64,000 nt of DNA from assembly GCF_030684315.1 (NCBI RefSeq), contig NC_081367.1, positions 44,241,853 to 44,305,852 on the forward strand. The letters are read 5' to 3'. A model generated the notes under the pieces. The model saw nothing but the letters and a program-made list of their open reading frames with translations, ran no database searches and was not told where the DNA came from. The position numbers were made by a program, and so were the translations under genes. Positions 1 to 64,000 of the stretch are shown one piece after another; positions within the stretch are counted from its first letter, which is position 1; each line of letters starts with the position of its first letter. This DNA is from Stegostoma tigrinum. Its lineage: Eukaryota.

Positions 1-572
1 AAGTGTGCGTGACTTCAAACAGGGTTCAGGAGATTAGGAGGAATGTGAGGACTTTTTACTTGAACATGCAGTATCTTACGTGGATTTCTTGTTTACCGAT
101 ATAAGATGCAACGTGTTACAGCTATTTGAAAATACAGCTGTTAATGGTAAATGATCGGAAGTATAAAAATGTTCCTTAATGCCGTTATATCTGCACTCTC
201 TCCATGCTCCATGATCGAATGGAGATGAGAAGTGAAGATTGAGCATCTCTGTCAGAGAAAGACAAGTCAGAAATGCCTGTGTTCAACCAAAATACTTATT
301 TAAACTAACATCAGGCTTTGTATTCTGTGGGAAACACCACGCTGAAAAGATTCTGTTTCAACAGTTCACAAAACTGTGTCCATGAGACTGAAGGTAGTAT
401 CATGCTTTTAGTTTGGTCAGATTATATGAATTTTAATTTTCGGAGAAATAACCTAACTTTTCCCATCAAGGAATATAATATCAAAATGTTGCTTGAAAGC
501 ATTGCAATGTACTTACAAGACAAGAATTGCTATTGTTTAAAAGCTTTCATTGAAAATGAGAGTCGGAGAAAA

Positions 573-725
573 GCAAATGATGCAGATGCTGGAAATATGA
601 CATAAATCCATTGTCAAAATCCTGTGCTGATAAAAGATCATTGACCTGAAACGTTAAACCAGTTTCTCTTTTCACAGATGTTGCATTGACTTGCTGAGCA
701 TTTCCAGCATACTTGTTTACTATCC
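573..725 (+). mobile_element. Old PLE 3'-repeat remnant (family-2-like)
   Basis: Decayed hammerhead-like ctgataaaagatcattgacctgaaacgttaa followed by acagatgttgc...tgctgagcatttccagca; a short inverted piece (gcagatgctggaaa) lies upstream. Confidence 0.55.
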
Positions 726-1397
726 TGAGTTTATCTGACCATGAATAGAAAGTTGTGATGGATGCAGATCTCCTACCTGAAAATATCCAAGTGGGCACCA
801 TAATGACATTTCAAACATTTTTGACCATTTTTTCTTCACAAGGAGTTAATCTTTTCAGCAATATGTGTACTCAAAGTTTTCATCCTGTGCATTTTTCTTT
901 AAAAGTGGTTAAAATTGTATTTTTGTATATTAATCTACATGGTCTTAATGGATCTTTAATCAATTAGAAAATGCTTACAAATGACCAATGTATTCAATCA
1001 TTGTATTCAAAGGTGGCTGTTGAGTAGGCTGACAGTACCTCTTACAAATGCTTTCCTGAGAAAAATATTAATATCATTTAACTAAACAAAGTTGAAGGAA
1101 TGGCAAAGGTTAATGAAGCAGAAAGAATGTCTAAATGTTGGATAGAAATGCTGTGTTTGTCTCAGTATCCTTCAATGTTTTAAAAGTCTGGGGCTGAAAA
1201 TAAGAAACTCACTCACTTAGATTTGAAACTATAATAATTAATGTTCCTTATCAAAAAACCTCCTTCCTAACTGAGAAATACAACTGGCTTATGTTAGTGT
1301 GTCATTATTGGTGAGGATGTGGGTGGCAAAGTGATGATTTCAGTTATTTCCCTTGTACTTGGCTCTATTAGAAGTAACTGTGTTTTCATCTGGGGAA

Positions 1398-1475
1398 AAT
1401 AAGGTGTAGAGTTGGATGAACACAGCAGGCCAAGCAGCAGGAAAGCTGCTGTTTCGGATCTGGACACTTCATCAA
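1398..1475 (-). mobile_element. Short tail-less PLE family-1 3'-repeat fragment
   Basis: aaggtgtagagttggatgaacacagcaggccaagcagc...tttcggatctggacacttcatca is the reverse complement of the repeat at the 3' end of the large PLEs. Confidence 0.75.
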
Positions 1476-2904
1476 AAAATGTTTTTTTTCTAGTCAACTC
1501 AAAACAAAGAAGGCACGGGAAAATTGACCAATGAGCAACACCTCTTGTAGAATAGCAAAGAAAAAAATCTGCCAGAACACAAATCATAATATTCAAAACC
1601 AAGTTAAGAAAAAAATCTGTCATTTCCTTGGCTTAGCAATGCTTTCTGACCCCATGCAGCCACAAAATGGTTTTTAAAAAAAGCAAAAATGGGAAATATT
1701 CTTTCCTTGTGATTATTGGTAAATTTCAGATGTAAATCTAAGATATCATCACTACCTCAAACCCTGGACAAGGCAATCCTGAATATGTAAATAAAAGCCG
1801 AAGTGCTTAACTAAACTTGCATTGATATCCGGAGACACTTACTTGAAAACAAATGTTTGACAATTCTGTTATATTGTGGCTGCCTTGTCCAAATATGTTA
1901 CTAGTGATTTATGATCTTTATCCTTGTTAGCTGTTGTAATGCAGAAAACCTGGAGTACAAAATGATTAACCGCTGGAAAATCTCAGCACACCCATCCAGT
2001 TCCCTGAAGCTGTTGTTTTTATGAAAATCATCAGAGCCCCTCGTGCTTATATGAATTCTAAGGCTGCCGGACAACATGCATTTCAATGCCTATCTGTGTG
2101 TCAAAACTGAGTCATTTCAGCACCACTATAAATCCTGTTTGGTTTAAGTTTGAAAGATTTGCTCAAATTAGGCTCAATTTTAGAATTCTTCAACCCAGGC
2201 AGAGCAGGTTGGAGATAAAAGCTTCACAAATATTGATACTTTTATTATTGAAAGCTGATGAATGGCTATTATAGAAATGCAGGTATCGAATTGCAACCAT
2301 TCAATCTGAAATAATTAGAAGTTTTAAAATTGCTAGGTAGACTTCTTTTGGGGAAAGAAAAGGACAAAGACTCCAAGTGATGTTGGTGAAAGACCACTTC
2401 ATATTTTCCTAGGATATTACTTGTCTTTTATTTCAGTTGAGGTGTCAATCCATTTATATGGCTTAATGACTGAATTAAATCGCTATTGTTGTAATTTTCA
2501 AAACACCCACTACCATTCAATCATCTTGTGACTGTTCTGAATCCTCTATTCCTGTAGGATGAGGAGAGAATGATTGATTCAAATATAGCCTGGCCTTCCT
2601 CTAATTACAGCAGGTCATAGACCTGAGTGATTGTATTCCTCAATGATGCAAATTTCTCAGTCACTCCCTATATATAAAAGTAGCTGAAATCTCAGGGATA
2701 GAACAGACCATTGGCTCTGCCAACTTCAGGGAGAATTTTGGGTGCTCCGCCACTGAGCTCCTATATTTTGAAAGGAACTTGAAATAAAAGGCTCTCCTCA
2801 TGTAAATGTTGGAGTGATCCTCACTCTCGTTGTTTGGCTTGGCCCGTAGTGATTTAACAACTATCAGGCTATTAGTTTTCTTGATTGCAAGATCCATCGT
2901 CACT

Positions 2905-4395
2905 TCCTGAAGTGGTCCCTAGCATTACAGATATCAGTATTTGTCCAATTCGATTCACTCCCATGATATCAAGAAATGGTTGGAGGTACTGGATACTGCA
3001 AAGGCTATGAGGCGTGACAACATTCTGGCAACAGTAGTGAAGACTTGTGCTCTAGAACTTGCTCATGTTCTATGCACACAAAGCAGAACAAATGCAAATC
3101 AGCCAATTACAGCCTTATTATTTCTACTGTTGATCATAAATTGATGGAAGGTGTCATCAACAGTCCAATCAGACAGTACCTGCTCAGCAGTAACTTGTTC
3201 CGTGACACCCATTGGGATCACTCAGCTCCTGACCTAATGACAGCTTTGGTTCAAACATGGACGAAAGAGCAGGATGCCAGAGGTGAGAGTGAGAAAGCCA
3301 CATTTGACCAATGTAGTATCAAGGAGCCCTAACAAAACTGGAATCAATGGGTATTGTAGATAAACTGTCCACGGGCTGCAGTCCTCCCTAGCACATAAGA
3401 AGATGGTTGAGTTGTTGGAGGTCTGTCTTCTCAGCTCAAGGATCTCCCTGCAGGAATTCCTCAGGGTAGTGCCCTAGGCCCAACCATCGTCAGCTGCTTC
3501 ATCTACCCATCATAAGGTCAGAAGTGGGGATGTTCGTCGATGATTTCCACGACCTTCAGCACCGTTCACAAGAGATAGAGGTTCAAATGCAACAAGATCT
3601 GGACAATACCCAGGCTTGGCCTGACGAATGGCAAGTAACATTCATGCCACAGAAAGGTCAGGTTATAAACATCTCCAATGAGAGACCATCCCTTGATATT
3701 CAATGGCGTTACCAATACCAAATTTCCCCACTATCAACATCCTGGGGGCTACCATTGACCAGAAACTCGGCTGGACTTGTCATATAAACAAGTGACAGAG
3801 TAGATCGAAGGCAAGGAATAATGCGGCGAGTGACGCACTTCCTGACTCCCCACAGCCTGTCCACCATCTACAAGGCACAAGTCAGGGGTGTGGTGGAATA
3901 CTCTCCACTTGCCTGGATGAGTGCAGCCCTAACAACTCTCAAGAAACTTGACACCATCCAGACAAAGCCGCTCACTTGGTTGGCACCAATTCACGAGCAT
4001 TTACTCCCTCCACCACCAACATTCAGTAGCAGCAGTGTGTACTGTCTACAAGATGCACTGCCGAAATTGACCAAAGGTCTTTAGACAGAACCTTCTCAAC
4101 CTACAACCACTTCCACCTGGAAGGACAAGGGCAGCAGATATGTGGGAACATTACCACCTACAGGTTCCCCTTGAAGTCACTCACTATCCTGACTTGGAAA
4201 TATATCACCTTTCCTTCTCTGTCATTGGGTCAAAATCCTGGAATTCCCTCCCTAAGGGAATTATGGGCATACCTACAGCACATGGACTGCAGCGGTTCTA
4301 GGTGGCAGCTCACCATCAGTTTCTCAAGGGCAAATAGTGACCGGCAATGAGTGCTGGCCTAGCCAGCAACAGCCACATCCCATGTGAATAGAAAA
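2905..4395 (+). mobile_element. Degenerate 5'-truncated CR1/L2-group LINE (RT region and 3' UTR)
   Basis: Broken RT motifs KATFD, AGIPQGSALGP, MFVDD, MQQDLDNTQAWPDEWQVTF and LSTIYKAQVRGVVEY; ends in ggcctagccagcaacagccacatcccatgtgaatagaaa. Confidence 0.85.
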
Positions 4396-5580
4396 GTTGA
4401 GCCTTTCACTCCAACTGGGGAGGAAGTCCCATCTTTGTGCACCACCGTCCAATCAAGCCAGTATGCTGGTCCCCGCAGTGCCACAGGGAGCAGTGGCCTC
4501 TGCAGAGTCTCCTGAAGAGGAGTGTGTGAAACCCAAACTTCAGGGTACATCATTGTTCTTCCTGGGGTCAGGCTGGCAGGCCCTGGTGAGAGGGGAGAGA
4601 TCTGGCATTGTCTAGGCAAAGAGGGAAAAGTGCCCACTGTCCTACTTAAAGAGGTCATTGAATTCAAGCCAGCTTTCAGCTAATGGGAGTTGTGTCTACC
4701 TGTGGAAATAGACATTATGCAATGAATCTAAAACAAAGAAACAAACAAAATTGAAATAGTGGGATCATTGTACTATTTCTGCCTCTTTGTCAGTTTATGC
4801 TGAAACTTCAATAAAATTAAATTCCACTCACATCAAACTGATTCCAATGGGATATCACCTCTTGGGATTGACACTAAGATGGCACATAAGAGTGCACACT
4901 GTGCATTGCGTTCTGCTGTTGGCCTGACTCAGCAATTTATATTTGCTATGCCTACAGAAAAAAGGCTGAAAATTCACATCAGCCGATCTGTTTGATGTGA
5001 ATTCCCCAGTTCGCTCTGTTGCTCAGCTATGACTTCAGCTAGCAGGAGATTTTGTTTTGTCAGAATAAGATGAAGCTGAATATTTACACCACAACACACA
5101 AGTATAATGTCATCGTAGATTCAATATACTGAAGGTATAAATTGAACGTAAACTTGGCTGAGACGAAGAACAGTTATACAAGTGACAAATGCAAATATGC
5201 TTGTAGATGTGGGTCAGCCACCAAATGGAACTGGTCCAGGATTTAGGAGGTAACTAACTCCTAATTTAGCATCTACATGGATCAGTAATTACAACAACAA
5301 CTTAGTGTATTTAATTAGCACCTTTTAACTCTGGACAATGTCCTGAGGAATTCATGAGGCAGAAGCTGCCTTACTAAGATGAAGAAGGGACCATTCAGAT
5401 AGGCAAGAGAAGATTTTAAAGAAACCTAGATGGCGAATAGGCAATGAGGTTTAGGGAGGAAATAGAATTTTAAAAAATGCATTTCAGCTATTTTGGATTT
5501 AATTAGTAGGATGTAGATATCACTGGCTGGTATGAGTGGCTTGGATGGAATTTCCAGGTAGTGGTGTTCCCTTGTAAGTA

Positions 5581-5905
5581 AAATCATAAAATCCCTACAG
5601 TGCAGCAGGTGGCCATTCAGCCCATAGGGTATTCTCTGACCCTCCCAAAGACCATGCTACCCCACTGTGGAATCAAACCCAGGTCCCTGGCGCTGTGAGG
5701 CAGCAGTGCTAACCACAGTGCCACCAAGTTGCCAACTGTTTACCTTTGATTAATTATTAAAATCATAGAATCCATACAGTGTAGGAAGAGGCCGTTTGGC
5801 CCATTGAGTCTACACTGATTCTGCGAAGAGCACCCCATTCTATCTCTGTTACCTTGTGTTTGCTATGGCTAGCCCACCTAACTGGCACATCCCTGGACAC
5901 ACTGC
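5581..5905 (-). mobile_element. Two partial tRNA-derived V-SINE/HE1-like copies
   Basis: Reverse-complement tRNA-like head (gaatcaaacccaggtccctggcgctgtgaggcagcagtgctaaccacagtgccacc) and CR1-type tails (aatcatagaatcc...tacagtg). Confidence 0.7.
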
Positions 5906-6608
5906 GGCACTTTTGTCCTGGCTAACCTGCTGTTCCTGTGCTTCCATGTGGTGGCGGTGGTTGTGGGTCTGGAAGTCATTAGTTGTGTTAGAAATTAGTT
6001 CAGTTCTCACCTTGTTGGCCACCTGCCCATTCAGATCTCAGTCCTGCTCCAGCAGACTACACATTTCTGTAATGGTTTCCGAAGATATTCTCAGTCTGCA
6101 GTGGCAATATGCCATGCTCCTGTGGAGGAAGCAGCATTGAGGAAAATAGATTCTTGGCCCGTCGTATCACATCCACGTTGCGATGGGACTTTCAGCTGTG
6201 ACCTTTTCCATGTGGAGGCCCCTGAGGCTACTGCTGTTCCTGGGCCTTCTGAAGCATCTGTTCCTCCTCTATTTCTCTGCCACCACAGTGATGATAACCC
6301 TTGCTGTGGCTGGATTCATCATTCACCGTTCTAATGAAACTGCACGGGGAATACCATTAACAGAATGGCTCCATAGTAATGTGAAGTCAGTGTTCACATT
6401 CAGCATGTTCCCACTTAACTCCTACTTCATCATTTAGACCATGTCTTTGTCTCCTAACATTACCCACAAGCCCTCAGGCTGCAGTTTACTGATGCCGGCC
6501 ATTATTATTCATTTTACATCCCCAAGGGTTGGAGGTGAGTTGGGGCGGGGTTTAGGGGGTGTCCATCAGTTCCCCTGTCTCGCCTGCAATAATCATGTCC
6601 CCCAGTGC

Positions 6609-6801
6609 TAATGGGAACTGCAGATGCTGGAGAATCCAAGATAATAGAATGTTAGGCTGGATGAACACAGCAGGCCCAGCAGCATCTCAGGAGCACAAAA
6701 GCTGACGTTTGAAGGACCTAGGCCCAAAACGTCAGCTTTTGTGCTCCTGAGATGCTGCTGGGCCTGCTGTGTTCATCCAGCCTCACATTTTATTATCTTG
6801 G
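6609..6801 (-). mobile_element. Two-armed inverted PLE family-1 mini-insertion, tail on the left
   Basis: Arms are reverse complements; 14-bp TSD atgtcccccagtgc at 6595-6608 and 6802-6815. Confidence 0.9.
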
Positions 6802-7367
6802 ATGTCCCCCAGTGCACTAGCTTTTCTCACACTTACCCTGATTTACATTCTGTTACTCAGGCATTGGACATGAGCGGACTGACTATGACCCATTCTCCGG
6901 CCTGTAATGAAGCAGAACTCCTGAGCTTGGACATCCCAAGTGGCTGACCACCAGTGTCCGAGCCCCTGGTTTGTGACCAGGCTATGGTCTTGACTGACTC
7001 TGTCAGTGCTCCCTGACTAACAATAATTCCCCTGATGCTTTGTAAAACTTTTTAGACTTGCCCATTTGGTTGAAGCACATTCATTGTGTTTGCTGATGTG
7101 CTGGTACAGACTTTGGGTGTGACAGTAGGGCCTGTTTCCATGCTGTGTGACTCTTATTGGCTGTAAATGATTTGATCTCTTTCTCAGATGCCATGGTACT
7201 GTAAATTGCAATAACAAACAATTATGTGATTCTTTAATGTGTCAATCTTTATTGTCAAAAGAAATTCTTAAGAGTGTAAATACCTAAAACTGCATCCTTT
7301 GACTTAGCCCCTACAGTTAACCAGCTGGAAAAGTTGACAAGCGAATAAACAAACTCATTTAGAAAGG

Positions 7368-7450
7368 GATAACAAGGTGTAGAGCTGGGTGAACACAGCA
7401 GGCCGAGCAGCAGGAAAGCTGATATTTCAGGCCTAGACCCTCCTTCAGAT
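7368..7450 (-). mobile_element. Short tail-less PLE family-1 fragment
   Basis: gataacaaggtgtagagctgggtgaacacagcaggcc...tttcaggcctagaccctccttcag. Confidence 0.75.
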
Positions 7451-7592
7451 TTTTTTGAGATTTATTGCTCGAATTGTAGATCAGGCAATTGAACAAAATT
7501 GACTCGGGGTTTTTCATTTGCAAAATGCTGAAAGACCAATTAGAACACCAATGATCAATTGCTAACCCTCTGAATGAACATACAAAATTAAG

Positions 7593-7760
7593 GATTAGAT
7601 TAGATTAGATTCCCCACAGTGTGGAAACAGGCCCTTTGGCCCAACAAGTTCACACCGCCCCTTGAAGCATCCCACCCAGATCCATCCCCCTATAACCTAC
7701 ACAGCCCTGAACTCTGTGGACAATTTAGCACGGCCAATCCACCTAGCCTGCACATCCCAT
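7593..7760 (-). mobile_element. V-SINE/HE1-like SINE 3' fragment
   Basis: (attag)n tail, cagtgtggaaacaggccctttggccc, and caatttagcacggccaatccacctagcctgcacatc. Confidence 0.7.
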
Positions 7761-7764
7761 GTCC

Positions 7765-8035
7765 AACCCTCCCTCCCATCCCAGCTCCTTGACCTAATAC
7801 CTGTCCATTTTCTCTCAGACCCCTCCCAGTGATCTATCCCCACTACCCCCTACCTGCATTCACCTATCAACATCCCGCCTATCTTCCCCAGCCCCACCTC
7901 CCCTCTCTCTATTTATTTCAGAGTTCCCTACCCTCTCCCCATTTCTGAAGAAGGGTCCCAACCCAAAATGTCAACTTTCATGCTCCTGTGATGCTGTGTG
8001 GCATGCTGTGCACCTCCAGCAAAACACTGTTGTGT
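7765..8035 (+). mobile_element. Degenerate PLE family-1 3' region
   Basis: Pyrimidine-rich 3' UTR, then ttctgaagaagggtcccaacccaaaatgtc and a decayed downstream module. Confidence 0.7.
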
Positions 8036-11000
8036 GTCATTTTCATGCAAGTTTTAGTGGCGAGGTGTGAATCTCGCTAGTGGGCAGTGAGACACTTATT
8101 TGCATACATGAACATCTACCTATTCTCACCTCCTTTACATGTTGTTTGCTGTTGTCCCATGTAGTGGAAAACGGCTAAACAGCAATGATTCCCAACATGA
8201 AACTCAGAATGGGGCCTAGGTGCTCCAGCTCATTGCTAGCTCCCCTCTTGCTCCCATCTTCAAGAGCAATCCCCAACATCACCACATACACTTTTTTATG
8301 GATGGTGACCAGCTGCATCTTCCCCCATCTCCCAATGCACCCAAGTTGGCATGGGACACATACCACCTGCAACATATTATCATGGCATATCTCTGGCTGT
8401 TACAGGATACAGGTCTTCGCCTCAAAGCTGCACTTTGGAGTGTACCAACAGTTTTCATTGTAATGCTGCATCTAGGCTACTTTGTGTGGAGGAACAGGTA
8501 CTCATTTCCTGGCTCTTCGCTTGCTGTCTTAACATTTGTACACTTGGTGTTTACTTGGATATTGTTTGCCTCTCTACCTTGCCCTTTTGTGCTTTGATGC
8601 CTCACTCCAAACTTACTAGCGCACAGTAGTTCTGTGTTAGTTTGCCTTGATCACATGCAAAACCAGGCAGCTTCTCATGTTGACCAGCTGGGATCACACA
8701 GGAGGTTAACATTGGGCTGTATTGCCCAATGTTAGGCTTTAACATGGCACCAGTGGCACAACCCACAAAGTGCCACAGTGGTGAGCACTTCCATTGCTCG
8801 TGAGCTCATGGTAGTGAGAGTACAGTGGTATAGAAGCCTGGTGTGGACCTAATGAGATGAACAATGGAGAATTGCCTGAGAGAATTCACCAGAGCCCATC
8901 CAAAATCCACATTGAAAGTGGCCAATTTTTTTCAAAATTTCCCATGTGATATTCCACAATAATCTTAGAGTTGAACCGCACGTGGACCAATCTGAGTGAG
9001 GAGAAGAGGGTGATGGTGGTGGTGCAAGTGGGGTTGAAGGAAGGACATGGGTTTTAAGGGTGGGTTGACTTGTATCTCCTTGGTATACTGACAGCTTTGT
9101 GGCAACCAAAGCACAAAAGTGCATGTTTTGAAAAGTGTAAACATGTCTTCTTGCAGTTGAGGGGCCATAGTCATTTTCAGACAAAACCTTGCTTTGTGGT
9201 GAGGCAAAGAAACTTTTCAGATTGTTTTCTATTTTGCTGTTTGTCTAAGTTTGGATGTTTCAGTAGATTTGGTTATCTGAATGATCTGATTCAATGCTGC
9301 CCACTCAACACGAAACCCGACATCTAACGCTCTGGAGCTGATCCAACATTTCTTTCTTGCTCAGTAGTGGGGAGAAGTAGAGCAACAACTTTTCTTTTAA
9401 TTTGTTTTACACTAGCATGAGGTGGAACTCAACACCACCAAATGATTAATTAAGTTTTATTAAAGTTACACTTCTGTTCCATTTTAGTGATTTTCTTGCT
9501 GCTCTAAAGTGCTGATAAGAAATGGGAATGCTAATTAACTAGGATTCTTTTTGTAGAAGAGCGAGATCCATTTATAGAAGGACTCAGCATGGATTATTTT
9601 TGCATTTCCACCCAATCCTGAAGTTATTTCAATTCATGGATCTGTTACAATTGAGTGTCATCATTGTGCTATCCTTGGAGTGAGGTTTTGAGTGTTGATA
9701 GTGAAAGCCAGTTCTGCAGATGCTGATGTCACAGTCGCTCTTAAACTGGATTCATGAACACTTAGAAGAGATCTGTAAAATAATGATGGCTGCAATTAAA
9801 GCTTCCAAGCGTGCAGTACAAATTGAACTTGGTGCCTCGACTGAAGGGAATGTGCACATGGAGCTTAAAAACAATATCCTTCAAGCGCTACATGTGAAAT
9901 CCAGAACTCTTTACTTGTAACACTACAAATGTAATGTGCAAGTATAATTCAGATGGAGAATCCATACTTACTAATCCATTTGAAAAGGGTCCTTCAATCA
10001 AAACATTTGAGAAACACTGCTGTTAAATTGAAAAGGACCTGTCCCTGCTCCCTAGGGATGATGTGCCATGTTAACTCACAGATTGTGATTAGATTTCTGT
10101 GTACAATCTCAGACTGAACCAGGTGGAGGCAATTTATGCCATCTGCAGTTCTATAGCTGACTCACCCTACCCCTTTAATAGAGGCTCAGTGTGAAATTCC
10201 TGTGTTGTTGCCAATGAGGGAAGCAGAAGGATGAAATAAATTGCTTTTTGCATGTTGCTAAACAACATTAGCAACAGATAGTTTTGTTTTAATGTATTTC
10301 AGATGGCATAACAGCAGGGTGCATACGGAAGTAACTGTAACCAGGACAGATGTCTGATACATTTGACCCTCTTGGTCACTGAGACTGAAGAGACATTTAG
10401 AGGAATTGTGCAGGGAGGTGTAACTGGCAAGCCTCTTTCCTCATACCCTTGTTCATGATGATGAGGTTGATTCCAGTATTTTAATTTCTGCAACAAACAT
10501 CACAGCTGCAGGAGCCTGAAATTTTAATGCTTCTGTTCTTTTTGCAATGATTTAAAAATCTTGAAGTATAACTTTAGTCAAACTGTTTTGCTCTTGGCAG
10601 AAAATTTGGATGTTTTTTGTCATTGTAGAGAATTAATCATCTACATCTCAATCTTATGGCACTGTAATGGGTAGATAGTGGCATATTATGACTGCACACA
10701 CCAGGTGCATGAAAAAGTTTGATTTTGGTTTGTATTGAATGTAGGAGAAAACAACCTATTAAACAGTGTTCCAATATTAGTCACTGGCCAGAAGTATAGT
10801 TCTGTACAGTCCTGACATTTATGATGCTGACCAGCAATGTAACTCATTTAAAGGATTCTTACTAACATTTTATCGGTTCCAGTTTCCTTTTGCAAAGGAG
10901 CTGAATGTTTATAATTTGGGAAGAAAAAAGTGCAGCTTTGGAGAACAGAGGCTGGCACTTTCTATCATCAATGGCTGTAATCACATTTGTATACATTATG

Positions 11001-11182
11001 TAATTGTATTGGATGTGACGAACATCTTAACCTGATATAAATGAAGCAATGCTTTCATGGAAGGCTTTCATTGGACTTTTGAATGTAATATTCACAATAA
11101 TGTATTTTCCCTGATTGTTCCTACCTTGTAGCATTTACAATCTCTACCAGTGTGTGATACTGAGCAAGGTTTGTTTCAATTA

Positions 11183-11357
11183 ACAAAGTGTGGAGCTGGA
11201 TGAACACAGCAGGCCAAGCAGCATCTCGGGAGCACAAAAGCTGATGTTTCGGGCCTAGACCCTTCATCAGAGAGGCTGATGCTGCTTGGCCTGCTGTGTT
11301 CATCCAGCTACACACTTTGTTATCTTGGATTCTCCAGCATCTGCAGTTCCCATTGTC
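11183..11357 (+). mobile_element. Two-armed inverted PLE family-1 mini-insertion, tail on the right
   Basis: 13-bp TSD tttgtttcaatta at 11170-11182 and 11358-11370; arms join at tcatcagagagg|ctgatgctgc. Confidence 0.9.
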
Positions 11358-11769
11358 TTTGTTTCAATTAGTTCACTGCTGCTAATTCTCCATTGCCTTG
11401 TCCTGTCTTGGGCCCATCCAGTGATTAATGGTAGAAGATACCCCACCATTGACTATATCAGCAGAAGAAGCAGTGTTCTTGATCACAGAACTGTTTATTA
11501 CAGTAACAATAAGTATGATTACATTTGATCAGTCATTATTATTAGGACATTCGGGAGCTGGTACAGATTTATCTGTTCCTTCTGAAAACTTTAAAAAAAA
11601 GCTTAGAAATAATTAAACCAAGTGTGAGGTTACACTGAAGTGTTGCTCAGAAGTGTTTTCTTTTACCTTCAATTAGGTCACTAAACCACGTGAGACTTTC
11701 CTTCCACGTACATAGTATATTCCGATTGACATGCACACTTATTATGATTGAATTTATTGATTAGCTTAA

Positions 11770-11907
11770 TAAAAACCGAAAGAACTGCGGATTCAGTAAA
11801 TCAGGAACAAAAACAAAGTTGGTAGAAAAGCTCAGCAGGTCTGGCAGCACCTGTGAAGAACAAAACAGAGTTAATGTTTTGGGTCTGGTGACCCTTCCTC
11901 AGAACTC
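11770..11907 (-). mobile_element. PLE family-2 short 3' element with tail
   Basis: Reverse complement starts gagttctgaggaagggtcaccagacccaaaacattaactc, followed by the stem module and tail. Confidence 0.8.
11868..11907 (-). ncRNA. Minimal hammerhead-like motif, family 2 (core GAAA decayed to AAAA)
   Basis: GAGUU-CUGAGGA-A-GGGUC(ACCA)GACCC-AAAA-CAUU-AACUC: 5-bp stem I and 5-bp stem II. Confidence 0.65.
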
Positions 11908-12460
11908 AGTGTTACTGAGCAGCTTGCCTGGAGACCTATATGTTCTGTTCCAAAGAAAGGCTTTTTCCTGGGCCCCCCATTTTGAGTCAGACTTGTCATA
12001 TCCTGTTAGAGAGGTAGGATATTCTGAAATGTTTGCAGCCATATTTCCAAATGCAGTGAGACCACTTTTACTAATCACAATGCCTCCCCCTTTAAACTAC
12101 TATAATAAAATTTGAATTACTGCTTACCAATGGGCATTGTTCGCATTGAGAGTTTGCCTTTATTATGTGAACAATGGTGACTTCAGAATCTGAATGGGTG
12201 GAGCAGATTCTCAATTCAAACCATTCTGATTCTGGTTTGGCTCAGCCCAAATTTGTGTAAGAACAAAAGTAGATCTGAAAGCAATGACTCAAGATCTAGA
12301 TGATTTTTCATTTGAATTTTGCACCTGTAATCTTCCACCATGTTTAAACTTTGTGTATGTTAATAGCATATGATTAACTTTAGAAAGCTGAGGATTCTTT
12401 TGCCACGGACAGTTATGATGTCCACAACCATTCTACTCTGACCATACTGATCTCGGAAAT

Positions 12461-12968
12461 TAAACAAAAATCGATAGAACTGCGGATGCTGTAAATTAGG
12501 AACGAAAATAGAAGTTGCTGGAAAAGCACAGCAGGTCTGGCAGTATCTATGAAGAAGAAAATCAGAGTTAATATTTTGGGTTAAAACTGACTCAGAGATA
12601 GTAGGAGCTGCTGATGCTGGAGAATCTGAGATAGCAAGGTGTAGAGCTGGAGGAACACGGCAGGCCAAGCAGCATCAGAGGAGCAGGAAAGCTGACATTT
12701 TGAGTTAGATCCTTCATCAGAAAATCAGCTTGACTGAAAATACTTATTGGACAGCAATAATTAGCATAAAATGATGAGCCATTTTGACTCATTTTCTGAA
12801 GAGTCCAGACCTGAAACATCAGCTTTCCTGCTCCTCTGATGCTGCTTGGCCTGCTGCGTTCATCCAGCTCTACACCTTGTTATCGCTTAACATTTTGGGT
12901 CCAGTGTTCTGAAGAAGGGTCACTGAACCCGAAATGTTAACTGATTTTTTTTTCTTCATGGATATTGT
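12461..12968 (-). mobile_element. Two-armed family-2 PLE mini-element interrupted by a family-1 insertion
   Basis: Left arm 12461-12581 resumes at 12887-12905; right arm from ~12906 reads gttctgaagaagggtcactgaacccgaaatgttaac. Confidence 0.75.
12582..12886 (-). mobile_element. Two-armed family-1 PLE mini-insertion with a captured 64-bp centre
   Basis: 14-bp TSD ttaatattttgggt/ttaacattttgggt at 12568-12581 and 12887-12900; arms at ~12592-12725 and 12794-12884. Confidence 0.85.
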
Positions 12969-13042
12969 TGGAAATTAAAGTGACTTTTTAGGCCTGATTA
13001 GTACTTGGATGGTCGTCCACCTGTGAATACCGTGTGCAGGTT

Positions 13043-13143
13043 GTACGGTGCAATGGTAGTGTCCCCATTTCTGGCCCAGAAGATCTGGGTTCCTTTCCAA
13101 ACTGGGGCTTGAGATGTGTCACAAAGGGTTGATTGAAAATACT
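13043..13143 (+). mobile_element. Short tRNA-derived SINE
   Basis: A-box-like ggtgcaatggtagtgtcccc, then ctgggttc, ending gttgattgaaaatac; related copies at 24712-24820 (-) and 57687-57804 (+). Confidence 0.6.
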
Positions 13144-15174
13144 TTTTGGACAGCAATAATTAGCATACAATGATGAGCCATTTTGACTCATTGTGTTAAT
13201 ACGAACAGATGAAATTATTTTTTGGCTGTAGTTTAGGAGTTACATTCCACAGAAGGAAGTTGACTGTGAAATCACAGCAATCTCAATGGTTCTTAATGAA
13301 ATTACTTAGTACTTTTTTTAATAGATAAACCATATGCTTCCAAGGCAAATTAACATTCAAATGTTTCTCAGAATTATTTTAACTGGTGAAAAGAAATTGA
13401 GGAATAGATCATGCCCAGTAATCACATTTTGGAGTTATTCACTTGCAACGTAAGTGGGTGGACTTTTATTTATATTTATTTGTTCTGGCAACATAGGTGA
13501 TGCTGGCAAAGTATTTATTGTCTATCCAAAGTTGTCCTTAGAATTTGGAGATGGGCTTTATTGAATTAATGTAGTTCTTCTGGCATTGGTGCTTCTACAG
13601 TTTTGTTACATGGGGAATTCCAGAATTCCGACACAGCCACAACATAGGAATGTAACATATCTCAAGGTCAAGCGTGGTATAAAATGGGTTTTCCCATAAT
13701 GCTGCTGATCTTGTCTATCTTTCTGGTAGTAGTCACGTAGGATGGAGTTTTTGTTGATGTTAACTTGGTGACAACCTATTGTGTATCCCTTCAGGGTTGA
13801 ATATTTGTCCTGAGGCAGGAGAATTAATCAAGCAATACCTTCCTGCTGTTCACATATTGACCAAAGATTTTTTTAACACGTCAGAAGAGAGAAATGGAGA
13901 CTTTGTTTGCTGTTTTGTCAGGAGCATAGCATCTTTAGCAGTAAAGTACTTTCAATCAAATCTGAAGTGGCAGGTTGGAGTCTTCAGCTCAAGCCAAGAA
14001 TGTTTTCACAAGATCCATGTTGACCCCTCTATTACTGAAGTCAATCTTTGAAGTATGGCCAACAGCATCTTGCTGGGAGAACACTTCACATTGACTAGTT
14101 TTGAAGATGCTTAAAATAACCCAACACTCACTTGTGATGATAAGTTTAAATTATTCCAAACACCAACTTGGAGCAGCAGTTATATTTGGTATCAAGTTAG
14201 TTTCCATCTAGAATTTAAATGTAATAAAGATAGTCTTTGTGATTCACAGTATGCTGGGGCCATGCTGACATACTGCCAAGCAACAGAGTTTATGAAATCT
14301 ATTGAAATAAGATAATTACATTGAAATTATTCTTCTGCTGAATCAGAATTTTCAGTTTTTAAAACTTCTAACAAACTTCTTTTGTTTCTTTATGCGATTT
14401 TTGTATATTTGCAGTGTCTGGGAGAGTGGCGTAAAGACATAAGTTGGACTTTTGGGTGGGATGGCTGGGTGGATAATCATCAAAGGTTCTGACAGGATGG
14501 TGTAGGTGTGAGAACCTTGGTGGATAACATCTTGACAAGCATGGCACTTTTATCTACCTACTTATGTGAGATGCCCTGCATCAGTCTCCTGGTGCCAGGA
14601 GAGTATCCCACTGCCACCTACCCTGGGCCTGTGAAAAGAGCTGACAAATAATTTCCAGGTACTGGCTATAGGGTATCAGAGAGGCTTATTAATGAGTCAG
14701 TTATGCCCCTTATCCCTGAGCCCATTGCAATTTTGGTGGTGGTTTAATGATTACATGGGCATTTCACAGCTTTCCTGTGCCCTCAGAAGGCTACCCAGCA
14801 AAACTTCAGGGTTTACCAGCGGCCTCCATGTCCTTCATATTTGGTCTCACTGCCACTGATCAAAGCACCTGGGATTGGGCAGAGACCGCCTCTGACCTCT
14901 TTCCTTCTGTCTTTCCCGTAATGTCCAGCCTATGACCCCATCCTGCCCTCAGCCGTGTGTTCTCTAACATTCCTGAGTGTTGGACGTGTGCATTACCCCA
15001 AGCATACATCTCTCCTGACAGCAATGGTCAGCTGCTGGCCGCTGCTCTGTCAGGGCTCTTGGTTGTTGGGTGACCATTTGCCTCTGGCTTCTCCCATGGA
15101 ACTGTCTGTGAGACTCCCTGCCAGGTGTCTGACTGGAGGACAAAACCCTGACCAAATTCTGGTTCTTTCTCTGC

Positions 15175-15640
15175 TAATGAGAGTTGTGAATGGTATATAC
15201 TTGGATTTTCAGAAGGCTTTTGATTAGGTCCTCCACAGGAAGCTGGATAGCAAACTTAAAACACATGAGTTAAGCTATTATTTACTGGCACGGATTGAGA
15301 ATTGGCTCATAGACTAGAGTAGGACTAAATAGGTCCTTCTTGTGTTGACATCTGGGGCACCACAAAAATATAGTAAATGTGAACAGTTGGGGTCCAGTCT
15401 AATATCAGTGATTTAGGTGTGAGGATCAAATGTAAAATTCCATGGACAACACAAAGTCAGGTGAGTTTGCAACTTTCAGGATGATAGAACATGGCTTCAT
15501 TGTGATTTGGAAAATAACATAGCAGATAGCATATAATGTGGAAAAACATAAAGGATGTCCACTTTTGTAAGAAGAACAAATGTGCAACATGTGTCTTAAA
15601 TAATAAGAGCTTCAAAAAGTGCAGAAATACAACTTAGAAA
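15175..15640 (+). mobile_element. Highly degenerate CR1 RT fragment
   Basis: GIYLDFQKAFD, tggattgagaattggct-like and gacaacacaaag (DDTK-like) remnants. Confidence 0.65.
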
Positions 15641-15722
15641 AACCTGTCAAATATGAATGTGCACACAGTTGTCTTTCATGTAACAGCTGCATCACTCCGG
15701 TCAGTGAGATTCCAATATTTAG

Positions 15723-16080
15723 GGGGAAGTGATGGCCTGGTGGTATAATTGATGGACTGTTAATCCAGAGACATAGAAAATGTTCTGGGGGACCTGGGTT
15801 TGAATCCAGTCACAGCAGATGGTGAAATTTGAATTCAATAAATATCTGGAATTAAGAATCTAATAATGAATATGAATCCATCGTCGATTTTCAGAAAAAC
15901 CTATCTGGTTCATTAATGCCCTTTCGGGAAGGAAACTGCCATCCTTACCTGGTCTGGTCAACAAGTGACTCCAGACCCACAGCAAAGTGATTGACTCTTA
16001 ACTGCCCTCTGGACAATAGGGGATGGGTAATAAATGCTGCCTAGCTAGCGACACCCTCATCCCATGAATGAATAAAGAAA
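15723..16080 (+). mobile_element. tRNA-derived SINE (~350 bp) with a LINE-like 3' end
   Basis: A box tggcctggtggt and B box gggtttgaatcc; second copy at 53848-54200; the end resembles the LINE end at 4320-4395. Confidence 0.8.
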
Positions 16081-17724
16081 TGAATAAAAGAAATTACATT
16101 GTGAAGATAGAACTATACATTTGTAGAATCATCCAAATTAATCCTTCATTTGAAATCTTTGGACAAACTGCAGTCTTGCAGTTGTTATTGATTTCTAAGT
16201 GGGATACAACATTTGAAAGTGTCTCTATCAAAGATGATGAAGATTTGACTTTGTATGACATAAGCTAGCTACTTCCCTTATTTCCTCTTTCCTGGAAAGC
16301 AGATGTGAAAGAGTCAGGACATTGTAGACTGTTGTGGTTTACAATAAGATACATGTTTCTCATTGTACTTGTTTGAACTGAAATCAGAATGGTGTAATTC
16401 ATCACGTTATCCCTGCCTCCTGCAAAACACTCTAATGTACCTATTGACCTGAAGAGTTCAATCAATGAACATCAGCTGAACAGATTGCTGCCACTCTAAT
16501 GTGTCATGTGACTCTGACCTGCCTCTCTACTATGCAAATTCTATAATGAAAAGTGATTGCAATCTAGGCTAGTTCAAGTCCTGCAGAGAAATTCATGCAA
16601 AATAAGCCTTTTATGACGTAAGCTTGCAAAAGGTGACATTAATTTTCAATCAGGATTTTGTCTATATGTGCAAAGTAGCATGTGCCATTCAGTTACATCT
16701 TTTAATTTCCTCAGTTCATTCCTCCCTATTTGTTTATTTGTGCTATTGTCTTGGCAGAGAAGTGAACCGCAAGTTACAGACATCAATACGTTAATGGCAA
16801 GGTTTAACATGTTTTTATTGAAAGGTCATTCCTATAGCAACCAAAGTAGTTGCCAGGGTGAGGGATGTCCATTGGCGCTGTTTCCTTTTAGGGATGGAGA
16901 AGAATAATTGTACTCTGCCACACTTGAGTTCAGGTGATTGTGGCAACTTAAGAGTTGATGTCTGCTGCTACTATGGAAATTGGAGTCTACGCGAAGATTA
17001 ATGCTAAGCAATAGATGTTCAGTCTCCATGACAACACAAGCAAATGCTCCAGGGAAATCAGGCTAATCACAGTCGACTGTTTTTCATGCTTGAGCTCAGT
17101 AGATAAAAGGGTTGCTGCGTTTATAAATTTGCTGAGAATTACAATCACAATTTCTAATTTTATGTGATATTTGGGTGAACAGTGTTATGAGGTCCATGTG
17201 AAGTATTAAGTTCACAACTATTGGTTTGATGAGTTAATACATTGTGTTTACATGTGGTAAATTTCCACTCCTGGTGGTCTTGCAGTTATTGGTATTTTTA
17301 ATATACAGTGATACACATTGTGAAACAATGCATAGTTGTTTTGAAGACTAAATTATAATAAAATACTAGTGCCATGTGCAACTTGAACCTTTTTCACGAT
17401 TCACCTCTACAGAAATGCAGTGTACAGAATGTCAGTTGATCTGCAAATATGTTATGCTGTATTCTGCAACTGCAAGAACAGAAAAGCTTGCTGTTATAAT
17501 TCTGGTCATATCAAGCCAAATACTGTTAGATTTTTAACTTTTATCCATGCTGTTCCAATCATCTACATGGTTTATTGGTTTCATTCTGCAATTGGGGACA
17601 AAGCCTGCCGTGACAAAAGATAGGTAGATTTATTAGCATTGTCTGATTAATATTATAGAGGACAACACATGTCTAGTAGACATTACGACTATTTGTATTC
17701 CTCTAAAAATTGCTACCATTATTC

Positions 17725-18015
17725 TGAAATAAGAACAAATTGCTGGAAATACCTACCAGGTCTGGCAGTATCAGTGGAGAGAAAGCAAAGTTAACGTTTT
17801 GGGGCCCAAAGACCCTTCCTTGAAACTGATTTGTGGTTAGGAAAAGGTTAGTATATAGTGTACATATATGAAGATAGTGGGGAGAGAGTAAACATTAAGT
17901 GGAGATGGAGCAGAGTGAAAACAGTGGTTTGGACAGACAAAGGTAAAGGGCAGCCTGGGAGAATGAATAAATGTTAATGAGGACCATTGGTGGCTGATAA
18001 TGGGTTGTTTGTGGT
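17725..18015 (-). mobile_element. Old family-2-like PLE 3' fragment
   Basis: ttgctggaaatacctaccaggtctggcagtatc...gttaacgttttggggcccaaagacccttcc followed by a purine-rich (reverse 3' UTR) tract. Confidence 0.65.
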
Positions 18016-18410
18016 AGCTAAGTCTGAATTGTTTCATAAACTGTTAGATCACAGCCCAATAACAATCTGTTGGCATGCATCAGGAGTTCTGAATACACTT
18101 ATCTTGTTTGGTCCTAAAATTTGATCTAACCATTCTTTCTTCAGGCTTTTCTGGCATCTCTTTTGGTCATGTTGGTCAATGCTAAGAGTACAAATGAAAG
18201 GATGCTAGAAAAGAAACATTAAAGCCAGATCCATTTTTATACTGTATCTGCCATGAAACAATTTTTGACAGTGTAAAACTCGTTAACCTGCGTATGTTGA
18301 TTCTGACACCTCCTATGTTTGGAGCTTGTGTGCACCAATGAATTTGTTTGCCTGCCATAGTGCTTAACATTTTCGTATTGTGCTGTCTTAGTGCATTGTT
18401 TCATTTGATT

Positions 18411-18445
18411 GAATGAATGAATGAATGAATGAATGAATGAATGAA
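18411..18445. repeat. (GAAT)n microsatellite
   Basis: About 8-9 tandem gaat units. Confidence 0.95.
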
Positions 18446-18879
18446 TTTTGATTGAATGTAGTGGCCTGAAGACAAGTTTGCACGTCTCTACCAATTTTTG
18501 TATTTGAGAAATTAATGAGATAGAAGACCCAATTTGTTTCATTAAATTTTGTTCTATTACTGTGTTTTTCACTTGTTTAATTAACAAGGATTTGCTTTAA
18601 GTTATGTTTTATCACCCTGGCCTCCTTTGTAATTTATGTAGAGATCTGAAACTGACATATCTTGCACGTCAAAAAAGACAATGACTGGCAGAATCATTGC
18701 AAACCACATGGACACTTTATTTCTTTAAACCACACTGGTGTTGGTTGAGTGCAGCAAGTCCAGCTAATTCACAGTGGCTCAGATTCTGTCATGAAAGTAA
18801 TAGCCTGCCTCATTGCTATTAAAGTGACTTCAGGCAACTGCACATGCAAAGTATGGAAACCATAAAGTTGTTAACTTAA

Positions 18880-19675
18880 ACATTAAGAACTGTGGATGCT
18901 GGAAATCTGAAACAAAAGTGGAGAATGCTGAAGAAATTCAGCAGGTCTGGCAACATCTTTTGAAAAAAGCAGTTAACATTTGGAGTTAAGTGACCCTTCA
19001 CCAGAACTGAAGATGGCTGGAAAAGGCTGGTATTTACGCAAATGAAAAGTGGTGGAAGGTGTGCAGTGGATGAATGGAGTGCATGGGAACAGGGCCCAGA
19101 CAGGGGTGGGTGATGGTGGTGGAGACAACAAAAAGACAGAATAAAGGAATAGGCAAAAAAAGTAACAACTGATGATGAGCTGACAGTGCAATAAATGTTG
19201 GATCGGGTGCTAACAAAATGTTGTGAATAGTTTAAAATGGGTTGGCTCAGCAGGGAGCACTGATACACCAATGGACTTAGGGCTGTGGAGGGAGGGTCAC
19301 CAGCACAGAGGAGGGTGGTTATATTCTGCAAATGTTAACCTCAATATTGAGTCTGAAGGCTGTAGTGTACCTAGGCAGAAGATGAGGTGGTGTTCCTCTA
19401 ACTCACAGTGAACTTTGTTGAAACACTGCAGCAAGCCTGAGACAGAAATGTTGGCATTGAAATGCTGTGGTGTGTTGAAGTGGCAGGCAACTGGAAGTTC
19501 AAGGTCATTTTTACAGACTGAGCATCGTCATTCAGCAAAGCAGTCACACAGTCTGCATTTTGTCTCCCCAAGTTACAGGAATCCATGTCGTGAAAGTGAA
19601 TGCAGTAAACTAGATTGGGTGAACTGCAGGTAAATTATTGCTTCACCTGGAAGGTCTGTCTATTGGCCTTGGGTT
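18880..19675 (-). mobile_element. Old family-2-like PLE with a GIY-YIG remnant
   Basis: Tail plus module plus decayed hammerhead (gacccttcaccagaact); then reverse-strand remnants of YxGETKxRL and EEHHLIFCLGTLQP. Confidence 0.75.
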
Positions 19676-22600
19676 GTGCCTTAGTTTCACCTTCACCTGG
19701 TCCATCTGGCTTCTCCCAAAAAAAGTCTGAACGAACTGCACTCCGGGTGCTAATTTGTGGAGATGACACCAGCCTCACCTACTTGCTAACGAACCAACAG
19801 GAACACTGTTTTCCCTGTTGTACGGAAGGCTTGCTGAACTAAATGCCACTACAGCATTTATAAGGCTAGCCGCACGTCTTCACCAGAAGTCATGGTGACT
19901 GAGGACATTTGTGAGACTTCTGAAGCAGATTTATTCCTATATTTCAAACATCAAAGTGTCCTGTATTTTAACATGCGCTCTTAGTGTCATTTGTGATCAC
20001 ATTTTGGCAAACCCATCATCAGTTTCAATAGTCTTGGCAAAATATAAATGCTTAATAACTAAGCTGAAAATTTAAGGAACATGGAGCCCTTTTATGAAGG
20101 AGGAGGAATGGGCGTTGAAGAGTACGCAGTAAATGAAATTGTGCAGATGCCATGTCCCCAAATACTTTTGAGAATATTATTGCAAATTAAATTCTGCAGG
20201 TGAACTAGTGGGATTTTTTTAAAAAATTTCTTTCTCTGATGTAACATGTTTCGATTAAACCAAAACGGCTCAGCATTGGTCCCAGTTGCTACATGCTCAA
20301 TTTATCTTTGCATGGGATCAAATGTATGTTTGATAGGTTTCAAATGAAACGTAAGTAATTTCTGAAAAAGGCACTGTCATATTTTCTTGGTAGTGATGTC
20401 GGACAGTGTAAGTTGAGGTCTATGCTCAGTTGAGTCAACTTGAACAGGATGTATTGAGCACACTTTATACAGCAGAGGATGAGGGGGATGTCACTGAAAC
20501 CCCACTGACTCATGTTCCAAGTCTCTGCAATTGCATACGTACAGATACATCTTGGCTCTAAATTATTTTGTTTGTTAACCAAATGACTAATGAGCCCTAA
20601 TTTCTCCATCATCTCAACTTGATAACCTAAAACTAGACTTTGTCCTTGGGGCTTTTCTGTGCATCACCTGCCAGGGTGGTATTAATGTTTCTGTTGTATC
20701 TTTATGATCAAAATTGGACATAATGCTTTGTCATTCTGATCTGAGCACTGTTCATATTTAGCACCACATTCTCCAATGAGTTATAAAGATTTGGCAATCC
20801 CTTTAGCATTCAGTTCATTTCCCTGTTGCTGCTCTGCAAGGACTTGGCATGTAAAGCTTTGTCTATTGCCCACGGATCTCTTTCAATTAGATTTAAACCA
20901 TCCATAATATGCATGTGACACTCAATTTCACTTGCAGTTTGTGTAACCTTGCACTTGGCTGCATCAAATTCCATCTGCCACTATTCTGCTCTTTTACAGA
21001 TTTAGCAAAAAGACATTGGTGAAAGTTGTAAATTCCAAACTGAGCACAACTTCAGTGGAAAACAGAATCAAGTAGAAACAAAATGTTCTAAAGAATATTT
21101 TTATGCAAAACAAGCTGTGAAAACTTCAAATAAGTTGAAATGCTATGGATCAAAAGAAAATTTCTCATTCATGTATCACCAATAATTATACATATCTTGA
21201 ATCTGGCCATTTTGCAAGGTTTGGTGCAGAGTCTAAAAGTACAAACTGCCATTTTTAGTTAGGTAAACGCTGCACGAGTTATATTAGCAGAAATAGAATA
21301 TTGTGACTTTGCAATGAAATCAATCGTATCAGGTAGTCTTCAAACACTGATTTTCAGATCCATGAAGTAAGTCTTGGAACTTTAACTGAAAAATTAATTG
21401 ATTCTGTAGTTCTGACTTCTTTCCTTTATAGTTACTAGAAGTGCCTGTGCAGGTAATCCCCTTACTGGGAACAACATAATGGATCAAATGTATTCTGAGC
21501 AGCTGACTGTTTAATAGTGTTGCTGGGATAATCTACCAAACAAGGCAATAGAGGAAAGCAAATTCAGTTCATATTTAAGAACGATGAGCTTTGATGGGCT
21601 GAATGGCTTACCATTCCACCACCTACCCTTGATAAGCTTGAAGGTTTCTGAACATCTGATGTTCTACTTACCTGTGATCCCTAACCTACACTGGCCCCCT
21701 GTTCAGCAAAGTCTTGTCCTTTAAAGGCATCATTCTTGTTTTCAAGTTCCGCCATTGTGTCAACCCCTCTCATGCTCTTGCTCTCAGCCCTCAGCCATTA
21801 GTGCACTTCTGTGTGGTCTCTTGATTTCCTGGTTTTAATGTGTGTGTTAAAGGAAGAAAGACTAGTGGGAGAAAGGCTTTGAGAGGAAATGCAAGACTTT
21901 AGGGTCTAAGCACTGCTACCAACATTGTTGGTTACTTAGCTAATGTGACTTCTAAATTATACTGTTGCTGTCAAGTGTCACAAGCTACTCCTTATGTTGA
22001 TGGGGCTGTATAAGTGCAAACTGTTCTTGTTAAATGATGTTCTCACACCTGACATTTATGGGCTGGATTTTCAGGGCCAGGGACACCCCTTGGGTAGGTA
22101 GGAGATATTGACAGCTAAGACCTTATTGTGGGCTTCCTGACCCTATTGCAGGAACTTTCTATTTTCTATTTTAAGGGTGTGGGCTGGTTCAGATTGTGAG
22201 TCTGTACTTTGCACTACCGACATCGTCAGCTCCGTTGTGGAAATAGACATGCCCTGGTCACGTGCAATTTTCATTGAGTCCGGCCACCTCTTAAATGACT
22301 GCTAATTCACAGCACCTCAGAAGCGTTGTGAACCCTAGTCTGCATCATGATCAAAGTAAATTCAAAGAACCTTACCAGAGACCTATTAGCCAAGCTGTTG
22401 GCACCCATGCCAAACTATGCATATCCACCCATTCCCCATGTCCTTTCCTCTATGCCAGGCAATGACATTTCCTTGTACATTCACCCACTGTATAGAACCA
22501 CTGAACCCTATGGTGACCATGTGTTCAAAAACAAAACTGCAAAATTACCAGCCATTAACTTGTAACTTTTCGCCTGCTTTTTCCTTTTTTTAAAAAAAAA

Positions 22601-24557
22601 CTGATTTTAGTACATGTCAATCATCCAGGTCATTTTAAAGTATTAATAACAAAAACTGCAGCAATAGAAGCCTTTTGTAAATAAATGCTGTTCAACAGAC
22701 AGAATAGATCAAAGAACCAGAACTGTAATTGATGATTTATTTGGGGCTTAGCTATTTTAACACTCTAGTGGATGTCTGGTCTCTCAGTCAAGAAGGCACA
22801 ACAAGATTTTACTGAGAACTTTTGTATTCATTTGAATGTTGATACAACTGAGCCTCCGAGTAGCTTGTTTGATTGGCAGTTCTGGTTGTGATCTATTCTA
22901 TCAATTGTACGTTGTTTATTTACACAAGATCTAGTGGTGCCAGTTGCTTGTGGTTTCCCATTGACACTTTAAAGATTTTGGGTAAATGACCCAATTTAAT
23001 TAGTCTGTCGTAAAAGTCACTTTTATAAAGAGATTTTCAAGTTACAAGTAAATGACTTTTTTTAAAGAAACATTGTTAACATATTCTATCTTTGCCAGAA
23101 GGCTCATTTGTGTTTATGGGGGATGAATTGGTGTAGAAGTGTCACAGCTTGGCATGGAGGGTATGAAGATCCATGAAGGAGGGCTACGTGAGGGCATAGC
23201 ATGGCATGCAGGATGTGAGAGAATGTAGAGGTGGGCAGAAGGGCATGAGTTAGCATTGGTGAGTACGTGGGGATGAGTGAACGTGTGAGGTAAGGACGAG
23301 AGAGTTTCACTGTTTTTATTGTAATAGGGAAAAGGCACCACAACACTGAACTGAGCCTGTCCTGGCACCTGCCTGTGGCCCCTGTGGCTGCCTCCTTTCT
23401 CATGTCAACTAACCCACAGGTGACAGCTCCCACCTCTGTTGGGAATTAAATTTCTGTTCCTGTGGGCTCCGCCTCCAGAGTTCGATGTGCCAAATCAGGA
23501 AGTGTCCTGACTCCTGTTCTCCAACTTGAGCGTGAAAACATGGCCCATTCTTTACATTTACATGTTCGAAACAAAGTTCTGCATTTTCACTTCTTAAATG
23601 ATTACATAGTTTGGATTCAGGATTTCAATAACTCTGAGGTGCCAAGATGAGAACATGGACAGAAATGCTGCTGCCTGTTGGATGTGATATAAATTATAAA
23701 ATTTACTTCTGATCATTAAACCTCCAGCTAAATGGAAATGTGCTGCGTAGTTTCACAGTCATTTTGAAAGCATGTATATTTCCACCGTTAGTATTTATTT
23801 AATCTACTGAATAGCTATTATAATTATACATTCTTCATAAAGGATTCTATTAAATCCCACAAATAATATCCTTTTGTTTTAGTTTTTGTTACTTAAAAAT
23901 ATTCACACATTATGATTTTTGCATCTATAATTTATATCTTTCTTTGCTTATGTTGCATACTGGAAATATCCTTCCTCAGCTGTTGTTGTTTTTGAAAGCC
24001 TTCATTATTCAGGTGATTTTATTCTGATGTTTAACATGCCTGTCTCCCTCATATTTAATTCCTGAAACCAATTTCTTTTACCTGAAACTAGCTTCTCACC
24101 CACCTAACCCTCCAGTGGGATTCTCTGCTCCTGTTTGTTCCTATTGATGTTATAAAAATGTCTTGAGGTGGAAGTTATTTGATGTGTTTGTGAGAAGGAT
24201 ACAAGGGCTTCAAACCTATCAGAGCAATTGCTTTTGGCAGTTTGCATGAACAAAAATAAGTGATTTCATTTGGCTGACGATATGGCAGTCAGAGATGGGA
24301 TTTTTTTTCCACTAATAATTGCATAAAATTACGTGGTCTACTATCAGTTGGCCTTGAGGCAAACCATATCACACATTCATTGTCAGAAGAGAAGCATGAC
24401 AGATAGGAAAGGTCCGATGCAACAGCAAAGCGCAAGAAAGAAGGCGAAATATAGTTTCATCAAAACACAAATGCACAACAGATGTCCGGATATCCAAGAG
24501 TGTAATTTCTGACCTTTTAAGGCAGCTGATTCTTTTTTTAAAAAAGTAGTTTTAATC

Positions 24558-24709
24558 TCTAAATAAAAACCAAAAGAACTGTGAATGCTGTAAAGATCAG
24601 AAACGAAAATAGTAGTTGCTGGAAAACTTAGCAGTTCTGACAGCATCTGTCCCTTCACAGATGCTGCTAGACCTGCTGAGTTTTCTTGGCAACTTCTGTT
24701 TTTGTTTCT
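24558..24709 (-). mobile_element. Two-armed inverted family-2 PLE mini-insertion, ~40-nt tail on the left
   Basis: cagaaacgaaaatagtagttgctggaaaacttagcag...cagcatctgt is mirrored by acagatgctg...ctgtttttgtttctg; 12-bp TSD gtagttttaatc/gtatttttaatc at 24546-24557 and 24710-24721. Confidence 0.8.
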
Positions 24710-24711
24710 GT

Positions 24712-24820
24712 ATTTTTAATCAACCTGTTCAGACATGTTACAAGATAGCTGCAGGGGTATTGGGCCTTGAATCCAGACCTTCCTCCCAGAGGCAGGGTCA
24801 CTACCATGGCACCACAGCAC
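24712..24820 (-). mobile_element. Short tRNA-derived SINE
   Basis: Reverse complement gtggtgccatggtagtgaccctgcctctgggaggaaggtctggattcaag...gaacaggttgattaaaaat resembles the 57687 copy. Confidence 0.6.
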
Positions 24821-25869
24821 ATTAGCCAGCTGATTCTATTTGGGTATTTTCATTGTTGAATCAGGCCTGTTGGAACCTGCAGATAATGGGTGATTGCTTC
24901 ATTTAAGCAAATATTCCCACTTGTTGATTGCTGTTACAAGGCAAGTAAAACTCTTTTTTAACTCTTTGAATGGAATTCAGTGGTTAGCCACTAAAACTTA
25001 CTTGGCAAATTTATAAAGATAGTCTGGTGCACTAATTTATGTGTAGCATCGGTGTTTAAAAAATTGCAAAACTACAGAATGTTAACATTGCTGCTTGCAA
25101 TGTGGTGATATCACATTGCTTATCATTCCAGGCCAAAATGGTATTAGTTTTTTACGGAGCTTCCATAGTTTTCTTAACTAAAGTACTGCATCTCTAACCT
25201 ATTAAAATGAATCACATGGATGATTCATTTGTTTCTAGATTTACTTTTCACTTAAGATCAATCTTATCTGTGCAATCCAATCGAGTTTAGGTTCTGCACG
25301 GTTAAGCACTGCCAGCAAGTGGCACTGTAGAGCACTTGAATTTTCTTTCTAACAGCATGGGCTGTGAAAGAAGTTTTATATTAACAGAAATTATTGACTG
25401 CAGTGCATTAGGGAATTATTCAGAATGCAGTGCAGTTGTTGACAAAGCATTGTTGAGTTGTGTATAATGGGACTTTGAAACACAATACTATTGTGTAAAT
25501 TAATACCAGAAAATAGATGTGGTTTGACAGTAGCCATCTCCTGAAAGCTTCTATGTCATCTGTCGACAAATGCAAAAACCATTGCTTGGATTTTACAAAT
25601 GCCTGATAACAACTTCTACAGCATAAATGGGAGCATGGGGACAGTGCAGAATGCCTGATGTAGCAGACTCTTGGAAACTGCTCAGGAAATTGAAGATTCT
25701 AATGGGTAATTCTTTACACCTGGAACTCTTCCCCCCGCCCCCTTGAAACGCGCTCAAAATGTATACTTTTTAAATTAGAGTTTGGTAGGTTACAGTGAAG
25801 TTAAATAATTAACGACTCAGGATATGTTAGACTATCAAATACCTGGTGTAACTCCTGAGTAACCAACAA

Positions 25870-26285
25870 ACTGACCTCTCCCACCACTAAGAGACACAGA
25901 GACACTCTCTCTAGACTGAGCCCTCCCTAGACTGCACCCCACCTTCCTTGCCCTAATTGGACCCCCTCCCACCCTGCCTCCAGAAGCTGAAGACGCCTTC
26001 CTCTCTTCCCAAGACCTGACACCTCCCCACTCTCCCACTGCAGGATACAATTTCTCCTGCTGCTAGACCGGGTGAACCCCACCTAAAATCTGAAGCATCT
26101 TGTTGCAACATCCCTTCGCAGCCTCCTGACACCCCCCCAACTGGATCTGCTACCTCCCAGGACTGAAGAAGGGTAATATCAGAAACATTGACTGCTGCCT
26201 TCCTCCAGATGCCTGGTCTGCTGTGCTCTTCCAGCCTCCTGTTTGTCCACCTGGATTTCAGCATCTGCAGTTTTTTTGTCTCTAA
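25870..26285 (+). mobile_element. 3' fragment of a third PLE-like family
   Basis: C-rich tract, decayed hammerhead ctgaagaagggtaatatcagaaacatt, module cagatgc...gctgtgctcttccagc and tail gatttcagcatctgcagttt. Confidence 0.6.
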
Positions 26286-27249
26286 CTGTGGAAGTCCATG
26301 TGGTTGCCTGGCAATAACAGCTCTCTGCTTGCTTCTTTGGGCCTTCTTGCATCTCCATCCTCACCACACATCTCTCCATCCTCCATACACCATTCTCCTT
26401 GACCCTTCATCCAGACATTGGCAATCTGGCAGCATCACCATATTTGTTGTTGGCCCAATATTCTCATCATTTCAGTCCTTCTGGACTTCACTTTGAAACT
26501 TCGGGCACCTGTGGCATGCATGCTTCTGCCAGGTTGCTTTGCATTTAAGGACATCTGTGGCTCATGCATCAACACAAGAAATATCTTACAGCTCTTAACT
26601 TTATTTCTTATCATTCGCACACTCTCCGCTTACTTAAAGGTTGCCACCCCTGTGGCTAGCCTTGCTTTTTGGCAAAGGGAAAAGGCAAGCAGTCTGAAAT
26701 GGCCGGAGCACTGAACGGTCACAGATGCATGCTATAGTGTACAACACTGTGCCACATCAGTTTGACCAGAACAGCATGTGCCAACAACAGAATGCGTGTG
26801 CACTGGTCATGTTTGTAAGTAAAAGGGGAGCAGTCCTTAGTGGGGTCATGGAGTGCCAAGATATTTGACCGTGGTCAGTCTGGAGCTTGGGCTTACCCGG
26901 AGTTTGGCGATCTTGCTAGTGTCGGTCCTACAGGTCAAATACAGCTACTCTGGAGATTACAGGTACGTCTGTTAGGCTGCTGCAAAGACATCAGTCCAGG
27001 AGCTGGGATAATATTTCCTGCACTGAGACAAAGGGAGTGATTGAGTGTGATCAAAGTGGCAGAGTCATTAGTGGTGATATAAGAGGAGTAGAGCGAGTGA
27101 GCTGTCCTGAGTAGGTGAGCAGGAACTGCAGGAACAGGAAGACTATTGACTTGGAAGGATGTTGACAGGGGGTAGGGGCTGAGAGAGGGCCATTAAGTGA
27201 ACATGATAGATGCAAAAGTGAGTATTATAATCCATGAGCCTTGGTGAGA

Positions 27250-27530
27250 CACATGTGCAGCGGTAAAGTCCGAGTGAGTGTTGATCCCTTTACTGGGAGA
27301 TAGCAGAGTAAAGATGGTGGCACATCCTCTTGAAGAGTGCAGCAGATTGTTGATCTTTCTCACCTGGAACACAGCATTGACCCAGGCTGCATGCTAAGTC
27401 TAGATGGCTCGGTCTGTTGGCATAGGATCCTATGCCAGTCAGCAGGATGCAGCACTGCCCTGTCTCCACCATACCCTCCACCAGCTTCTCCAGGTTCCTA
27501 TCAGTGAATTGAGGAACTAGCTTCTCTTTC
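27250..27530 (-). mobile_element. Possible Harbinger-type Myb/SANT ORF remnant
   Basis: Reverse translation KLVPQFTDRNLEKLVEGMVE resembles the PRFSDxxLExLVxxV start of Myb/SANT-like proteins of Harbinger transposons; recognised by pattern only. Confidence 0.35.
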
Positions 27531-27542
27531 TGGTTTGAGTTA

Positions 27543-27734
27543 AGATAACAAAGTGTGGAGCTGGATGAACATAGCAGGCCAAGCAACATCTCAGGAGCAC
27601 AAAAGCTGATGTTTCAGGCCTCGACCCTTCATCAGAGATTGTGCTCCTGAGATGTTGCCTGGCCTGCTGTGTTCATCCAGCTTCACACTTTGTTATCTTG
27701 GATTCTCCAGCATCCGCAGTTCCCATTATCTCTA
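27543..27734 (+). mobile_element. Two-armed inverted family-1 mini-insertion, tail on the right
   Basis: 13-bp TSD ctggtttgagtta/ctggtttgagcta at 27530-27542 and 27735-27747. Confidence 0.9.
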
Positions 27735-28747
27735 CTGGTTTGAGCTAGTTGTGTCTGAAGTAGTGGGCAGCTGGGCTTTAAATATGGCAGCATGATTACC
27801 AGAAACTCTGAGTGGCGAGCTCTTGATATGGCTACCGTGGATCCTGGGTGTTGAATTTAATGAAGTGATTCACAGGAGATTACATGAGAAAGGTCACCCC
27901 AGACGTGGGGGCGCGAAGCTCCCTTGACAAACCACTTTGTCGGAAAATGGGGAAAATTCATTCTTAAGTGCCCAAACCATCTCTTCTAGGCTCAGAGACA
28001 AGTTGAGTGTGTTGGTTAAGGAAGAGGTAGGGAGGCAGTGTGGCGGATGGAGTAGTGTGCCAGTTGGGTGGCTGTTTGTCATGGGTCAAATGGCAGATGT
28101 GTGAGAGGCAAGAATGAGTGGATGATAAGTGAAGGTGAGTAGCTGGGTGAGGTTTTGGGGTTAAGGTGGCACATGTGGCAGTGTTGAGGATGGTCGGACG
28201 ATAGGATTGGAATTCAGCTGGTTGGTCATGCTCAGTAGGGGAGGGGAGTGTGGGCGATTGGGGATCGGAGATGAAGGAGGTCGGAGATATGTATTTAGCT
28301 GGGGGTTAGAGCAGGTTGAAGTCCTCTCACTTATTTTGGAACTATTGTCTGGGTGAATGAACTGGAATCCCCTAATGTCTGCAAATGGAACTTAGAGGTC
28401 AAGCTATTTTTGGAGGATTCCAAAAGGCCAGGTGATTGCCCATTATACATGTAAAATTTCCAGGTAATTGTCAGTACATCAGCACTTTGGAGGTGTTCTG
28501 ACATGCATCTGTTGGTTTTGTCCAGTCTCTCTCCGTCTGCAGAGCAGAATATCTAGATGTCCATTAGACACTGCGTATTTAATGATTATAAGATACACAA
28601 TTACAGTGATTCAAAAGAATATGATCCCAAACAACTGGTGCAAAGAAGGTGGAAGACAATAAAACTAAAAGAAAAAACAAGCATAGAGTGGGGACTGTAC
28701 AGTCAGAGTGATAAGCAATTCTTGTTTGAGGCAAATCAGATTATTGG

Positions 28748-29521
28748 AGTAGATATTGTCACAAAGCATAAAGTAACTCAGCATCATTGTTGGAACTAAA
28801 ATTGGAAACTATAATTGAAGAAAAAAATATTTTGAAGTTGCTCATAAATCTGCTGCAGCGTAAATGTGGGATAGCAACTGAACTGTCAAATTTAGAGGTG
28901 TTTTTGTCAACAATTGTTGTGTGAACTAAAGTCCATGAAATTTCATTGTTGTTCTTTTAGCACTAAATAGTGCTTGATTAATTGAAGTAAGCAAATACCA
29001 AATGAGAAATTGAGGCTAAGGCAATTAGTTTAATCAGTTGACATATGTATTTAAAGAGACAGAAGGAGAAACTAGGAAGAGGGAAACGATGAGAAATGAA
29101 CATGAAGACCGTGCTCAGAGATAATATTATTCTTTTAATTGAAAGTGTCTGAGGCCATTTCTACCATGCAGTGGTGGTTCCATGTTTCTGAGGAACACTT
29201 GGTTGATGATAATAAATTAATGTTGATGGCTGATAGTTGCCTGCATAGTTGCTCCAAGTTCAGTCTAACTATAATGTCCAAATTAAAATTACAACATCTA
29301 GTAGCCATTTATTGGATTGAGCAGAGAGGTACTGGATCATTCATTTATGTGTGAATTTGAATCAATTTAACTAGTGAACTAGGAGGGGTTTCGGGTTAAA
29401 GTGAGGGAGGGAAGTTGCAGATTTACGAGCAACTTCAACATTTTTTTTCTTCAATTATAGTTTCCAATTTTAGTTCCAACAATGATGCTGAGTTACTTTA
29501 TGCTTTGTGACAATATCTACT
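28748..29521. repeat. ~105-bp inverted repeat pair (28748-28853 and 29417-29521) with a 563-bp spacer
   Basis: agtagatattgtcacaaagcataaagtaactcagcatcattgttggaactaaaattggaaactataattgaag... recurs as a near-perfect reverse complement. Confidence 0.92.
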
Positions 29522-30221
29522 TGTAGATTTTAACCTGCAGTTTTACAGAGGTTTATGATGTTTGGGACAGCAACAAATATGAAGATAGAATGGGCAACGA
29601 TGGTTATGTTGCAACCTCCCTGGTCCCACTAACTCCCACAATCTTGCACTCCCATCATTGCTCCGTCCACTAAACAAAGCCCATATACTGACATCTAGCC
29701 TCTCTTGGAACGCCATTGACCATTGTATGCTCAAAACGTATCATCGGGTGCAGCATCCCTGATTGTTTCCTACCAGCAGCCTGCCTGTGTCCTCCTCAGT
29801 CTGTTCTAGGCATAAACTGTACCGGTAACACTTAAGTGAGGTGCAGGAGTTAAATATCGCAAGTTTTATATCAGTTTTATATTATTTCAAAATTCCCCTG
29901 AGCCCCCTCACCTGCAATTCACATTCTGAGTATTCATGAGGTCAGTTTTAATTTTCCCTCCCCCTCATGAACAACACTAACTCTACCAGTGATTGAGACA
30001 TGTCATAGCTGGAACTCGTAATGCTCCACCATTGTGCATTTGGCTAAGTTTTTTTTCTCTGATTTTGCTCTGGTTAGCGGCATTTGTTTTCTTCAAAATG
30101 GATTCTTTGTATTTTTATTACTCTTTACCATCTTGCAGAGATTAAGTTTTCCCACGAGTTTCAGAGACAACAAGCAGATTTTTCTCTGTTTGCAGGAAAC
30201 AAAGCTTTGAAACAAATGTTA

Positions 30222-30935
30222 TAGAAACATAGAAATTAGATGCAGAGGTAGGTCATTTGGCCCTTTTCGTCTGCACCACTGTTCATGGCTGATCATGCAA
30301 TTCCAGTATCCCACTCCTGCTTTCTCTCCATACCCCCGATTCCTTGAACCACAAGGGCCACATCCAGCTCCCTCTTGAATATATCTAATGAACTGGCCTC
30401 AAAGCTTCATGTGGGAGAGGTTCATAAATCTTTGAGTGAAGAGATTCTTCCTCATCTCAGTCCTTAAAAGCGTACCCTTTATTCTTAGATTGTGAACCTT
30501 AGTTCTAGACTTCCCCAACATGGTGACCATTCATCCTGCATGTAGCCTGTCCAGTCCCATCATGATATTGTGTGTTTCTATGAGATCACCCTTCATTCTT
30601 CAAAATTCCAATGAGTATAGACCCAGTTAATCCAGTCTTCCTTCATATTATCAATCCTGCCATCCTGGGGATCTGCCTGGTGAGCCTTCACTGGATTCCT
30701 TCAGTAGCAAGAATGTCCTTCCTCAGACCGGAAGACCAAAACTACACACAATGCTCAAGGTGTGGCCTCAACAAGGTCCTGTATAACTGCAGCAAGACAT
30801 CCTTACTCCTATAATCAAATCCGCTTGTGATGAAGAAGAGCATACCATTAGCTTTCCTCACTGCCTGCTGCACCTGCATGCCAACCTTCAGTGGCTGTTC
30901 ACCCAGGTCTTGTTACACCTCAGCTTTTCCTAAAC
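30222..30935 (-). mobile_element. CR1 LINE 3' fragment
   Basis: Reverse tail tagaaacatagaaa; gaccaaaactacacacaatgctcaaggtgtggcctcaacaaggtcctgtataactgcagc is the reverse of LLQLYRTLLRPHLEHCVxFW. Confidence 0.8.
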
Positions 30936-31914
30936 TGCCACCAGCTATCTTTTTCATTTGGATTTTTATTTGAAAGTTTAGAACATTTAGTAAGCAGATA
31001 GAAGAGGAGCATTTGGAAACCAATAAATTGCTGAAATGAGAAATAATGTTATATGCTGTAATTTCTATCCTTAGTATTCCAGAGAGGCCAAACACTAACC
31101 AAGTCTTCAGTAGTTGCTACGTTCAACAAAATGGAGAAATATTAAAAATAATTATGCTTTTAATAAAATCAGTGTGTGTCTCTTCTGATAAATTAGTAGA
31201 ATGAAATTGAGCATAATGCAATAATAATTTTTACAGCCTTGCTCCCTTTTAAGTTTATCATGCTGAATATTCTAGTGTAAATCATGGAAGCAAAATGAAT
31301 GGATTACCCACAATAAAAAATACAACAGACAAGAGGGAAATTTGCAATATTTTGATGTACAAAACCAGTTCCTATCCGTGAATCACTTTTTCAAAAAAAC
31401 CTACTTTTCAAGTCATTAAAAAGATATTGACCTGAAAAGATGTAAAGTAGCCTTGACTCCATGCGGGTAGATTGCTTTTGAAAACACCAAACTTGCTATT
31501 TCTAAAACAAATAGCCAGAAAAACTGCTTTACAGAATGAAAAGCAAGAATAAGGAAGCCAAATAAAATACTTTATTAAGATAAATGTGAAAAATTAAGCA
31601 TAACAGTGGGTTCAAGGTAATATTACAAAAGTGTGAGAGAGACAATGGCCTAGAATTTCCAATGTAGGAAACTCATTTCTGCAGTGTCGATGGGAGTTGC
31701 ATATTCTGGACCCTGTAGAATCCCTGATGTAGCAGAATCAGAGTGAATTGCCCAGAAAATTGAAAATTCTGCTGTGGAAGTCGATTGTGCCTGAAACCTT
31801 CTGAGTGTATCTATTTCTATTGGAGATTCAGACAGTTCAACTGCAGTTAATAGTGCCCCAGGAAAAGTTAGACTATTCAAGACCCAAATAAAATCAAGAA
31901 AACATAGACGTCTG

Positions 31915-32035
31915 AAAAAAAACACAAGATGCTGGAGAAACTCAAATGTGTCTGACAGCATCTGTAAACCGAGAAACAGATTAACATTTTAAATCTAATA
32001 TGATGTCTTCACAGCTAAGAAAAGCTGGAAAATGG
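31915..32035 (-). mobile_element. Old family-2-like PLE fragment
   Basis: aacacaagatgctggagaaactcaaatgtgtctgacagcatctgt...acagattaacatttt. Confidence 0.55.
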
Positions 32036-32205
32036 TATGGCCAGGACAGAAGTGTTAGCATGGGAAAGATATTTGATTTAAGTGGCAAGCAATTGGAAGG
32101 TCAGGGTCAATCTTATGACAGAATATACTGGTTCAACAAAATTGTCACCCAGTCTGTGCCTGGTCTTGTCAATGTAAAGGAGATCAAACGGTAAGTCACA
32201 AATAT

Positions 32206-33670
32206 GGTAATAAAGTGTGAGGCTGGATGAACACAGAAGGCCAAGCAGCATCTCAGGAGCACAAAAGCTGACGTTTTGGGCCTAGACCCTTCATCAGAGA
32301 GGGGGATGGGGTGAGGGTTCTGGAATAAATAGGGAGAGAGGGGGAGGCAGACCGAAGATGGAGAGAAAAGAAGATAGGTGAAGAGGAGAGTATAGGTGAG
32401 GAGGTAGGGAGGGGATAGGTCAGTCCAGGGAAGACGGACAGGTCAAGGAGGTGGGATGAGGTTAGTAGGTTGGAAATGGAGGTGCGGCTTGGGGTGGGAG
32501 GAAGGGATGGGTGAGACGAAGAACAGGTTAGGGAGGCAGAGACAGTCTGGGCTGGTTGTGTGGTGCAGTGGGGGGAGGGGGCGAACTGGGCTGGTTTTGG
32601 GATGCGGTGGGGGAAGGGGAGATTTTGAAGCTGGTGAAGTCCACATTGATACCATTGAGCTGCAGGGTTCCCAAGTGGAATATGAGTTGCTGTTCCTGCA
32701 ACCTTCGGGTGGCATCATTGTGGCACTGCAGGAGGCCCGTGATGGACATGTCATCTAAAGAATGGGTGGGGGAGTTGAAATGGTTCACGACTGGGAGGTG
32801 CAGTTGTTTATTGCGAAACGAGCGGAGGTGTTCTGCAAAGCGGTCCCCAAGCCTCTGCTTGGTTTCCCCAATGTAGAGGAAGCCACATCGGGTACAATGG
32901 ATACAGTATACCACATCGGCAGATGTGCAGGTGAACCTCTGCTTAATATGGAAAGTCATCTTGGGGCCTGGGATAGGGGTGAGGGAGGAGGTGTGGGGGC
33001 AAGTGTAGCACTTCCTGCGGTTGCAGGGGATGGTGCCGGGTGTGGTGGGGTTGGAGGGCAGTGTGGAGCGAACAAGGGAGTCACGGAGAGAGTGGTCTCT
33101 CGGGAAAGCAGACAAGGGTGGGGGATGGAAAAATGTCTTGGGTGGTGGGGTCGGACCAATGGTATCAATGTGGACTTCACCAGCTTCAAAATCTACCCTT
33201 TCACCCACCGCATCCCAAAACCAGCCCAGTTCGTCCCCTCCCTCCACTGCACCACACAACCAGCCCAGCTCTTCCCCTCCACCCACTGCATCCCAAAACC
33301 AGTCCAACCAGTCTCCGCCTCCCTAACCTGTTCTTCCTCTCACCCATCCCTTCCTCCCACCCCAAGCCGCACCCCCATCTACCTACTAACCTCATCCCAC
33401 CTCCTTGACCTGTCCGTCTTCCCTGGACTGACCTATCCCCTCCCCACCTATACTCTCTCCACCTATCTTCTTTTCTCTCCATCTTCGGTCCGCCTCCCCC
33501 TCTCTCCCTATTTATTCCAGAACCCTCACCCCATCCCCCTCTCTGATGAAGGGTCTAGGCCCGAAACGTCAGCTTGTGTGCTCCTGAGATGCTGCTTGGC
33601 CTGCTGTGTTCATCCAGCCTCACATTTTGTTGTCTTGGATTCTCCAGCATCTGCAGTTCCCATTATCTTT
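32206..33670 (+). mobile_element. Large two-armed inverted PLE (Neptune-like): left arm 32206-33155 (-, tail-less, with GIY-YIG), right arm 33156-33670 (+, tailed)
   Basis: Left arm encodes CNRRKCYTCP...VVYCIHCTRCGFLYIGETKQRLGDRFAEHL; junction gtcgga|ccaatggtatc; no TSD visible. Confidence 0.9.
33541..33572 (+). ncRNA. Minimal hammerhead ribozyme motif in the PLE 3' repeat
   Basis: CU-CUGAUGA-A-GGGU(CUAG)GCCC-GAAA-CG-UC^AG; the same motif occurs at 37498, 41788 and 52518. Confidence 0.7.
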
Positions 33671-35823
33671 GCTTAGATTGTATGTTTGGGTCTTGGACAG
33701 TGAGGAGAGAGGAGGTGAAAAGGAAAGAGGATTTCCCCATACTTCCCTCTCCCCATCATCACAATTGACAAGATCCTCAACCATGTCCAGCCCATTTCCT
33801 ACAATTCTATCCTCCTCTACAAGGGCACAATTACATTTAATGTGCATTGCATTTCTGTGGGGTCCGTGATTGGAATCACCAGCCAGAAATGCAGAGCTCA
33901 CTGTTCCTGTTATAACTAGCATCTAATTATGATTGCCACATCTCTCAAATTTAGTCCCATTTATGAGATACTGAAAAATAAATGAATACGAGTGGAGTGT
34001 TTATCTTTATGCAAGATTGTGACCCAGATATTACTTGGTAATTCAGGTTTAGAAATAATTGATATTGCAGTAAAAATCTGTTAGTGTCTCTGGTTGTAAT
34101 TTTGATTTAGTGTCTGAACTGCAAACAACAACAATCCATCAAAGGGGATGGGAGTTTTCAGAACCAGCCTTTATTGTGGTCGTTAAAAGTGTAATTCTGT
34201 GATGTTTGAGTTCTTGAGAACATAGGATATAGAACAGTACTGCACAATGCAGGCCCTTCAGCCCGCGATGTTGTGCCAACCTATTATCCTACTCTAAGAT
34301 CAAACTACCCTGCATACCCTTCATTTTACTATCATCCATGTGCCTATCCAAGAGCCGCTTAAATGTCCCTCATGTATCTGACTCTGCTACCACCACTGAC
34401 AGTGCATTCCACGTACCCAACACTCTGTGTAAAGAACCTACCTCTGACATCTCCCCTATTCCTTCCTCCAATTACATTAAAATTATGCCCCCGTGTAACA
34501 GTCATTTCCGCCCTGGGAAAAAGTCTGACTATCCACTCTGTCTATGCCTCTCATCATCTTGTAAAATTCTATCAAGTCAACTCTCATCCTCCTTCGCTTC
34601 AATGAGAAAAACCCTAGCTCCCTCAACCTTTCTGCATAAGATCTGCCCTCCAGTCCAGGCAGTGTTCTGGTAAATCTCCTCTGCGCCGTCTCTAAAGCTT
34701 CCGCATCCTTCCTATAATAAGGCGACCAGAGTGAATACACTATTCCAAGTGTGGTCTAAACAGAGTTTTATAGAGTTACAGCATAACCTTGTGGCTCTTA
34801 AATTCAACCCCCCTGCCAATGACAGCCAACACACCATACGCCTTCTTAACAACTCTATCAGCTTGGGTGGCAACATTGAGGGATCTATGGATGTGGACCC
34901 CAAGATCTCTCTTTCCTCCACACTGCCATTAATCCTGTATTCTGCATTCAAATTTTACCTTCCAGAATGAATCGCTTCACACTTTTCTGGGTTGAATGTC
35001 ATCTGCCACTTTGCCCAGCTCTGCATCCAGTCAATATCCTATTGCAACCCGCAACAGCCCTCCACACTATCCGCAGCTCCACCAACTTTTATGTCATTAG
35101 CAAACTTACTAAACCACCCTTCCATTTCCTGATCCAAGTCACTTATAAAAATCACAAAGAGCAGAGGTCCCACAACAGATCCCTGTGGAACACCACTGGT
35201 CACCAAGCTCCAAGCTGAATACTTCCCATCTACTACCACCCTCCGTCTTCTGTTGGACAGCCAGTTCTCTATCCAGACAGCCAAGGTTCCCTGAATTCCA
35301 TGCCTCCTTACTTTCTGAATGAGCCTACCATGGGGAACCTTATTAGATGCCTTTCTAAAATCCATATGTACCACATCCACTGCTCAACCTTCGTCAATGT
35401 ATTTTGTCACATCCTCAGAATTCAATAACACTTGTGAGGCATGTCCTGCCCCTCACAGAGCCATGCTGACTATTTCCAATCAAACAATGCTTTTCCAAGT
35501 AATCATAAATAATATCTCTCAGAATCCTCTCCAATAATTTCCCCACCACAAAAGTAAGAATGCTCTGTAATTCCCAAGGGTTATCCAAATTCTCTCTCTC
35601 GAACAAGGGAATGACATTTGCCACCCTCCAGTCATTTGGTACTACTCCAGTGGGCAGTGAGGATGCAAAGATCATTGCCAAAGGCGCAGCACTCTCTTTC
35701 CTCCCTTCCCATGGTAACCTTGGGTATATCCTGTCCGGCCCTTCTATCCTTATGTATTTCAAAATTTCTGGCACATCCTCCGTCCTAACATCAACCTGTT
35801 CGAGCATATCAGCCTGTTTCATA

Positions 35824-37607
35824 GATAATAAAATGTGAGGCTGGATGAACACAGCAGGCCCAGCAGCATCTCAGGAGCACAAAAGCTGACATTTCGGGCC
35901 TAGACCCTTCATCAGAGATGGGGATGGGCTAAGGGTTCTGGAATAAATAGGGAGAGAGGGGGAGGCGGACTGAAGATGGAGAGAAAAGAAGATAGGTGAA
36001 GAGGAGAGTATAGGTGGGGAGGTAGGGAGGGGATAGGTCAGTCCAGGGAAGACAGACAGGTCAAGGAGGTGGGATGAGGTTAGTAGATAGGAAATTGAGG
36101 TGCGGCTTGGGGTGGGAGAAAGGGATGGGTGAGAGGAAGAACAGGTTAGGGAAGCAGAGACAGGTTGGACTGGTTTTGGGATGCAGTGGGTGGAGGGGAA
36201 GAGCTGGGCTGGTTGTGTGGTGCAGTGGGGGGAGGGGACGAACTGGGCTGGTTGTGGGATGCGATAGGGAAGGGTAGATTTTGAAGCTGGTGAATTCCAC
36301 ATTGATACCATTGGGCTGCAGGGTTCCCAAGCAAAATATGAGTTGCTGTTCCTGCAACCTTCGCGTGGCATCATTGTGGCACTGCAGGAGGCCCATGATG
36401 GACATGTCATCTGAAGAATGGGTGGGGGAGTTAAAATGGTTTGCAACTGGGAGGTGCAGTTGTTTATTGCGAACCGAGCGGAGGTGTTCCGCAAAGCGGT
36501 CCCCAAGCCTTTGCTTGGTTTCCCCAATGTAGAGGAAGCCACACTGGGTACAGTGGATGCAGTATACCACATTGGCAGATGTGCAGGTGAACCTCTGCTT
36601 AATATGGAAAGTCATCTTGGGGCCTGGGATAGGCGTGAGGGAGGATGCCCTTGTCTGCTTTCCGGAGAGACCACTGTCTCCGTGACTCCCTTGTTCGCTC
36701 CACGCTGCCCTCCAACCCCACCACACCTGGCACCTTCCCCTGCAACCGCAGGAAATGCTACACCTGCCCCCACACCTCCTTCCTCACCCCTATCCCAGGC
36801 CCCAAGATGACTTTCCATATTAAGCAGAGGTTCACCTGCACATCTGCCAATGTGGTATACTGTATCCACTGTACCCGGTGTGGCTTCCTCTACATTGGGG
36901 AAACCAAGCGGAAGCTTGGGGACCGCTTTGCAGAACACCTCCGCTCGTTTCGCAACAAACAACTGCAGCTCCCAGTCGCAAACCATTTCCACTCCCCCTC
37001 CCATTCTCTAGATGACATGTCCATCATGGGCCTCCTACAGTGCCACAATGATGCCACCCGAAGGTTGCAGGAACAGCAACTCATATTCCGCTTGGGAACC
37101 CTGCAGCCCAATGGTATCAATGTGAACTTCACCAGCTTCAAAATCTCCCCTTTCCCCCACCGCATCCCACAACCAGCCCAGTTCGTCCCCTTCCCCCACT
37201 GCACCACACAACCAGCCCAGCTCTTCCCCACCACCCACTGCATCCCAAAACCAGTCCAACCTGTCTCTGCCTCCCTAACCGGTTCTTCCTCTCACCCATC
37301 CCTTCCTCCCACCCCAAGCCGCACCTCCATCTCCTACTACTAACCTCATCCCACCTCCTTGACCTGTCCGTCTTCCCTGGACTGACCTATATTCTCCCCA
37401 CCTATACTCTCCTTTCCACCTATCTTCTTTTCTCTCCATCTTCAGTTTGCGTCCCCCTCTCTCCGTATTTATTCCAGAACCCTCACCCCATCCCCATCTC
37501 TGATGAAGGGTCTAGGCCCGAAACGTCAGCTTTTGTGCTCCTGAGATGCTGCTGGGCCTGCTGTGTTCATCCAGCCTCACATTTTATTACCTCAGATTCT
37601 CCAGCAT
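35824..37607 (+). mobile_element. Large two-armed inverted PLE inside CR1: left arm 35824-36645 (-, tail-less), right arm ~36647-37607 (+, tail runs into the gap)
   Basis: Both arms encode the GIY-YIG domain (ORFs 36061-36726 - and 36645-37343 +). Confidence 0.9.
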
Positions 37608-37739
37608 NNNNNNNNNNNNNNNNNNNNNNNNNNNNNNNNNNNNNNNNNNNNNNNNNNNNNNNNNNNNNNNNNNNNNNNNNNNNNNNNNNNNNNNNNNNNN
37701 NNNNNNNNNNNNNNNNNNNNNNNNNNNNNNNNNNNNNNN
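37608..37739. other. Assembly gap (132 N)
   Basis: Run of N. Confidence 0.99.
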
Positions 37740-38562
37740 GTCCTCACAAATGTCCAGGTCCCTCTCACTGGTGAATACTGAAGCAAAATATTCATTAAGG
37801 ACCTCCTCACCCTTCTCCGACTCCAGGCACAAGCTCCCTCCACTATCCCTGATCGGCCCTACTCTCACTCTGGCTATCCTCTTGTTCCTCACTTAAGCAT
37901 AGAATGCCTTGGGGTTTATTTTAATCCTACCTGCCAAAGTTTTTCATGCCCCCTTCTAGGTCTCCTAAGTCCATTCCTCAATTCTTTCCTGGCTACCTTT
38001 GTAAACTTCAAGACCCCTGTCTGATCCTTGTTTCTGCAACCTTAAGTTTCTTCCCGTTGACTGTTCCATCTGTCTTGTCATCTAAGGTTCCTTCACCTTA
38101 TCATCTCTTCCTTGCCTCAGTGGGACAAACCTATCCAGAACTTGTAGCAAGTGCTCCCTAAACAACCTCCACGTTTCTGTTGTGCATTTCCCTGAGAACA
38201 TCTGTTCCCAATTTATGCTCCACAGCTCCTGCCTACTAACATTGTAATTCCCCCTCCCCCAATTAAATACTTTCCCATACCATCTGCTCCTATCCCTCTC
38301 CATGATTATAATAAAGGTCAGTCAGTTGTGATTTCTATCGCCATAATGCTCTCCCACCGACAGATCTGACACCTGGCCTGGTTTATTGCCAAGCACCAAA
38401 CCTAATATGGCCTCCCCTCTAGTTGGCCTATCTACATATTGAGTCAGAAATCCTTCCTGGACACACCTGACAAAATCTTCTCCATCCAAACTGTTTGCAC
38501 TTCGGAGGTTCGAGTTGATGTTAGGGAAGTTGAAGTCACCCATGACAACAACGCTATTACTT

Positions 38563-39228
38563 GATAATAAAATGTGAGGCTGGATGAACACAGCAGGCCA
38601 AGCAGCATCTCAGGAGCACAAAAGCTGACGTTTCGGGCCTAGACCCTTCATCAGAGAGGGGGATGGGGGGAGGGAACTGGAATAAATAGGGAGAGAGGGG
38701 GAGGCGGACCGAAGATGGAGAGTAAAGAAGATAGGTGGAGAGGGTGTAGGTGGGGAGGTAGGGAGGGGATAGGTCAGTCCAGGGAAGACGGACAGGTCAA
38801 GGAGGTGGGATGAGGTTAGTAGGTAGCTGGGGGTGCGGCTTGGGGTGGGAGGAAGGGATGGGTGAGAGGAAGAACCGGTTAGGGAGGCAGAGACAGGTTG
38901 GACTGGTTTTGGGATGCAGTGGGTGGGGGGGGAAGAGCTGGGCTGGTTGTGTGGTGCAGTGGGGGGAGGGGATGAACTGGGCTGGTTTAGGGATGCAGTG
39001 GGGGAAGGGGAGATTTTGAAACTGGTGAAGTCCACATTGATACCATATGGCTGCAGGGTTCCCAGGCGGAATATGAGTTGCTGTTCCTGCAACCTTCGGG
39101 TGGCATCATTGTGGCAGTGCAGGAGGCCCATGATGGACATGTCATCAAGAGAATGGGAGGGGGAGTGGAAATGGTTTGCGACTGGGAGGTACAGTTGTTT
39201 GTTGCGAACTGAACGGAGGTGTTCAGCA
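38563..39228 (-). mobile_element. Single-arm tail-less PLE inside CR1
   Basis: Starts gataataaaatgtgagg; encodes AEHLRSVRNKQL...EQQLIFRLGTLQPYGINV; 7-bp duplication attactt at 38556-38562 and 39229-39235. Confidence 0.9.
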
Positions 39229-39564
39229 ATTACTTCTGCACCTTTCCAAAAGCTGCTTCCCAATCTGTTCCTCTGTTGAAGATCTTTATAAGTAAGATTT
39301 TCAAAAAGGTGAAGCGTGCAGAGAAAGGCTGGATTGAATCTGCTTTCATTCACAAATCTCTTATTAAAGTATGTAAGGATCAACTGAATTTTGTATGCTG
39401 ATCTTTTTGGTTATTTGTACTAAATATTTCCTACCATGTTTTATTTATTTTAAATTTATTGACTGTAGGACAGAATATTGATATATTACCCATTCAGAAG
39501 TGATAGCATTGTCATTCATACAACACTACTATGAGAAAAGTCATTGAGTGTTTCTGCATTCAGA

Positions 39565-40190
39565 ATCATAGGAACATGACAAAATAGGAGAAAATATAAG
39601 CTTTTGGCCCCTGCAGCCTGATTTATCATTCAACCAGATCATGCTGATCCCGTATCACAACATTATTTTCTTGCACTATTCCCATGTCCTGTTGTTTTCT
39701 TTGAAGTCTGGAAATCTTTTGATCTCTGTCTTTAACCGAATGATGGAATTCTCCAGAAAGAAATTGCAATGATTCACCACTGCCTATACTGAAGAAGTTC
39801 CTACTCATTGTTCCAAAATAGCTGTCTCATAGTTCCAGAATATGTGCCCTGGTCCTAGTCTCCCAGTCAGGCAAAACATCTTTCCTGTCGAGGTCTGTAA
39901 GAATTTTACATGGATTAACGAGACCCTCCCTCTTTCTTACAAGGCTTAGAAAATATACATGTTGTATTCTTAAACTCTTCTCATGGGAGTATCCTACCAT
40001 CCCAGTAATTGTTCTGATAAATCATTGTTTCACTCCCTCTATGGCATGAATTTCCTTCCTTTGACAAGCAGACTTACTTCATACACTGCAAACACTACTT
40101 CATACATGGCTTCTAAACAATTAGAGCAATATCTCTTCTGTACTCAAATCATTTTACAACAAAGGGCAACATATCACTTGTTGAATCTCA
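39565..40190 (-). mobile_element. Old CR1 3' fragment
   Basis: atcataggaacat...ggcccctgcagcctg...cattcaaccagatcatgctgatc; collinear with 30222-30935 and 43310-43800. Confidence 0.6.
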
Positions 40191-41701
40191 CCCTACCATT
40201 ACTGCATCCAATTCAGTTTTTATTTAAATGTTTCTAGGGTTGTCTTGCAATTCCCTGCAATCCATTTGAAGTGTTGATCACTTATGGACCCAGAATCTGA
40301 TGAAAAATAACTGTACACTCATTATCACTGTACAAATAATAACCATGTAAATCACATACCTCATTACTGTACAAACCTCACAGATTTCTGTAGAAATCAG
40401 ATATTACTGTACAAATAATGACTAAGGTTTACACTGATCACAATTAATGAGACTTATTGCATTTTGTGCTGTTAATTAGACTTGCTCATGTATGCTTATG
40501 TTTGAAATATTGTACAAACAGTCCTGTATGAAGTATGAACTGTTAATGACACCGTGAGGGAGACACTATAACTGGAGTCTAGGTGGATAACCACCCTGCG
40601 TGATCGTCACATATCTAAACTGCAACTACATTTTGAAAAATGAACTCAAATCTAGATTATTCTAAGTCTGCTTTCTGTGTTGTCTTCTGTGAAGTCAGAC
40701 AGACACAAATACTAATGTTCAAACTCTCTGCTATCTCCGAGCTTCTCACTATCAAATTCCCCAGTCTTGTCCCCAAAGGGGCCAATGCTAACTTTAGTTG
40801 CTCTCAAAAGTGAACTATTTGGAGTGCAATTTATATTTCTGCATGTATTGAATTCTTGGTGATACCAATTTTTAAAAGAATATGTTTGCTTTTTTTCCTC
40901 TCTCTAAATTCAATATTATCTCCCCCTTTCTGTTTTATCTTTCTGTATCTGATTTGACTCTGAATTATCCATTTTAATTCCCACCCCTTTCTTTGCCATT
41001 CCTACCTATTTTTTTGTCATCTACTGATCATTGATTCAAAAGCAATGCACTGATAGTGTTGTCGTCCACCGAGACTCTGGATGTAGTGATGCCATTAACA
41101 GTTTGGCAGCTAACCGATTGGCAATGTGACAAAAAACAGATGATGCAATGTTTGTAGACTAGCAAGACCACCTTGGTACAGTCCCTGGGAACACTATGCA
41201 AGGAGAACTGTAACTAGAGAAGTAAGGATGGAAATAATTTTGAGAAGAAAAGAGCACCCGGGGTTTACAGCAAGAGAATGGTCTCCAGAAATGCCTGGGA
41301 TATAGATAATTGATCTTTCAGCTGTGGTTTGAAGTACCTTTTACATCATGGACTGATTCTGAGAGTATAATACAGTAATCTAAACTAAATATGAAGTGGA
41401 AAATTCAGGGAGAAAAATTGAATTATGAGCCAAAGGAAGGATATTCTTTTGATAACAAACAAGACATTCAGTGATTAATGCATTACTGGATGAATCTGCC
41501 AACATGCAGTGTTAGACAATGGACGCATGTTTAGCGTGTATGGAACAGACTGGCGAAAATGCTGTCTAGACTGAGTAATAAAACAAAGTTAAGGAATTTG
41601 AAAATTCCACCAGTTTGAGATTTTGTGATGACTATACATTAAGACATTGTAAAATACTGTCATGACTTGAAAATTGGTCTGAATCAATCACTTTGAGTAT
41701 G

Positions 41702-41923
41702 GATAATAAAATGTGAGGCTGGATGAACACAGCAGGCCAAGCAGCATCTCAGGAGCACAAAAGCTGACGTTTCGGGCCTAGACCCCTCTCTGATGAAGGG
41801 TCTAGGCCCGAAACGTCAGCTTTTGTGCTCCTGAGATGCTGCTTGGCCTGCTGTGTTCATCCAGCCTCACATTTTATTATCTTGGAATCTCCAGCATCTG
41901 CAGTTCCCATTATCTCTGATACT
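41702..41923 (+). mobile_element. Young two-armed inverted family-1 mini-insertion with an intact hammerhead core
   Basis: ~84-bp perfect inverted arms; 15-bp TSD actttgagtatggat at 41690-41704 and 41924-41938 (gat shared with the element). Confidence 0.95.
41788..41819 (+). ncRNA. Minimal hammerhead ribozyme motif
   Basis: ctctgatgaagggtctaggcccgaaacgtcag. Confidence 0.7.
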
Positions 41924-43309
41924 ACTTTGAGTATGGATGTAGTTTACTGTGAAACGTCGCTGTTATGAAATAGGTCGTAAATGAAGGAAGCATAGATAAT
42001 ATTGGCCAGAGCAAATTAGAAAGTTACTGTTTTTGGACAATGCATGAATTTTTAATTTACACAATCAGAACAATATTTTATTCCTTTAATGGAATATGCC
42101 CTCTGAGCTAAAGAAATGGAAAAAAAAGTGTTATAGACATCAGCGAGCAAATATTTAGAAGATGAAGCAAGTCAGCTGTGTTTAAACTGCATTTGTGAGA
42201 TTTGTAAGAAATGCCAAAACGTACCATCATAGCCTATAATAAGTATTTTTGTAGCAAATGATTTCAGTGAGGTAATGCAATGAATTTAAAGGTTTGCGAT
42301 AAAGAAAAGCATGAGATTTTTCCAGTCAACAATAATAAATAGTTAAGACGAGAAAATAATTATGGGTAATGCAATGGAAATGTGGATGGGGACTGGACGT
42401 GGATCACCAACAAAATTTCTACTGATAAATTGGGGGTGGGGGAGATACAGAATGGGTGAAATTTGCTAAGAATGAATTTAGAGATGTGTGCACAAATATG
42501 AACCAAATAATTATGAATACAACAGCAGAAAACCTTTTTAGCAGTGGGCTGTGTGAAAGAAATCACATAGTAATAGATAAATGGTTCATAAAATTTTGGC
42601 AGATCAGACAAAATGTACATTATCATCTGCACTAGTATGGATTGTCCATGCAAAAAAACTCATTGCAGATGGTCATTGGATACAGTCTGAATCAATTAGT
42701 TTTTATCAGAAATCATAGGGATTTCAATTAGCTGTACTTTATCAGAGCTTTTGAATGCAATGCATATAAGTAGAAAGGCTTTAATGAAAGCTTAAATCTC
42801 AGGAAGAATTCAGGTGAGCCTTGAGAAACTTGGGTAAAGCCATTCAAAACTGTTTTGAATCAGGGAGGCATGGCTCATTGTGTGTGAGAGAGAGGACAGT
42901 TGAAAGAGAGGAGAGGCTCAGCAAAGGTAATTGGTAAAGACTGAAAGATAATAATTGTACAGCTTAGGAATCAAATTGATTGGGTATATCCTCGATATGG
43001 ATTACAAATTTACAGATTGCAAAGGAGTTTCAAAAAGTAGTGAGGAGCCAGGTACCCCTCAGCCACAGCTAGCACAGTGATGAGGCTCAGACTGTCCCAG
43101 TCACCAGTTTGTCTGTGATGGACAGATCAGTTCTGATGATCAAAATGAAGCCATTGGTACCAAAGGTCAATTACCAAAAGTGGATAATAAAGTCCATTCT
43201 TTTGCTGGATGGGGCTAATCAATGGAGAAATATGACTTTAACAAGTTGAGCAGGGAAAGCCACTATACAATGTAAAAGCCAGATGAATGCATAGGACCAG
43301 GCCATAGCC

Positions 43310-43800
43310 CATAAGAAACAGGAACAGGAGTAGGCTATTCAGCCTTTGAGCCTGCTGCACCGTTCAGTAGCATCATGGCTGATCCAACTTTCCTCATGTC
43401 CACTTTTCTTTCCCCATAAACCTTGATTCCATTACTGATCAAAAATCTATCAATCTCAGCCTTAAATATACCCGATCTCTGACCTACTGCTCTCGGTGGC
43501 AAGGAGTTCCAAAGACACTCAACTCTTTGTGAGAAGAGAATCTTCTCATCACAGACTTAAATTGCTATCCCTTATTCTGGAGATTATGCCCTTCTGGTCT
43601 CTCACAAGAGAGGAAACACACTCTCAGCATTTACCCTGTCAAGCCCCTTTGGAATTCCAAATGTTTCTCATTCATCTAAAGTCCAGTAGGCAGAGTCCCA
43701 ATCTGTTCAGCTTTTACTAAATCACAAGTTCTCCATAGCAGGGATTTTCCTAGTGAACGGTCTGAACTGCCTCCAATGAACTATTAATATCTTTCCTGGA
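43310..43800 (-). mobile_element. CR1 3' fragment
   Basis: cataagaaacaggaacaggagtaggctattcagcctttgagcctgctgcaccgttca...catggctgatc, a typical reverse CR1 3' UTR. Confidence 0.7.
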
Positions 43801-44334
43801 GCCACACTGGCTTAGGCTGATGATGGATTGAGTACATGAAATACAGGAATAAAAGGCTAGAAAATACAGTTTAAGTTCATTCAAAGGGCTTAGGAACAGA
43901 CATGCCCTGTAAAGAGATTGCATAATGGTAACAGGAAGGCGGGGGGTGGGGGGGGTGTCAAACAACAGCAGTCCAGAAAGAGCGAGAAAGCAAGTTCAAG
44001 AGCATAGTTTAACAAGCTCAAGAAATATTGCACGACCTCAATGTGTATATAGAGGTGCCAGATAAGAGCAGCCAGCCCGACTGCATGTATATGGAAAAGG
44101 CTTCCATGTTCTGACTTATGCCTCTTTATTGTCCTGTGGCCCCTTTTACAGTGTTTCTATATCAGATCTCTTCACTGGTGACTTCCAACACTTCAGATTA
44201 AATAGTATTTATTCTGAGGGGTTTTTTTGTTTCATAGATGTTGGGCTTATCTAACGCTTCCATATTATATGTGTCAATTACATGACCTGGGTACTTTAAT
44301 TTTATGAACTATTTTATGGAACAAAAAGTTGAAG

Positions 44335-44586
44335 TTATTGAGGGGTGATAGATTTAAGACAGATGTCAGAGGTAGGTTCTTTACTCAGAGTGGTAAGGGC
44401 ATGGAACACCCTGCCTGCCAATGTAGTTAACTCAGCCACATTAGGGGCATTTAAACAGTCCTTGGATAAGCATATGGATAATGATGGGATTGTGTAGGGG
44501 AAGAGGCTTAGATTAGATCTCAGGTCAGCGCAACATTGAGGGCCGAATGGCCTGTTCTGCGCTGTATTGTTCTATGTTCTATGTTT
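44335..44586 (+). mobile_element. CR1 3' end (same family as the 34217 element)
   Basis: gcaacattgagggccgaatggcctgttctgcgctgtattgttctatgttctatgtt tail. Confidence 0.8.
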
Positions 44587-46297
44587 CTTCCTGACTACAC
44601 ATATAACTCTGTCCTGAGATGCCAGTGGATCCTTTCTTGATTTCATGATTGTTGCTTTTTGAATATACCACAAACGATTACATTCAGCGTACGGACAGAA
44701 ATGGCACTGTGCTGAAACATTAGCAGAGCAATTCTTACAAGTGGATAAAGTATTGGGCTTGCAAGGTAGGGTAATAATAATTTGCACTAAAATTGTTGCA
44801 AAATGATAGCAGCATCCGACCTTTTGCTATTTAAGTATAGGATAATCTTGCTCATTTCTGCAATTGGTCACAGAGCATAATACTGCTAAGCCAAACACTT
44901 GTTGGCATCCTACAGTAAGCCCATATAATATTTCAGACATAGTTCAGCATGTCACACAGAACTAGACGTATAACAAGACAAAACTGACATAAACAAGAAT
45001 CTCTTATGTGTGGTGGTTGAAATAAGTGGAATTCAAGATTTACTTGTGAAAACTTTACCATGTTGACAACAGTATCATTTGAAAATCTCTTCCCACTTTA
45101 ACAATCCATTCCCGTCAATTTCCAGCAAGTAGCAATTATTGCCTAAAAAAGTGATCAATTTTGTCACTCAACGTAACTACTGAAAGTGCAAAAGAAATAG
45201 ACCGGAAACTTGTCTGGGCTGTATTGCATTTTTGTTTTACTGCTGTTAGTTATGTAAAGCCTGACAATATTCTTTTTTATTTCACACTTTTGGATATTTA
45301 GATTCAAAACCTCTGTCTCTTCCTGATAAATGGTTCAGTTTAGAGTGTCATTATTATAATTTCTTGTAAATAAATACAAAATGTTGAAGAGGCATCAACA
45401 ATATGAATTCAGAAGCAGGAAAACAGGGATGATTTTTGGACAATGATGTTAACATCAATTTTAAAACAAGCTTGAATGATATGGATGCAACAATCACATC
45501 AATTAGTGTACAATTAAAGCAGTGATTAACTGATTAAAATGTAATCATGAAGTTAATCAGACTTTAAAAACACTTGACAAGCCTAATTATATAATTCACT
45601 CAATTGGTGCTAAATTTTGTAATTTATTAATTTGGTCATTTAGATTTTTAAAATTCAGCTCAGTGATTGCATTCAGTCATGACATTACAGCATATTATTA
45701 ACCAAGTTGCTTATTACACTTATTAAATAAATGCCTGCATTTGATAATTAAATTACCAAGGTATGTTTTCATAAATTGGAGACAATTCACAAAAGAATTG
45801 AAAATAAATTCCATCTGAATTTACTAATTTATAACGTCAGGTCTGTTTTCTGATCTTGTACATTTGGTCCATGGGGATCAATTAGTTTTGAAGGCAATGG
45901 AGAAAGAAGTTTCTCATTTACATTTACATATACAATGGCTGCTTTGTTTTACTGTTTTAACTCAAATTTTTCATTATGCATTAATGAAGTGGACGCTGGT
46001 AGATTTCCACTTTAGTTGTTGAATAATGGTTAAAGTGGCCAAATTGAGCATCAATTAGTTGTAAGTACATGTTAACGTGCTTTCCTAGACAACATTGATC
46101 GCAAGACCTTTGTTTCTAGTTTCCCACATATACTTGCCAAATGACTTGAGCACTTATTAACTCTTCTGGTTTATCAGGAATTAGCAAAATGCAATTTCTA
46201 ATATTGTATACTAAACTGTTTTTTCTTGTGGCCATCCTAAAGCAGGACTGGGCACTGTACATGTGTAAATGACAACACTTGCTGTCTGACCCTTTGA

Positions 46298-46772
46298 CTA
46301 CATGGACCCTTCGGTTCAACCAGTCCATGCCAAACCTAATCCCAAAATACAGTAGCCCCGCCTGCCTGCTCCTGACCCATATCCCTCGAAACAATTTCTT
46401 ATTCATACATTGATCCAAATTTCTTTTAACCGTTGAAATTATACCCACATCTACCACGTCATCAGGAAGTTCATTCCGCACCAGAATCACCCTCTGTGTA
46501 AAATATTTGCCCCTCAAGTCTTTTTTGGATCTCACTCCTCTCACCTTAAAAATGTGCACCCTAGTGTTGAAATTCCCAATCTTAGGGAAAAGACAACTAC
46601 CATCAACTCTATACCTCTCATTATCTTACAAACTTCTCGCAAGTGAACTCCCAACCTCCTACACTCCAATGAAGAAACTCCCAGCTTTGCCATCCTTCCC
46701 TTATAATTCAAACCTTCCGTACCCAGCAACATCCTGATAAATCTCTTCCAAACCCTCTCCAGCTTGGTAATG
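46298..46772 (-). mobile_element. CR1 3' fragment
   Basis: Reverse translations GLNYKGRMAKLGVSSLECRRL and FKVRGVRSKKDLRGKYFTQRV. Confidence 0.8.
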
Positions 46773-49169
46773 TTTTAAATTGATCAATCCTCATTGGAAA
46801 ACATACTCTTGCTTCCTCAATTCAAGAATCTTAAACGCTTTGTGGTTCACCACCAACAAAGCAATAATCCTGAGGGTCACTGATGACCAATCAGCAGCCA
46901 GCATCATGTCTGCTTGACCTTGGGAACTTACCGAAGGTTTTCTGCCAAAGAGGGGAAAGACTCAAAATTCGGGTGCCAACAACTGAATTGTTGAAATGAG
47001 GTGTAGGGCCCAATTTTGTCTGAACCTTGGGCTTCCTGCTCGAAATGCATGCTAATAGTTATGCACCTGATGGGCATTATAAAAGGCCTCTACTCTTTTT
47101 GTTCTTTGTGATGAAAAGCACATTTCACTGGTTCACTTGCTACAGTCTATAGATGCAGTTTTGTTAACATCTGCTTGTAACAGACATAATTTGACACTAC
47201 CCATTGTAGCACAGGATCAAGAGTCTGAGAAAAGTTGGTTTTCCTAAAGTTTGAAACATTTTTTTCTGCTTTATTTCACTAAAAAATTACATCTGTGATG
47301 TAATAATGTTTTCAGTATTGCATACATCAGCATTTTGTAGATCACAAACAAAATGTACACTCTGGAAGACTGCTAATGTTGATTAGGTGCTGGCATAGAC
47401 ATAGTATCACTCTTAAATCCCAATGTCTTGCAGTTCAGGCTCTGGTTTCTGACCATCCATACCATCACATTTATGCCAACAGCACGTATATTGAATCAAT
47501 GAAGGGCCCTGCTATATAGTTATGTAATACTTCGCTGTTTTAAAATAGTTTTGTACCATTTATAGTAGGTAAACTTAAAAAAAAAGAATAATTGATTATC
47601 TCCTAGTGTTGGCTATTGCAAAATAAAGTGCATTGAAGGGATTCTGGCTGGTTCCAGCAAAGGAATATAAATCTTTTTTGTGTTCCATTTAGCATGGCAG
47701 ATGCAATGTGCCAGGTGTGCCCATAAAGATAGTATTTTTGCCATTGTGCTGTGCAAGTCATTTTCATAATGATGAGGACTGTGCCATCTACCTGCACTTA
47801 AAGTAATTTTTGTATTTAGGGTCAGCAACTATCCAATGGTACATATTTACTGTAAGAGACCATTGAAATACAGACAGAGAGCGTAGCAAGAATTAATCAA
47901 TTTAATTTCAGTTTGGTTCAATGTCCCAATCTGTTACTCCTCTGTACTATAAGGTGTAAATTTCAGTATAAACCTTTTTGATGTTTAAAGAAGATTACCA
48001 CATCTGAGTTATCGGCAAGTATTCTTACTATAACAGTAAGTTGCCTTTTATGAATCTTTGCTATTGCAGTTATTGCATTAATGTTTGCATCAAATGGTGA
48101 CATGTTACTGCTGGCCACTGATCTTGAAGAAGGCTGTCCTGAAAGTTCTGGTGATGTCTGTGGATTATTGTATCTGGCTCCAAGTCAAAGTGATCTCCAG
48201 GTGTACAACAGCTGTAATGTCATCAAGCAGGATAAGCATCCTAGGGAAAATTGAAGGATTCTCAGACAGAAAACCAGAAAGTTAAAAGTACTGATGAACT
48301 TAGCCTTTTTATGGTTTCGGTTAGTGAAATATGATCACATTTTAGAAGATAAAATATCAGCTGGAAGTTTTCATTTTGGAAACGTTGACTTTTCAGAAAT
48401 ATGCAATTGGCTGTTAATGGCCAAGGAGGATGTATGACTGTGAGTAATAAATTAGTACATAAATTCCTAGTAAATTAGATCTCATTTAACAGAGTGAGAC
48501 CATTTTCAAGAGATTTTAGCAGTGGTAGTAACATCATAGAAATGAAAGTTTCCATCAATTCATTGATTTCTTAAAGGCTTCACTGTTGGGTTTGGAAGAT
48601 ACGGAATGTTTCTACTGCACATCTTCTGGAGAAGCATACAATCACTTGTGCAGAAGCAATGTAAGGATCTCTATTTTTGACTACACACAGACTCCAGTAG
48701 TTCTGAGAGTGTCAATTTGACACATGGAGTTATTCCTACTGGAAAATCTGGGGCAAGAGATTGACCACAATCTTCTTTAAAAATATTTAATTGTTGAAAT
48801 TAAAAGGAATATTTTTATTAGGTCTGGTTAGTAGCCCATCACGAAATTTGCATTCTTGATCATCACAGCCATTCGCCATTTATATTCATTAATTGTTTGG
48901 CAAAACACAACTTTAATTCCTAAATTACAATTCATATTCCAAAACACACAAACCATGAATTAGATTTTCACAACAACATATGTGTAGTGAAGAAATTTCG
49001 CACTTAATTTGTATTGAGGTAGCAATATAGTTCATTAAACTGTTTTCTACTGAACATACAGACTTACTCCATTTTGCTAGTTGGTTACCTATTAAATTAA
49101 TCATTTGTGAGTTGTACTATTTAATAATCCACTATATTATGTAATAATTGTCCCCTCATTTGCCCACAG

Positions 49170-49301
49170 TATGTAGTGTGCGATGTCAAACATTCCTTAT
49201 CTCAAAAGTGGGAGAAGATTGGATCTTCCTGATACTGCTTGGATTATTGATGGCATTAGTCAGTTGGGCCATGGATTTTGCTATCGCAATGTGCCTTCAA
49301 G
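49170..49301 (+). CDS. CLCN2: Internal coding exon of chloride channel ClC-2 (equivalent to mammalian exon 3), phase 1 at both ends
   Basis: Acceptor cccctcatttgcccacag|TA and donor CAAG|gtaaga. The 132 bp translate as (V)[43 protein letters not shown], matching the remembered ClC-2 sequence [44 protein letters not shown] much better than ClC-1. Neighbouring exons were not found in the window. Confidence 0.93.
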
Positions 49302-49517
49302 GTAAGATTAGGACACTGCTATTGGTGAATGAAGATATCGACCTTCATAGGAACATAGTTACCTAAAAATACTGCTAATCCTTTGTCACATGGTTTGTTC
49401 TGACATATTTTGTGTATTGCTCATGTTTTCTCATCCCATGTTCACAAAAATCAGTGTTAATTTGTTTCTTTGTATTTGGGAAAGGTAGATTTTCTGTGTG
49501 TCTTTGTCATTTGGTAT

Positions 49518-49620
49518 ATTCTAAGAAAGGGTCACTGGACCCGAAATATTAACTCTGATCTTTTCTTCTCAGAAGCTGCCAGACCTGCTGAGTTTTTCCA
49601 GCAACTTCTCTTTTGTTGTT
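49518..49620 (+). mobile_element. Tail-less family-2 PLE fragment ~220 bp downstream of the CLCN2 exon
   Basis: tctaagaaagggtcactggacccgaaatattaactc...gctgccagacctgctgagtttttccagcaac. Confidence 0.75.
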
Positions 49621-51146
49621 GTTTGTCATTTGGTAGTTGGTTGTTTCGCATTAACGTAGCGGCTCCTAACATTGAATGGGAAAATTTGATTACTTTTGGA
49701 AATTTTACTGATATTCAGTACTTTTTGTTTAATCATTCTCAATTTGCCATATTTGGATGTCATTTAGTATTTGTCAGGGGATTCAGAATAAGCCAATTTC
49801 ACAGTTTCAAAGTTGATTCCACAATATTGCGACTGCAGTGGACATAGTCATAATATGAATTAAATCATTGCCATATCCTGTGTTTGATCTTGGATGACCC
49901 AAATAAACCCTCTTAAACCATATTTGAAATCAGGATCAGGATTCATCTGACTGCCTTCAGATCTGACGAGGAACCTGGTAAATTGTAGCTACTTTGAAGT
50001 GACAAGTTACTTTGGTTATGATTAAGTCATAGATCAGATAACAATGTCAACCTGATACTTATAACTTGCTGAAGTGCAAGCATCACTTTATTTTGTTTAG
50101 TGTCAGTTGTTTAAAAAGATTTAAAATATTTAATTTTGAAAATTGCAAGATGCTATTTTGTTTTGAGCTTGTACATTCCCAGCCTAATTCTGGCAACTGG
50201 GTTATGAATGCCCTTTTCAGTATTGATAAATATACTGAAATGATGAAGAATGGGTTTGTATTTTCCCAGGGAAGAGACTGAACAAAGATTAACTGTTTGG
50301 GTCTTGGAGAGAACAAAATGCTTATATCACAATTTGTTTTTGTCTTCAATGAATGAATTTGCCCCAATATTTAGTGGGAAGATGATGTGGAGAAACCAAA
50401 AATCCCACATGTAACTGTGGATTCTCATTGTTATTTTCATCCACTTCCCATTTAAGCTGGTCAGATTATCAGTTTTGGGGATTTGCCGGTTGATTGCAGA
50501 CCAGATTTAAGATGAAGGTAGAGGAGAGTATCCATCAATCATGGCAGGGTATCGATCCTCTTCCCTCCAACCTGCATATTGGAGAGATTCAAAGCTTGGT
50601 ATCTCCCATCCTGTCAACTGAGAGACGTACAGTAAAGAGGTAACCAGAATGATTCAACTAACCAATACGTGAATTAAACCAAATGACAGTTTACTTCACA
50701 AGGCCCGGCATATTTTACTCAATAGAAGTGAATCTCTCAGCAGACACTAAATGGTATCCAGAAATATTTTTTAACAATGTATGAAAATCTATTTTGTTTT
50801 GTGTAGATTCTTGAAAAATTAAAGTATATTGATAAATTTGTTGTTCGTCTTTGAATCTGAAAAGCAATCATTGGGCAAGAGAGTCGTTCTTGATTGTGAC
50901 CTCAAGTAGCCCTTGCTGTTTGTAATACCAAATCTGGTTTGAAGCTGAAATCTAATATTGTTCTTAAACTGTCATTAGTGTTCCTTTCTGGTTTTTACAC
51001 GACATTGCAAATGTAATGGAAATGAAAGACAGGTTTTGGTTAATGAAATATCAAGACAAATTAAGGTATCAAACCATGGAACATCTCGATTCTGTTGTAA
51101 GCCAAGCTGTAAAAATGAAAAGGTGCCAGGTACAGCGCAGTAATTA

Positions 51147-51479
51147 AGATAACAAAGTGTGGAGCTGGATGAACATAGCAGGCCAAGCAGCATCTCAGGA
51201 GCACAAAAATAACCTGAAGAAGTTACCCTCCTCCCTCCGGACCAACCTCAGGGAATCTCTCTCCCACTGCAACTCTCTCGTGGTTCTCTCCATCTTCGGT
51301 CTGCCTCCCCGTTCTCTCCCTATTTATTCCAGAACCCCCTCCCCATCCCCCTCTCTGATGAAGGTTCTAGGCCCGAAACATCAGCTTTTGCGCTCCTAAG
51401 ATGCTGCTTGGCCTGCTGTGTTCCTCCAGCTCCACACTTTGTTGTCTTGGATTCTCCAGCATCTGCAGTTCCCATTATC
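51147..51479 (+). mobile_element. Two-armed family-1 insertion with a ~75-bp unexplained centre
   Basis: 15-bp TSD acagcgcagtaatta/acagcccagtaatta at 51132-51146 and 51480-51494; arms at 51147-51208 and 51284-51479. Confidence 0.9.
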
Positions 51480-51550
51480 ACAGCCCAGTAATTAGCGACA
51501 TTGTAGTGTTGTGTAAACTGACTTTCTATAACTAGTCTGACAATGGTTTA

Positions 51551-52645
51551 CACACACCACCCTACCAACCTCCGGATACAACGCATTATCCTCCAACACT
51601 TCCGCCATTTACAATCCGACCCCACCACCCAAGACATTTTTCCATCCCCTCCCCTGTCAGCTTTCCGGAGAGACCACTCTCTCCGTGACTCCCTTGTTCC
51701 CTTGTTCGCTCCACACTGCTCTCCAACCCCACCACACCCGGCACCTTCCCCTGCAACCGCAGGAAATGCTACACTTGTCCCCACACCTCCTCCCTCACCT
51801 CCATCCCAGGCCCCAAGATGACATTCCACATTAAGCAGAGGTTCACCTGCACATCTGCCAATGTGGTATACTGCATCCACTGTACCCGGTGCGGCTCCCT
51901 CTACATTGGGGAAACCAAGCGGAGGCTTGGGGACCGCTTTGCAGAACACCTCTGCTCAGTCCGCAACAAACAACTGCACCTCCCAGTCGCAAACCATTTC
52001 CACTCCCCCTCCCATTCTCTAGATGACATGTCCATCATGGGCCTCCTGCAGTGCCACAATGATGCCACCCGAAGGTTGCAGGAACAGCAACTCATATTCC
52101 GCCTGGGAACCCTGCAGCCATATGGTATCAATGTGGACTTCACCAGTTTCAAAATCTCCCCTTCCCCTACTGCATCCCTAAACCAGCCCAGTTCGTCCCC
52201 TCCCTCCACTGCACCACACAACCAGCCCAGCTCTTCCCCCCCCCCCCCCACCCACTGCATCCCAAAACCAGTCCAACCTGTCTCTGCCTCCCTAACCGGT
52301 TCTTCCTCTCACCCATCCCTTCCTCCCACCCCAAGCCGCACCCCCAGCTACCTACTAACCTCATCCCACCTCCTTGACCTGTCCGTCTTCCCTGGACTGA
52401 CCTATCCCCTCCCTACCTCCCCACCTACACTCTCTCCACCTATCTTCTTTACTCTCCATCTTCGGTCCGCCTCCCCCTCTCTCCCTATTTATTCCAGTTC
52501 CCTCTCCCCATCCCCCTCTCTGATGAAGGGTCTAGGCCCGAAACGTCAGCTTTTGTGCTCCTGAGATGCTGCTTGGCCTGCTGTGTTCATCCAGCCTCAC
52601 ATTTTGTTATCCTGGAATTCTCCAGCATCTGCAGTTCCCATTATC
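51551..52645 (+). mobile_element. Single-arm tailed 5'-truncated PLE with GIY-YIG
   Basis: ORF 51818-52564 contains VVYCIHCTRCGSLYIGETKRRLGDRFAEH; perfect 15-bp TSD tctgacaatggttta at 51536-51550 and 52646-52660. Confidence 0.93.
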
Positions 52646-53274
52646 TCTGACAATGGTTTAGTTCTCTTTTAACATTCATAGTCTTGGTCTGTAAATAAAT
52701 CGTCACTCTGGTTACACAGAGCTGTGAAACCTAAAACCTTTAGAAGTCTTCGCATTTTAGGGTTCATTTTAAATTGGTGATTTGCTGGTACAGTTGTTGT
52801 TCCATAAGCTAAGTTGCATTGAAAATATTCACCTTTCAGTCTTTTCCCCAAGAGATTTAAGCAAAAGTCATGATCACACAATTTGTCTGTGCTTTCAAAG
52901 AAAAGTATTTTCAAATTAATTTACATTAAATTTCAGATATTTGCAATGTTAGCATTTAAATGTAATTAAATGCTGAGGGAGGACTGGCCACTTCAGTATG
53001 TTCCATCATCCCTTCACTGAAGATTCAACATATTTCATTTTTTAAACTTATTCCCCTGCCTATCCAAAAGTTAGCTCTGTGCCATAACTTCTTTCCACCC
53101 TGAAATTTCCTCTTAAAACATTTGCAAGTTTGGATTTCTTTTTGGTATCAAAATTTGCAAGAAAGGAAGAAGTAGGGCAGGTTTTATGTGACAGTATTGT
53201 GGTGTAGTTGTTGAATTTTGTTAGGAGTGAGGGACTTCACACATGATGTAAAATGATGGAATACGTTTGGTTAA

Positions 53275-53408
53275 ATTTTTTTCTGAAGAAGGGCCCAGAC
53301 CCAAAACTTCAGCTTTCCTGCTTCTCTGATGTTGCCTGCCTTGCTGTGTTCATCCAGCTCTACACCTTGTTATCTCAGACTCCAGCATCGGCAGTTTCTA
53401 CTGCCTCT
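53275..53408 (+). mobile_element. Old single-arm tailed family-1 mini-element
   Basis: ttctgaagaagggcccagacccaaaac...ctccagcatcggcagtttc; degenerate TSD gaatacgtttggttaa/gaatatgcttgattaa. Confidence 0.75.
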
Positions 53409-53518
53409 GAATATGCTTGATTAACTTTTTTTTTAATTGTCATGTCTATAATGGGATGAGTGCACTGATATTTTTATCTAGTCCCACTACTCCACAAGTC
53501 ACAATATATAGTATATGT

Positions 53519-53742
53519 AATCATAGAATCCCTACAAAGCAGATAGAAACCATTCAGCCCAATAAGTCTGTAACAACTGTCCAAAGAGCATCCCATAGCC
53601 CATCCCTGCCCTATCCCCATAACCTCACATTTACCATAGCTAGTCCACCTAACATGCCGTCTTTGGACTGTGGGAGGAAACTGGAGCATTTGGTGGAAAC
53701 CCACGCAGACATGAGGACAACATGCAAACACCACACAGACAT
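53519..53742 (-). mobile_element. V-SINE/HE1-like SINE
   Basis: tttggactgtgggaggaaactggagc...gaaacccacgcagacatgaggacaacatgcaaacaccacacagac is the reverse of the V-SINE-type central domain. Confidence 0.8.
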
Positions 53743-53847
53743 TTAACCGTGGTTTTACCCAGTCCCCGATATGACTAATTGAACACATTCTCTATTTTAG
53801 ATTTAAAATGAAAAGATCTATCCACCAAGTTTGCTTAATAAACACAG

Positions 53848-54200
53848 TGGGAGCCGACAGCCAATTGGTATTATCACTGGACTGTTAACCCAGAGAAGCA
53901 GATAATGTTCTGGAGACCGGAGTGTGAATCATGCCACAGCAGATGGTGGAATTTGATTTCAATAAATATCTGGAATTGAGAATCTAATGATGATTGTTAA
54001 TCCGTTGTAGATTGTTGGAAAAACCCATCTGGTTCACTGATGTCCTTTAGGGAAGGAATCTGCCATCCTTACCTGGTCTGGCCTACATGTGACTCCAAAC
54101 TCTCAGCAATGTGGTTGACTCTTAATTGCCCTCTGGACAATTAGGGATGGGCAATAAATGTTGTCTAGCCAGCAACACCCTCATCCCATCAATGAATAAA
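53848..54200 (+). mobile_element. tRNA-derived SINE (same family as 15723)
   Basis: Collinear with 15723-16080 over its whole length. Confidence 0.8.
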
Positions 54201-54511
54201 ACAATTCAAAAGAGGTTTAAGACACATAATATTTATATTACAAACTGGCTACCCCTCTAAATAACCATAAACAAACACACCCACGGTAAAGGGGTGAAGT
54301 AAATGATATCTCTCAGATATTCAATTTGGGAAGAAAACACTTCCGGCCAATAAATCTTAATCTTTGAAACACAAAGCAAACAAAAAGTAAACTAAGATGC
54401 TCAAGCTGTCAGACTAATGTTCTGTTGCATAAAGATAGGTCTCACCAAAGCAAACAGATGTCTCCATCATTCTTCTCAATGCAACTTGCTTGGGAATCGC
54501 AGCATCCGTGG

Positions 54512-54565
54512 TGTTTGTGTGTGTGTGTATGAGTGTGTGTGTGTGTGTGTGTGTGTCTGTGAGTG
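54512..54565. repeat. Imperfect (GT)n microsatellite
   Basis: tgtgtgtgtgtgtatgagtgtgtgtgtgtgtgtgtgtgtgtc. Confidence 0.95.
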
Positions 54566-57419
54566 TTTGGTTGTGGGTTTGGGGAAGCTTGGTGAGAGAG
54601 GTTGTGGTGGTGGGGAGCCCACTTCAGGGGGGCAATCCAAGATGAAATAGAGCCAGGGTAGCCAGTGTCCCGCTGGATCCCCAACAGTAGGAGACCTGGG
54701 ATGAGATGATCCTTTCCTTCCTGAGGCTGGCTATCAACGGAAAAATTCAAATCAACAATCTCCCAGAGTAAAAGCTGCAGCTTCAGGGTCATAGATCAAA
54801 GTCAGAGTCCATCAGTGAGTAAGCAGTTATCACAACAGATATGATTTTCCACAACTGCCTTGTTTGAAAAAAAGTTTCAATGTCCTTTCATTGACCTCCT
54901 AATAAAATATTCCAGGGATCCACAATCCTTCAAATTTAAGTCCACAAAAATGATGAAATCTGAAGTGCTTTCATAACAATGTCAATTTCATGCACGAAAA
55001 ATATAGACTCTGTTATTGAAATTCTATCAATTTATTTTAGAAATGGTTTATATGTTGAATTTAATAATAATGGTTATCTGTGCTGGTGAATAAACTTGGG
55101 GCTAGATTTCATCCCATGAAATTTTGGCACAATGCATTTAAAATATGGTGGGGTGCTGCACACCACCTCCCCACCAGCCTCTGACCCATTCCCCACAGTA
55201 TACTAGGTCGACAGGTGCTGAAATTGTCAGCCTGTCCGTCATTTTCAAAACAAAAAGCAATTGAGATTATTGGCAAACCAATTGATTCAAATAGTACACT
55301 AACCATTCCATAAAATAGTTGATGTGGACAGGTGGGTGAGATTCAGAAGGCTATTGTTTAAATAATTTGTGGGAACAACAGGATCTTTTGGGGTGTGCCC
55401 TGTGTGCATCGCGGGTATCTCTCCTAAAGATGGTACTCATTCTTTTCTCCTTGCTGTTATATTGTGAAAACCCTGCCACTTACCCCTCATACGCATACCT
55501 GGGCTCCCTGACCTCTTCTGTGCTTATGTGTGGGTAGATACTGTCACTATTTCTCTTATGGGGAGAAATTTAGGAGAATAACTCAGGAAATCCAATAAGA
55601 CGAATCTCGATGTTGAGAGCAAATTAAGTTCTTGGCATCAAGGTGAATTCTTGCTAGGCAGCAGCAAGTTCCTATTAAGGGGGATTAATGCTTCTTGATG
55701 CGATTAACTGCAGGTCTCACTTCATTTCATAAGCAGCTTTTTATCCTACCACGTGTCATGAACAAACTAGTTATCAACAGTTCTCGATATGGATGTCAGA
55801 ATGGGGATCTGATCACATCAGTTCACCATTTGATCCAAAGGACTGGACACCAGGTACCAACATGTTGAGGTACAGTCCATCCTCAAGGTGATGAGCTACA
55901 TGCACCCCACAACCATAGACATTGGCACTCAACATATACCAGTCTCTAAGGAACCACTTGGCACATCTTATAACTCATATTTTTTTAAAAATAGAGGTTG
56001 TCCATGTAAGACAAATGGTAAACATTTTTTATGAGGGTTAATGGGTTTTGGAATTGCCTTCCTCAACAGACAGCAGACGTAGGGGCAGGCAGGGAGAGTG
56101 GTGTTGGGGGGCAGTGTGGATGAGAGTGATTGGGGACAGTGTTACTGGCAAGAATGAGAGTGCTGGAGCTTGAGCCTTGCTGGGAGGTTGGTACAGTAGC
56201 GCTGATAGAGCAGGTCAGAGGTCAGCCCTCCTGCACTATCCCATCCATCAAGGCTTCCAGGACCATGTTCACAACGTGGATTAGCAATTTTACTTTTGCT
56301 GCCATGTCTACTGCAAATGTGAGGAGCTGTGGAAGACAGCTCTGGATCTGTGCTGTCTGGGTGCACAATGACCTTTTAAAGATAGCAGTAGGGCCGGGGA
56401 TGCCTGTGCGTTCTGAGTTGACCTGTCAGTGGTGAGTTGTTCTGGGCAGAACAAATGGTGGAATTGGGCTCGTGTCAAACAAGGCAGGTGTCATCAAACA
56501 TGGTAGATTTTAGTGAGGTAAGTTTTGCTAAGATGCAGTGAGAGGTTTTGCTGGGCTTCATGCAAAGAAACCCACTATGAAACTCTAGAAATTGTCACAG
56601 CCAAAAAAACAACCCTATAAAATGCAGCCCTTCGCTATTTAGCCACTGGGAAATATAGAAGACATATCTGAAACTTTTGCGATCCAGAGGTATTCTGATA
56701 TTCTTATCCAAGTCTCCCAAACCTGGTGTCACTTCAAGTCTGTTCTATCTTGTCAATCTACACCACCTATTTGGCCTTCCGTCTGCTCCTGGACTGCTAA
56801 TATTTTGAACCCCCCCCCCCCCGCCCCGCTCCAATGATACAAGTTTCTTTCCACAATTCACAATCACTTTCTGTGGACATGTTCTCTCTCGGAGCCAGTG
56901 TCTGAGCTTACTCAGTGCTTTCTTACTGTACATTTTGACAGTTAATGTTTGTGAATAGTTGCTATATATAACTAATAGTTTTATTTCAGAGTTGCCTTCT
57001 CTCCTGTGCTTATTATAGTTGAACTTTTTCTGCTGGCTTGCCCCTCGTGGTAGACATTTGACATTAGTACCCATTTTTCGTAGTTGTCCTTTGGGACTGA
57101 CCACCTCATTTTGATCATCAGAATTTGTTCATTTTTGTATGTTTTGCGATTGTGGGCAGGATGGGTAAGTAAATACTGTGCATTTTTTATAAATAGCCAA
57201 ATGAACATGCTGTTTGACAGCAGCTGCCAGCTTTTGGGATGTTATGACCTTTGGACCTGATATTACACTGTCAGTGAAATTCATATACCAACTTACTCAT
57301 TTGTTTAGTCAGTACAATGCCCTTTTATCTTGGCAGCTGCATCCTATGAACTGTGAATGTTACTGCATAGTAGCATGATGAAACAACTAGGTTATCCTGT
57401 TGCTCAGAATTTGAGCTAC

Positions 57420-58200
57420 CTAACCTTAGGGTAATCTGGCATAAACTGGGCACTTTCAGGATCAAGAGTCACCACCTTTATAGCTATCCATGGGTTTTTG
57501 CTAATTTTAGTGAGAAATGATCTGATCAGGGTCATCATTACCCGGTGGGTGGGGTTTGATACTCCCAATTTTAGCATCAGGTTCGCAAGCTGAACAAGTG
57601 GTTCAGGCACTATTTAAAAAGGTTTCTGATTATCTAACTTTATCATGTATGGAACATAAGAATTGTGAAGTATATACTGACCAGTGGGGGTCCTTGTGGT
57701 GCAGTGGTAGTGTCCCTACTTCTGAGCCAGGAGTTCTGAGTTTGAGAAGCACCTCTCCAGAAGTGTGTAATAACAACTCTGAACAGGTTGATTGGAAAAT
57801 ATCGATACCGACCAGTGAAGGGAGCTCTGTAGTACGTAGTAATAGAGAATCCCCTGGCTGATCTCTCAACTAGCATATCAAGGAAAGGCAGCTCAATTAA
57901 CAAATCTATTTCAAAGATGAATTTATGCACAGGATAGCACCTGTAGAGAGGCATATAAGGAAATTCTTTCATGCACCTTAAGACTTAGATAAAGCAAACA
58001 TATCATCCACATATTGGATGTACATGAGAAATAGGAGGTTAGGTACCATTACATCAAAGACTTGTTTCTCATGGAACCTAACAATGATATTTCTGAGCAC
58101 TGACTCGTGGAATCCCATGGCAACAGTGTCTCTTTGGTCAGACATGGCGTTATTAAAACAACTCATCTGCAGTAGTTGCTGACCTACCAGATGTTCATGT
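57420..58200 (-). mobile_element. Ancient PLE RT remnant of a different (Poseidon-like?) lineage, interrupted by a SINE
   Basis: Reverse translations TVAMG, YIQYVDDMF and ELPFLDMLVERSARGFSITTYYRAPFTG (PLE RT core and thumb motifs). Confidence 0.7.
57687..57804 (+). mobile_element. Short tRNA-derived SINE
   Basis: gtggtgcagtggtagtgtccctacttctgagccagg...gaacaggttgattggaaaat; 13-bp TSD atactgaccagtg/ataccgaccagtg at 57674-57686 and 57805-57817. Confidence 0.75.
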
Positions 58201-60882
58201 TGCCTGTGAAAATTGGACATCATTCATTATCCTGCAACATGTTTGTGCTAGGTTTTCTAGGCACATCTTCAAATTGAAGATTTACTGTCTTCAGTGGACA
58301 CTGGTTTGTGGCAATATAGCTGGGAGTTGAGACGTTCAAACTCTAAGCATCTCTTCTTGGTTGATGTGCGTTGAAGGCATAACAAAATTGAAACTAGCTT
58401 TCTGATGGTATGTAGAGAGATTTACTGTATGTTCAGTGGTATTATTAATTGTGTTACCAAGCCACTTCAGCCTAAGTGATTTAATGTTGTGGGCATGTTT
58501 TAAATGGGTAATGTTTATGGTGCTGCATCAATTAATATAGTGGCATAGAGGGATTAAATTGGGAAATAAATTTGAGCACATTAGACCAAGGCACGGTGTA
58601 AATTAGTGACCCTATTGCTAATATCTTCAGCCTCATCTCACACAAAAACCCGTTCAAGTGTTTGGGACTGTCTCTCACTTCAGCATTGTCAGTACGTTTC
58701 AAAATGAAACCTGGCAAACACATTGGGTTTAATACACTCTTGGAGAATTCAATAAAATACTTTCATGCTCTTAACTTACCTGTAGGTTGGACTATTTTGT
58801 TAATGTTTTGAATTTGGTCTTTGTTGTACCTGATTTTAAAAAGTTAAAGTTCTAAAATGGAGTAAGGCCAATTTTAATGGTATTTGGCAGGAAATTTCAA
58901 AAGTCGATTGGGAGAGGCTATTTGCAGATAAAGAGATGGTTGGAAAGTGGGAGGCCTTTTAAAAATAAGGCAATGAGAGTTCAGAGACAGTATGTTCCAG
59001 CTCGTATGAAGGGAAAGGCTAGGAGGTGTCGGGAATGTTGGATGACAAGAGAAATTGAAGCTCTCGTCAAGAAAAAGAAGGAGACATATGTCAGGTACAG
59101 ACAGCTGGGATCCGGTGACTTCCTAGAAGAGTATAAGGGCACTTAGAGTACATGTAATTTGGAAATTAGAAGATAATAAGTGGACGTGAGGTAGGTTTGG
59201 CAAACAGGGTTATGGAGAGTTCAAAAAGATTCTACTAATAACACTAAGGACAAAGGAGTAACTAAGGACAGAATAAGAGTGTCAATTTGTGGAACAGGAG
59301 ATGGTTGAGATACTAAACAAATATTTTGTGTCATTATTTACTGTGAAAAATGATATGGGAGGTAGAGAACTTGGGGAAATAAATAATGAAATCTTGAAAA
59401 GTGTCCATATTCTCGAAGAGGAGGTGCTGAATGTCTTTAAATGTGCAACAGGTAGTTAAATTCCCAGACCCTGATCTGGTATCTCCCAAATCTTTGTGGG
59501 AAGCTAAGGAAGAGTTTGCTGGGTCCCTTGCTGAGATATTTGCACTATGATAACCTTAGATAAGGTGCTGGAAGATTGGACGTTAGCTAATGTGGTGCCA
59601 CTATTTTAAAAAGCATGGCAAAGAAAAACCAGGGAACCATAGATGAATGAGACATCAGTGGTGGGTAAGTTATTGGAGGGAATTCTGTGAAACAGGATTT
59701 ATATGCATTTGTTGAGGCAAGGATTGATCAAGGAGAATTAGCATGGCTTTGTGTGTGGGAAATCGTGTCTCACTAACATGTTTGACTTTTTTGAAGAAGT
59801 GGTAAAAAAGATTGGCAGAGCAGTAGATGTTGTCTTATGAAGATATGAACTTCAAAAAAGCATTTGACAAGGTTCTGCAATGAGGACTGTTTAAAAAAAG
59901 GTTGGATCATGTGAAATCCATGTGGAACGAGCCAATTAGATATAAAATTGGCTCTAAGGTAGGACACAGAGGGTGGTGTAGAGGATTGTTTCTCAGACTG
60001 GAGACCTGTAATCAGTGCTATGCTGTAAGGATCAGTCCTGGATTCACTGCTTTTGTCATTTATATGAATGATTTGTATGCAAAAATAAGATGCACGGTTA
60101 GTAAGTTTGCAGATGACACCAAAATTGGTGTAGTAGCCTGTGAACAAGGTCACCTCGGAGTACAATGGAACATTAATCAGATGGGCCAATGGGCCGAGGA
60201 GTGGCAGCTGAAGTTGAATTTAGATTAATGTGAGGATGCTGCGTTTTGGTAAGGCAGATCAGGGCAAAACTTTTATACAATTTAAAGTAGGACCCTGGGT
60301 GATGTCAAACAAAACAAGTGTAAGTACATAATTCCTTGAAACTGGCGTCCCAGGTAGACAAAGTGAAGAAAGTGTTTGGCAGCTTGCCTTCGTTCGTCAG
60401 AGCATTGAGTTTTGGATTTGGGATATCATGTTGCGGCTGTACAGGACTTTGGTTAGGCCGTTTTTGAAATACTGCATTTAACTCTGGTCTTCCTGCTTAA
60501 ACTTGAAACTTGCATAAAAGATTTCCAAGGATGTTGCCAGGATTGGAGCGTTTGAGCTACAGGAAGAGATGGGCACATCAGATGCTGAGAGGTGACCTCA
60601 TAGAGATGAATAGCCAAAAACTTTGTCCCAAGTTGAGGGAGTCCGAAACTAGAAGGAATATGTTTAAGGTGAGAGGGGAAAGGTTTAAAAGGGACCTGAA
60701 GGGCAACATGTTCACGTAGAAGGTGGTACCTGTATGAACGAGATGCCAGAGGAAGTGGTGGAGGCGGGTACAATTACTCAGGCATCTGGATGGTACATAA
60801 ATTGGAAAGATCCGGAGGGATATGGGTCAGTGCTGGCAAATAGGACTTGTTCAGTTAAACATACGGGTTGGCATGGACAAGT

Positions 60883-62760
60883 CCCTAAGCCCGTGACACC
60901 ACCCACGCCCTCCACCTCCTCCAGGACTTCCAATTCCCTGGCCCCCAACACCTCATTTTCACCATGGGCGCCCAGTCCCTATACACCTGTATTCCTCATG
61001 CAGATGGCCTCAAGGCCCTCCGCTTCTTCCTGTTTCGCAGGCCCGACCAATCCCCTCCACCGACACCCTCATCCGCCTCGCTGAACTTGTCCTCACCCTC
61101 AACAACTTCTCTTTCGATTCCTCCCACTTCCTACAGACAAAGGGGGCGGCCATGGGTACCCGCATGGGCCCAAGTTATGCCTGCCTCTTTGTAGGTTACG
61201 TGGAACAGTCCCTCTTCCGCACCTATACAGGCCCCAAACCCCACCTCTTCCTCCGTTACATTGATTACTTTATCGGCACTGCCTCTTGCTCCCCAGAGGA
61301 GCTCGAACAGTTCATCCACTTCACCAACACCTTCCACCCCAACCTCAAGTTCACCTGGGCCATCTCCAACACATCCCTCACCTTCCTGGACCTCCCAGTC
61401 TCCATCTCCGGTAACCAGCTAGAAACTGATGTCCATTTCAAGCCCACTGACTCTCACAGCTACCTAGAATATACCTCCTCCCACCCACCCTCCTGTAAAA
61501 ATTCCATCCCCTATTCCCAATTCCTCCTCTTCCGCCGCATCTGCTCCCAGGATGAGGTATTCCACTCCCGCACATCCCAGATTGTCCACATTCTTCAAGG
61601 ACCGCAACTTTCGCCCCGCAGTGGTCGAGAACGCCCTCGACCACATCTCCCGCATTTCCCGCAACACATCCCTCACACCCCGCCCCCGCCACAACCGCCC
61701 CCAGAGGATCACCCTCGTTCTCACATACTGCCCCACCAACCTCCGGATACAATGCATCATCCTCCGACACTTGTGCCATCTACAATCCGACCCCACCACC
61801 CAAGCTATTTTTCCATCCCTACCCTTGTCTGCCTTCTGGAGAGACCACTCTTTCTGCGACTCCCTTATCCGCTCCACACTCCCCTCCAACCTCACCACAT
61901 CCGGCACCTTCCCCTGCAACCGCAGGAAGTGCTACACTTGCCCCGACATCACCTCCCTCGCCCCTATTCCAGGCCCCAAGATGACCTTCCATATCAGGCA
62001 GATGTTCACCTGCACATCTGCCAATGTGGTATATTGTATCCATTGTACTCGGTGTGGCTTCCTCTACATTGGGGAAACCAAGCGGAGGCTTGGTGACCGC
62101 TTTGCGGAACACCTCCGCTCGGTTCGCAATAAACAATTGCACCTCCCAGTCGCCAACCATTTCAACTCCCCCTCCCATTCCTCAGATGACATGTCCATCA
62201 TGGGCTTCCTGCAGTGCCACAATGATGCCACCCAAAGGTTGCAGGAACAGCAACTCATATTCCGCTTGGGAACCCTGCAGCCCAATGGTATCAATGTGGA
62301 CTTCACAAGCTTAAAAACCTCCCCTTCCCCCACTGCATCCCAAAACCAGCCCAGTTCTTCCCCTCCCCCCACTGCATCACAAAACCAGCCCAGCTCGTCC
62401 CCTCCCCCAATTGCATCCCAAAACCAGCCCAGCCTGTCCCCACTTTCCTAACCTGTTCTTCCTCTCACCCATCCCTTCCTCCCACCTCAAGCCACACCTC
62501 CGTTCCTTACCTACCACCTCATCCCGCCTCCTTGACCTGTCTGTCTTCCCTGGACTGACCTATCCCCTCCCTACCTCCTCACCCATACTCTCCTCTCTAC
62601 CTATCTTCTTCTCTCCATTTTCGGTCAGCCTCGCCTTCTCTCCCTATTTATTTCAGAACCCTCTCCCCATCCCCCTTTTCTGATGAAGGGTCTAGACCCG
62701 AAACGTCAGCTTTTGTGCTCCTGAGATGCTGCTTGGCCTGCCGTGTTCATCTTGTTATCT
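60883..62760 (+). mobile_element. Longest PLE copy: 5'-truncated, frameshifted RT plus Cys-rich linker plus GIY-YIG, tail-less 3' end (Neptune-like)
   Basis: SLYTCIP, AMGTRMGPSYACLF, LRYIDY (catalytic DD mutated), LTFLDL, FKPTDSHSYL, IPYSQFL; frameshift near 61580; CNRRKCYTCP and VYCIHCTRCGFLYIGET. Confidence 0.93.
62678..62709 (+). ncRNA. Minimal hammerhead motif (stem II variant with U-A in place of U-G)
   Basis: ttctgatgaagggtctagacccgaaacgtcag. Confidence 0.7.
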
Positions 62761-64000
62761 TGGACAAAAGGGTCTGTTTCTGTTTTGTATGACTCTATGG
62801 CTCTATTTCAGGTATACACGTTATTATTTGGTAGTTCAGGACTTGCTGAAAAAAGACACATTTTGTTGAATGTTTTCGCCTTACACTCATTAGACGGTGT
62901 TTAATATTAGTTGTGACTCCAGCAATTGAATAATGTTTCTTACATAATCCTGAAGGTGCAAGGAATTACTCTGACAACCCATTTAAGATTATCAGTTTGT
63001 CTCATAAAGAGGTACAGTTGCATGTGCTGATTGTATACATTAACATGTAACAACGCATGTCAATACACTGGGTTCAACTTGGCAGTCAGAGAATTTTTCA
63101 CACAGGTCACCTGTTCAACTCAACAAATAGTTCATTTGATGTTTCATTTCTCAGGGCAGTGCCCTAACTAATCACAGTCAACTTGTCTGATTTAAAATTT
63201 CACAAATCCTAGCTTTTAACCTGTCAATTAGCACTGATGGGTGTATTCTTCATGGAAATTTTTCTGATAATTATATAAGATAGCCACAGCCCACTTGCCA
63301 ACCAATCTGCATTCTCCACCATGCAGTATAAATATTGGTTTTGTCCTTGAGTTTGTATTCTTGCAAATAGTCCTGATACGTATAAGGTGTAAAGCTTCAA
63401 CAAACATCTTTGTCAATTTTTTTCGAACAGCACTCAAGTTAGAGACTGCCCTTCTACCGTTTGCTGTAAATTATTAGCATGGACAGCTGTTGCGAATACA
63501 GCCAATAATTTTTCAGTTTGTCTGTCCTACTTCCTGCATCCTTTACGAACATTTTTCACCTTTTGAATGATGAATGGGTAAATTGCCTATGTAGTTTTAA
63601 CACAATTGACCTTTTGTCTTCTAAACTGCTGCCTCCTCATGTCAATAACACTTCTTTAATTATTATTAGCTTATGGAGCTTATCTTCCATTAAAGCACCC
63701 CAATTGCATAAATTAATTTCACAGACTTTTCCAATACAGAACTTTGTCATTTTCCATATCCAGCTTTTTCTGTTCACTTCATGAATTACTTATTTAATAG
63801 CAGTAATAGTTCTCTGGATACTATATCAGTACAAATCAAATGATTGTTTCCAGCTATTTTGTAACAAATGACAGTTTTTCTTAAAAAGATTTTAGTGTGT
63901 TTTCATTCCATATTCCGAAACTGGATGGAAATCTCAAATTCCTTAACTTTATTCCAATCCTTATTTCTCACTTCAGGCAGCATTTGCCAATGTGTTCCAC

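Follow-up and report, generated by a model that had tools for sequence, protein, structure and literature searches.

The window analysed here, a 64,000-nt stretch of the Stegostoma tigrinum genome, carries eight two-armed insertions of one repetitive element together with solo arms, a 5'-truncated copy and several copies of a predicted hammerhead core (Table 1). By its sequence features, namely an RT, a CX4CxxC linker, a GIY-YIG endonuclease and a minimal hammerhead motif, the element is an endonuclease-bearing (EN+) Penelope-like retroelement (PLE), a known kind of element, and one of its terminal 23-mers occurs in more than 180,000 exact copies genome-wide. PF01541 was matched on reading frames of the window, and an open frame of 1,112 aa at another copy (locus L184) encodes an RT together with a GIY-YIG endonuclease at its C terminus in a single ORF. 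Relatives carry PF00078; among the 120 matches listed the best is a bamboo shark protein (77%), and a named Neptune or Nematis reference was not found among them. When the 1,100-aa protein was searched by sequence against the PDB, 0 matches resulted. Comparison by eye with PMC8557442 identified the CCHH motif of EN+ PLEs, with its two cysteines between GIY and YIG, as VVYCIHCTRCGFLYIG plus downstream His residues, and the RT-EN linker CNRRKCYTC fits the CX2-5CxxC definition given there for Neptune/Nematis-type PLEs.

The element shares several features with the canonical EN+ PLE units described in Craig et al. 2021 (PMC8557442), Arkhipova et al. 2013 (PMC3846280) and, for D. virilis Penelope, PMC2377424. 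In both there are copies truncated at the 5' end, pseudo-LTRs built from partial tandems, and an adjacent copy that is inverted and 5'-truncated; a tail of 30-40 bp is often present at one end only, the TSD is short, and a hammerhead lies within the pseudo-LTR. At locus L183 the order is a tailed pseudo-LTR of 402 bp, the ORF and a tail-less 3' end, with a TSD of 11 bp. The hammerhead is a prediction, assigned by visual comparison with the min-HHR as described in PMC4209133: a minimal core, an extra base before helix II, a G-C pair and a palindromic ACGU. An Rfam scan of the window gave 0 matches, hammerhead included. We use a coordinate scale on which 0 is the final A of ...ATTATCTCTGA at window position 52650; the ORF starts (ATG) at about +37, so that both 3'-end sites described below precede it.

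Table 1. Copies of the element and predicted ribozyme cores in the window (insertions are named by a position near their start)
Feature	Position (strand)	Composition	TSD
Two-armed insertion 6609	6595..6815	tailed arm (-) ~6609-6725; tail-less arm (+) ~6710-6801	6595-6608/6802-6815, 14 bp
Two-armed insertion 11183	11170..11370	tail-less arm (-) 11181-11281; tailed arm (+) 11278-11361	11170-11182/11358-11370, 13 bp
Two-armed insertion 12582, older subfamily	12568..12900	tailed arm (-) 12592-12721; spacer 12722-12796; tail-less arm (+) 12797-12884	12568-12581/12887-12900, 14 bp, 1 mismatch
Two-armed insertion 27543	27530..27747	tail-less arm (-) 27542-27638; tailed arm (+) 27639-27733	27530-27542/27735-27747, 13 bp, 1 mismatch
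Long two-armed insertion 32206	32208..33671	tail-less arm (-) 32208-33155 (to -1020); tailed arm (+) 33159-33671 (to -521)	
Long two-armed insertion 35824	35823..37607	tail-less arm (-) 35823-36645; tailed arm (+) 36648-37607	
Solo tail-less arm	38553..39235 (-)	arm 38563-39229	weak 10-bp flanking repeat, 1 mismatch, below TSD call
Two-armed insertion 41702	41690..41938	tail-less arm (-) 41702-41788; tailed arm (+) 41783-41923; central overlap 6 nt	41690-41704/41924-41938, 15 bp
Minimal type I hammerhead core (predicted)	41790..41817 (+)	CTGATGA, helix II, GAAAC-GTC; predicted cut after 41817	
Further copies of the predicted core	33543, 37500, 52520, 62680 (+); 11243, 32270, 38627 (-)		
Two-armed insertion 51147	51132..51494	tail-less arm (-) 51146-51208; + arm 51210-51281 joined to 51286-51479 with tail	51132-51146/51480-51494, 15 bp, 1 mismatch
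Solo tailed arm	51537..52660 (+)	arm 51551-52650, tail 52612-52650	14 bp
5'-truncated copy	60884..62751 (+)	broken frames for RT, CX4CxxC linker and GIY-YIG endonuclease	

Re-inspection of the window copies confirmed the preliminary description in that all eight insertions are head-to-head pairs with outward 3' ends, and in the 13-15 bp TSDs of the six short ones (three exact, three with 1 mismatch). Its 38-nt tail, as quoted, has no exact match in any window copy (best 1 mismatch). It had also taken every arm for a plain 3' fragment; insertion 51147 is indeed two-armed, but its + arm is a deletion-derivative join that opens with 72 post-tail nt (+42..+113) and continues with -198..-5, and this +113/-198 junction recurs elsewhere in the genome. 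A TSD was looked for at insertion 32206 and not found, and the end and TSD of insertion 35824 are unreadable because its tailed arm enters an N stretch at 37608. Within the ~75-nt spacer of insertion 12582, 64 nt (12730-12793) match window positions 13129-13192 at 95% on the same strand, and this flanking DNA (13129..13192, +) is the likely template of the spacer. Locus 41702 was unspanned in contig sets from four runs of one sample. Position 60884 was considered as a common 5' boundary and rejected, as it is merely the truncation point of one copy.

Two 3'-end windows and the pairing of arms

Statistics were gathered from 1.4 Mb outside the window, holding 139 units; tailed ends are termed A and tail-less ends B. 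The 219 outward 3' ends fall into two groups separated by about 37 nt, with 107 ends at -47..-29 and 103 at -13..+17; only 2 lie at -28..-14 and 7 upstream of -50. The proposal of two fixed end sites thus stands as far as the bimodal distribution goes, but not at single-base precision, each site being a window. The expectation of one tailed and one tail-less arm per pair was upheld by 72 A+B pairs against 3 same-type pairs (B+B 3, A+A 0), where independence expects 37 A+B out of 75 (p=2e-18). Among 19 pairs of the older subfamily, 15 are A+B, 4 combine B with a partly matched tail and 0 are same-type. A+A pairs do occur at loci L184, L186 and L211, with a TSD called in none, and the same-type rate refers to the sampled sequence.

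A TSD of 10-19 bp encloses both arms in 58 of the 72 A+B pairs (null 0/216 mismatched flanks; no TSD was called in the other 14), in agreement with the earlier view of the TSD-flanked short insertions as single events. Solo A or solo B arms make up 50 of the 139 units, and TSDs are present at 7/23 solo A and 7/26 solo B arms.

Target/element microhomology of 1-6 nt is found at both ends of the pairs, with mean runs of 1.86 at the A end (n=58; 0.87 in 239 simulated blunt insertions, p=7e-8) and 1.67 at the B end (n=58; 1.03 in 239 simulated blunt insertions, p=2e-4), although B-end microhomology would also be expected if B were an end-joining site. The same A-rich target motif lies outside both TSD edges, symmetrically: at positions -8/-7 from the edge, which were chosen after inspection of the table, the base A, whose background frequency is 0.30, occurs in 30 and 35 of 58 cases on the A side and in 37 and 37 of 58 cases at the B end. 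An ATTATCT repeat at -44 and -10 (shuffle P=0.059) is only suggestive as a mark of both start sites. When the terminal module was folded, its structures were no better than those of shuffled sequences (z 0.2-1.0), and therefore we claim no stem-loop there.

Arm lengths, 5' ends and shared variants

The lengths of paired arms are coupled: in 47 pairs both arms are short in 34, both long in 12 and mixed in 1 (p=2.5e-10). The arms lie within 20% of each other in 14/29 long pairs (6.3 permuted, p=0.0007), as in -777/-784 and -834/-841, and 9/35 short pairs have both arms at or after -102 (4.1 expected, p=0.0003). When the unbiased sample is taken alone, the 5' ends of its 12 long pairs showed no correlation (rho 0.20, p=0.54).

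Genome-wide, 3,676 5' ends fall at -102, compared with 980 at -103 and 729 at -101 (read-through 180,631), and this sharp peak coincides with the predicted hammerhead cut position. A second accumulation just before the ribozyme likely marks the transcript start at about -134; TATTTA is found 33-36 nt before the ribozyme core in 80/94 long arms. A further peak at -401 was an artefact of the reference's edge and disappeared with a longer reference. Palindromic junctions are concentrated at the cut as well, with 727 at AGCT against 53, 154 and 23 for the controls ACGT, CTAG and GGCC.

The two arms of a pair agree in subfamily variants at 249/273 sites (permuted 62%), while 65 rare variants are confined to one arm and 5 occur in both; the common variants might stem from the period in which the copies were active and not from one shared RNA. 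Central microhomology is modest (at least 2 nt in 14/32 non-insertion junctions, null 26%). Tail-only A arms are few (3/118 tails, at -41/-40), which counts against A stalling at the B hybrid, a situation that predicts them.

Proposed double-ended priming and its alternatives

Our preferred reading, to which we give a probability of about 0.6, is that the pairs are single events in which both strands of a staggered cut would prime at A and B and the two cDNAs would be joined head to head. Two equivalent nicks would leave ~14-nt 3' overhangs, each annealing briefly to the RNA before extension; one target strand would prime at site A, the end of the tail (about -6..+6), and the other at site B (about -44..-35), which lies some 37 nt further upstream. 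Both cDNAs were likely copied from the same RNA and united by end-joining. Short pairs would be templated by the pseudo-LTR at the transcript's 5' end, with run-off either where the transcript begins (about -134, 30 nt past the TATTTA box) or at the hammerhead cut (-102), and long pairs by the 3' pseudo-LTR. The least supported steps are the order on a single RNA, in which B would be primed first and its cDNA then displaced by A-primed RT, and the protein dimer. Priming by both strands at two RNA sites, already put forward in the preliminary description, is supported by the insertion scars, from which it is inferred: the bimodal ends, the rarity of same-type pairs and the single TSD. It also fits the solo insertions at each site, the microhomology and symmetric motif at both ends and the longer tail-less arms. 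A stronger version, that PLE integration is an obligate-style double TPRT in which a two-fold symmetric nuclease leaves 14-nt overhangs and two RTs start on two AUUAUCU-marked sites of one RNA, both copying to its 5' end, is put forward tentatively, at somewhat below even odds.

It is possible, if unlikely, that A and B are both primed on two separate RNAs within one complex, perhaps paired through their palindromic minimal hammerheads and cut together. Strand displacement would then be unnecessary, hammerheads acting as dimers (proposed in PMC4209133) would explain both arms ending at -102, and the common variants fit two transcripts from one source locus. However, a symmetric two-RNA complex alone does not predict the dominance of A+B over same-type pairs, nor the single long/short mixture in 47 or the excess of near-equal long arms.

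We consider it more doubtful still that the A-primed cDNA snaps back and is copied toward the target, the second arm being cut or stopping at B and joined to the other target end; an 'EN-mediated resolution' of the tail is an idea of PMC8557442. Such a fold-back accounts for the common variants, the coupled lengths and the palindromic centres, and in 4/15 cut-site AGCT palindromes the second arm ends at -53..-84 rather than at B, which fits snap-back copying; central overlaps of at least 2 nt occur in 14/47 pairs. But it needs a tailed arm reaching at least as far 5', whereas the longer arm is tail-less in 22 and tailed in 16 of the 47 pairs, and the tail-less arm is longer by >50 nt in 15/29 long pairs; simple fold-back is therefore disfavoured. 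Solo B arms with TSDs and the inner-site initiation observed in vitro (PMC11167929) also speak against it. Contradicted as sole route by the B-longer pairs, fold-back may be a minority route.

Self-priming on an antisense template, proposed in PMC3846280 to yield a head-to-head repeat, is very improbable. It would suit the dominance of head-to-head joins (90, against 4 tail-to-tail and 27 direct) and some palindromic centres, but the 5' ends stop at sense-RNA landmarks (the predicted hammerhead cut and the likely transcript start), the microhomology at both outer ends is to the sense continuation, and 33/47 centres are non-palindromic, with 0-1 nt overlap or inserted bases. Equally improbable is a secondary origin of the pairs, whether from two insertions made independently, from conversion or trimming of palindromes at a later time, or from errors in the assembly. 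Long palindromes are unstable, and one B+B case is an inverted duplication including its flank. The element can also insert into its own pseudo-LTR (PMC11167929). Against this stand the single TSD around both arms, private variants that distinguish the arms, the scarcity of the same-type pairs that random pairing would yield and, as a weak point, many head-to-head junction variants in the contigs of four runs of one sample, possibly the assembly's own.

Comparison with known systems and implications

In LINE-1 twin priming the second target strand primes internally, and its inverted product becomes linked to the first cDNA within one TSD. These two pieces lie side by side with no overlap, and the position of the internal site is variable. 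An example is given in bioRxiv 10.1101/2024.12.14.628481. Internal priming by the second strand and the enclosure of both pieces in one TSD are shared with the insertions described here; in these, however, the arms overlap in nearly all pairs by copying the same segment, both sites are internal and fixed to windows that lie about 37 nt from each other, and most products are two-armed. The contrast with LINE-1 drawn earlier thus holds for the product, but the mechanism is perhaps not different: it may be twin priming at fixed windows with strand displacement. Non-LTR retrozymes, which are non-autonomous hammerhead-bearing tandem derivatives of PLE pseudo-LTRs (bioRxiv 10.64898/2026.07.22.740005), have a monomer boundary that the +113/-198 junction resembles, but they are direct tandems, whereas our eight insertions are inverted pairs.

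Another close system is PAc, the Anolis carolinensis Poseidon element, for which both target strands are cut and extended in vitro and two internal RT start sites bound the tail (Frangieh et al. 2024, PMC11167929). As here, a ribozyme lies upstream of the sites, and a PAc dimer was predicted by AlphaFold2. PAc belongs to the Penelope/Poseidon clade and has its sites inside the ORF, whereas here they precede the ORF and the linker is of the Neptune/Nematis type; its two-site initiation was seen in vitro, while that proposed here is read from the genomic signature. The PAc study saw no strand preference in the choice of start site, in contrast to the strict A+B pairing in our scars, and RNA ends at the ribozyme cut were not found, in contrast to our 5'-end peak at the predicted cut. 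The main text of that paper does not discuss inverted insertions and TSDs, and the study did not tie its two start sites to inverted insertions. Accounts of canonical EN+ PLEs, in the portions available, call the tail 'optional' without the pairing counts given here and attribute it to resolution by the endonuclease or to self-priming. In A. vaga the TSDs measure 8-10 bp, compared with about 13-15 bp here. The origin of the inverted and tandem structures is termed undefined in PMC8557442.

The two-armed architecture is already published, and so, for Anolis Poseidon in vitro, are a pair of internal start sites for RT and the extension of both strands. Strict pairing, coupled arm lengths, the cut-site peak and double-ended priming for PLEs were not found in the PLE literature searched, which took in the main text of PMC11167929.

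The abundance of the family turns insertion scars into statistics on an open mechanism, and the strict pairing, coupled lengths and sharp end at the predicted cut are predictions for the published in vitro system. The result would extend two-site initiation to a second clade type and would give indirect evidence for in vivo cutting by minimal PLE hammerheads. For annotation, these short TSD-flanked palindromes can be mistaken for MITEs or SINEs, yet are retroelement stubs. If double TPRT is true, a single reaction would account for the inverted repeat, for the tail on one side only and for 100-nt stubs in their hundreds of thousands, and in the -102 peak one would see a fossil record of germline hammerhead cleavage.

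Element identity and terminal module

The insertions in the window belong to a Penelope-like element (PLE) that is abundant in this 3.2-Gb genome, in which one terminal 23-mer has 180,631 exact copies. At L183, an element locus elsewhere in the genome, a tailed pseudo-LTR of 402 bp is seen together with a unit of 3.6 kb and a 3' end that lacks the tail; a second such locus, L184, contains a 1,112-aa open frame. The element protein carries an RT, a CNRRKCYTC linker and a GIY-YIG domain with inner cysteines, and its closest relative among the matches listed is a bamboo shark protein (77%). Judged by its linker and the definition in PMC8557442, it would be of the Neptune/Nematis type. Read against the description in PMC4209133, the terminal module contains a minimal hammerhead core at -130 to -103, for which no Rfam match was found. 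Positions are relative to the final A of ...ATTATCTCTGA (window 52650), and all reference sequences were natural element copies (window, L183 and one copy on contig C3).

L184 (G000:C11:13785501-13795400) is a near full-length head-to-head pair with the tail at both outer ends; a tail-only stub precedes the ORF, and the frame, in one arm, includes a low-complexity repeat of TADGTPP whose copy number varies. In a recurrent deletion derivative the post-tail piece (to about +113) is fused to the 3' UTR at about -198 to -220, giving a retrozyme-like monomer of ~330 bp; it was seen at window 51210-51479, at L172, L174-L177 and L182, and in sample blocks on C6, C10 and C37. The tail resembles a degenerate repeat of the 31-34 nt before it (L183 2233-2289, scale -60 to -4), both starting with TCCAGC and finishing with ATTATCT, at the two start windows (shuffle P=0.059).

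Pairing of tailed and tail-less ends

The preliminary description claimed eight two-armed insertions in the window, and self-comparison together with mapping to a natural copy recovered head-to-head pairs at all eight. Its claim of target site duplications (TSDs) of 13-15 bp at the six short loci stood; at locus 32206 no TSD was found. The insertion at 35824 reaches an N stretch, the + arm of 51147 contains a post-tail piece, and 12582 is of an older subfamily, with a central spacer whose probable template lies about 240 bp downstream. Older-subfamily stubs at window 1390-1474, 7366-7449, 7894-8020 and 53282-53418 also start near -131, several after a T-rich run. Pieces of another abundant repeat, with coding remnants that we take to be LINE-like, lie at window 35415-35822 and 60000-60883 and host the insertions 35824 and 60884.

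Seven 200-kb blocks from arbitrary genome places, one adjoining the window, served as the sample. A tail-independent core query gave 316 matches, 305 of them scored, and end positions were bimodal at that stage. Units whose best piece had at least 85% identity and at least 50 bp were kept (139), and the older arms removed by this filter were scored as a separate set. The two anticipated peaks of 3' ends were evident, with 107 of 219 outward ends at -47 to -29, 103 at -13 to +17, 2 in between and 7 upstream. With the tailed end termed site A and the tail-less end site B, the units comprised 72 A+B, 26 solo B, 24 solo A, 5 with A and an atypical end, 3 B+B, no A+A and 9 others. Independence would give 37 A+B among 75 (p=2e-18); the predicted pairing of one tailed with one tail-less arm is confirmed in the sample. 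The A-to-B distance within pairs was 26-46 nt, mostly 35-41.

None of the three B+B units had an accepted TSD (the best call was a 6-mer), and one is an inverted duplication taking in its flank. A tail-less/tail-less pair on C3 (G000:C3 block L071-L090, 179850-181500) has the same host sequence on its two sides in opposite orientations; a secondary inverted duplication or a feature of the assembly is the probable explanation. The 19 older-subfamily pairs were 15 A+B and 4 of B with a partly matched tail, none being same-type. Young loci chosen by tail identity (n=29) included 17 A+B, one with a second arm to -57, one A+A and 10 solo. The A+A pairs (L184, L186 and L211) yielded no TSD call.

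That each pair is one event is supported by TSDs in 58 of 72 A+B units (10-19 bp, 13-16 bp in 44, with an overcall of ~1 nt by simulation) versus 0 of 216 mismatched flank pairs. Since TSDs were also called at solo A (7/23) and solo B (7/26) insertions, either site can initiate an insertion without the other. Subfamily variants agree between arms at 249 of 273 sites versus 62% when permuted; rare variants are mostly private to one arm (65, with 5 common to both), which argues against conversion. Element sequence is continued by the target at both ends, with mean runs of 1.86 (A) and 1.67 (B) versus 0.87 and 1.03 when 239 blunt insertions were simulated. Adenine at -8/-7 of both TSD edges (30-37 of 58 sites versus a background of 0.30, the positions having been selected after table inspection) is consistent with two equivalent nicks.

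Arm lengths, ribozyme cut and central junctions

Arms were compared in 47 of 62 simple two-arm pairs, those whose arms each had at least 89% identity: 34 were both short, 12 both long and 1 mixed. Long pairs matched within 20% in 14 of 29 cases versus 6.3 permuted; these 29 combine 12 sample, 15 tail-selected and 2 window pairs, and the 12 sample pairs on their own showed no correlation of 5' ends. Among 105 5' ends above -200, two lay at -180 to -144 and the remainder were heaped at -143 to -120. In 80 of 94 long arms the ribozyme core is preceded, at 33-36 nt, by a TATTTA box, which predicts a transcript start near -134. According to PMC2377424, the D. virilis Penelope transcript starts at an internal promoter that lacks a TATA box and lies 46 bp upstream of an intron; PMC4209133 maps the end of that intron to the ribozyme 5' end.

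The furthest 5' point of 35 short pairs was at -120 or beyond in 25, at -119 to -103 in 1, and at or after -102, the predicted hammerhead cut, in 9 (4.1 expected). Genome-wide, 3,676 5' ends lie at -102, directly after GTC, with 980 at -103, roughly the number we estimate from chance extension of -102 ends, and 729 at -101. Perfect palindromes numbered 727 at the cut-site AGCT; at three control palindromic 4-mers, which differ in pattern length and subfamily variation, the counts were 53, 154 and 23. The -102 peak and the AGCT palindromes are indirect evidence that, for a few percent of arms, the hammerhead cleaved in vivo.

Central junctions (n=47) had overlaps of at least 2 nt in 14 cases, of 0-1 nt in 18, and inserted bases in 15, a pattern compatible with two free cDNA ends having been end-joined close to the target. 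Among 16 listed spacers, one exactly reproduces 34 nt found ~450 bp downstream, similar to the 12582 spacer; the two suggest that local DNA or RNA served as template, either in end-joining or after a template switch.

Solo arms and spacers copied from nearby DNA
Feature	Location	Source	Remark
Solo tailed arm	window 51551-52650		14-bp TSD
Solo tail-less arm	window 38563-39229		
Spacer copied from nearby	window 12730-12793	window 13129-13192	same strand
Spacer copied from nearby	G000:C17 block L031-L050 ~62046-62079		same strand

Origin of the two-armed insertions

In the reading we favor (probability about 0.6), a staggered double nick would open the target, both overhangs would prime on one RNA, at A and at B, and reverse transcription would end by run-off or stalling, after which the cDNA ends would be joined by end-joining. 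A version with the same priming at A and B on two RNAs appears unlikely; counting both versions, double-ended priming is probable. The preliminary description had proposed such priming, and the pairing, TSDs, microhomology at both ends and length coupling speak for it; the priming step, the single RNA, the order of steps, displacement and a dimer are what we infer. Fold-back of A-primed cDNA is not the main route, because it cannot yield a longer tail-less arm (the tail-less arm reached further 5' in 22 of the 47 pairs, the tailed in 16, with 9 within 3 nt of equal) and B-primed cDNA contains no tail, but snap-back may be a minority route, as the second arm ends at -53 to -84 in 4 of the 15 cut-site palindromes examined first.

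Inverted copies, a one-sided tail and TSDs are already described for PLEs in PMC8557442 and PMC3846280. PMC11167929, from 2024, shows for Anolis Poseidon in vitro that reverse transcription starts at two internal sites, one at either end of the tail, and that both strands are extended; the strands did not differ in start site, and RNA ends were not seen at the ribozyme cut. Among the papers searched, which included few subscription ones, none was found to state strict pairing, a coupling of arm lengths or priming from both ends in PLEs. The two-armed insertions are genuine and of an ordinary kind, and the 2024 paper anticipates them in part; what our analysis adds is quantitative genomic evidence bearing on a question stated as open in the literature.

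What the first reader, a model, noticed from the sequence alone, without database searches (positions are those of the whole stretch)
33541..33572. Minimal hammerhead ribozyme core in the PLE 3' repeat, 64 and ~100 nt upstream of the two end sites
Seen: CUGAUGA-A-GGGU(CUAG)GCCC-GAAA-CG-UC is intact at 33541, 37498, 41788, 52518 and 38625-38656 (-); the 62678 copy has U-A for U-G in stem II. Stem III is reduced to the palindrome ACGU and family-1 stem I is only ~2 bp. Established: PLE terminal repeats carry minimal type I hammerheads thought to cleave as dimers. Inference: the inserted copies run intact through the predicted GUC^ site, so their template was uncleaved or re-ligated/circular RNA.
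Basis: partly seen in the sequence, partly recalled or inferred. Interest (0 to 1): 0.7.

Follow-up and report, generated by a model that had tools for sequence, protein, structure and literature searches.

The report
Penelope hammerhead mostly uncut, sometimes cut
This is an already described kind of tiny self-cutting RNA motif at the end of a Penelope-like jumping gene with over 170,000 copies in a shark-like genome, and the places where copies begin suggest that the element's RNA likely starts just in front of the motif, is usually copied uncut, and is likely cut there in a few percent of cases.

Summary
The motif is real and exactly as described. It is a minimal type I hammerhead in the pseudo-LTR of a Neptune-like Penelope-like element (PLE), a class described in 2014. 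Stems I and II covary across families. The +64 and about +100 ends are the known PLE tail, lying in the 5' UTR of the next unit. It is not universal. Copies starting exactly at +1 number 834, against 195 and 43 at -1 and -2 (about 2%). Some form tandem arrays restarting at +1 with variable extra bases, which fits a cut linear RNA and template jumping better than a circle. Many copies start about 4 nt before the core with an extra G (75% versus 27% expected), absent at +1, suggesting a capped start. 40 of 41 inverted pairs join one +64 and one +100 arm. All RNA-level steps are inferred; no cleavage was assayed. The scan reported these features before on other DNA of this genome.

The parts
33541..33572 (+). 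Minimal type I hammerhead: stem I 33541-42 with 33571-72 (2 bp), CUGAUGA 33543-49, bulged A 33550, stem II 33551-54 with 33559-62, GAAA 33563-66, palindromic ACGU 33566-69, predicted cut between 33570 and 33571
   Evidence: sequence; covariation across families
33539..33539 (+). Position -32: inferred capped transcription start of the family (this copy itself extends further upstream)
   Evidence: 5'-end cluster and extra-G bias; inference
33571..33670 (+). Downstream segment, equal to the 5' UTR of the next unit, with the short end site near 33634 (+64) and the long end site near 33667-33670 (tail)
33156..33670 (+). Right (long-end) arm of an inverted, 5'-truncated PLE insertion
32208..33155 (-). 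Left (short-end) arm of the same insertion; its hammerhead (32268-32299) has G12 changed to A
37498..37529 (+). Intact hammerhead copy in arm 36648-37607; head-to-head partner arm 35823-36645 (-) has its copy at 35886-35917 with CG changed to TG in stem III
38625..38656 (-). Intact hammerhead copy in a short-end arm 38563-39229
41702..41920 (.). Miniature inverted pair: short-end arm 41702-41788 (-, starts at -23) and long-end arm 41783-41920 (+, starts near -35, intact hammerhead 41788-41819)
52518..52549 (+). Intact hammerhead copy in the long-end copy 51551-52650
60884..62751 (+). Longest PLE copy in the window: 5'-truncated, frameshifted RT part, C-X4-C-X2-C linker, GIY-YIG (PF01541, E=1e-4), 3' UTR, hammerhead 62678-62709
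51146..51483 (.). Internally deleted insertion: inverted short arm, ORF-start piece (+144..+215) joined to the 3' UTR near -100, decayed hammerhead 51353-51384, long end
27542..27732 (.). Miniature inverted pair (short arm starts at -31, long arm at +6); decayed hammerhead 27606-27637 (-)
11181..11358 (.). Miniature inverted pair; decayed hammerhead 11241-11272 (-)
6603..6802 (.). Miniature inverted pair whose arms both start inside the core (-20 and -24); gives a spurious miRNA-hairpin hit in Rfam

Best explanation
The motif is the minimal hammerhead of a Neptune-like PLE pseudo-LTR; it likely sits 4 nt behind a capped transcription start, is predicted to fold into an inactive hairpin as a monomer, and so is usually copied uncut but is likely cut in vivo in a few percent of templates. 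Shown from DNA: a 3,634-nt unit with the same motif at both ends, the ORF start at +139, copies ending at +64 or about +100, and inverted pairs joining one arm of each kind. Inferred: the element's protein nicks both target strands and primes reverse transcription at +64 on one and about +100 on the other, on an RNA still joined across GUC^. Priming in the 3' repeat gives ordinary 5'-truncated copies. Priming in the 5' UTR runs off the capped end near -32 and gives 95-135-nt stubs with an untemplated G. When the ribozyme has fired (probably with protein help or as a dimer through ACGU), the enzyme runs off at +1 without a G and sometimes jumps to another RNA end, building arrays that restart at +1. 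The likely effect of cleavage is to remove the capped 32-nt leader or to free a unit from a tandem transcript; it is not needed for insertion.
For: Class and position. Covariation: 8 of 10 pairs change on both sides, stem II 100% paired, 0 of 500 shuffles reach the score. Uncut majority: 172,937 intact; monomer off-hairpin CUGAUG/CGUCAG at -11.4 kcal/mol, probability 0.95, against -3.6 for the hammerhead stems; dimer hammerhead -5.5 against -38.0 for the best cofold. Cut minority: boundary counts -2: 43, -1: 195, +1: 834, +2: 417, +3: 499; normalised 242, 1099, 2974, 1047, 1126; after correcting for chance matches about 0, 475, 2670, 811 for -2, -1, +1, +2. Arrays L231 (8 units), L234 and L235 restart at +1 with 0-2 variable extra bases; L223 and L224 join ORF-start sequence directly to +1. 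Capped start: 36 of 89 copies at risk end at -36..-27 against 2.3 expected; 11 of 22 solo copies with a target-site duplication start at -36..-27; G precedes -32 in 805 of 1,079 cases (75%, expected 27%) but precedes +1 in 221 of 834 (26.5%). Untemplated G as a cap trace is described for L1 and SVA. Two-site priming: 40 of 41 classifiable pairs are long plus short (p=2e-11; 4 more unclassifiable), and 21 of 40 have arm starts within 10 nt against 6.9 by permutation. It matches the two RT start sites and protein-assisted cleavage shown for the Anolis PLE.
Against: No RNA end, cleavage product or cap was observed; everything is read from DNA junctions. In the 137-copy sample only 3 start at +1, two of them in one pair centred on the AGCT palindrome, and +1..+4 is not clearly above +5..+10 (p=0.09). 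None of 22 duplication-bounded solo copies starts at +1. None of the 8 copies (of 30 loci) that reach the 5' UTR starts at +1. Of 12 +1 hits inspected, about 3 are indel variants or ambiguous, and arrays inflate the 834. Three of the 6 arrays (L232, L233, L237) have 3-4 nt of microhomology that needs no cut. The Poseidon-like family shows no stub cluster at its core (0 of 12 at risk). The off-hairpin is not conserved in the other families (read). The folding energies ignore tertiary contacts and protein.
Confidence: 0.7

Rival explanations
1. The ribozyme cuts efficiently, unit-length RNA is re-ligated to a circle, and circles are the main template, which would explain intact junctions and longer-than-unit copies.
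For: L199 and L200 carry a full 3.6-kb unit plus about 360 and 1,290 nt of upstream repeat, 99.6% and 98.0% identical to the 3' copy; a transcript starting at -32 cannot give this without a circle, a jump or read-through. L217 is one insertion with four 301-nt-period units sharing a private A-to-G change at position 1.1. Circles were proposed in PMC4209133.
Against: A circle has no end at -32, yet that is the commonest start, with a cap-like G. Junctions in the L231, L234 and L235 arrays vary from unit to unit, whereas a circle would give identical junctions. Read-through of genomic tandems explains the long copies equally well. The monomer fold is inactive.
Confidence: 0.13
2. The ribozyme is inert in this family; the +1 excess comes from reverse transcriptase pausing at the base of the off-hairpin and from joining at the AGCT palindrome or other microhomology.
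For: Stem I is only 2 bp and the active fold is far from the energy minimum. Eight of 9 tested Xenopus retrozyme dimers did not cut. No reads ended at the Anolis cut site. Some arrays have microhomology.
Against: A pause at the hairpin base predicts ends at +3, not +1, and +3 is about a third of +1 after normalisation. The +1 pattern excluded the symmetric AAA-AGCT junction. Ends fall to about zero at -2, as expected for a physical RNA end. L231, L234 and L235 have blunt junctions with extra bases. Stems covary across families.
Confidence: 0.12
3. The stub start at about -32 marks a stall or an exonuclease block at the ribozyme or RNP edge, or a self-propagating SINE-like subfamily, not a transcription start.
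For: The cluster is broad (-36..-17) and tracks the helix edges; it recurs in older families with different upstream sequence (23 of 29 and 35 of 54 at risk, where divergence of the single reference copy may inflate the numbers). In D. virilis the start site lies upstream of an intron that precedes the hammerhead.
Against: A stall or block does not predict a G that is absent from the element at -33 (75% against 27%), even when the base at -35 is fixed as T to avoid inverted-arm junctions. The bases before the G vary, unlike a fixed subfamily.
Confidence: 0.12

Closest known systems
Minimal hammerheads (min-HHR) of metazoan PLE pseudo-LTRs (Cervera and De la Pena 2014, PMC4209133; read parts 1-2 of 4, supplements not seen)
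   Same: Type I topology, no real helix III with palindromic 15.2-16.2, unpaired base between positions 9 and 10.1, G10.1-C11.1, several covarying families per genome, found in fish Xena, Poseidon and Neptune elements; low activity, dimer model.
   Different: Stem II is 4 bp and stem I 2 bp here, against 7-8 and 4-5 bp in their Schistosoma families. Copy number is far higher (about 240,000 descriptor hits extrapolated; they report about 4,000 in coelacanth and 9,000 in Xenopus with another descriptor). The parts read name no cartilaginous fish and state that in vivo evidence is absent.
PAc Poseidon PLE of Anolis (Frangieh et al. 2024, PMC11167929; read parts 1-2 of 4)
   Same: Two internal RT start sites downstream of the hammerhead that define the tail; both target strands cut and extended; unprocessed RNA is the main substrate; the ribozyme needs protein.
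   Different: There the ORF starts inside stem II; here at +139. They saw no strand preference for the two start sites and no RNA reads ending at the cut; here genomic pairs are almost always long plus short and a minority of copies start at the cut.
Inverted 5'-truncated pLTR with one-sided 30-40-bp tail in EN+ PLEs (PMC8557442 and PMC3846280, passages read)
   Same: Partial tandems, head-to-head inverted copy, tail often on one end only, 8-19-bp target duplications.
   Different: PMC3846280 explains the inversions by self-priming on an antisense template; the 40 of 41 rule and the matched arm starts fit two-site priming on sense RNA better (inference).
Non-LTR retrozymes as PLE derivatives (Li et al. 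2026, 10.64898/2026.07.22.740005; read parts 1-3 of 5, supplements closed)
   Same: Tandem 300-450-nt units with one type I hammerhead each, derived from PLE ends, also reported in one chondrichthyan. L217 (301 nt) and L185 (440-448 nt) are of this kind.
   Different: The 33541 motif itself belongs to a truncated autonomous-type copy, not an array. The +1-restart arrays contain no hammerhead core at all.
R2 elements: 5' ribozyme cleavage and end-to-end template jumping (search listing only; mechanism recalled)
   Same: A ribozyme defines an RNA 5' end, and the RT can jump between RNA ends after adding untemplated bases.
   Different: R2 uses an HDV-like ribozyme that makes the normal 5' end of the template; here the cut is a minority event behind a probable cap.

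Membership tests
Minimal type I hammerhead (min-HHR) | Core CUGANGA ... GAAA ... UH in type I order | tested here: met
   11 core columns invariant in 15 descriptor-chosen copies
Minimal type I hammerhead (min-HHR) | Helix II and helix I supported by compensatory change | tested here: met
   stem II 4 of 4 pairs with two-sided change and 100% paired; first stem I pair 15 of 15 paired (UA, AU, UG); outer stem I pairs often broken; rows are related, so the shuffle count is not a probability
Minimal type I hammerhead (min-HHR) | Palindromic 15.2-16.2, no helix III loop; bulge between 9 and 10.1; G10.1-C11.1 | tested here: met
   against the features listed
Minimal type I hammerhead (min-HHR) | Self-cleavage at UH^ (dimer or protein-assisted) | not testable with these tools
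   indirect genomic footprint at +1 only
Rfam hammerhead families | Match to a curated covariance model | tested here: not met
   no hammerhead hit at E<=1 in the window
EN+ Penelope-like element | Single ORF with RT and C-terminal GIY-YIG | tested here: met
   PF01541 in 4 of 6 ORF pieces, one above the curated cutoff; homologues carry PF00078 and some PF01541; ORF start and frame in L199
EN+ Penelope-like element | Pseudo-LTR partial tandem, inverted 5' copy, 30-40-bp tail, target duplication | tested here: met
Neptune clade | CX2-5CxxC linker between RT and a C-terminal EN | tested here: met
   C-X4-C-X2-C precedes the GIY-YIG; the feature is from PMC8557442 and is shared with Nematis
Neptune clade | RT phylogeny groups with Neptune references | not tested
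   no named reference set held; no tree built
Non-LTR retrozyme | Tandem non-coding units, each with a hammerhead | tested here: not met
   the 33541 copy is an arm of an ORF-bearing truncated insertion; met only for L217 and L185

The most novel reading that the evidence does not exclude
The genome holds a fossil 5'-end map of a PLE RNA: a capped start 4 nt before the hammerhead and an uncapped end exactly at GUC^. This would be in vivo evidence that a metazoan PLE minimal hammerhead fires, acting as a rarely triggered self-decapping switch, while a dimeric RT primes one target strand at +64 and the other at +100 on a single RNA and can copy the cut fragment over and over, telomerase-like, into short arrays.
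Probability: 0.45. Interest if true: 0.72.

Novelty: new member of a known kind. Interest (0 to 1): 0.5.

Why it matters
The motif alone is ordinary for PLEs. What the hammerhead does in PLEs is an open question: the papers read report low activity, no in vivo evidence, and no RNA reads at the cut site. A family with more than 170,000 copies allows junction statistics that point to exact nucleotides for a cap (-32), a cut (+1) and two priming sites (+64, about +100), so each step becomes a one-experiment test. My searches found no paper on these footprints or on shark PLE hammerheads (open-access library only, and supplements of PMC4209133 and of the 2026 preprint were not seen).

Tried and rejected
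Rfam scan: no hammerhead model hits; miRNA hits at 6675 and 11189 are fold-back PLE pairs, far below gathering scores. Idea that intact copies arise by the RT rejoining the two cleavage halves: no excess of one-base insertions at the bond (G or T inserted: 1, against 2, 5 and 0 at neighbouring bonds; extra A: 17, against 9 and 10 for neighbouring duplications), so rejected as a major route. Idea that full-length copies begin at the cut: 0 of 8. Splicing near the hammerhead (a pyrimidine tract and CCAG about 50 nt before the cut): no joint with splice ends in four contig sets, untested otherwise. RNA runs: no RNA holder listed; four runs guessed as RNA were contigs of related families and cannot show ends or expression. 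DNA search with the 64-nt tail returned nothing because common words are skipped. Searches used a stem I shifted by one column and were replaced; alignment A1 had one mis-placed row and was replaced by A2. Lunse et al. 2016 is not held and is known to me only through PMC6765202. A by-sequence look-up of earlier notes returned nothing. Within-family conservation of core versus flank is flat apart from CpG decay, as expected for dead copies, and gives no evidence either way.

Full report
Observation. Five copies are letter-identical and the 62678 copy has the stated U-A change. Five more CpG-decayed copies and several older relatives lie in the window. A loose pattern gave 74 overlapping matches against a shuffle mean of 24. 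A stricter descriptor (core, stem II of 4 bp or more, stem I of 1 bp or more) gave 108 hits in 144 ten-kb stretches of the same genome, taken at round coordinates on large contigs, against 0-2 in five Markov controls. That extrapolates to about 240,000. Rfam has no matching hammerhead model. Positions below count from the predicted cut: +1 is the first base after GUC, and C3 is -28.

The carrier. The window lies in a 3.2-Gb genome. The element's RT region is closest to proteins labelled Chiloscyllium (82%) and Mobula (73%), so the host is likely a cartilaginous fish. ORF pieces carry a GIY-YIG domain (4 of 6 pieces) behind a C-X4-C-X2-C linker, the Neptune/Nematis feature in PMC8557442 (passages); no tree was built. 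Two of 30 loci found with the 5' ORF part have the hammerhead in direct orientation before the ORF. In L199 the cut-to-cut unit is 3,634 nt and the ORF starts at +139. So the 64 and 100 nt after the hammerhead are the 5' UTR of the next unit. The family makes up about 5% of the sampled DNA.

Is it a conserved ribozyme fold? At least four other families occur, among them Poseidon-like ones with their own GIY-YIG and a 6-bp stem II. In 15 hand-picked natural copies, 8 of 10 pairs change on both sides, stem II is fully paired, and the first stem I pair is UA, AU or UG in all 15; no shuffle or slide reaches the score. The copies were chosen by a core-demanding descriptor and are related, so this supports the stems, not the core, and is not a p-value. 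These features match the min-HHR class of PMC4209133 (parts 1-2 of 4 read), which lists fish Neptune and Poseidon elements and already proposes dimers and circles.

The two end sites. Of 137 young copies, 66 end at +54..+73 and 65 at +95..+120. This is the known 30-40-bp tail. PMC11167929 (parts 1-2 of 4) showed that it lies between two internal RT start sites. Here, 40 of 41 classifiable head-to-head pairs join one short and one long arm; one pair is long-long and 4 are unclassifiable. In the window, 5 pairs follow the rule and one is unreadable because its far end reads N. Arm starts are within 10 nt in 21 of 40 pairs against 6.9 by permutation. I infer that one event primes both target strands, at the two sites, probably on one RNA.

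Was the template uncut? Mostly. 110 of 137 copies cross the site, and 172,937 exact matches span it genome-wide. The monomer is predicted to fold CUGAUG onto CGUCAG, burying the core (probability 0.95), and the dimer hammerhead is far above the best cofold. Intact junctions carry no excess of inserted bases, so they were not stitched by the RT. This agrees with the Anolis result that unprocessed RNA is the main substrate.

But not always. Patterns demanding three mismatches before a boundary give 43, 195, 834, 417 and 499 copies at -2, -1, +1, +2 and +3. Normalised and corrected for chance matches, +1 is about 2,700, its neighbours 475 and 811, and -2 about zero; +1 is 1.7% of +1 plus intact copies. 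Of 12 +1 loci read, about 9 look like real starts, two of them direct joins from ORF-start sequence to +1. I fetched 8 stretches chosen for closely spaced hits: 6 are tandem arrays restarting at +1, one is complex and one is not an array. In L231 eight 100%-identical units of +1..+46 are joined through 0-2 variable extra bases; L234 and L235 behave alike. L232, L233 and L237 could be microhomology slips. Variable junctions fit run-off at a linear 5' end and template jumping (R2-like; listing only, mechanism recalled) and do not fit a covalent circle. Against this reading: the small sample alone gives weak support (3 starts at +1; +1..+4 against both flanks p=0.0006, against +5..+10 p=0.09); 0 of 22 duplication-bounded solos and 0 of 8 near-full-length copies start at +1; arrays inflate the count. 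I looked for the exact +1 footprint after earlier scan notes mentioned it.

A start just before the core. 36 of 89 copies at risk begin at -36..-27 against 2.3 expected from the upstream rate. Target duplications confirm it for 11 of 22 solos. Two older Neptune-like families show it and the Poseidon-like family does not. Genome-wide, the base before -32 is G in 3,060 of 3,974 cases, and in 805 of 1,079 when -35 is fixed as T to avoid inverted-arm junctions; 27% is expected. Before +1 it is G in 221 of 834. Untemplated G is read as a copied cap in L1 and SVA (PMC4859970, passages). So the RNA likely starts capped about 4 nt before C3, and the +1 end is likely uncapped, as a ribozyme product would be.

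Circles. Not excluded. L199 and L200 are longer than one unit. L217 is one insertion with four 301-nt-period units sharing a private change at 1.1, and L185 has 440-448-nt units. These resemble the non-LTR retrozymes of the 2026 preprint (parts 1-3 of 5). Read-through of genomic tandems explains them as well. Public runs gave no RNA-level information.

Verdict. A real, ordinary member of a known class. The added value is indirect genomic evidence for a capped start, occasional in vivo cleavage and two-site priming, each testable at a named base. The scan has reported these features on other pieces of this genome and in other shark-like genomes; those notes are not independent evidence. I found no paper on them, within an open-access library and without the supplements of PMC4209133 or the preprint.

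Noticed in passing
window 33571-33670 and L002, L003, L004, L108, L208: The segment after the cut has a shared fold in three Neptune-like families: GAUGCUG pairs with CAGCAUC around an inner hairpin, with the +64 site inside the helix and the +100 site just after it (alifold on 7 copies). Candidate protein-binding and RT start element.
   Followed up: partly
L217:4982-6182; L185:6750-8434; window 51146-51483: Retrozyme-like internally deleted derivatives (301-nt and 440-448-nt periods). The L217 and window junctions are close but not identical (ORF +215 joined near -90 to -105), suggesting recurrent jumps at one pyrimidine-rich patch.
   Followed up: partly
G000:C5:1683566-1684065, C5:65440642-65440869, C9:12957626-12957785 (listed): Several independent arrays with an exact 68-nt period restarting at +1 after TGG; a preferred unit +1..+68 ending near the short RT start site.
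   Followed up: no
L077, L079, L083, L087, L088: 5 of 8 near-full-length copies stop at +50..+92 of the 5' UTR, the region of the two priming sites, as if a bound protein blocked the RT there.
   Followed up: no
window 33385-33521: The 3' UTR has a TACTAAC word and about 130 nt without AG ending in TTCCAG, 50 nt before the cut; a second CTCTTCCAG lies just before the ORF start in L096. They look like splice acceptors but may only reflect pyrimidine richness.
   Followed up: partly
window 7945, 12720(-)/12796, 53283, 11902(-), 12909, 26163: Decayed hammerhead stubs of older Neptune-like families; 12593-12884 is an older inverted long-plus-short pair.
   Followed up: partly
L218, L186, L212, L204: A young Poseidon-like PLE family with a 6-bp stem II and ends at about +43 and +81; it lacks the stub cluster seen in the Neptune-like families.
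   Followed up: partly
L230: A copy starting at +1 inserted into stem II of an older family's hammerhead.
   Followed up: no
L066 and L164: Two stretches 10 Mb apart on C10 share the same PLE breakpoints, probably a duplication or a carrier repeat; they may count twice in the sample.
   Followed up: no
window 15741-16076 with 53866-54200; 59560-60880: Other dispersed repeats (84% pair; decayed LINE-like RT fragments before the long PLE copy), not identified by any search.
   Followed up: no

Follow-up and report, generated by a model that had tools for sequence, protein, structure and literature searches.

The window analysed here, 64,000 nucleotides of Stegostoma tigrinum DNA (NC_081367.1, forward-strand positions 44,241,853 to 44,305,852) out of a 3.2-Gb genome, is rich in pLTR copies of one young family. 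At 41702-41923, a direct tailed pLTR (41783-41923, + strand) stands beside its partner, an inverted, tail-less and 5'-truncated pLTR (41788-41702, – strand; blastn 98.9% to 41795-41881), and both are flanked by the copies of a 15-bp target-site duplication, identical 15-mers at 41690-41704 and 41924-41938 (both +). The direct copy holds a minimal type I hammerhead core (41790-41817, +: CUGAUGA, helix II, GAAAC-GUC; predicted cut after 41817), which has no Rfam match and, by sequence comparison, fits the min-HHR description in the available part of PMC4209133. Downstream of it lies a family 1 module (41828-41920) that an earlier note had described as a conserved stem-loop; its site is the pLTR/5'UTR of Neptune-type Penelope-like elements (PLEs), 16-22 nt past the hammerhead cut site. 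As that note claimed, the blocks from 41834 onward run arm, inner hairpin, U-rich linker, arm, GCAGTTC. The 5' arm of the outer helix (AGATGCTG, 41834-41841, +; core GATGCTG invariant in the Neptune-type or N families) is followed by a 4-bp inner hairpin (41850-41865, +; GCTG at 41850-41853, an 8-nt loop, CAGC at 41862-41865) seen in Neptune-type families only, a variable U-rich linker (41866-41891, +), the 3' arm (CAGCATCT, 41892-41899, +) and, directly 3' of this arm, a conserved GCAGTT block (41900-41905, +), which is predicted to pair with a downstream ACTGC in read-through RNA or, in a competing register, with the 5' arm. End mapping puts the tail-less end, site 1, in the linker at about 41881-41883, and the segment between site 1 and site 2 (41882-41923, +), which encloses the 3' arm, is a PLE 'tail' of the 30-40 nt class, as the term is defined in the accessible text of PMC8557442 and PMC11167929. 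Because the ORF starts ~30 nt past the tail end in read-through copies, the family 1 module is noncoding 5'UTR.

Judged by its sequence features, the host of the module is a Neptune-type PLE; as in PLEs, there is a pLTR with a minimal hammerhead, inverted copies and an optional tail. A broken family 1 element (60897-62810, +) ties the module to a protein, with a putative RT region, a CX3CxxC linker and a GIY-YIG nuclease ahead of a pLTR. The RT-like stretch (60897-62096) is recognised by eye in this broken copy, which has no Pfam RT match, and the C-terminal GIY-YIG (61468-62448) scores 23.0 bits for PF01541 against a cut-off of 22.6; a second region (51689-52561) scores 20.5 bits, below the cut-off. 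The PCNRRKCYTC of family 1 translations is a CX2-5CxxC linker ahead of the endonuclease, the criterion that, with GIY-YIG, is given for Neptune/Nematis-type PLEs in the part of PMC8557442 available; being common to Neptune, Nematis and Naiad, this linker is not diagnostic of Neptune alone.

Our sample comprised 126 arbitrarily placed 10-kb stretches (1,323,668 bases with the window), and further loci came from genome searches with queries that end before the tail. Hammerhead-anchored clustering of 199 matches yielded 135 N, 44 P, 4 Q, 4 in a fourth cluster and 12 singles. A genome search with the P1 module, in which very common words are skipped, gave no match, and P1 therefore consists of 22 sampled copies. 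The fourth cluster was rejected as a chance motif without PLE features, and N, P and Q are all three hammerhead-bearing PLE clusters in the sampled DNA. Past the hammerhead they are unrelated to one another (cross-type p 0.08-0.99). P loci encode an endonuclease without the cysteine linker, which suggests a Poseidon-like type, and Q lies ~600 nt downstream of a third, linker-bearing endonuclease at L268, the one locus that ties it to a PLE protein.

Within the N type, the earlier note had found the module in three families that it called divergent. They are in fact detectably homologous, with local alignments scoring above all 200 shuffles and lineage majorities 55-64% identical to each other, and families 1-3 are therefore not independent witnesses. 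The block order of family 1 recurs in the family 2 and 3 majorities, though two of the copies cited for it depart from it. Family 2 has a tailed module at 12478-12548 (–) and a family 2-like one at 18887-18958 (–), both identified from sequence and blastn, and a head-to-head pair at 24560-24710, made of a tailed copy (24648-24560, –) and a tail-less copy (24659-24710, +). The latter, which the earlier note had cited for the full block order, lacks the tail and with it the outer 3' arm, and has TGGCA as its inner 3' block. Family 3 has the order intact in its majority, but the cited tailed copy (26208-26275, +) is missing 3 nt from its 5' arm. The outer stem, put at ~7-8 bp, keeps seven pairs (GATGCTG/CAGCATC) in all N families but not the eighth: this is an A-C mismatch in 30 of 49 tailed N2 copies, and N1c does not retain it. 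It had also been claimed that the pairing blocks persist while the rest varies: arms and inner stems are invariant in 22/22 columns of the three N lineages against 29/82 elsewhere, a count that is partly circular since stems were picked because they are conserved, and the linker does vary (5/26 columns invariant), but the flanking unpaired bases are invariant as well. The stems are indeed conserved without covariation, the 7-bp core being invariant with no compensatory change, and families 1-3 by themselves do not prove an RNA structure. At least two more old Neptune-type families with few copies have the same module (L070, L132, L133, L160; L048, L129); in one of them the inner loop is 7 nt long and an edge pair is G-U.

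We mapped copy ends by finding copies through their upstream part only and aligning them to a tailed reference. For N and P, 491 matches gave 487 with enough flank and 479 after duplicate removal, in seven subfamilies; 245 end before the 3' arm, 12 between (1-14 nt past the arm start) and 222 later. Median upstream ends, counted from where the 3' arm starts, are -10 (N1a), -9 (N1b), -5 (N1c), -9 (N2), -9 (N3), -8.5 (P1) and -9 (P2), and downstream medians range from +25 to +30, in several families limited by the length of the reference. The claim that the tail-less break falls in the linker thus stands for the upstream end class of the 479 copies (medians -5 to -10) and for the window itself, where the inverted partner stops at ~41881; start site 1 is read off the 3' end of this partner, at about -10 relative to the 3' arm. 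Q behaves alike, with 13 upstream, 1 between and 14 tailed among 28 copies (medians -10 and +23) and 22/0/16 among 38 newly sampled ones (medians -9 and +23). Ends are therefore bimodal in all three types, at about -9 and at +23 to +30 nt from the 3'-arm start, with 13/545 between, and their distance from the 3' arm is fixed whatever the length (28-50 nt) or sequence of the loop. Anywhere from 85 to 106 nt lie between hammerhead and arm, and it is thus the 3' arm, not the ribozyme, to which the ends are tied. Contigs from two public sequencing runs have loose ends and opposite-strand joints at the two sites of family 1, but one run may be source data and the joints are therefore not independent support. 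In many contigs, site 1 of one copy is connected, tail to tail, with the opposite-strand site 2 of another (L057:7055-7107; L032), which suggests insertion beside or into existing ends.

Each insertion uses both end classes, one apiece, in a near-strict manner. We counted 187 head-to-head pairs within 1.5 kb (one locus, L104/L214, entered twice), 21 of them with an unclassified end; among the 166 classifiable pairs, 155 combine a tailed with a tail-less copy, 6 are both tail-less and 5 both tailed, and 109 of the 111 pairs with a flanking duplication of at least 7 nt are mixed. Independent site use would be expected to give about half mixed. That the tail often occurs at one end only is stated qualitatively in the part of PMC8557442 available.

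The outer helix recurs at the same place in all three types. Taking median ends as tail boundaries and leaving out N1c (n=6 tailed), we looked for the longest Watson-Crick helix that could join the post-hammerhead region to the tail. In 7/7 family majorities it has 7-9 bp, starts 9-10 nt into the tail and lies 16-22 nt past the cut site, with loops of 28 nt in P, 39 nt in Q and 48-50 nt in N. Shuffle p values are 0.003-0.041 for helix length and 0.0003-0.014 when the offset is included. Helices of at least 7 bp occur in 8-13% of random genome stretches (4000 trials per geometry), in 2-3% at the tail offset and in 0.6-0.7% at both offsets. Because the offset window was set after seeing N, only P and Q count as tests, and their joint chance on the tail offset alone is about 6e-4. 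The helix sequence is wholly replaced between N, P and Q, and the inner hairpin is seen only in Neptune-type families. P1 has A-U and P2 G-C at one helix pair, which is weak evidence of compensation because both changes are CpG transitions. All core pairs being Watson-Crick, neither the strand nor the choice between RNA and DNA can be read from the sequence.

Thermodynamic prediction gives a mixed picture. Alone, 41828-41920 is no more stable than its shuffles (z -0.14; 83/200 shuffles as good) and its minimum-energy fold takes another register than the one proposed; with the natural downstream UTR, the proposed fold is the minimum-energy fold, with an additional GCAGU/ACUGC stem (z +0.56). 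Across copies, single-sequence z scores run from -3.6 to +0.6, and we rejected single-copy folding as proof of structure because this range is not decisive. The proposed register has pair probabilities of 0.00, 0.01, 0.99, 0.99, 0.73 and 0.21 in six N majorities, 0.01 being that of the main N2 majority. The competing register, here register B, pairs the inner block with the 3' arm and the 5' arm with GCAGU; it is favoured in 2/6 N majorities (P(B) 0.96 and 0.54), and one Q copy favours another register. In the P type, the outer helix has a pair probability of 0.94-0.99. A window-wide Rfam scan gave no match to 41828-41920 at the gathering score and five sub-threshold matches to miRNA models elsewhere.

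One PLE has been reconstituted in vitro. Purified PAc (Poseidon_Ac of Anolis carolinensis) cuts and extends both target strands; its reverse transcription has two internal RNA starts that bound the tail and match genomic ends, it needs RNA from about +20 to +172, hammerhead cleavage is dispensable, and a dimer is predicted (PMC11167929, from the portion available). By our manual count on the RNA given in that portion, CAUGGCC at +50 to +56 complements GGCCAUG at +94 to +100 over 7 bp, the 5' arm lies 20 nt past the cut triplet, and the downstream start (+111 to +118) is 18-25 nt from the 3'-arm start; the upstream start is placed shortly before the arm by the 30-40 nt tail length, not by a published coordinate. 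The PAc helix thus appears to sit in the same register as the N/P/Q helix. Family 1 resembles PAc in having two starts (putative in family 1) downstream of the pLTR hammerhead, a 30-40 nt tail, genomic ends to match and, by our count in PAc, a 7-bp helix whose 3' strand lies in the tail, but the PAc region is AC-rich, unrelated in sequence and inside the ORF, whereas that of family 1 is U/C-rich and in the 5'UTR. Likewise, PAc has an AC-rich stem-loop at its downstream start (+111-118) that family 1 lacks; in family 1, a predicted 5-bp stem closes the 30-nt, U/C-rich loop that contains the downstream site, and only P is AC-rich among N, P and Q. The main text of PMC11167929, in the part available, names only the AC-rich stem-loop and holds no cross-family comparison or helix test; its Fig. 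S1 gives letters from about +30 to +124, apparently as a fold, and the helix may be drawn there.

What is observed is the position of an inverted repeat, two end classes, a fixed distance to the arm and one end of each class per insertion. We think it probable, though well short of assured, that the outer inverted repeat is an RNA helix that docks the PLE RT-endonuclease and positions both reverse-transcription starts. A transcript reading through the pLTR into the 5'UTR and ORF would form the 7-9 bp helix, which would dock the protein so that copying starts ~9 nt before and ~23-30 nt after the start of the 3' strand. The protein would nick both target strands ~7-16 nt apart; extension of one nick would begin at site 2 and take in the tail, that of the other would begin at site 1 and leave it out, and head-to-head joining of the two cDNAs would yield a tailed direct and a tail-less inverted pLTR with target duplications on either side. 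Neptune-specific contacts may come from the inner hairpin and the invariant bases that flank it. Tail-less copies, which have no 3' arm, end at a fixed distance all the same, so the end cue would have to be read from the template or donor and not from the product. The earlier note had proposed a structured RT-recognition or priming element. Its first half, taken as a role in positioning the RT, finds real support for the outer helix, which occupies the same place relative to both end classes in unrelated types, but the inner hairpin was seen in Neptune-type families only; priming is unlikely because PAc, in the assay described in the accessible text of PMC11167929, extends nicked target DNA strands. 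Against the helix stand the absence of covariation in the N core, the invariant unpaired neighbours (as in a sequence motif), the competing registers and the requirement of PAc for RNA up to +172, past the helix (PMC11167929, available portion).

Some of these points would suit a protein that reads single-stranded motifs or register B, the outer complementarity being secondary or one state of a switch. Invariance without covariation does reach unpaired bases, register B is within 0.4 kcal/mol of the proposed register in family 1 RNA and is better in 3/6 majorities by constrained energy, and the A-C mismatch of N2 sits where register B leaves a base unpaired. However, three unrelated sequences converge on one helix position, the invariant GAU/AUC pairs are left unexplained by register B, and P folds to the outer helix with a pair probability of 0.94-0.99; we regard this alternative as unlikely. 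A similarly unlikely reading, which we would put no lower, is that the arms act at the DNA level, where a protein dimer or the endonuclease would recognise them in donor dsDNA or as a single-stranded cDNA hairpin, the ends being points of DNA cutting or joining. Strand symmetry of the core pairs fits this reading, earlier work cited in PMC11167929 had the endonuclease recognise plasmid DNA only with the D. virilis tail, and antisense templates and self-priming are raised in PMC3846280 (both in the parts available), but arms 28-50 nt apart would sit poorly with a rigid DNA site, tail-less products cannot form a cDNA hairpin, and naked RNA is template enough for PAc to start at these places in vitro (PMC11167929, same portion).

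We give little credence to the proposal that the helix controls the hammerhead, translation or splicing, with ends nearby because it blocks or exposes those stretches. The 5' arm does lie 16-22 nt past the cut site in all families, PAc hammerhead cleavage requires protein (accessible text of PMC11167929), the ATG of the 5' arm shares the reading frame of the family 1 ORF, and an acceptor-like CAG precedes the 5' arm in N2 and N3. Yet the ends track the 3' arm and not the hammerhead, that ATG is cut off from the ORF by a TGA and families do not share one frame, AG is missing in N1c and the site is GAG in 79/84 N1a copies, and no splice-like joint occurs among the contig joints listed, a weak point since their RNA status is guessed. 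Common descent plus chance, which would make the blocks functionless ancestral leftovers, strikes us as very improbable: the N families are homologous, helices of at least 7 bp occur in 8-13% of random stretches of this size and arm decay in old genomic copies proceeds at the neutral rate, but P and Q fit the position independently (about 0.02 x 0.03 on the tail offset alone), the arms stay fixed between lineages while the linker turns over, and a signal that only active masters use is expected to decay neutrally once inserted. The decay figures for arms and surroundings are 0.062 and 0.064 in N2, 0.049 and 0.050 in N3, and 0.066 and 0.052 in P2, and we rejected host exaptation because arms decay like their surroundings in these copies. 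N1a arms are cleaner (0.004 vs 0.031), a difference that may come from a mixture of subfamilies in the linker.

PLEs, pLTR hammerheads, tails and dual starts are already known. The PLE tail has been described as a 34-37 bp repeat of D. virilis Penelope and as an optional 30-40 bp extension (PMC2377424, PMC3846280, PMC8557442, each from the part available); it resembles ours in length, position and occurrence at one end only but is treated there as a feature of the DNA, perhaps an ancestral promoter or an endonuclease site, and the accessible text mentions no pairing with upstream sequence. The minimal hammerheads of PLE pLTRs and the non-LTR retrozymes share this terminal region, and the present genome likewise has tandem non-autonomous units; the available parts of PMC4209133 and 10.64898/2026.07.22.740005 deal with the ribozyme and not with copy ends or the helix downstream. 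In the literature searched, with subscription papers mostly outside it, we found neither a position-conserved, sequence-divergent PLE helix across families nor the rule of one end of each class as a count.

The helix reading offers a concrete rule for three unrelated types, made of a helix position, offsets of -9 and +23 to +30 and one site per end, and it appears to fit PAc, the only PLE reconstituted in vitro; it bears on how PLEs choose start sites and on why the tail is at one end only. Stringent LINEs and the R2 3'UTR have a 3' stem-loop near the start of copying that is bound by their own RT. Those signals set one start at the RNA 3' end, whereas the PLE helix would be internal, between two starts per insertion. 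In LINE-1 twin priming, both target strands prime and an inversion results inside one target duplication, but L1 inversions have variable internal sites and non-overlapping segments, whereas in PLEs both sites are fixed and the arms copy overlapping sequence. If true, the helix reading would define the smallest cis signal by which RNA is loaded on a PLE protein, make PLE ends and tails callable from sequence alone and be relevant to how templates are positioned in telomerase's sister group. We raise more tentatively, and with more doubt than belief, the generalisation that all tail-bearing PLEs share a sequence-free RNA ruler, in which a tail-strand helix would seat an RT dimer so that the two starts, each serving one nicked strand, lie ~35 nt from each other with overlapping template; insertions would then be built inward from two 3' ends by obligatory fixed-site double priming, unlike LINE target-primed reverse transcription and possibly akin to telomerase template-boundary helices.

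Several minor observations accompany these data. The ATG within the 5' arm (41836) is in frame with the family 1 ORF with a single TGA, at the tail end, between them (41836-41919; L028), and an upstream ORF or read-through is possible there; a coding role of the module was rejected given the stop before the ORF and the differing frames among families. A branch-point-like YTRAC, a pyrimidine run and CAG abut the 5'-arm ATG in 87/116 N2 and 22/27 N3 copies, not in N1 (in the window, acceptor-like stretches at 12548-12580, –, and 26188-26210), and an intron ending at this CAG would remove the hammerhead; a conserved splice acceptor was rejected as a general explanation on the N1a and N1c counts given above. 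Two P-like copies (L172:4687-4850; L179, –) stop at the tail-less site and run into identical other sequence with no 3' arm, and are probably a tail-less copy carried within another repeat. At the family 1 ORF end and pLTR start, 39-bp tandem units vary in copy number (33196-33323, 37148-37275, 62282-62448). Tandem arrays of internally deleted family 1 units keep the hammerhead, module and ORF start, with nine hammerheads at 654-nt spacing in one of them (L048:6263-10000 and L049:1-1500; G000 C4, about 126.926-126.932 Mb), others at L075:7451-8340 and L050:7353-8230, and further spacings of about 440, 344 and 187 nt; these units resemble the non-LTR retrozymes in the available part of bioRxiv 10.64898/2026.07.22.740005. 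Finally, head-to-head pLTR pairs (6675-6762, 11189-11314) form long perfect hairpins with weak scores against miRNA models; the mir-2131-like Rfam matches at 6675-6762 were rejected as miRNA, being an inverted pLTR pair, and such pairs are a potential source of double-stranded RNA if transcribed.
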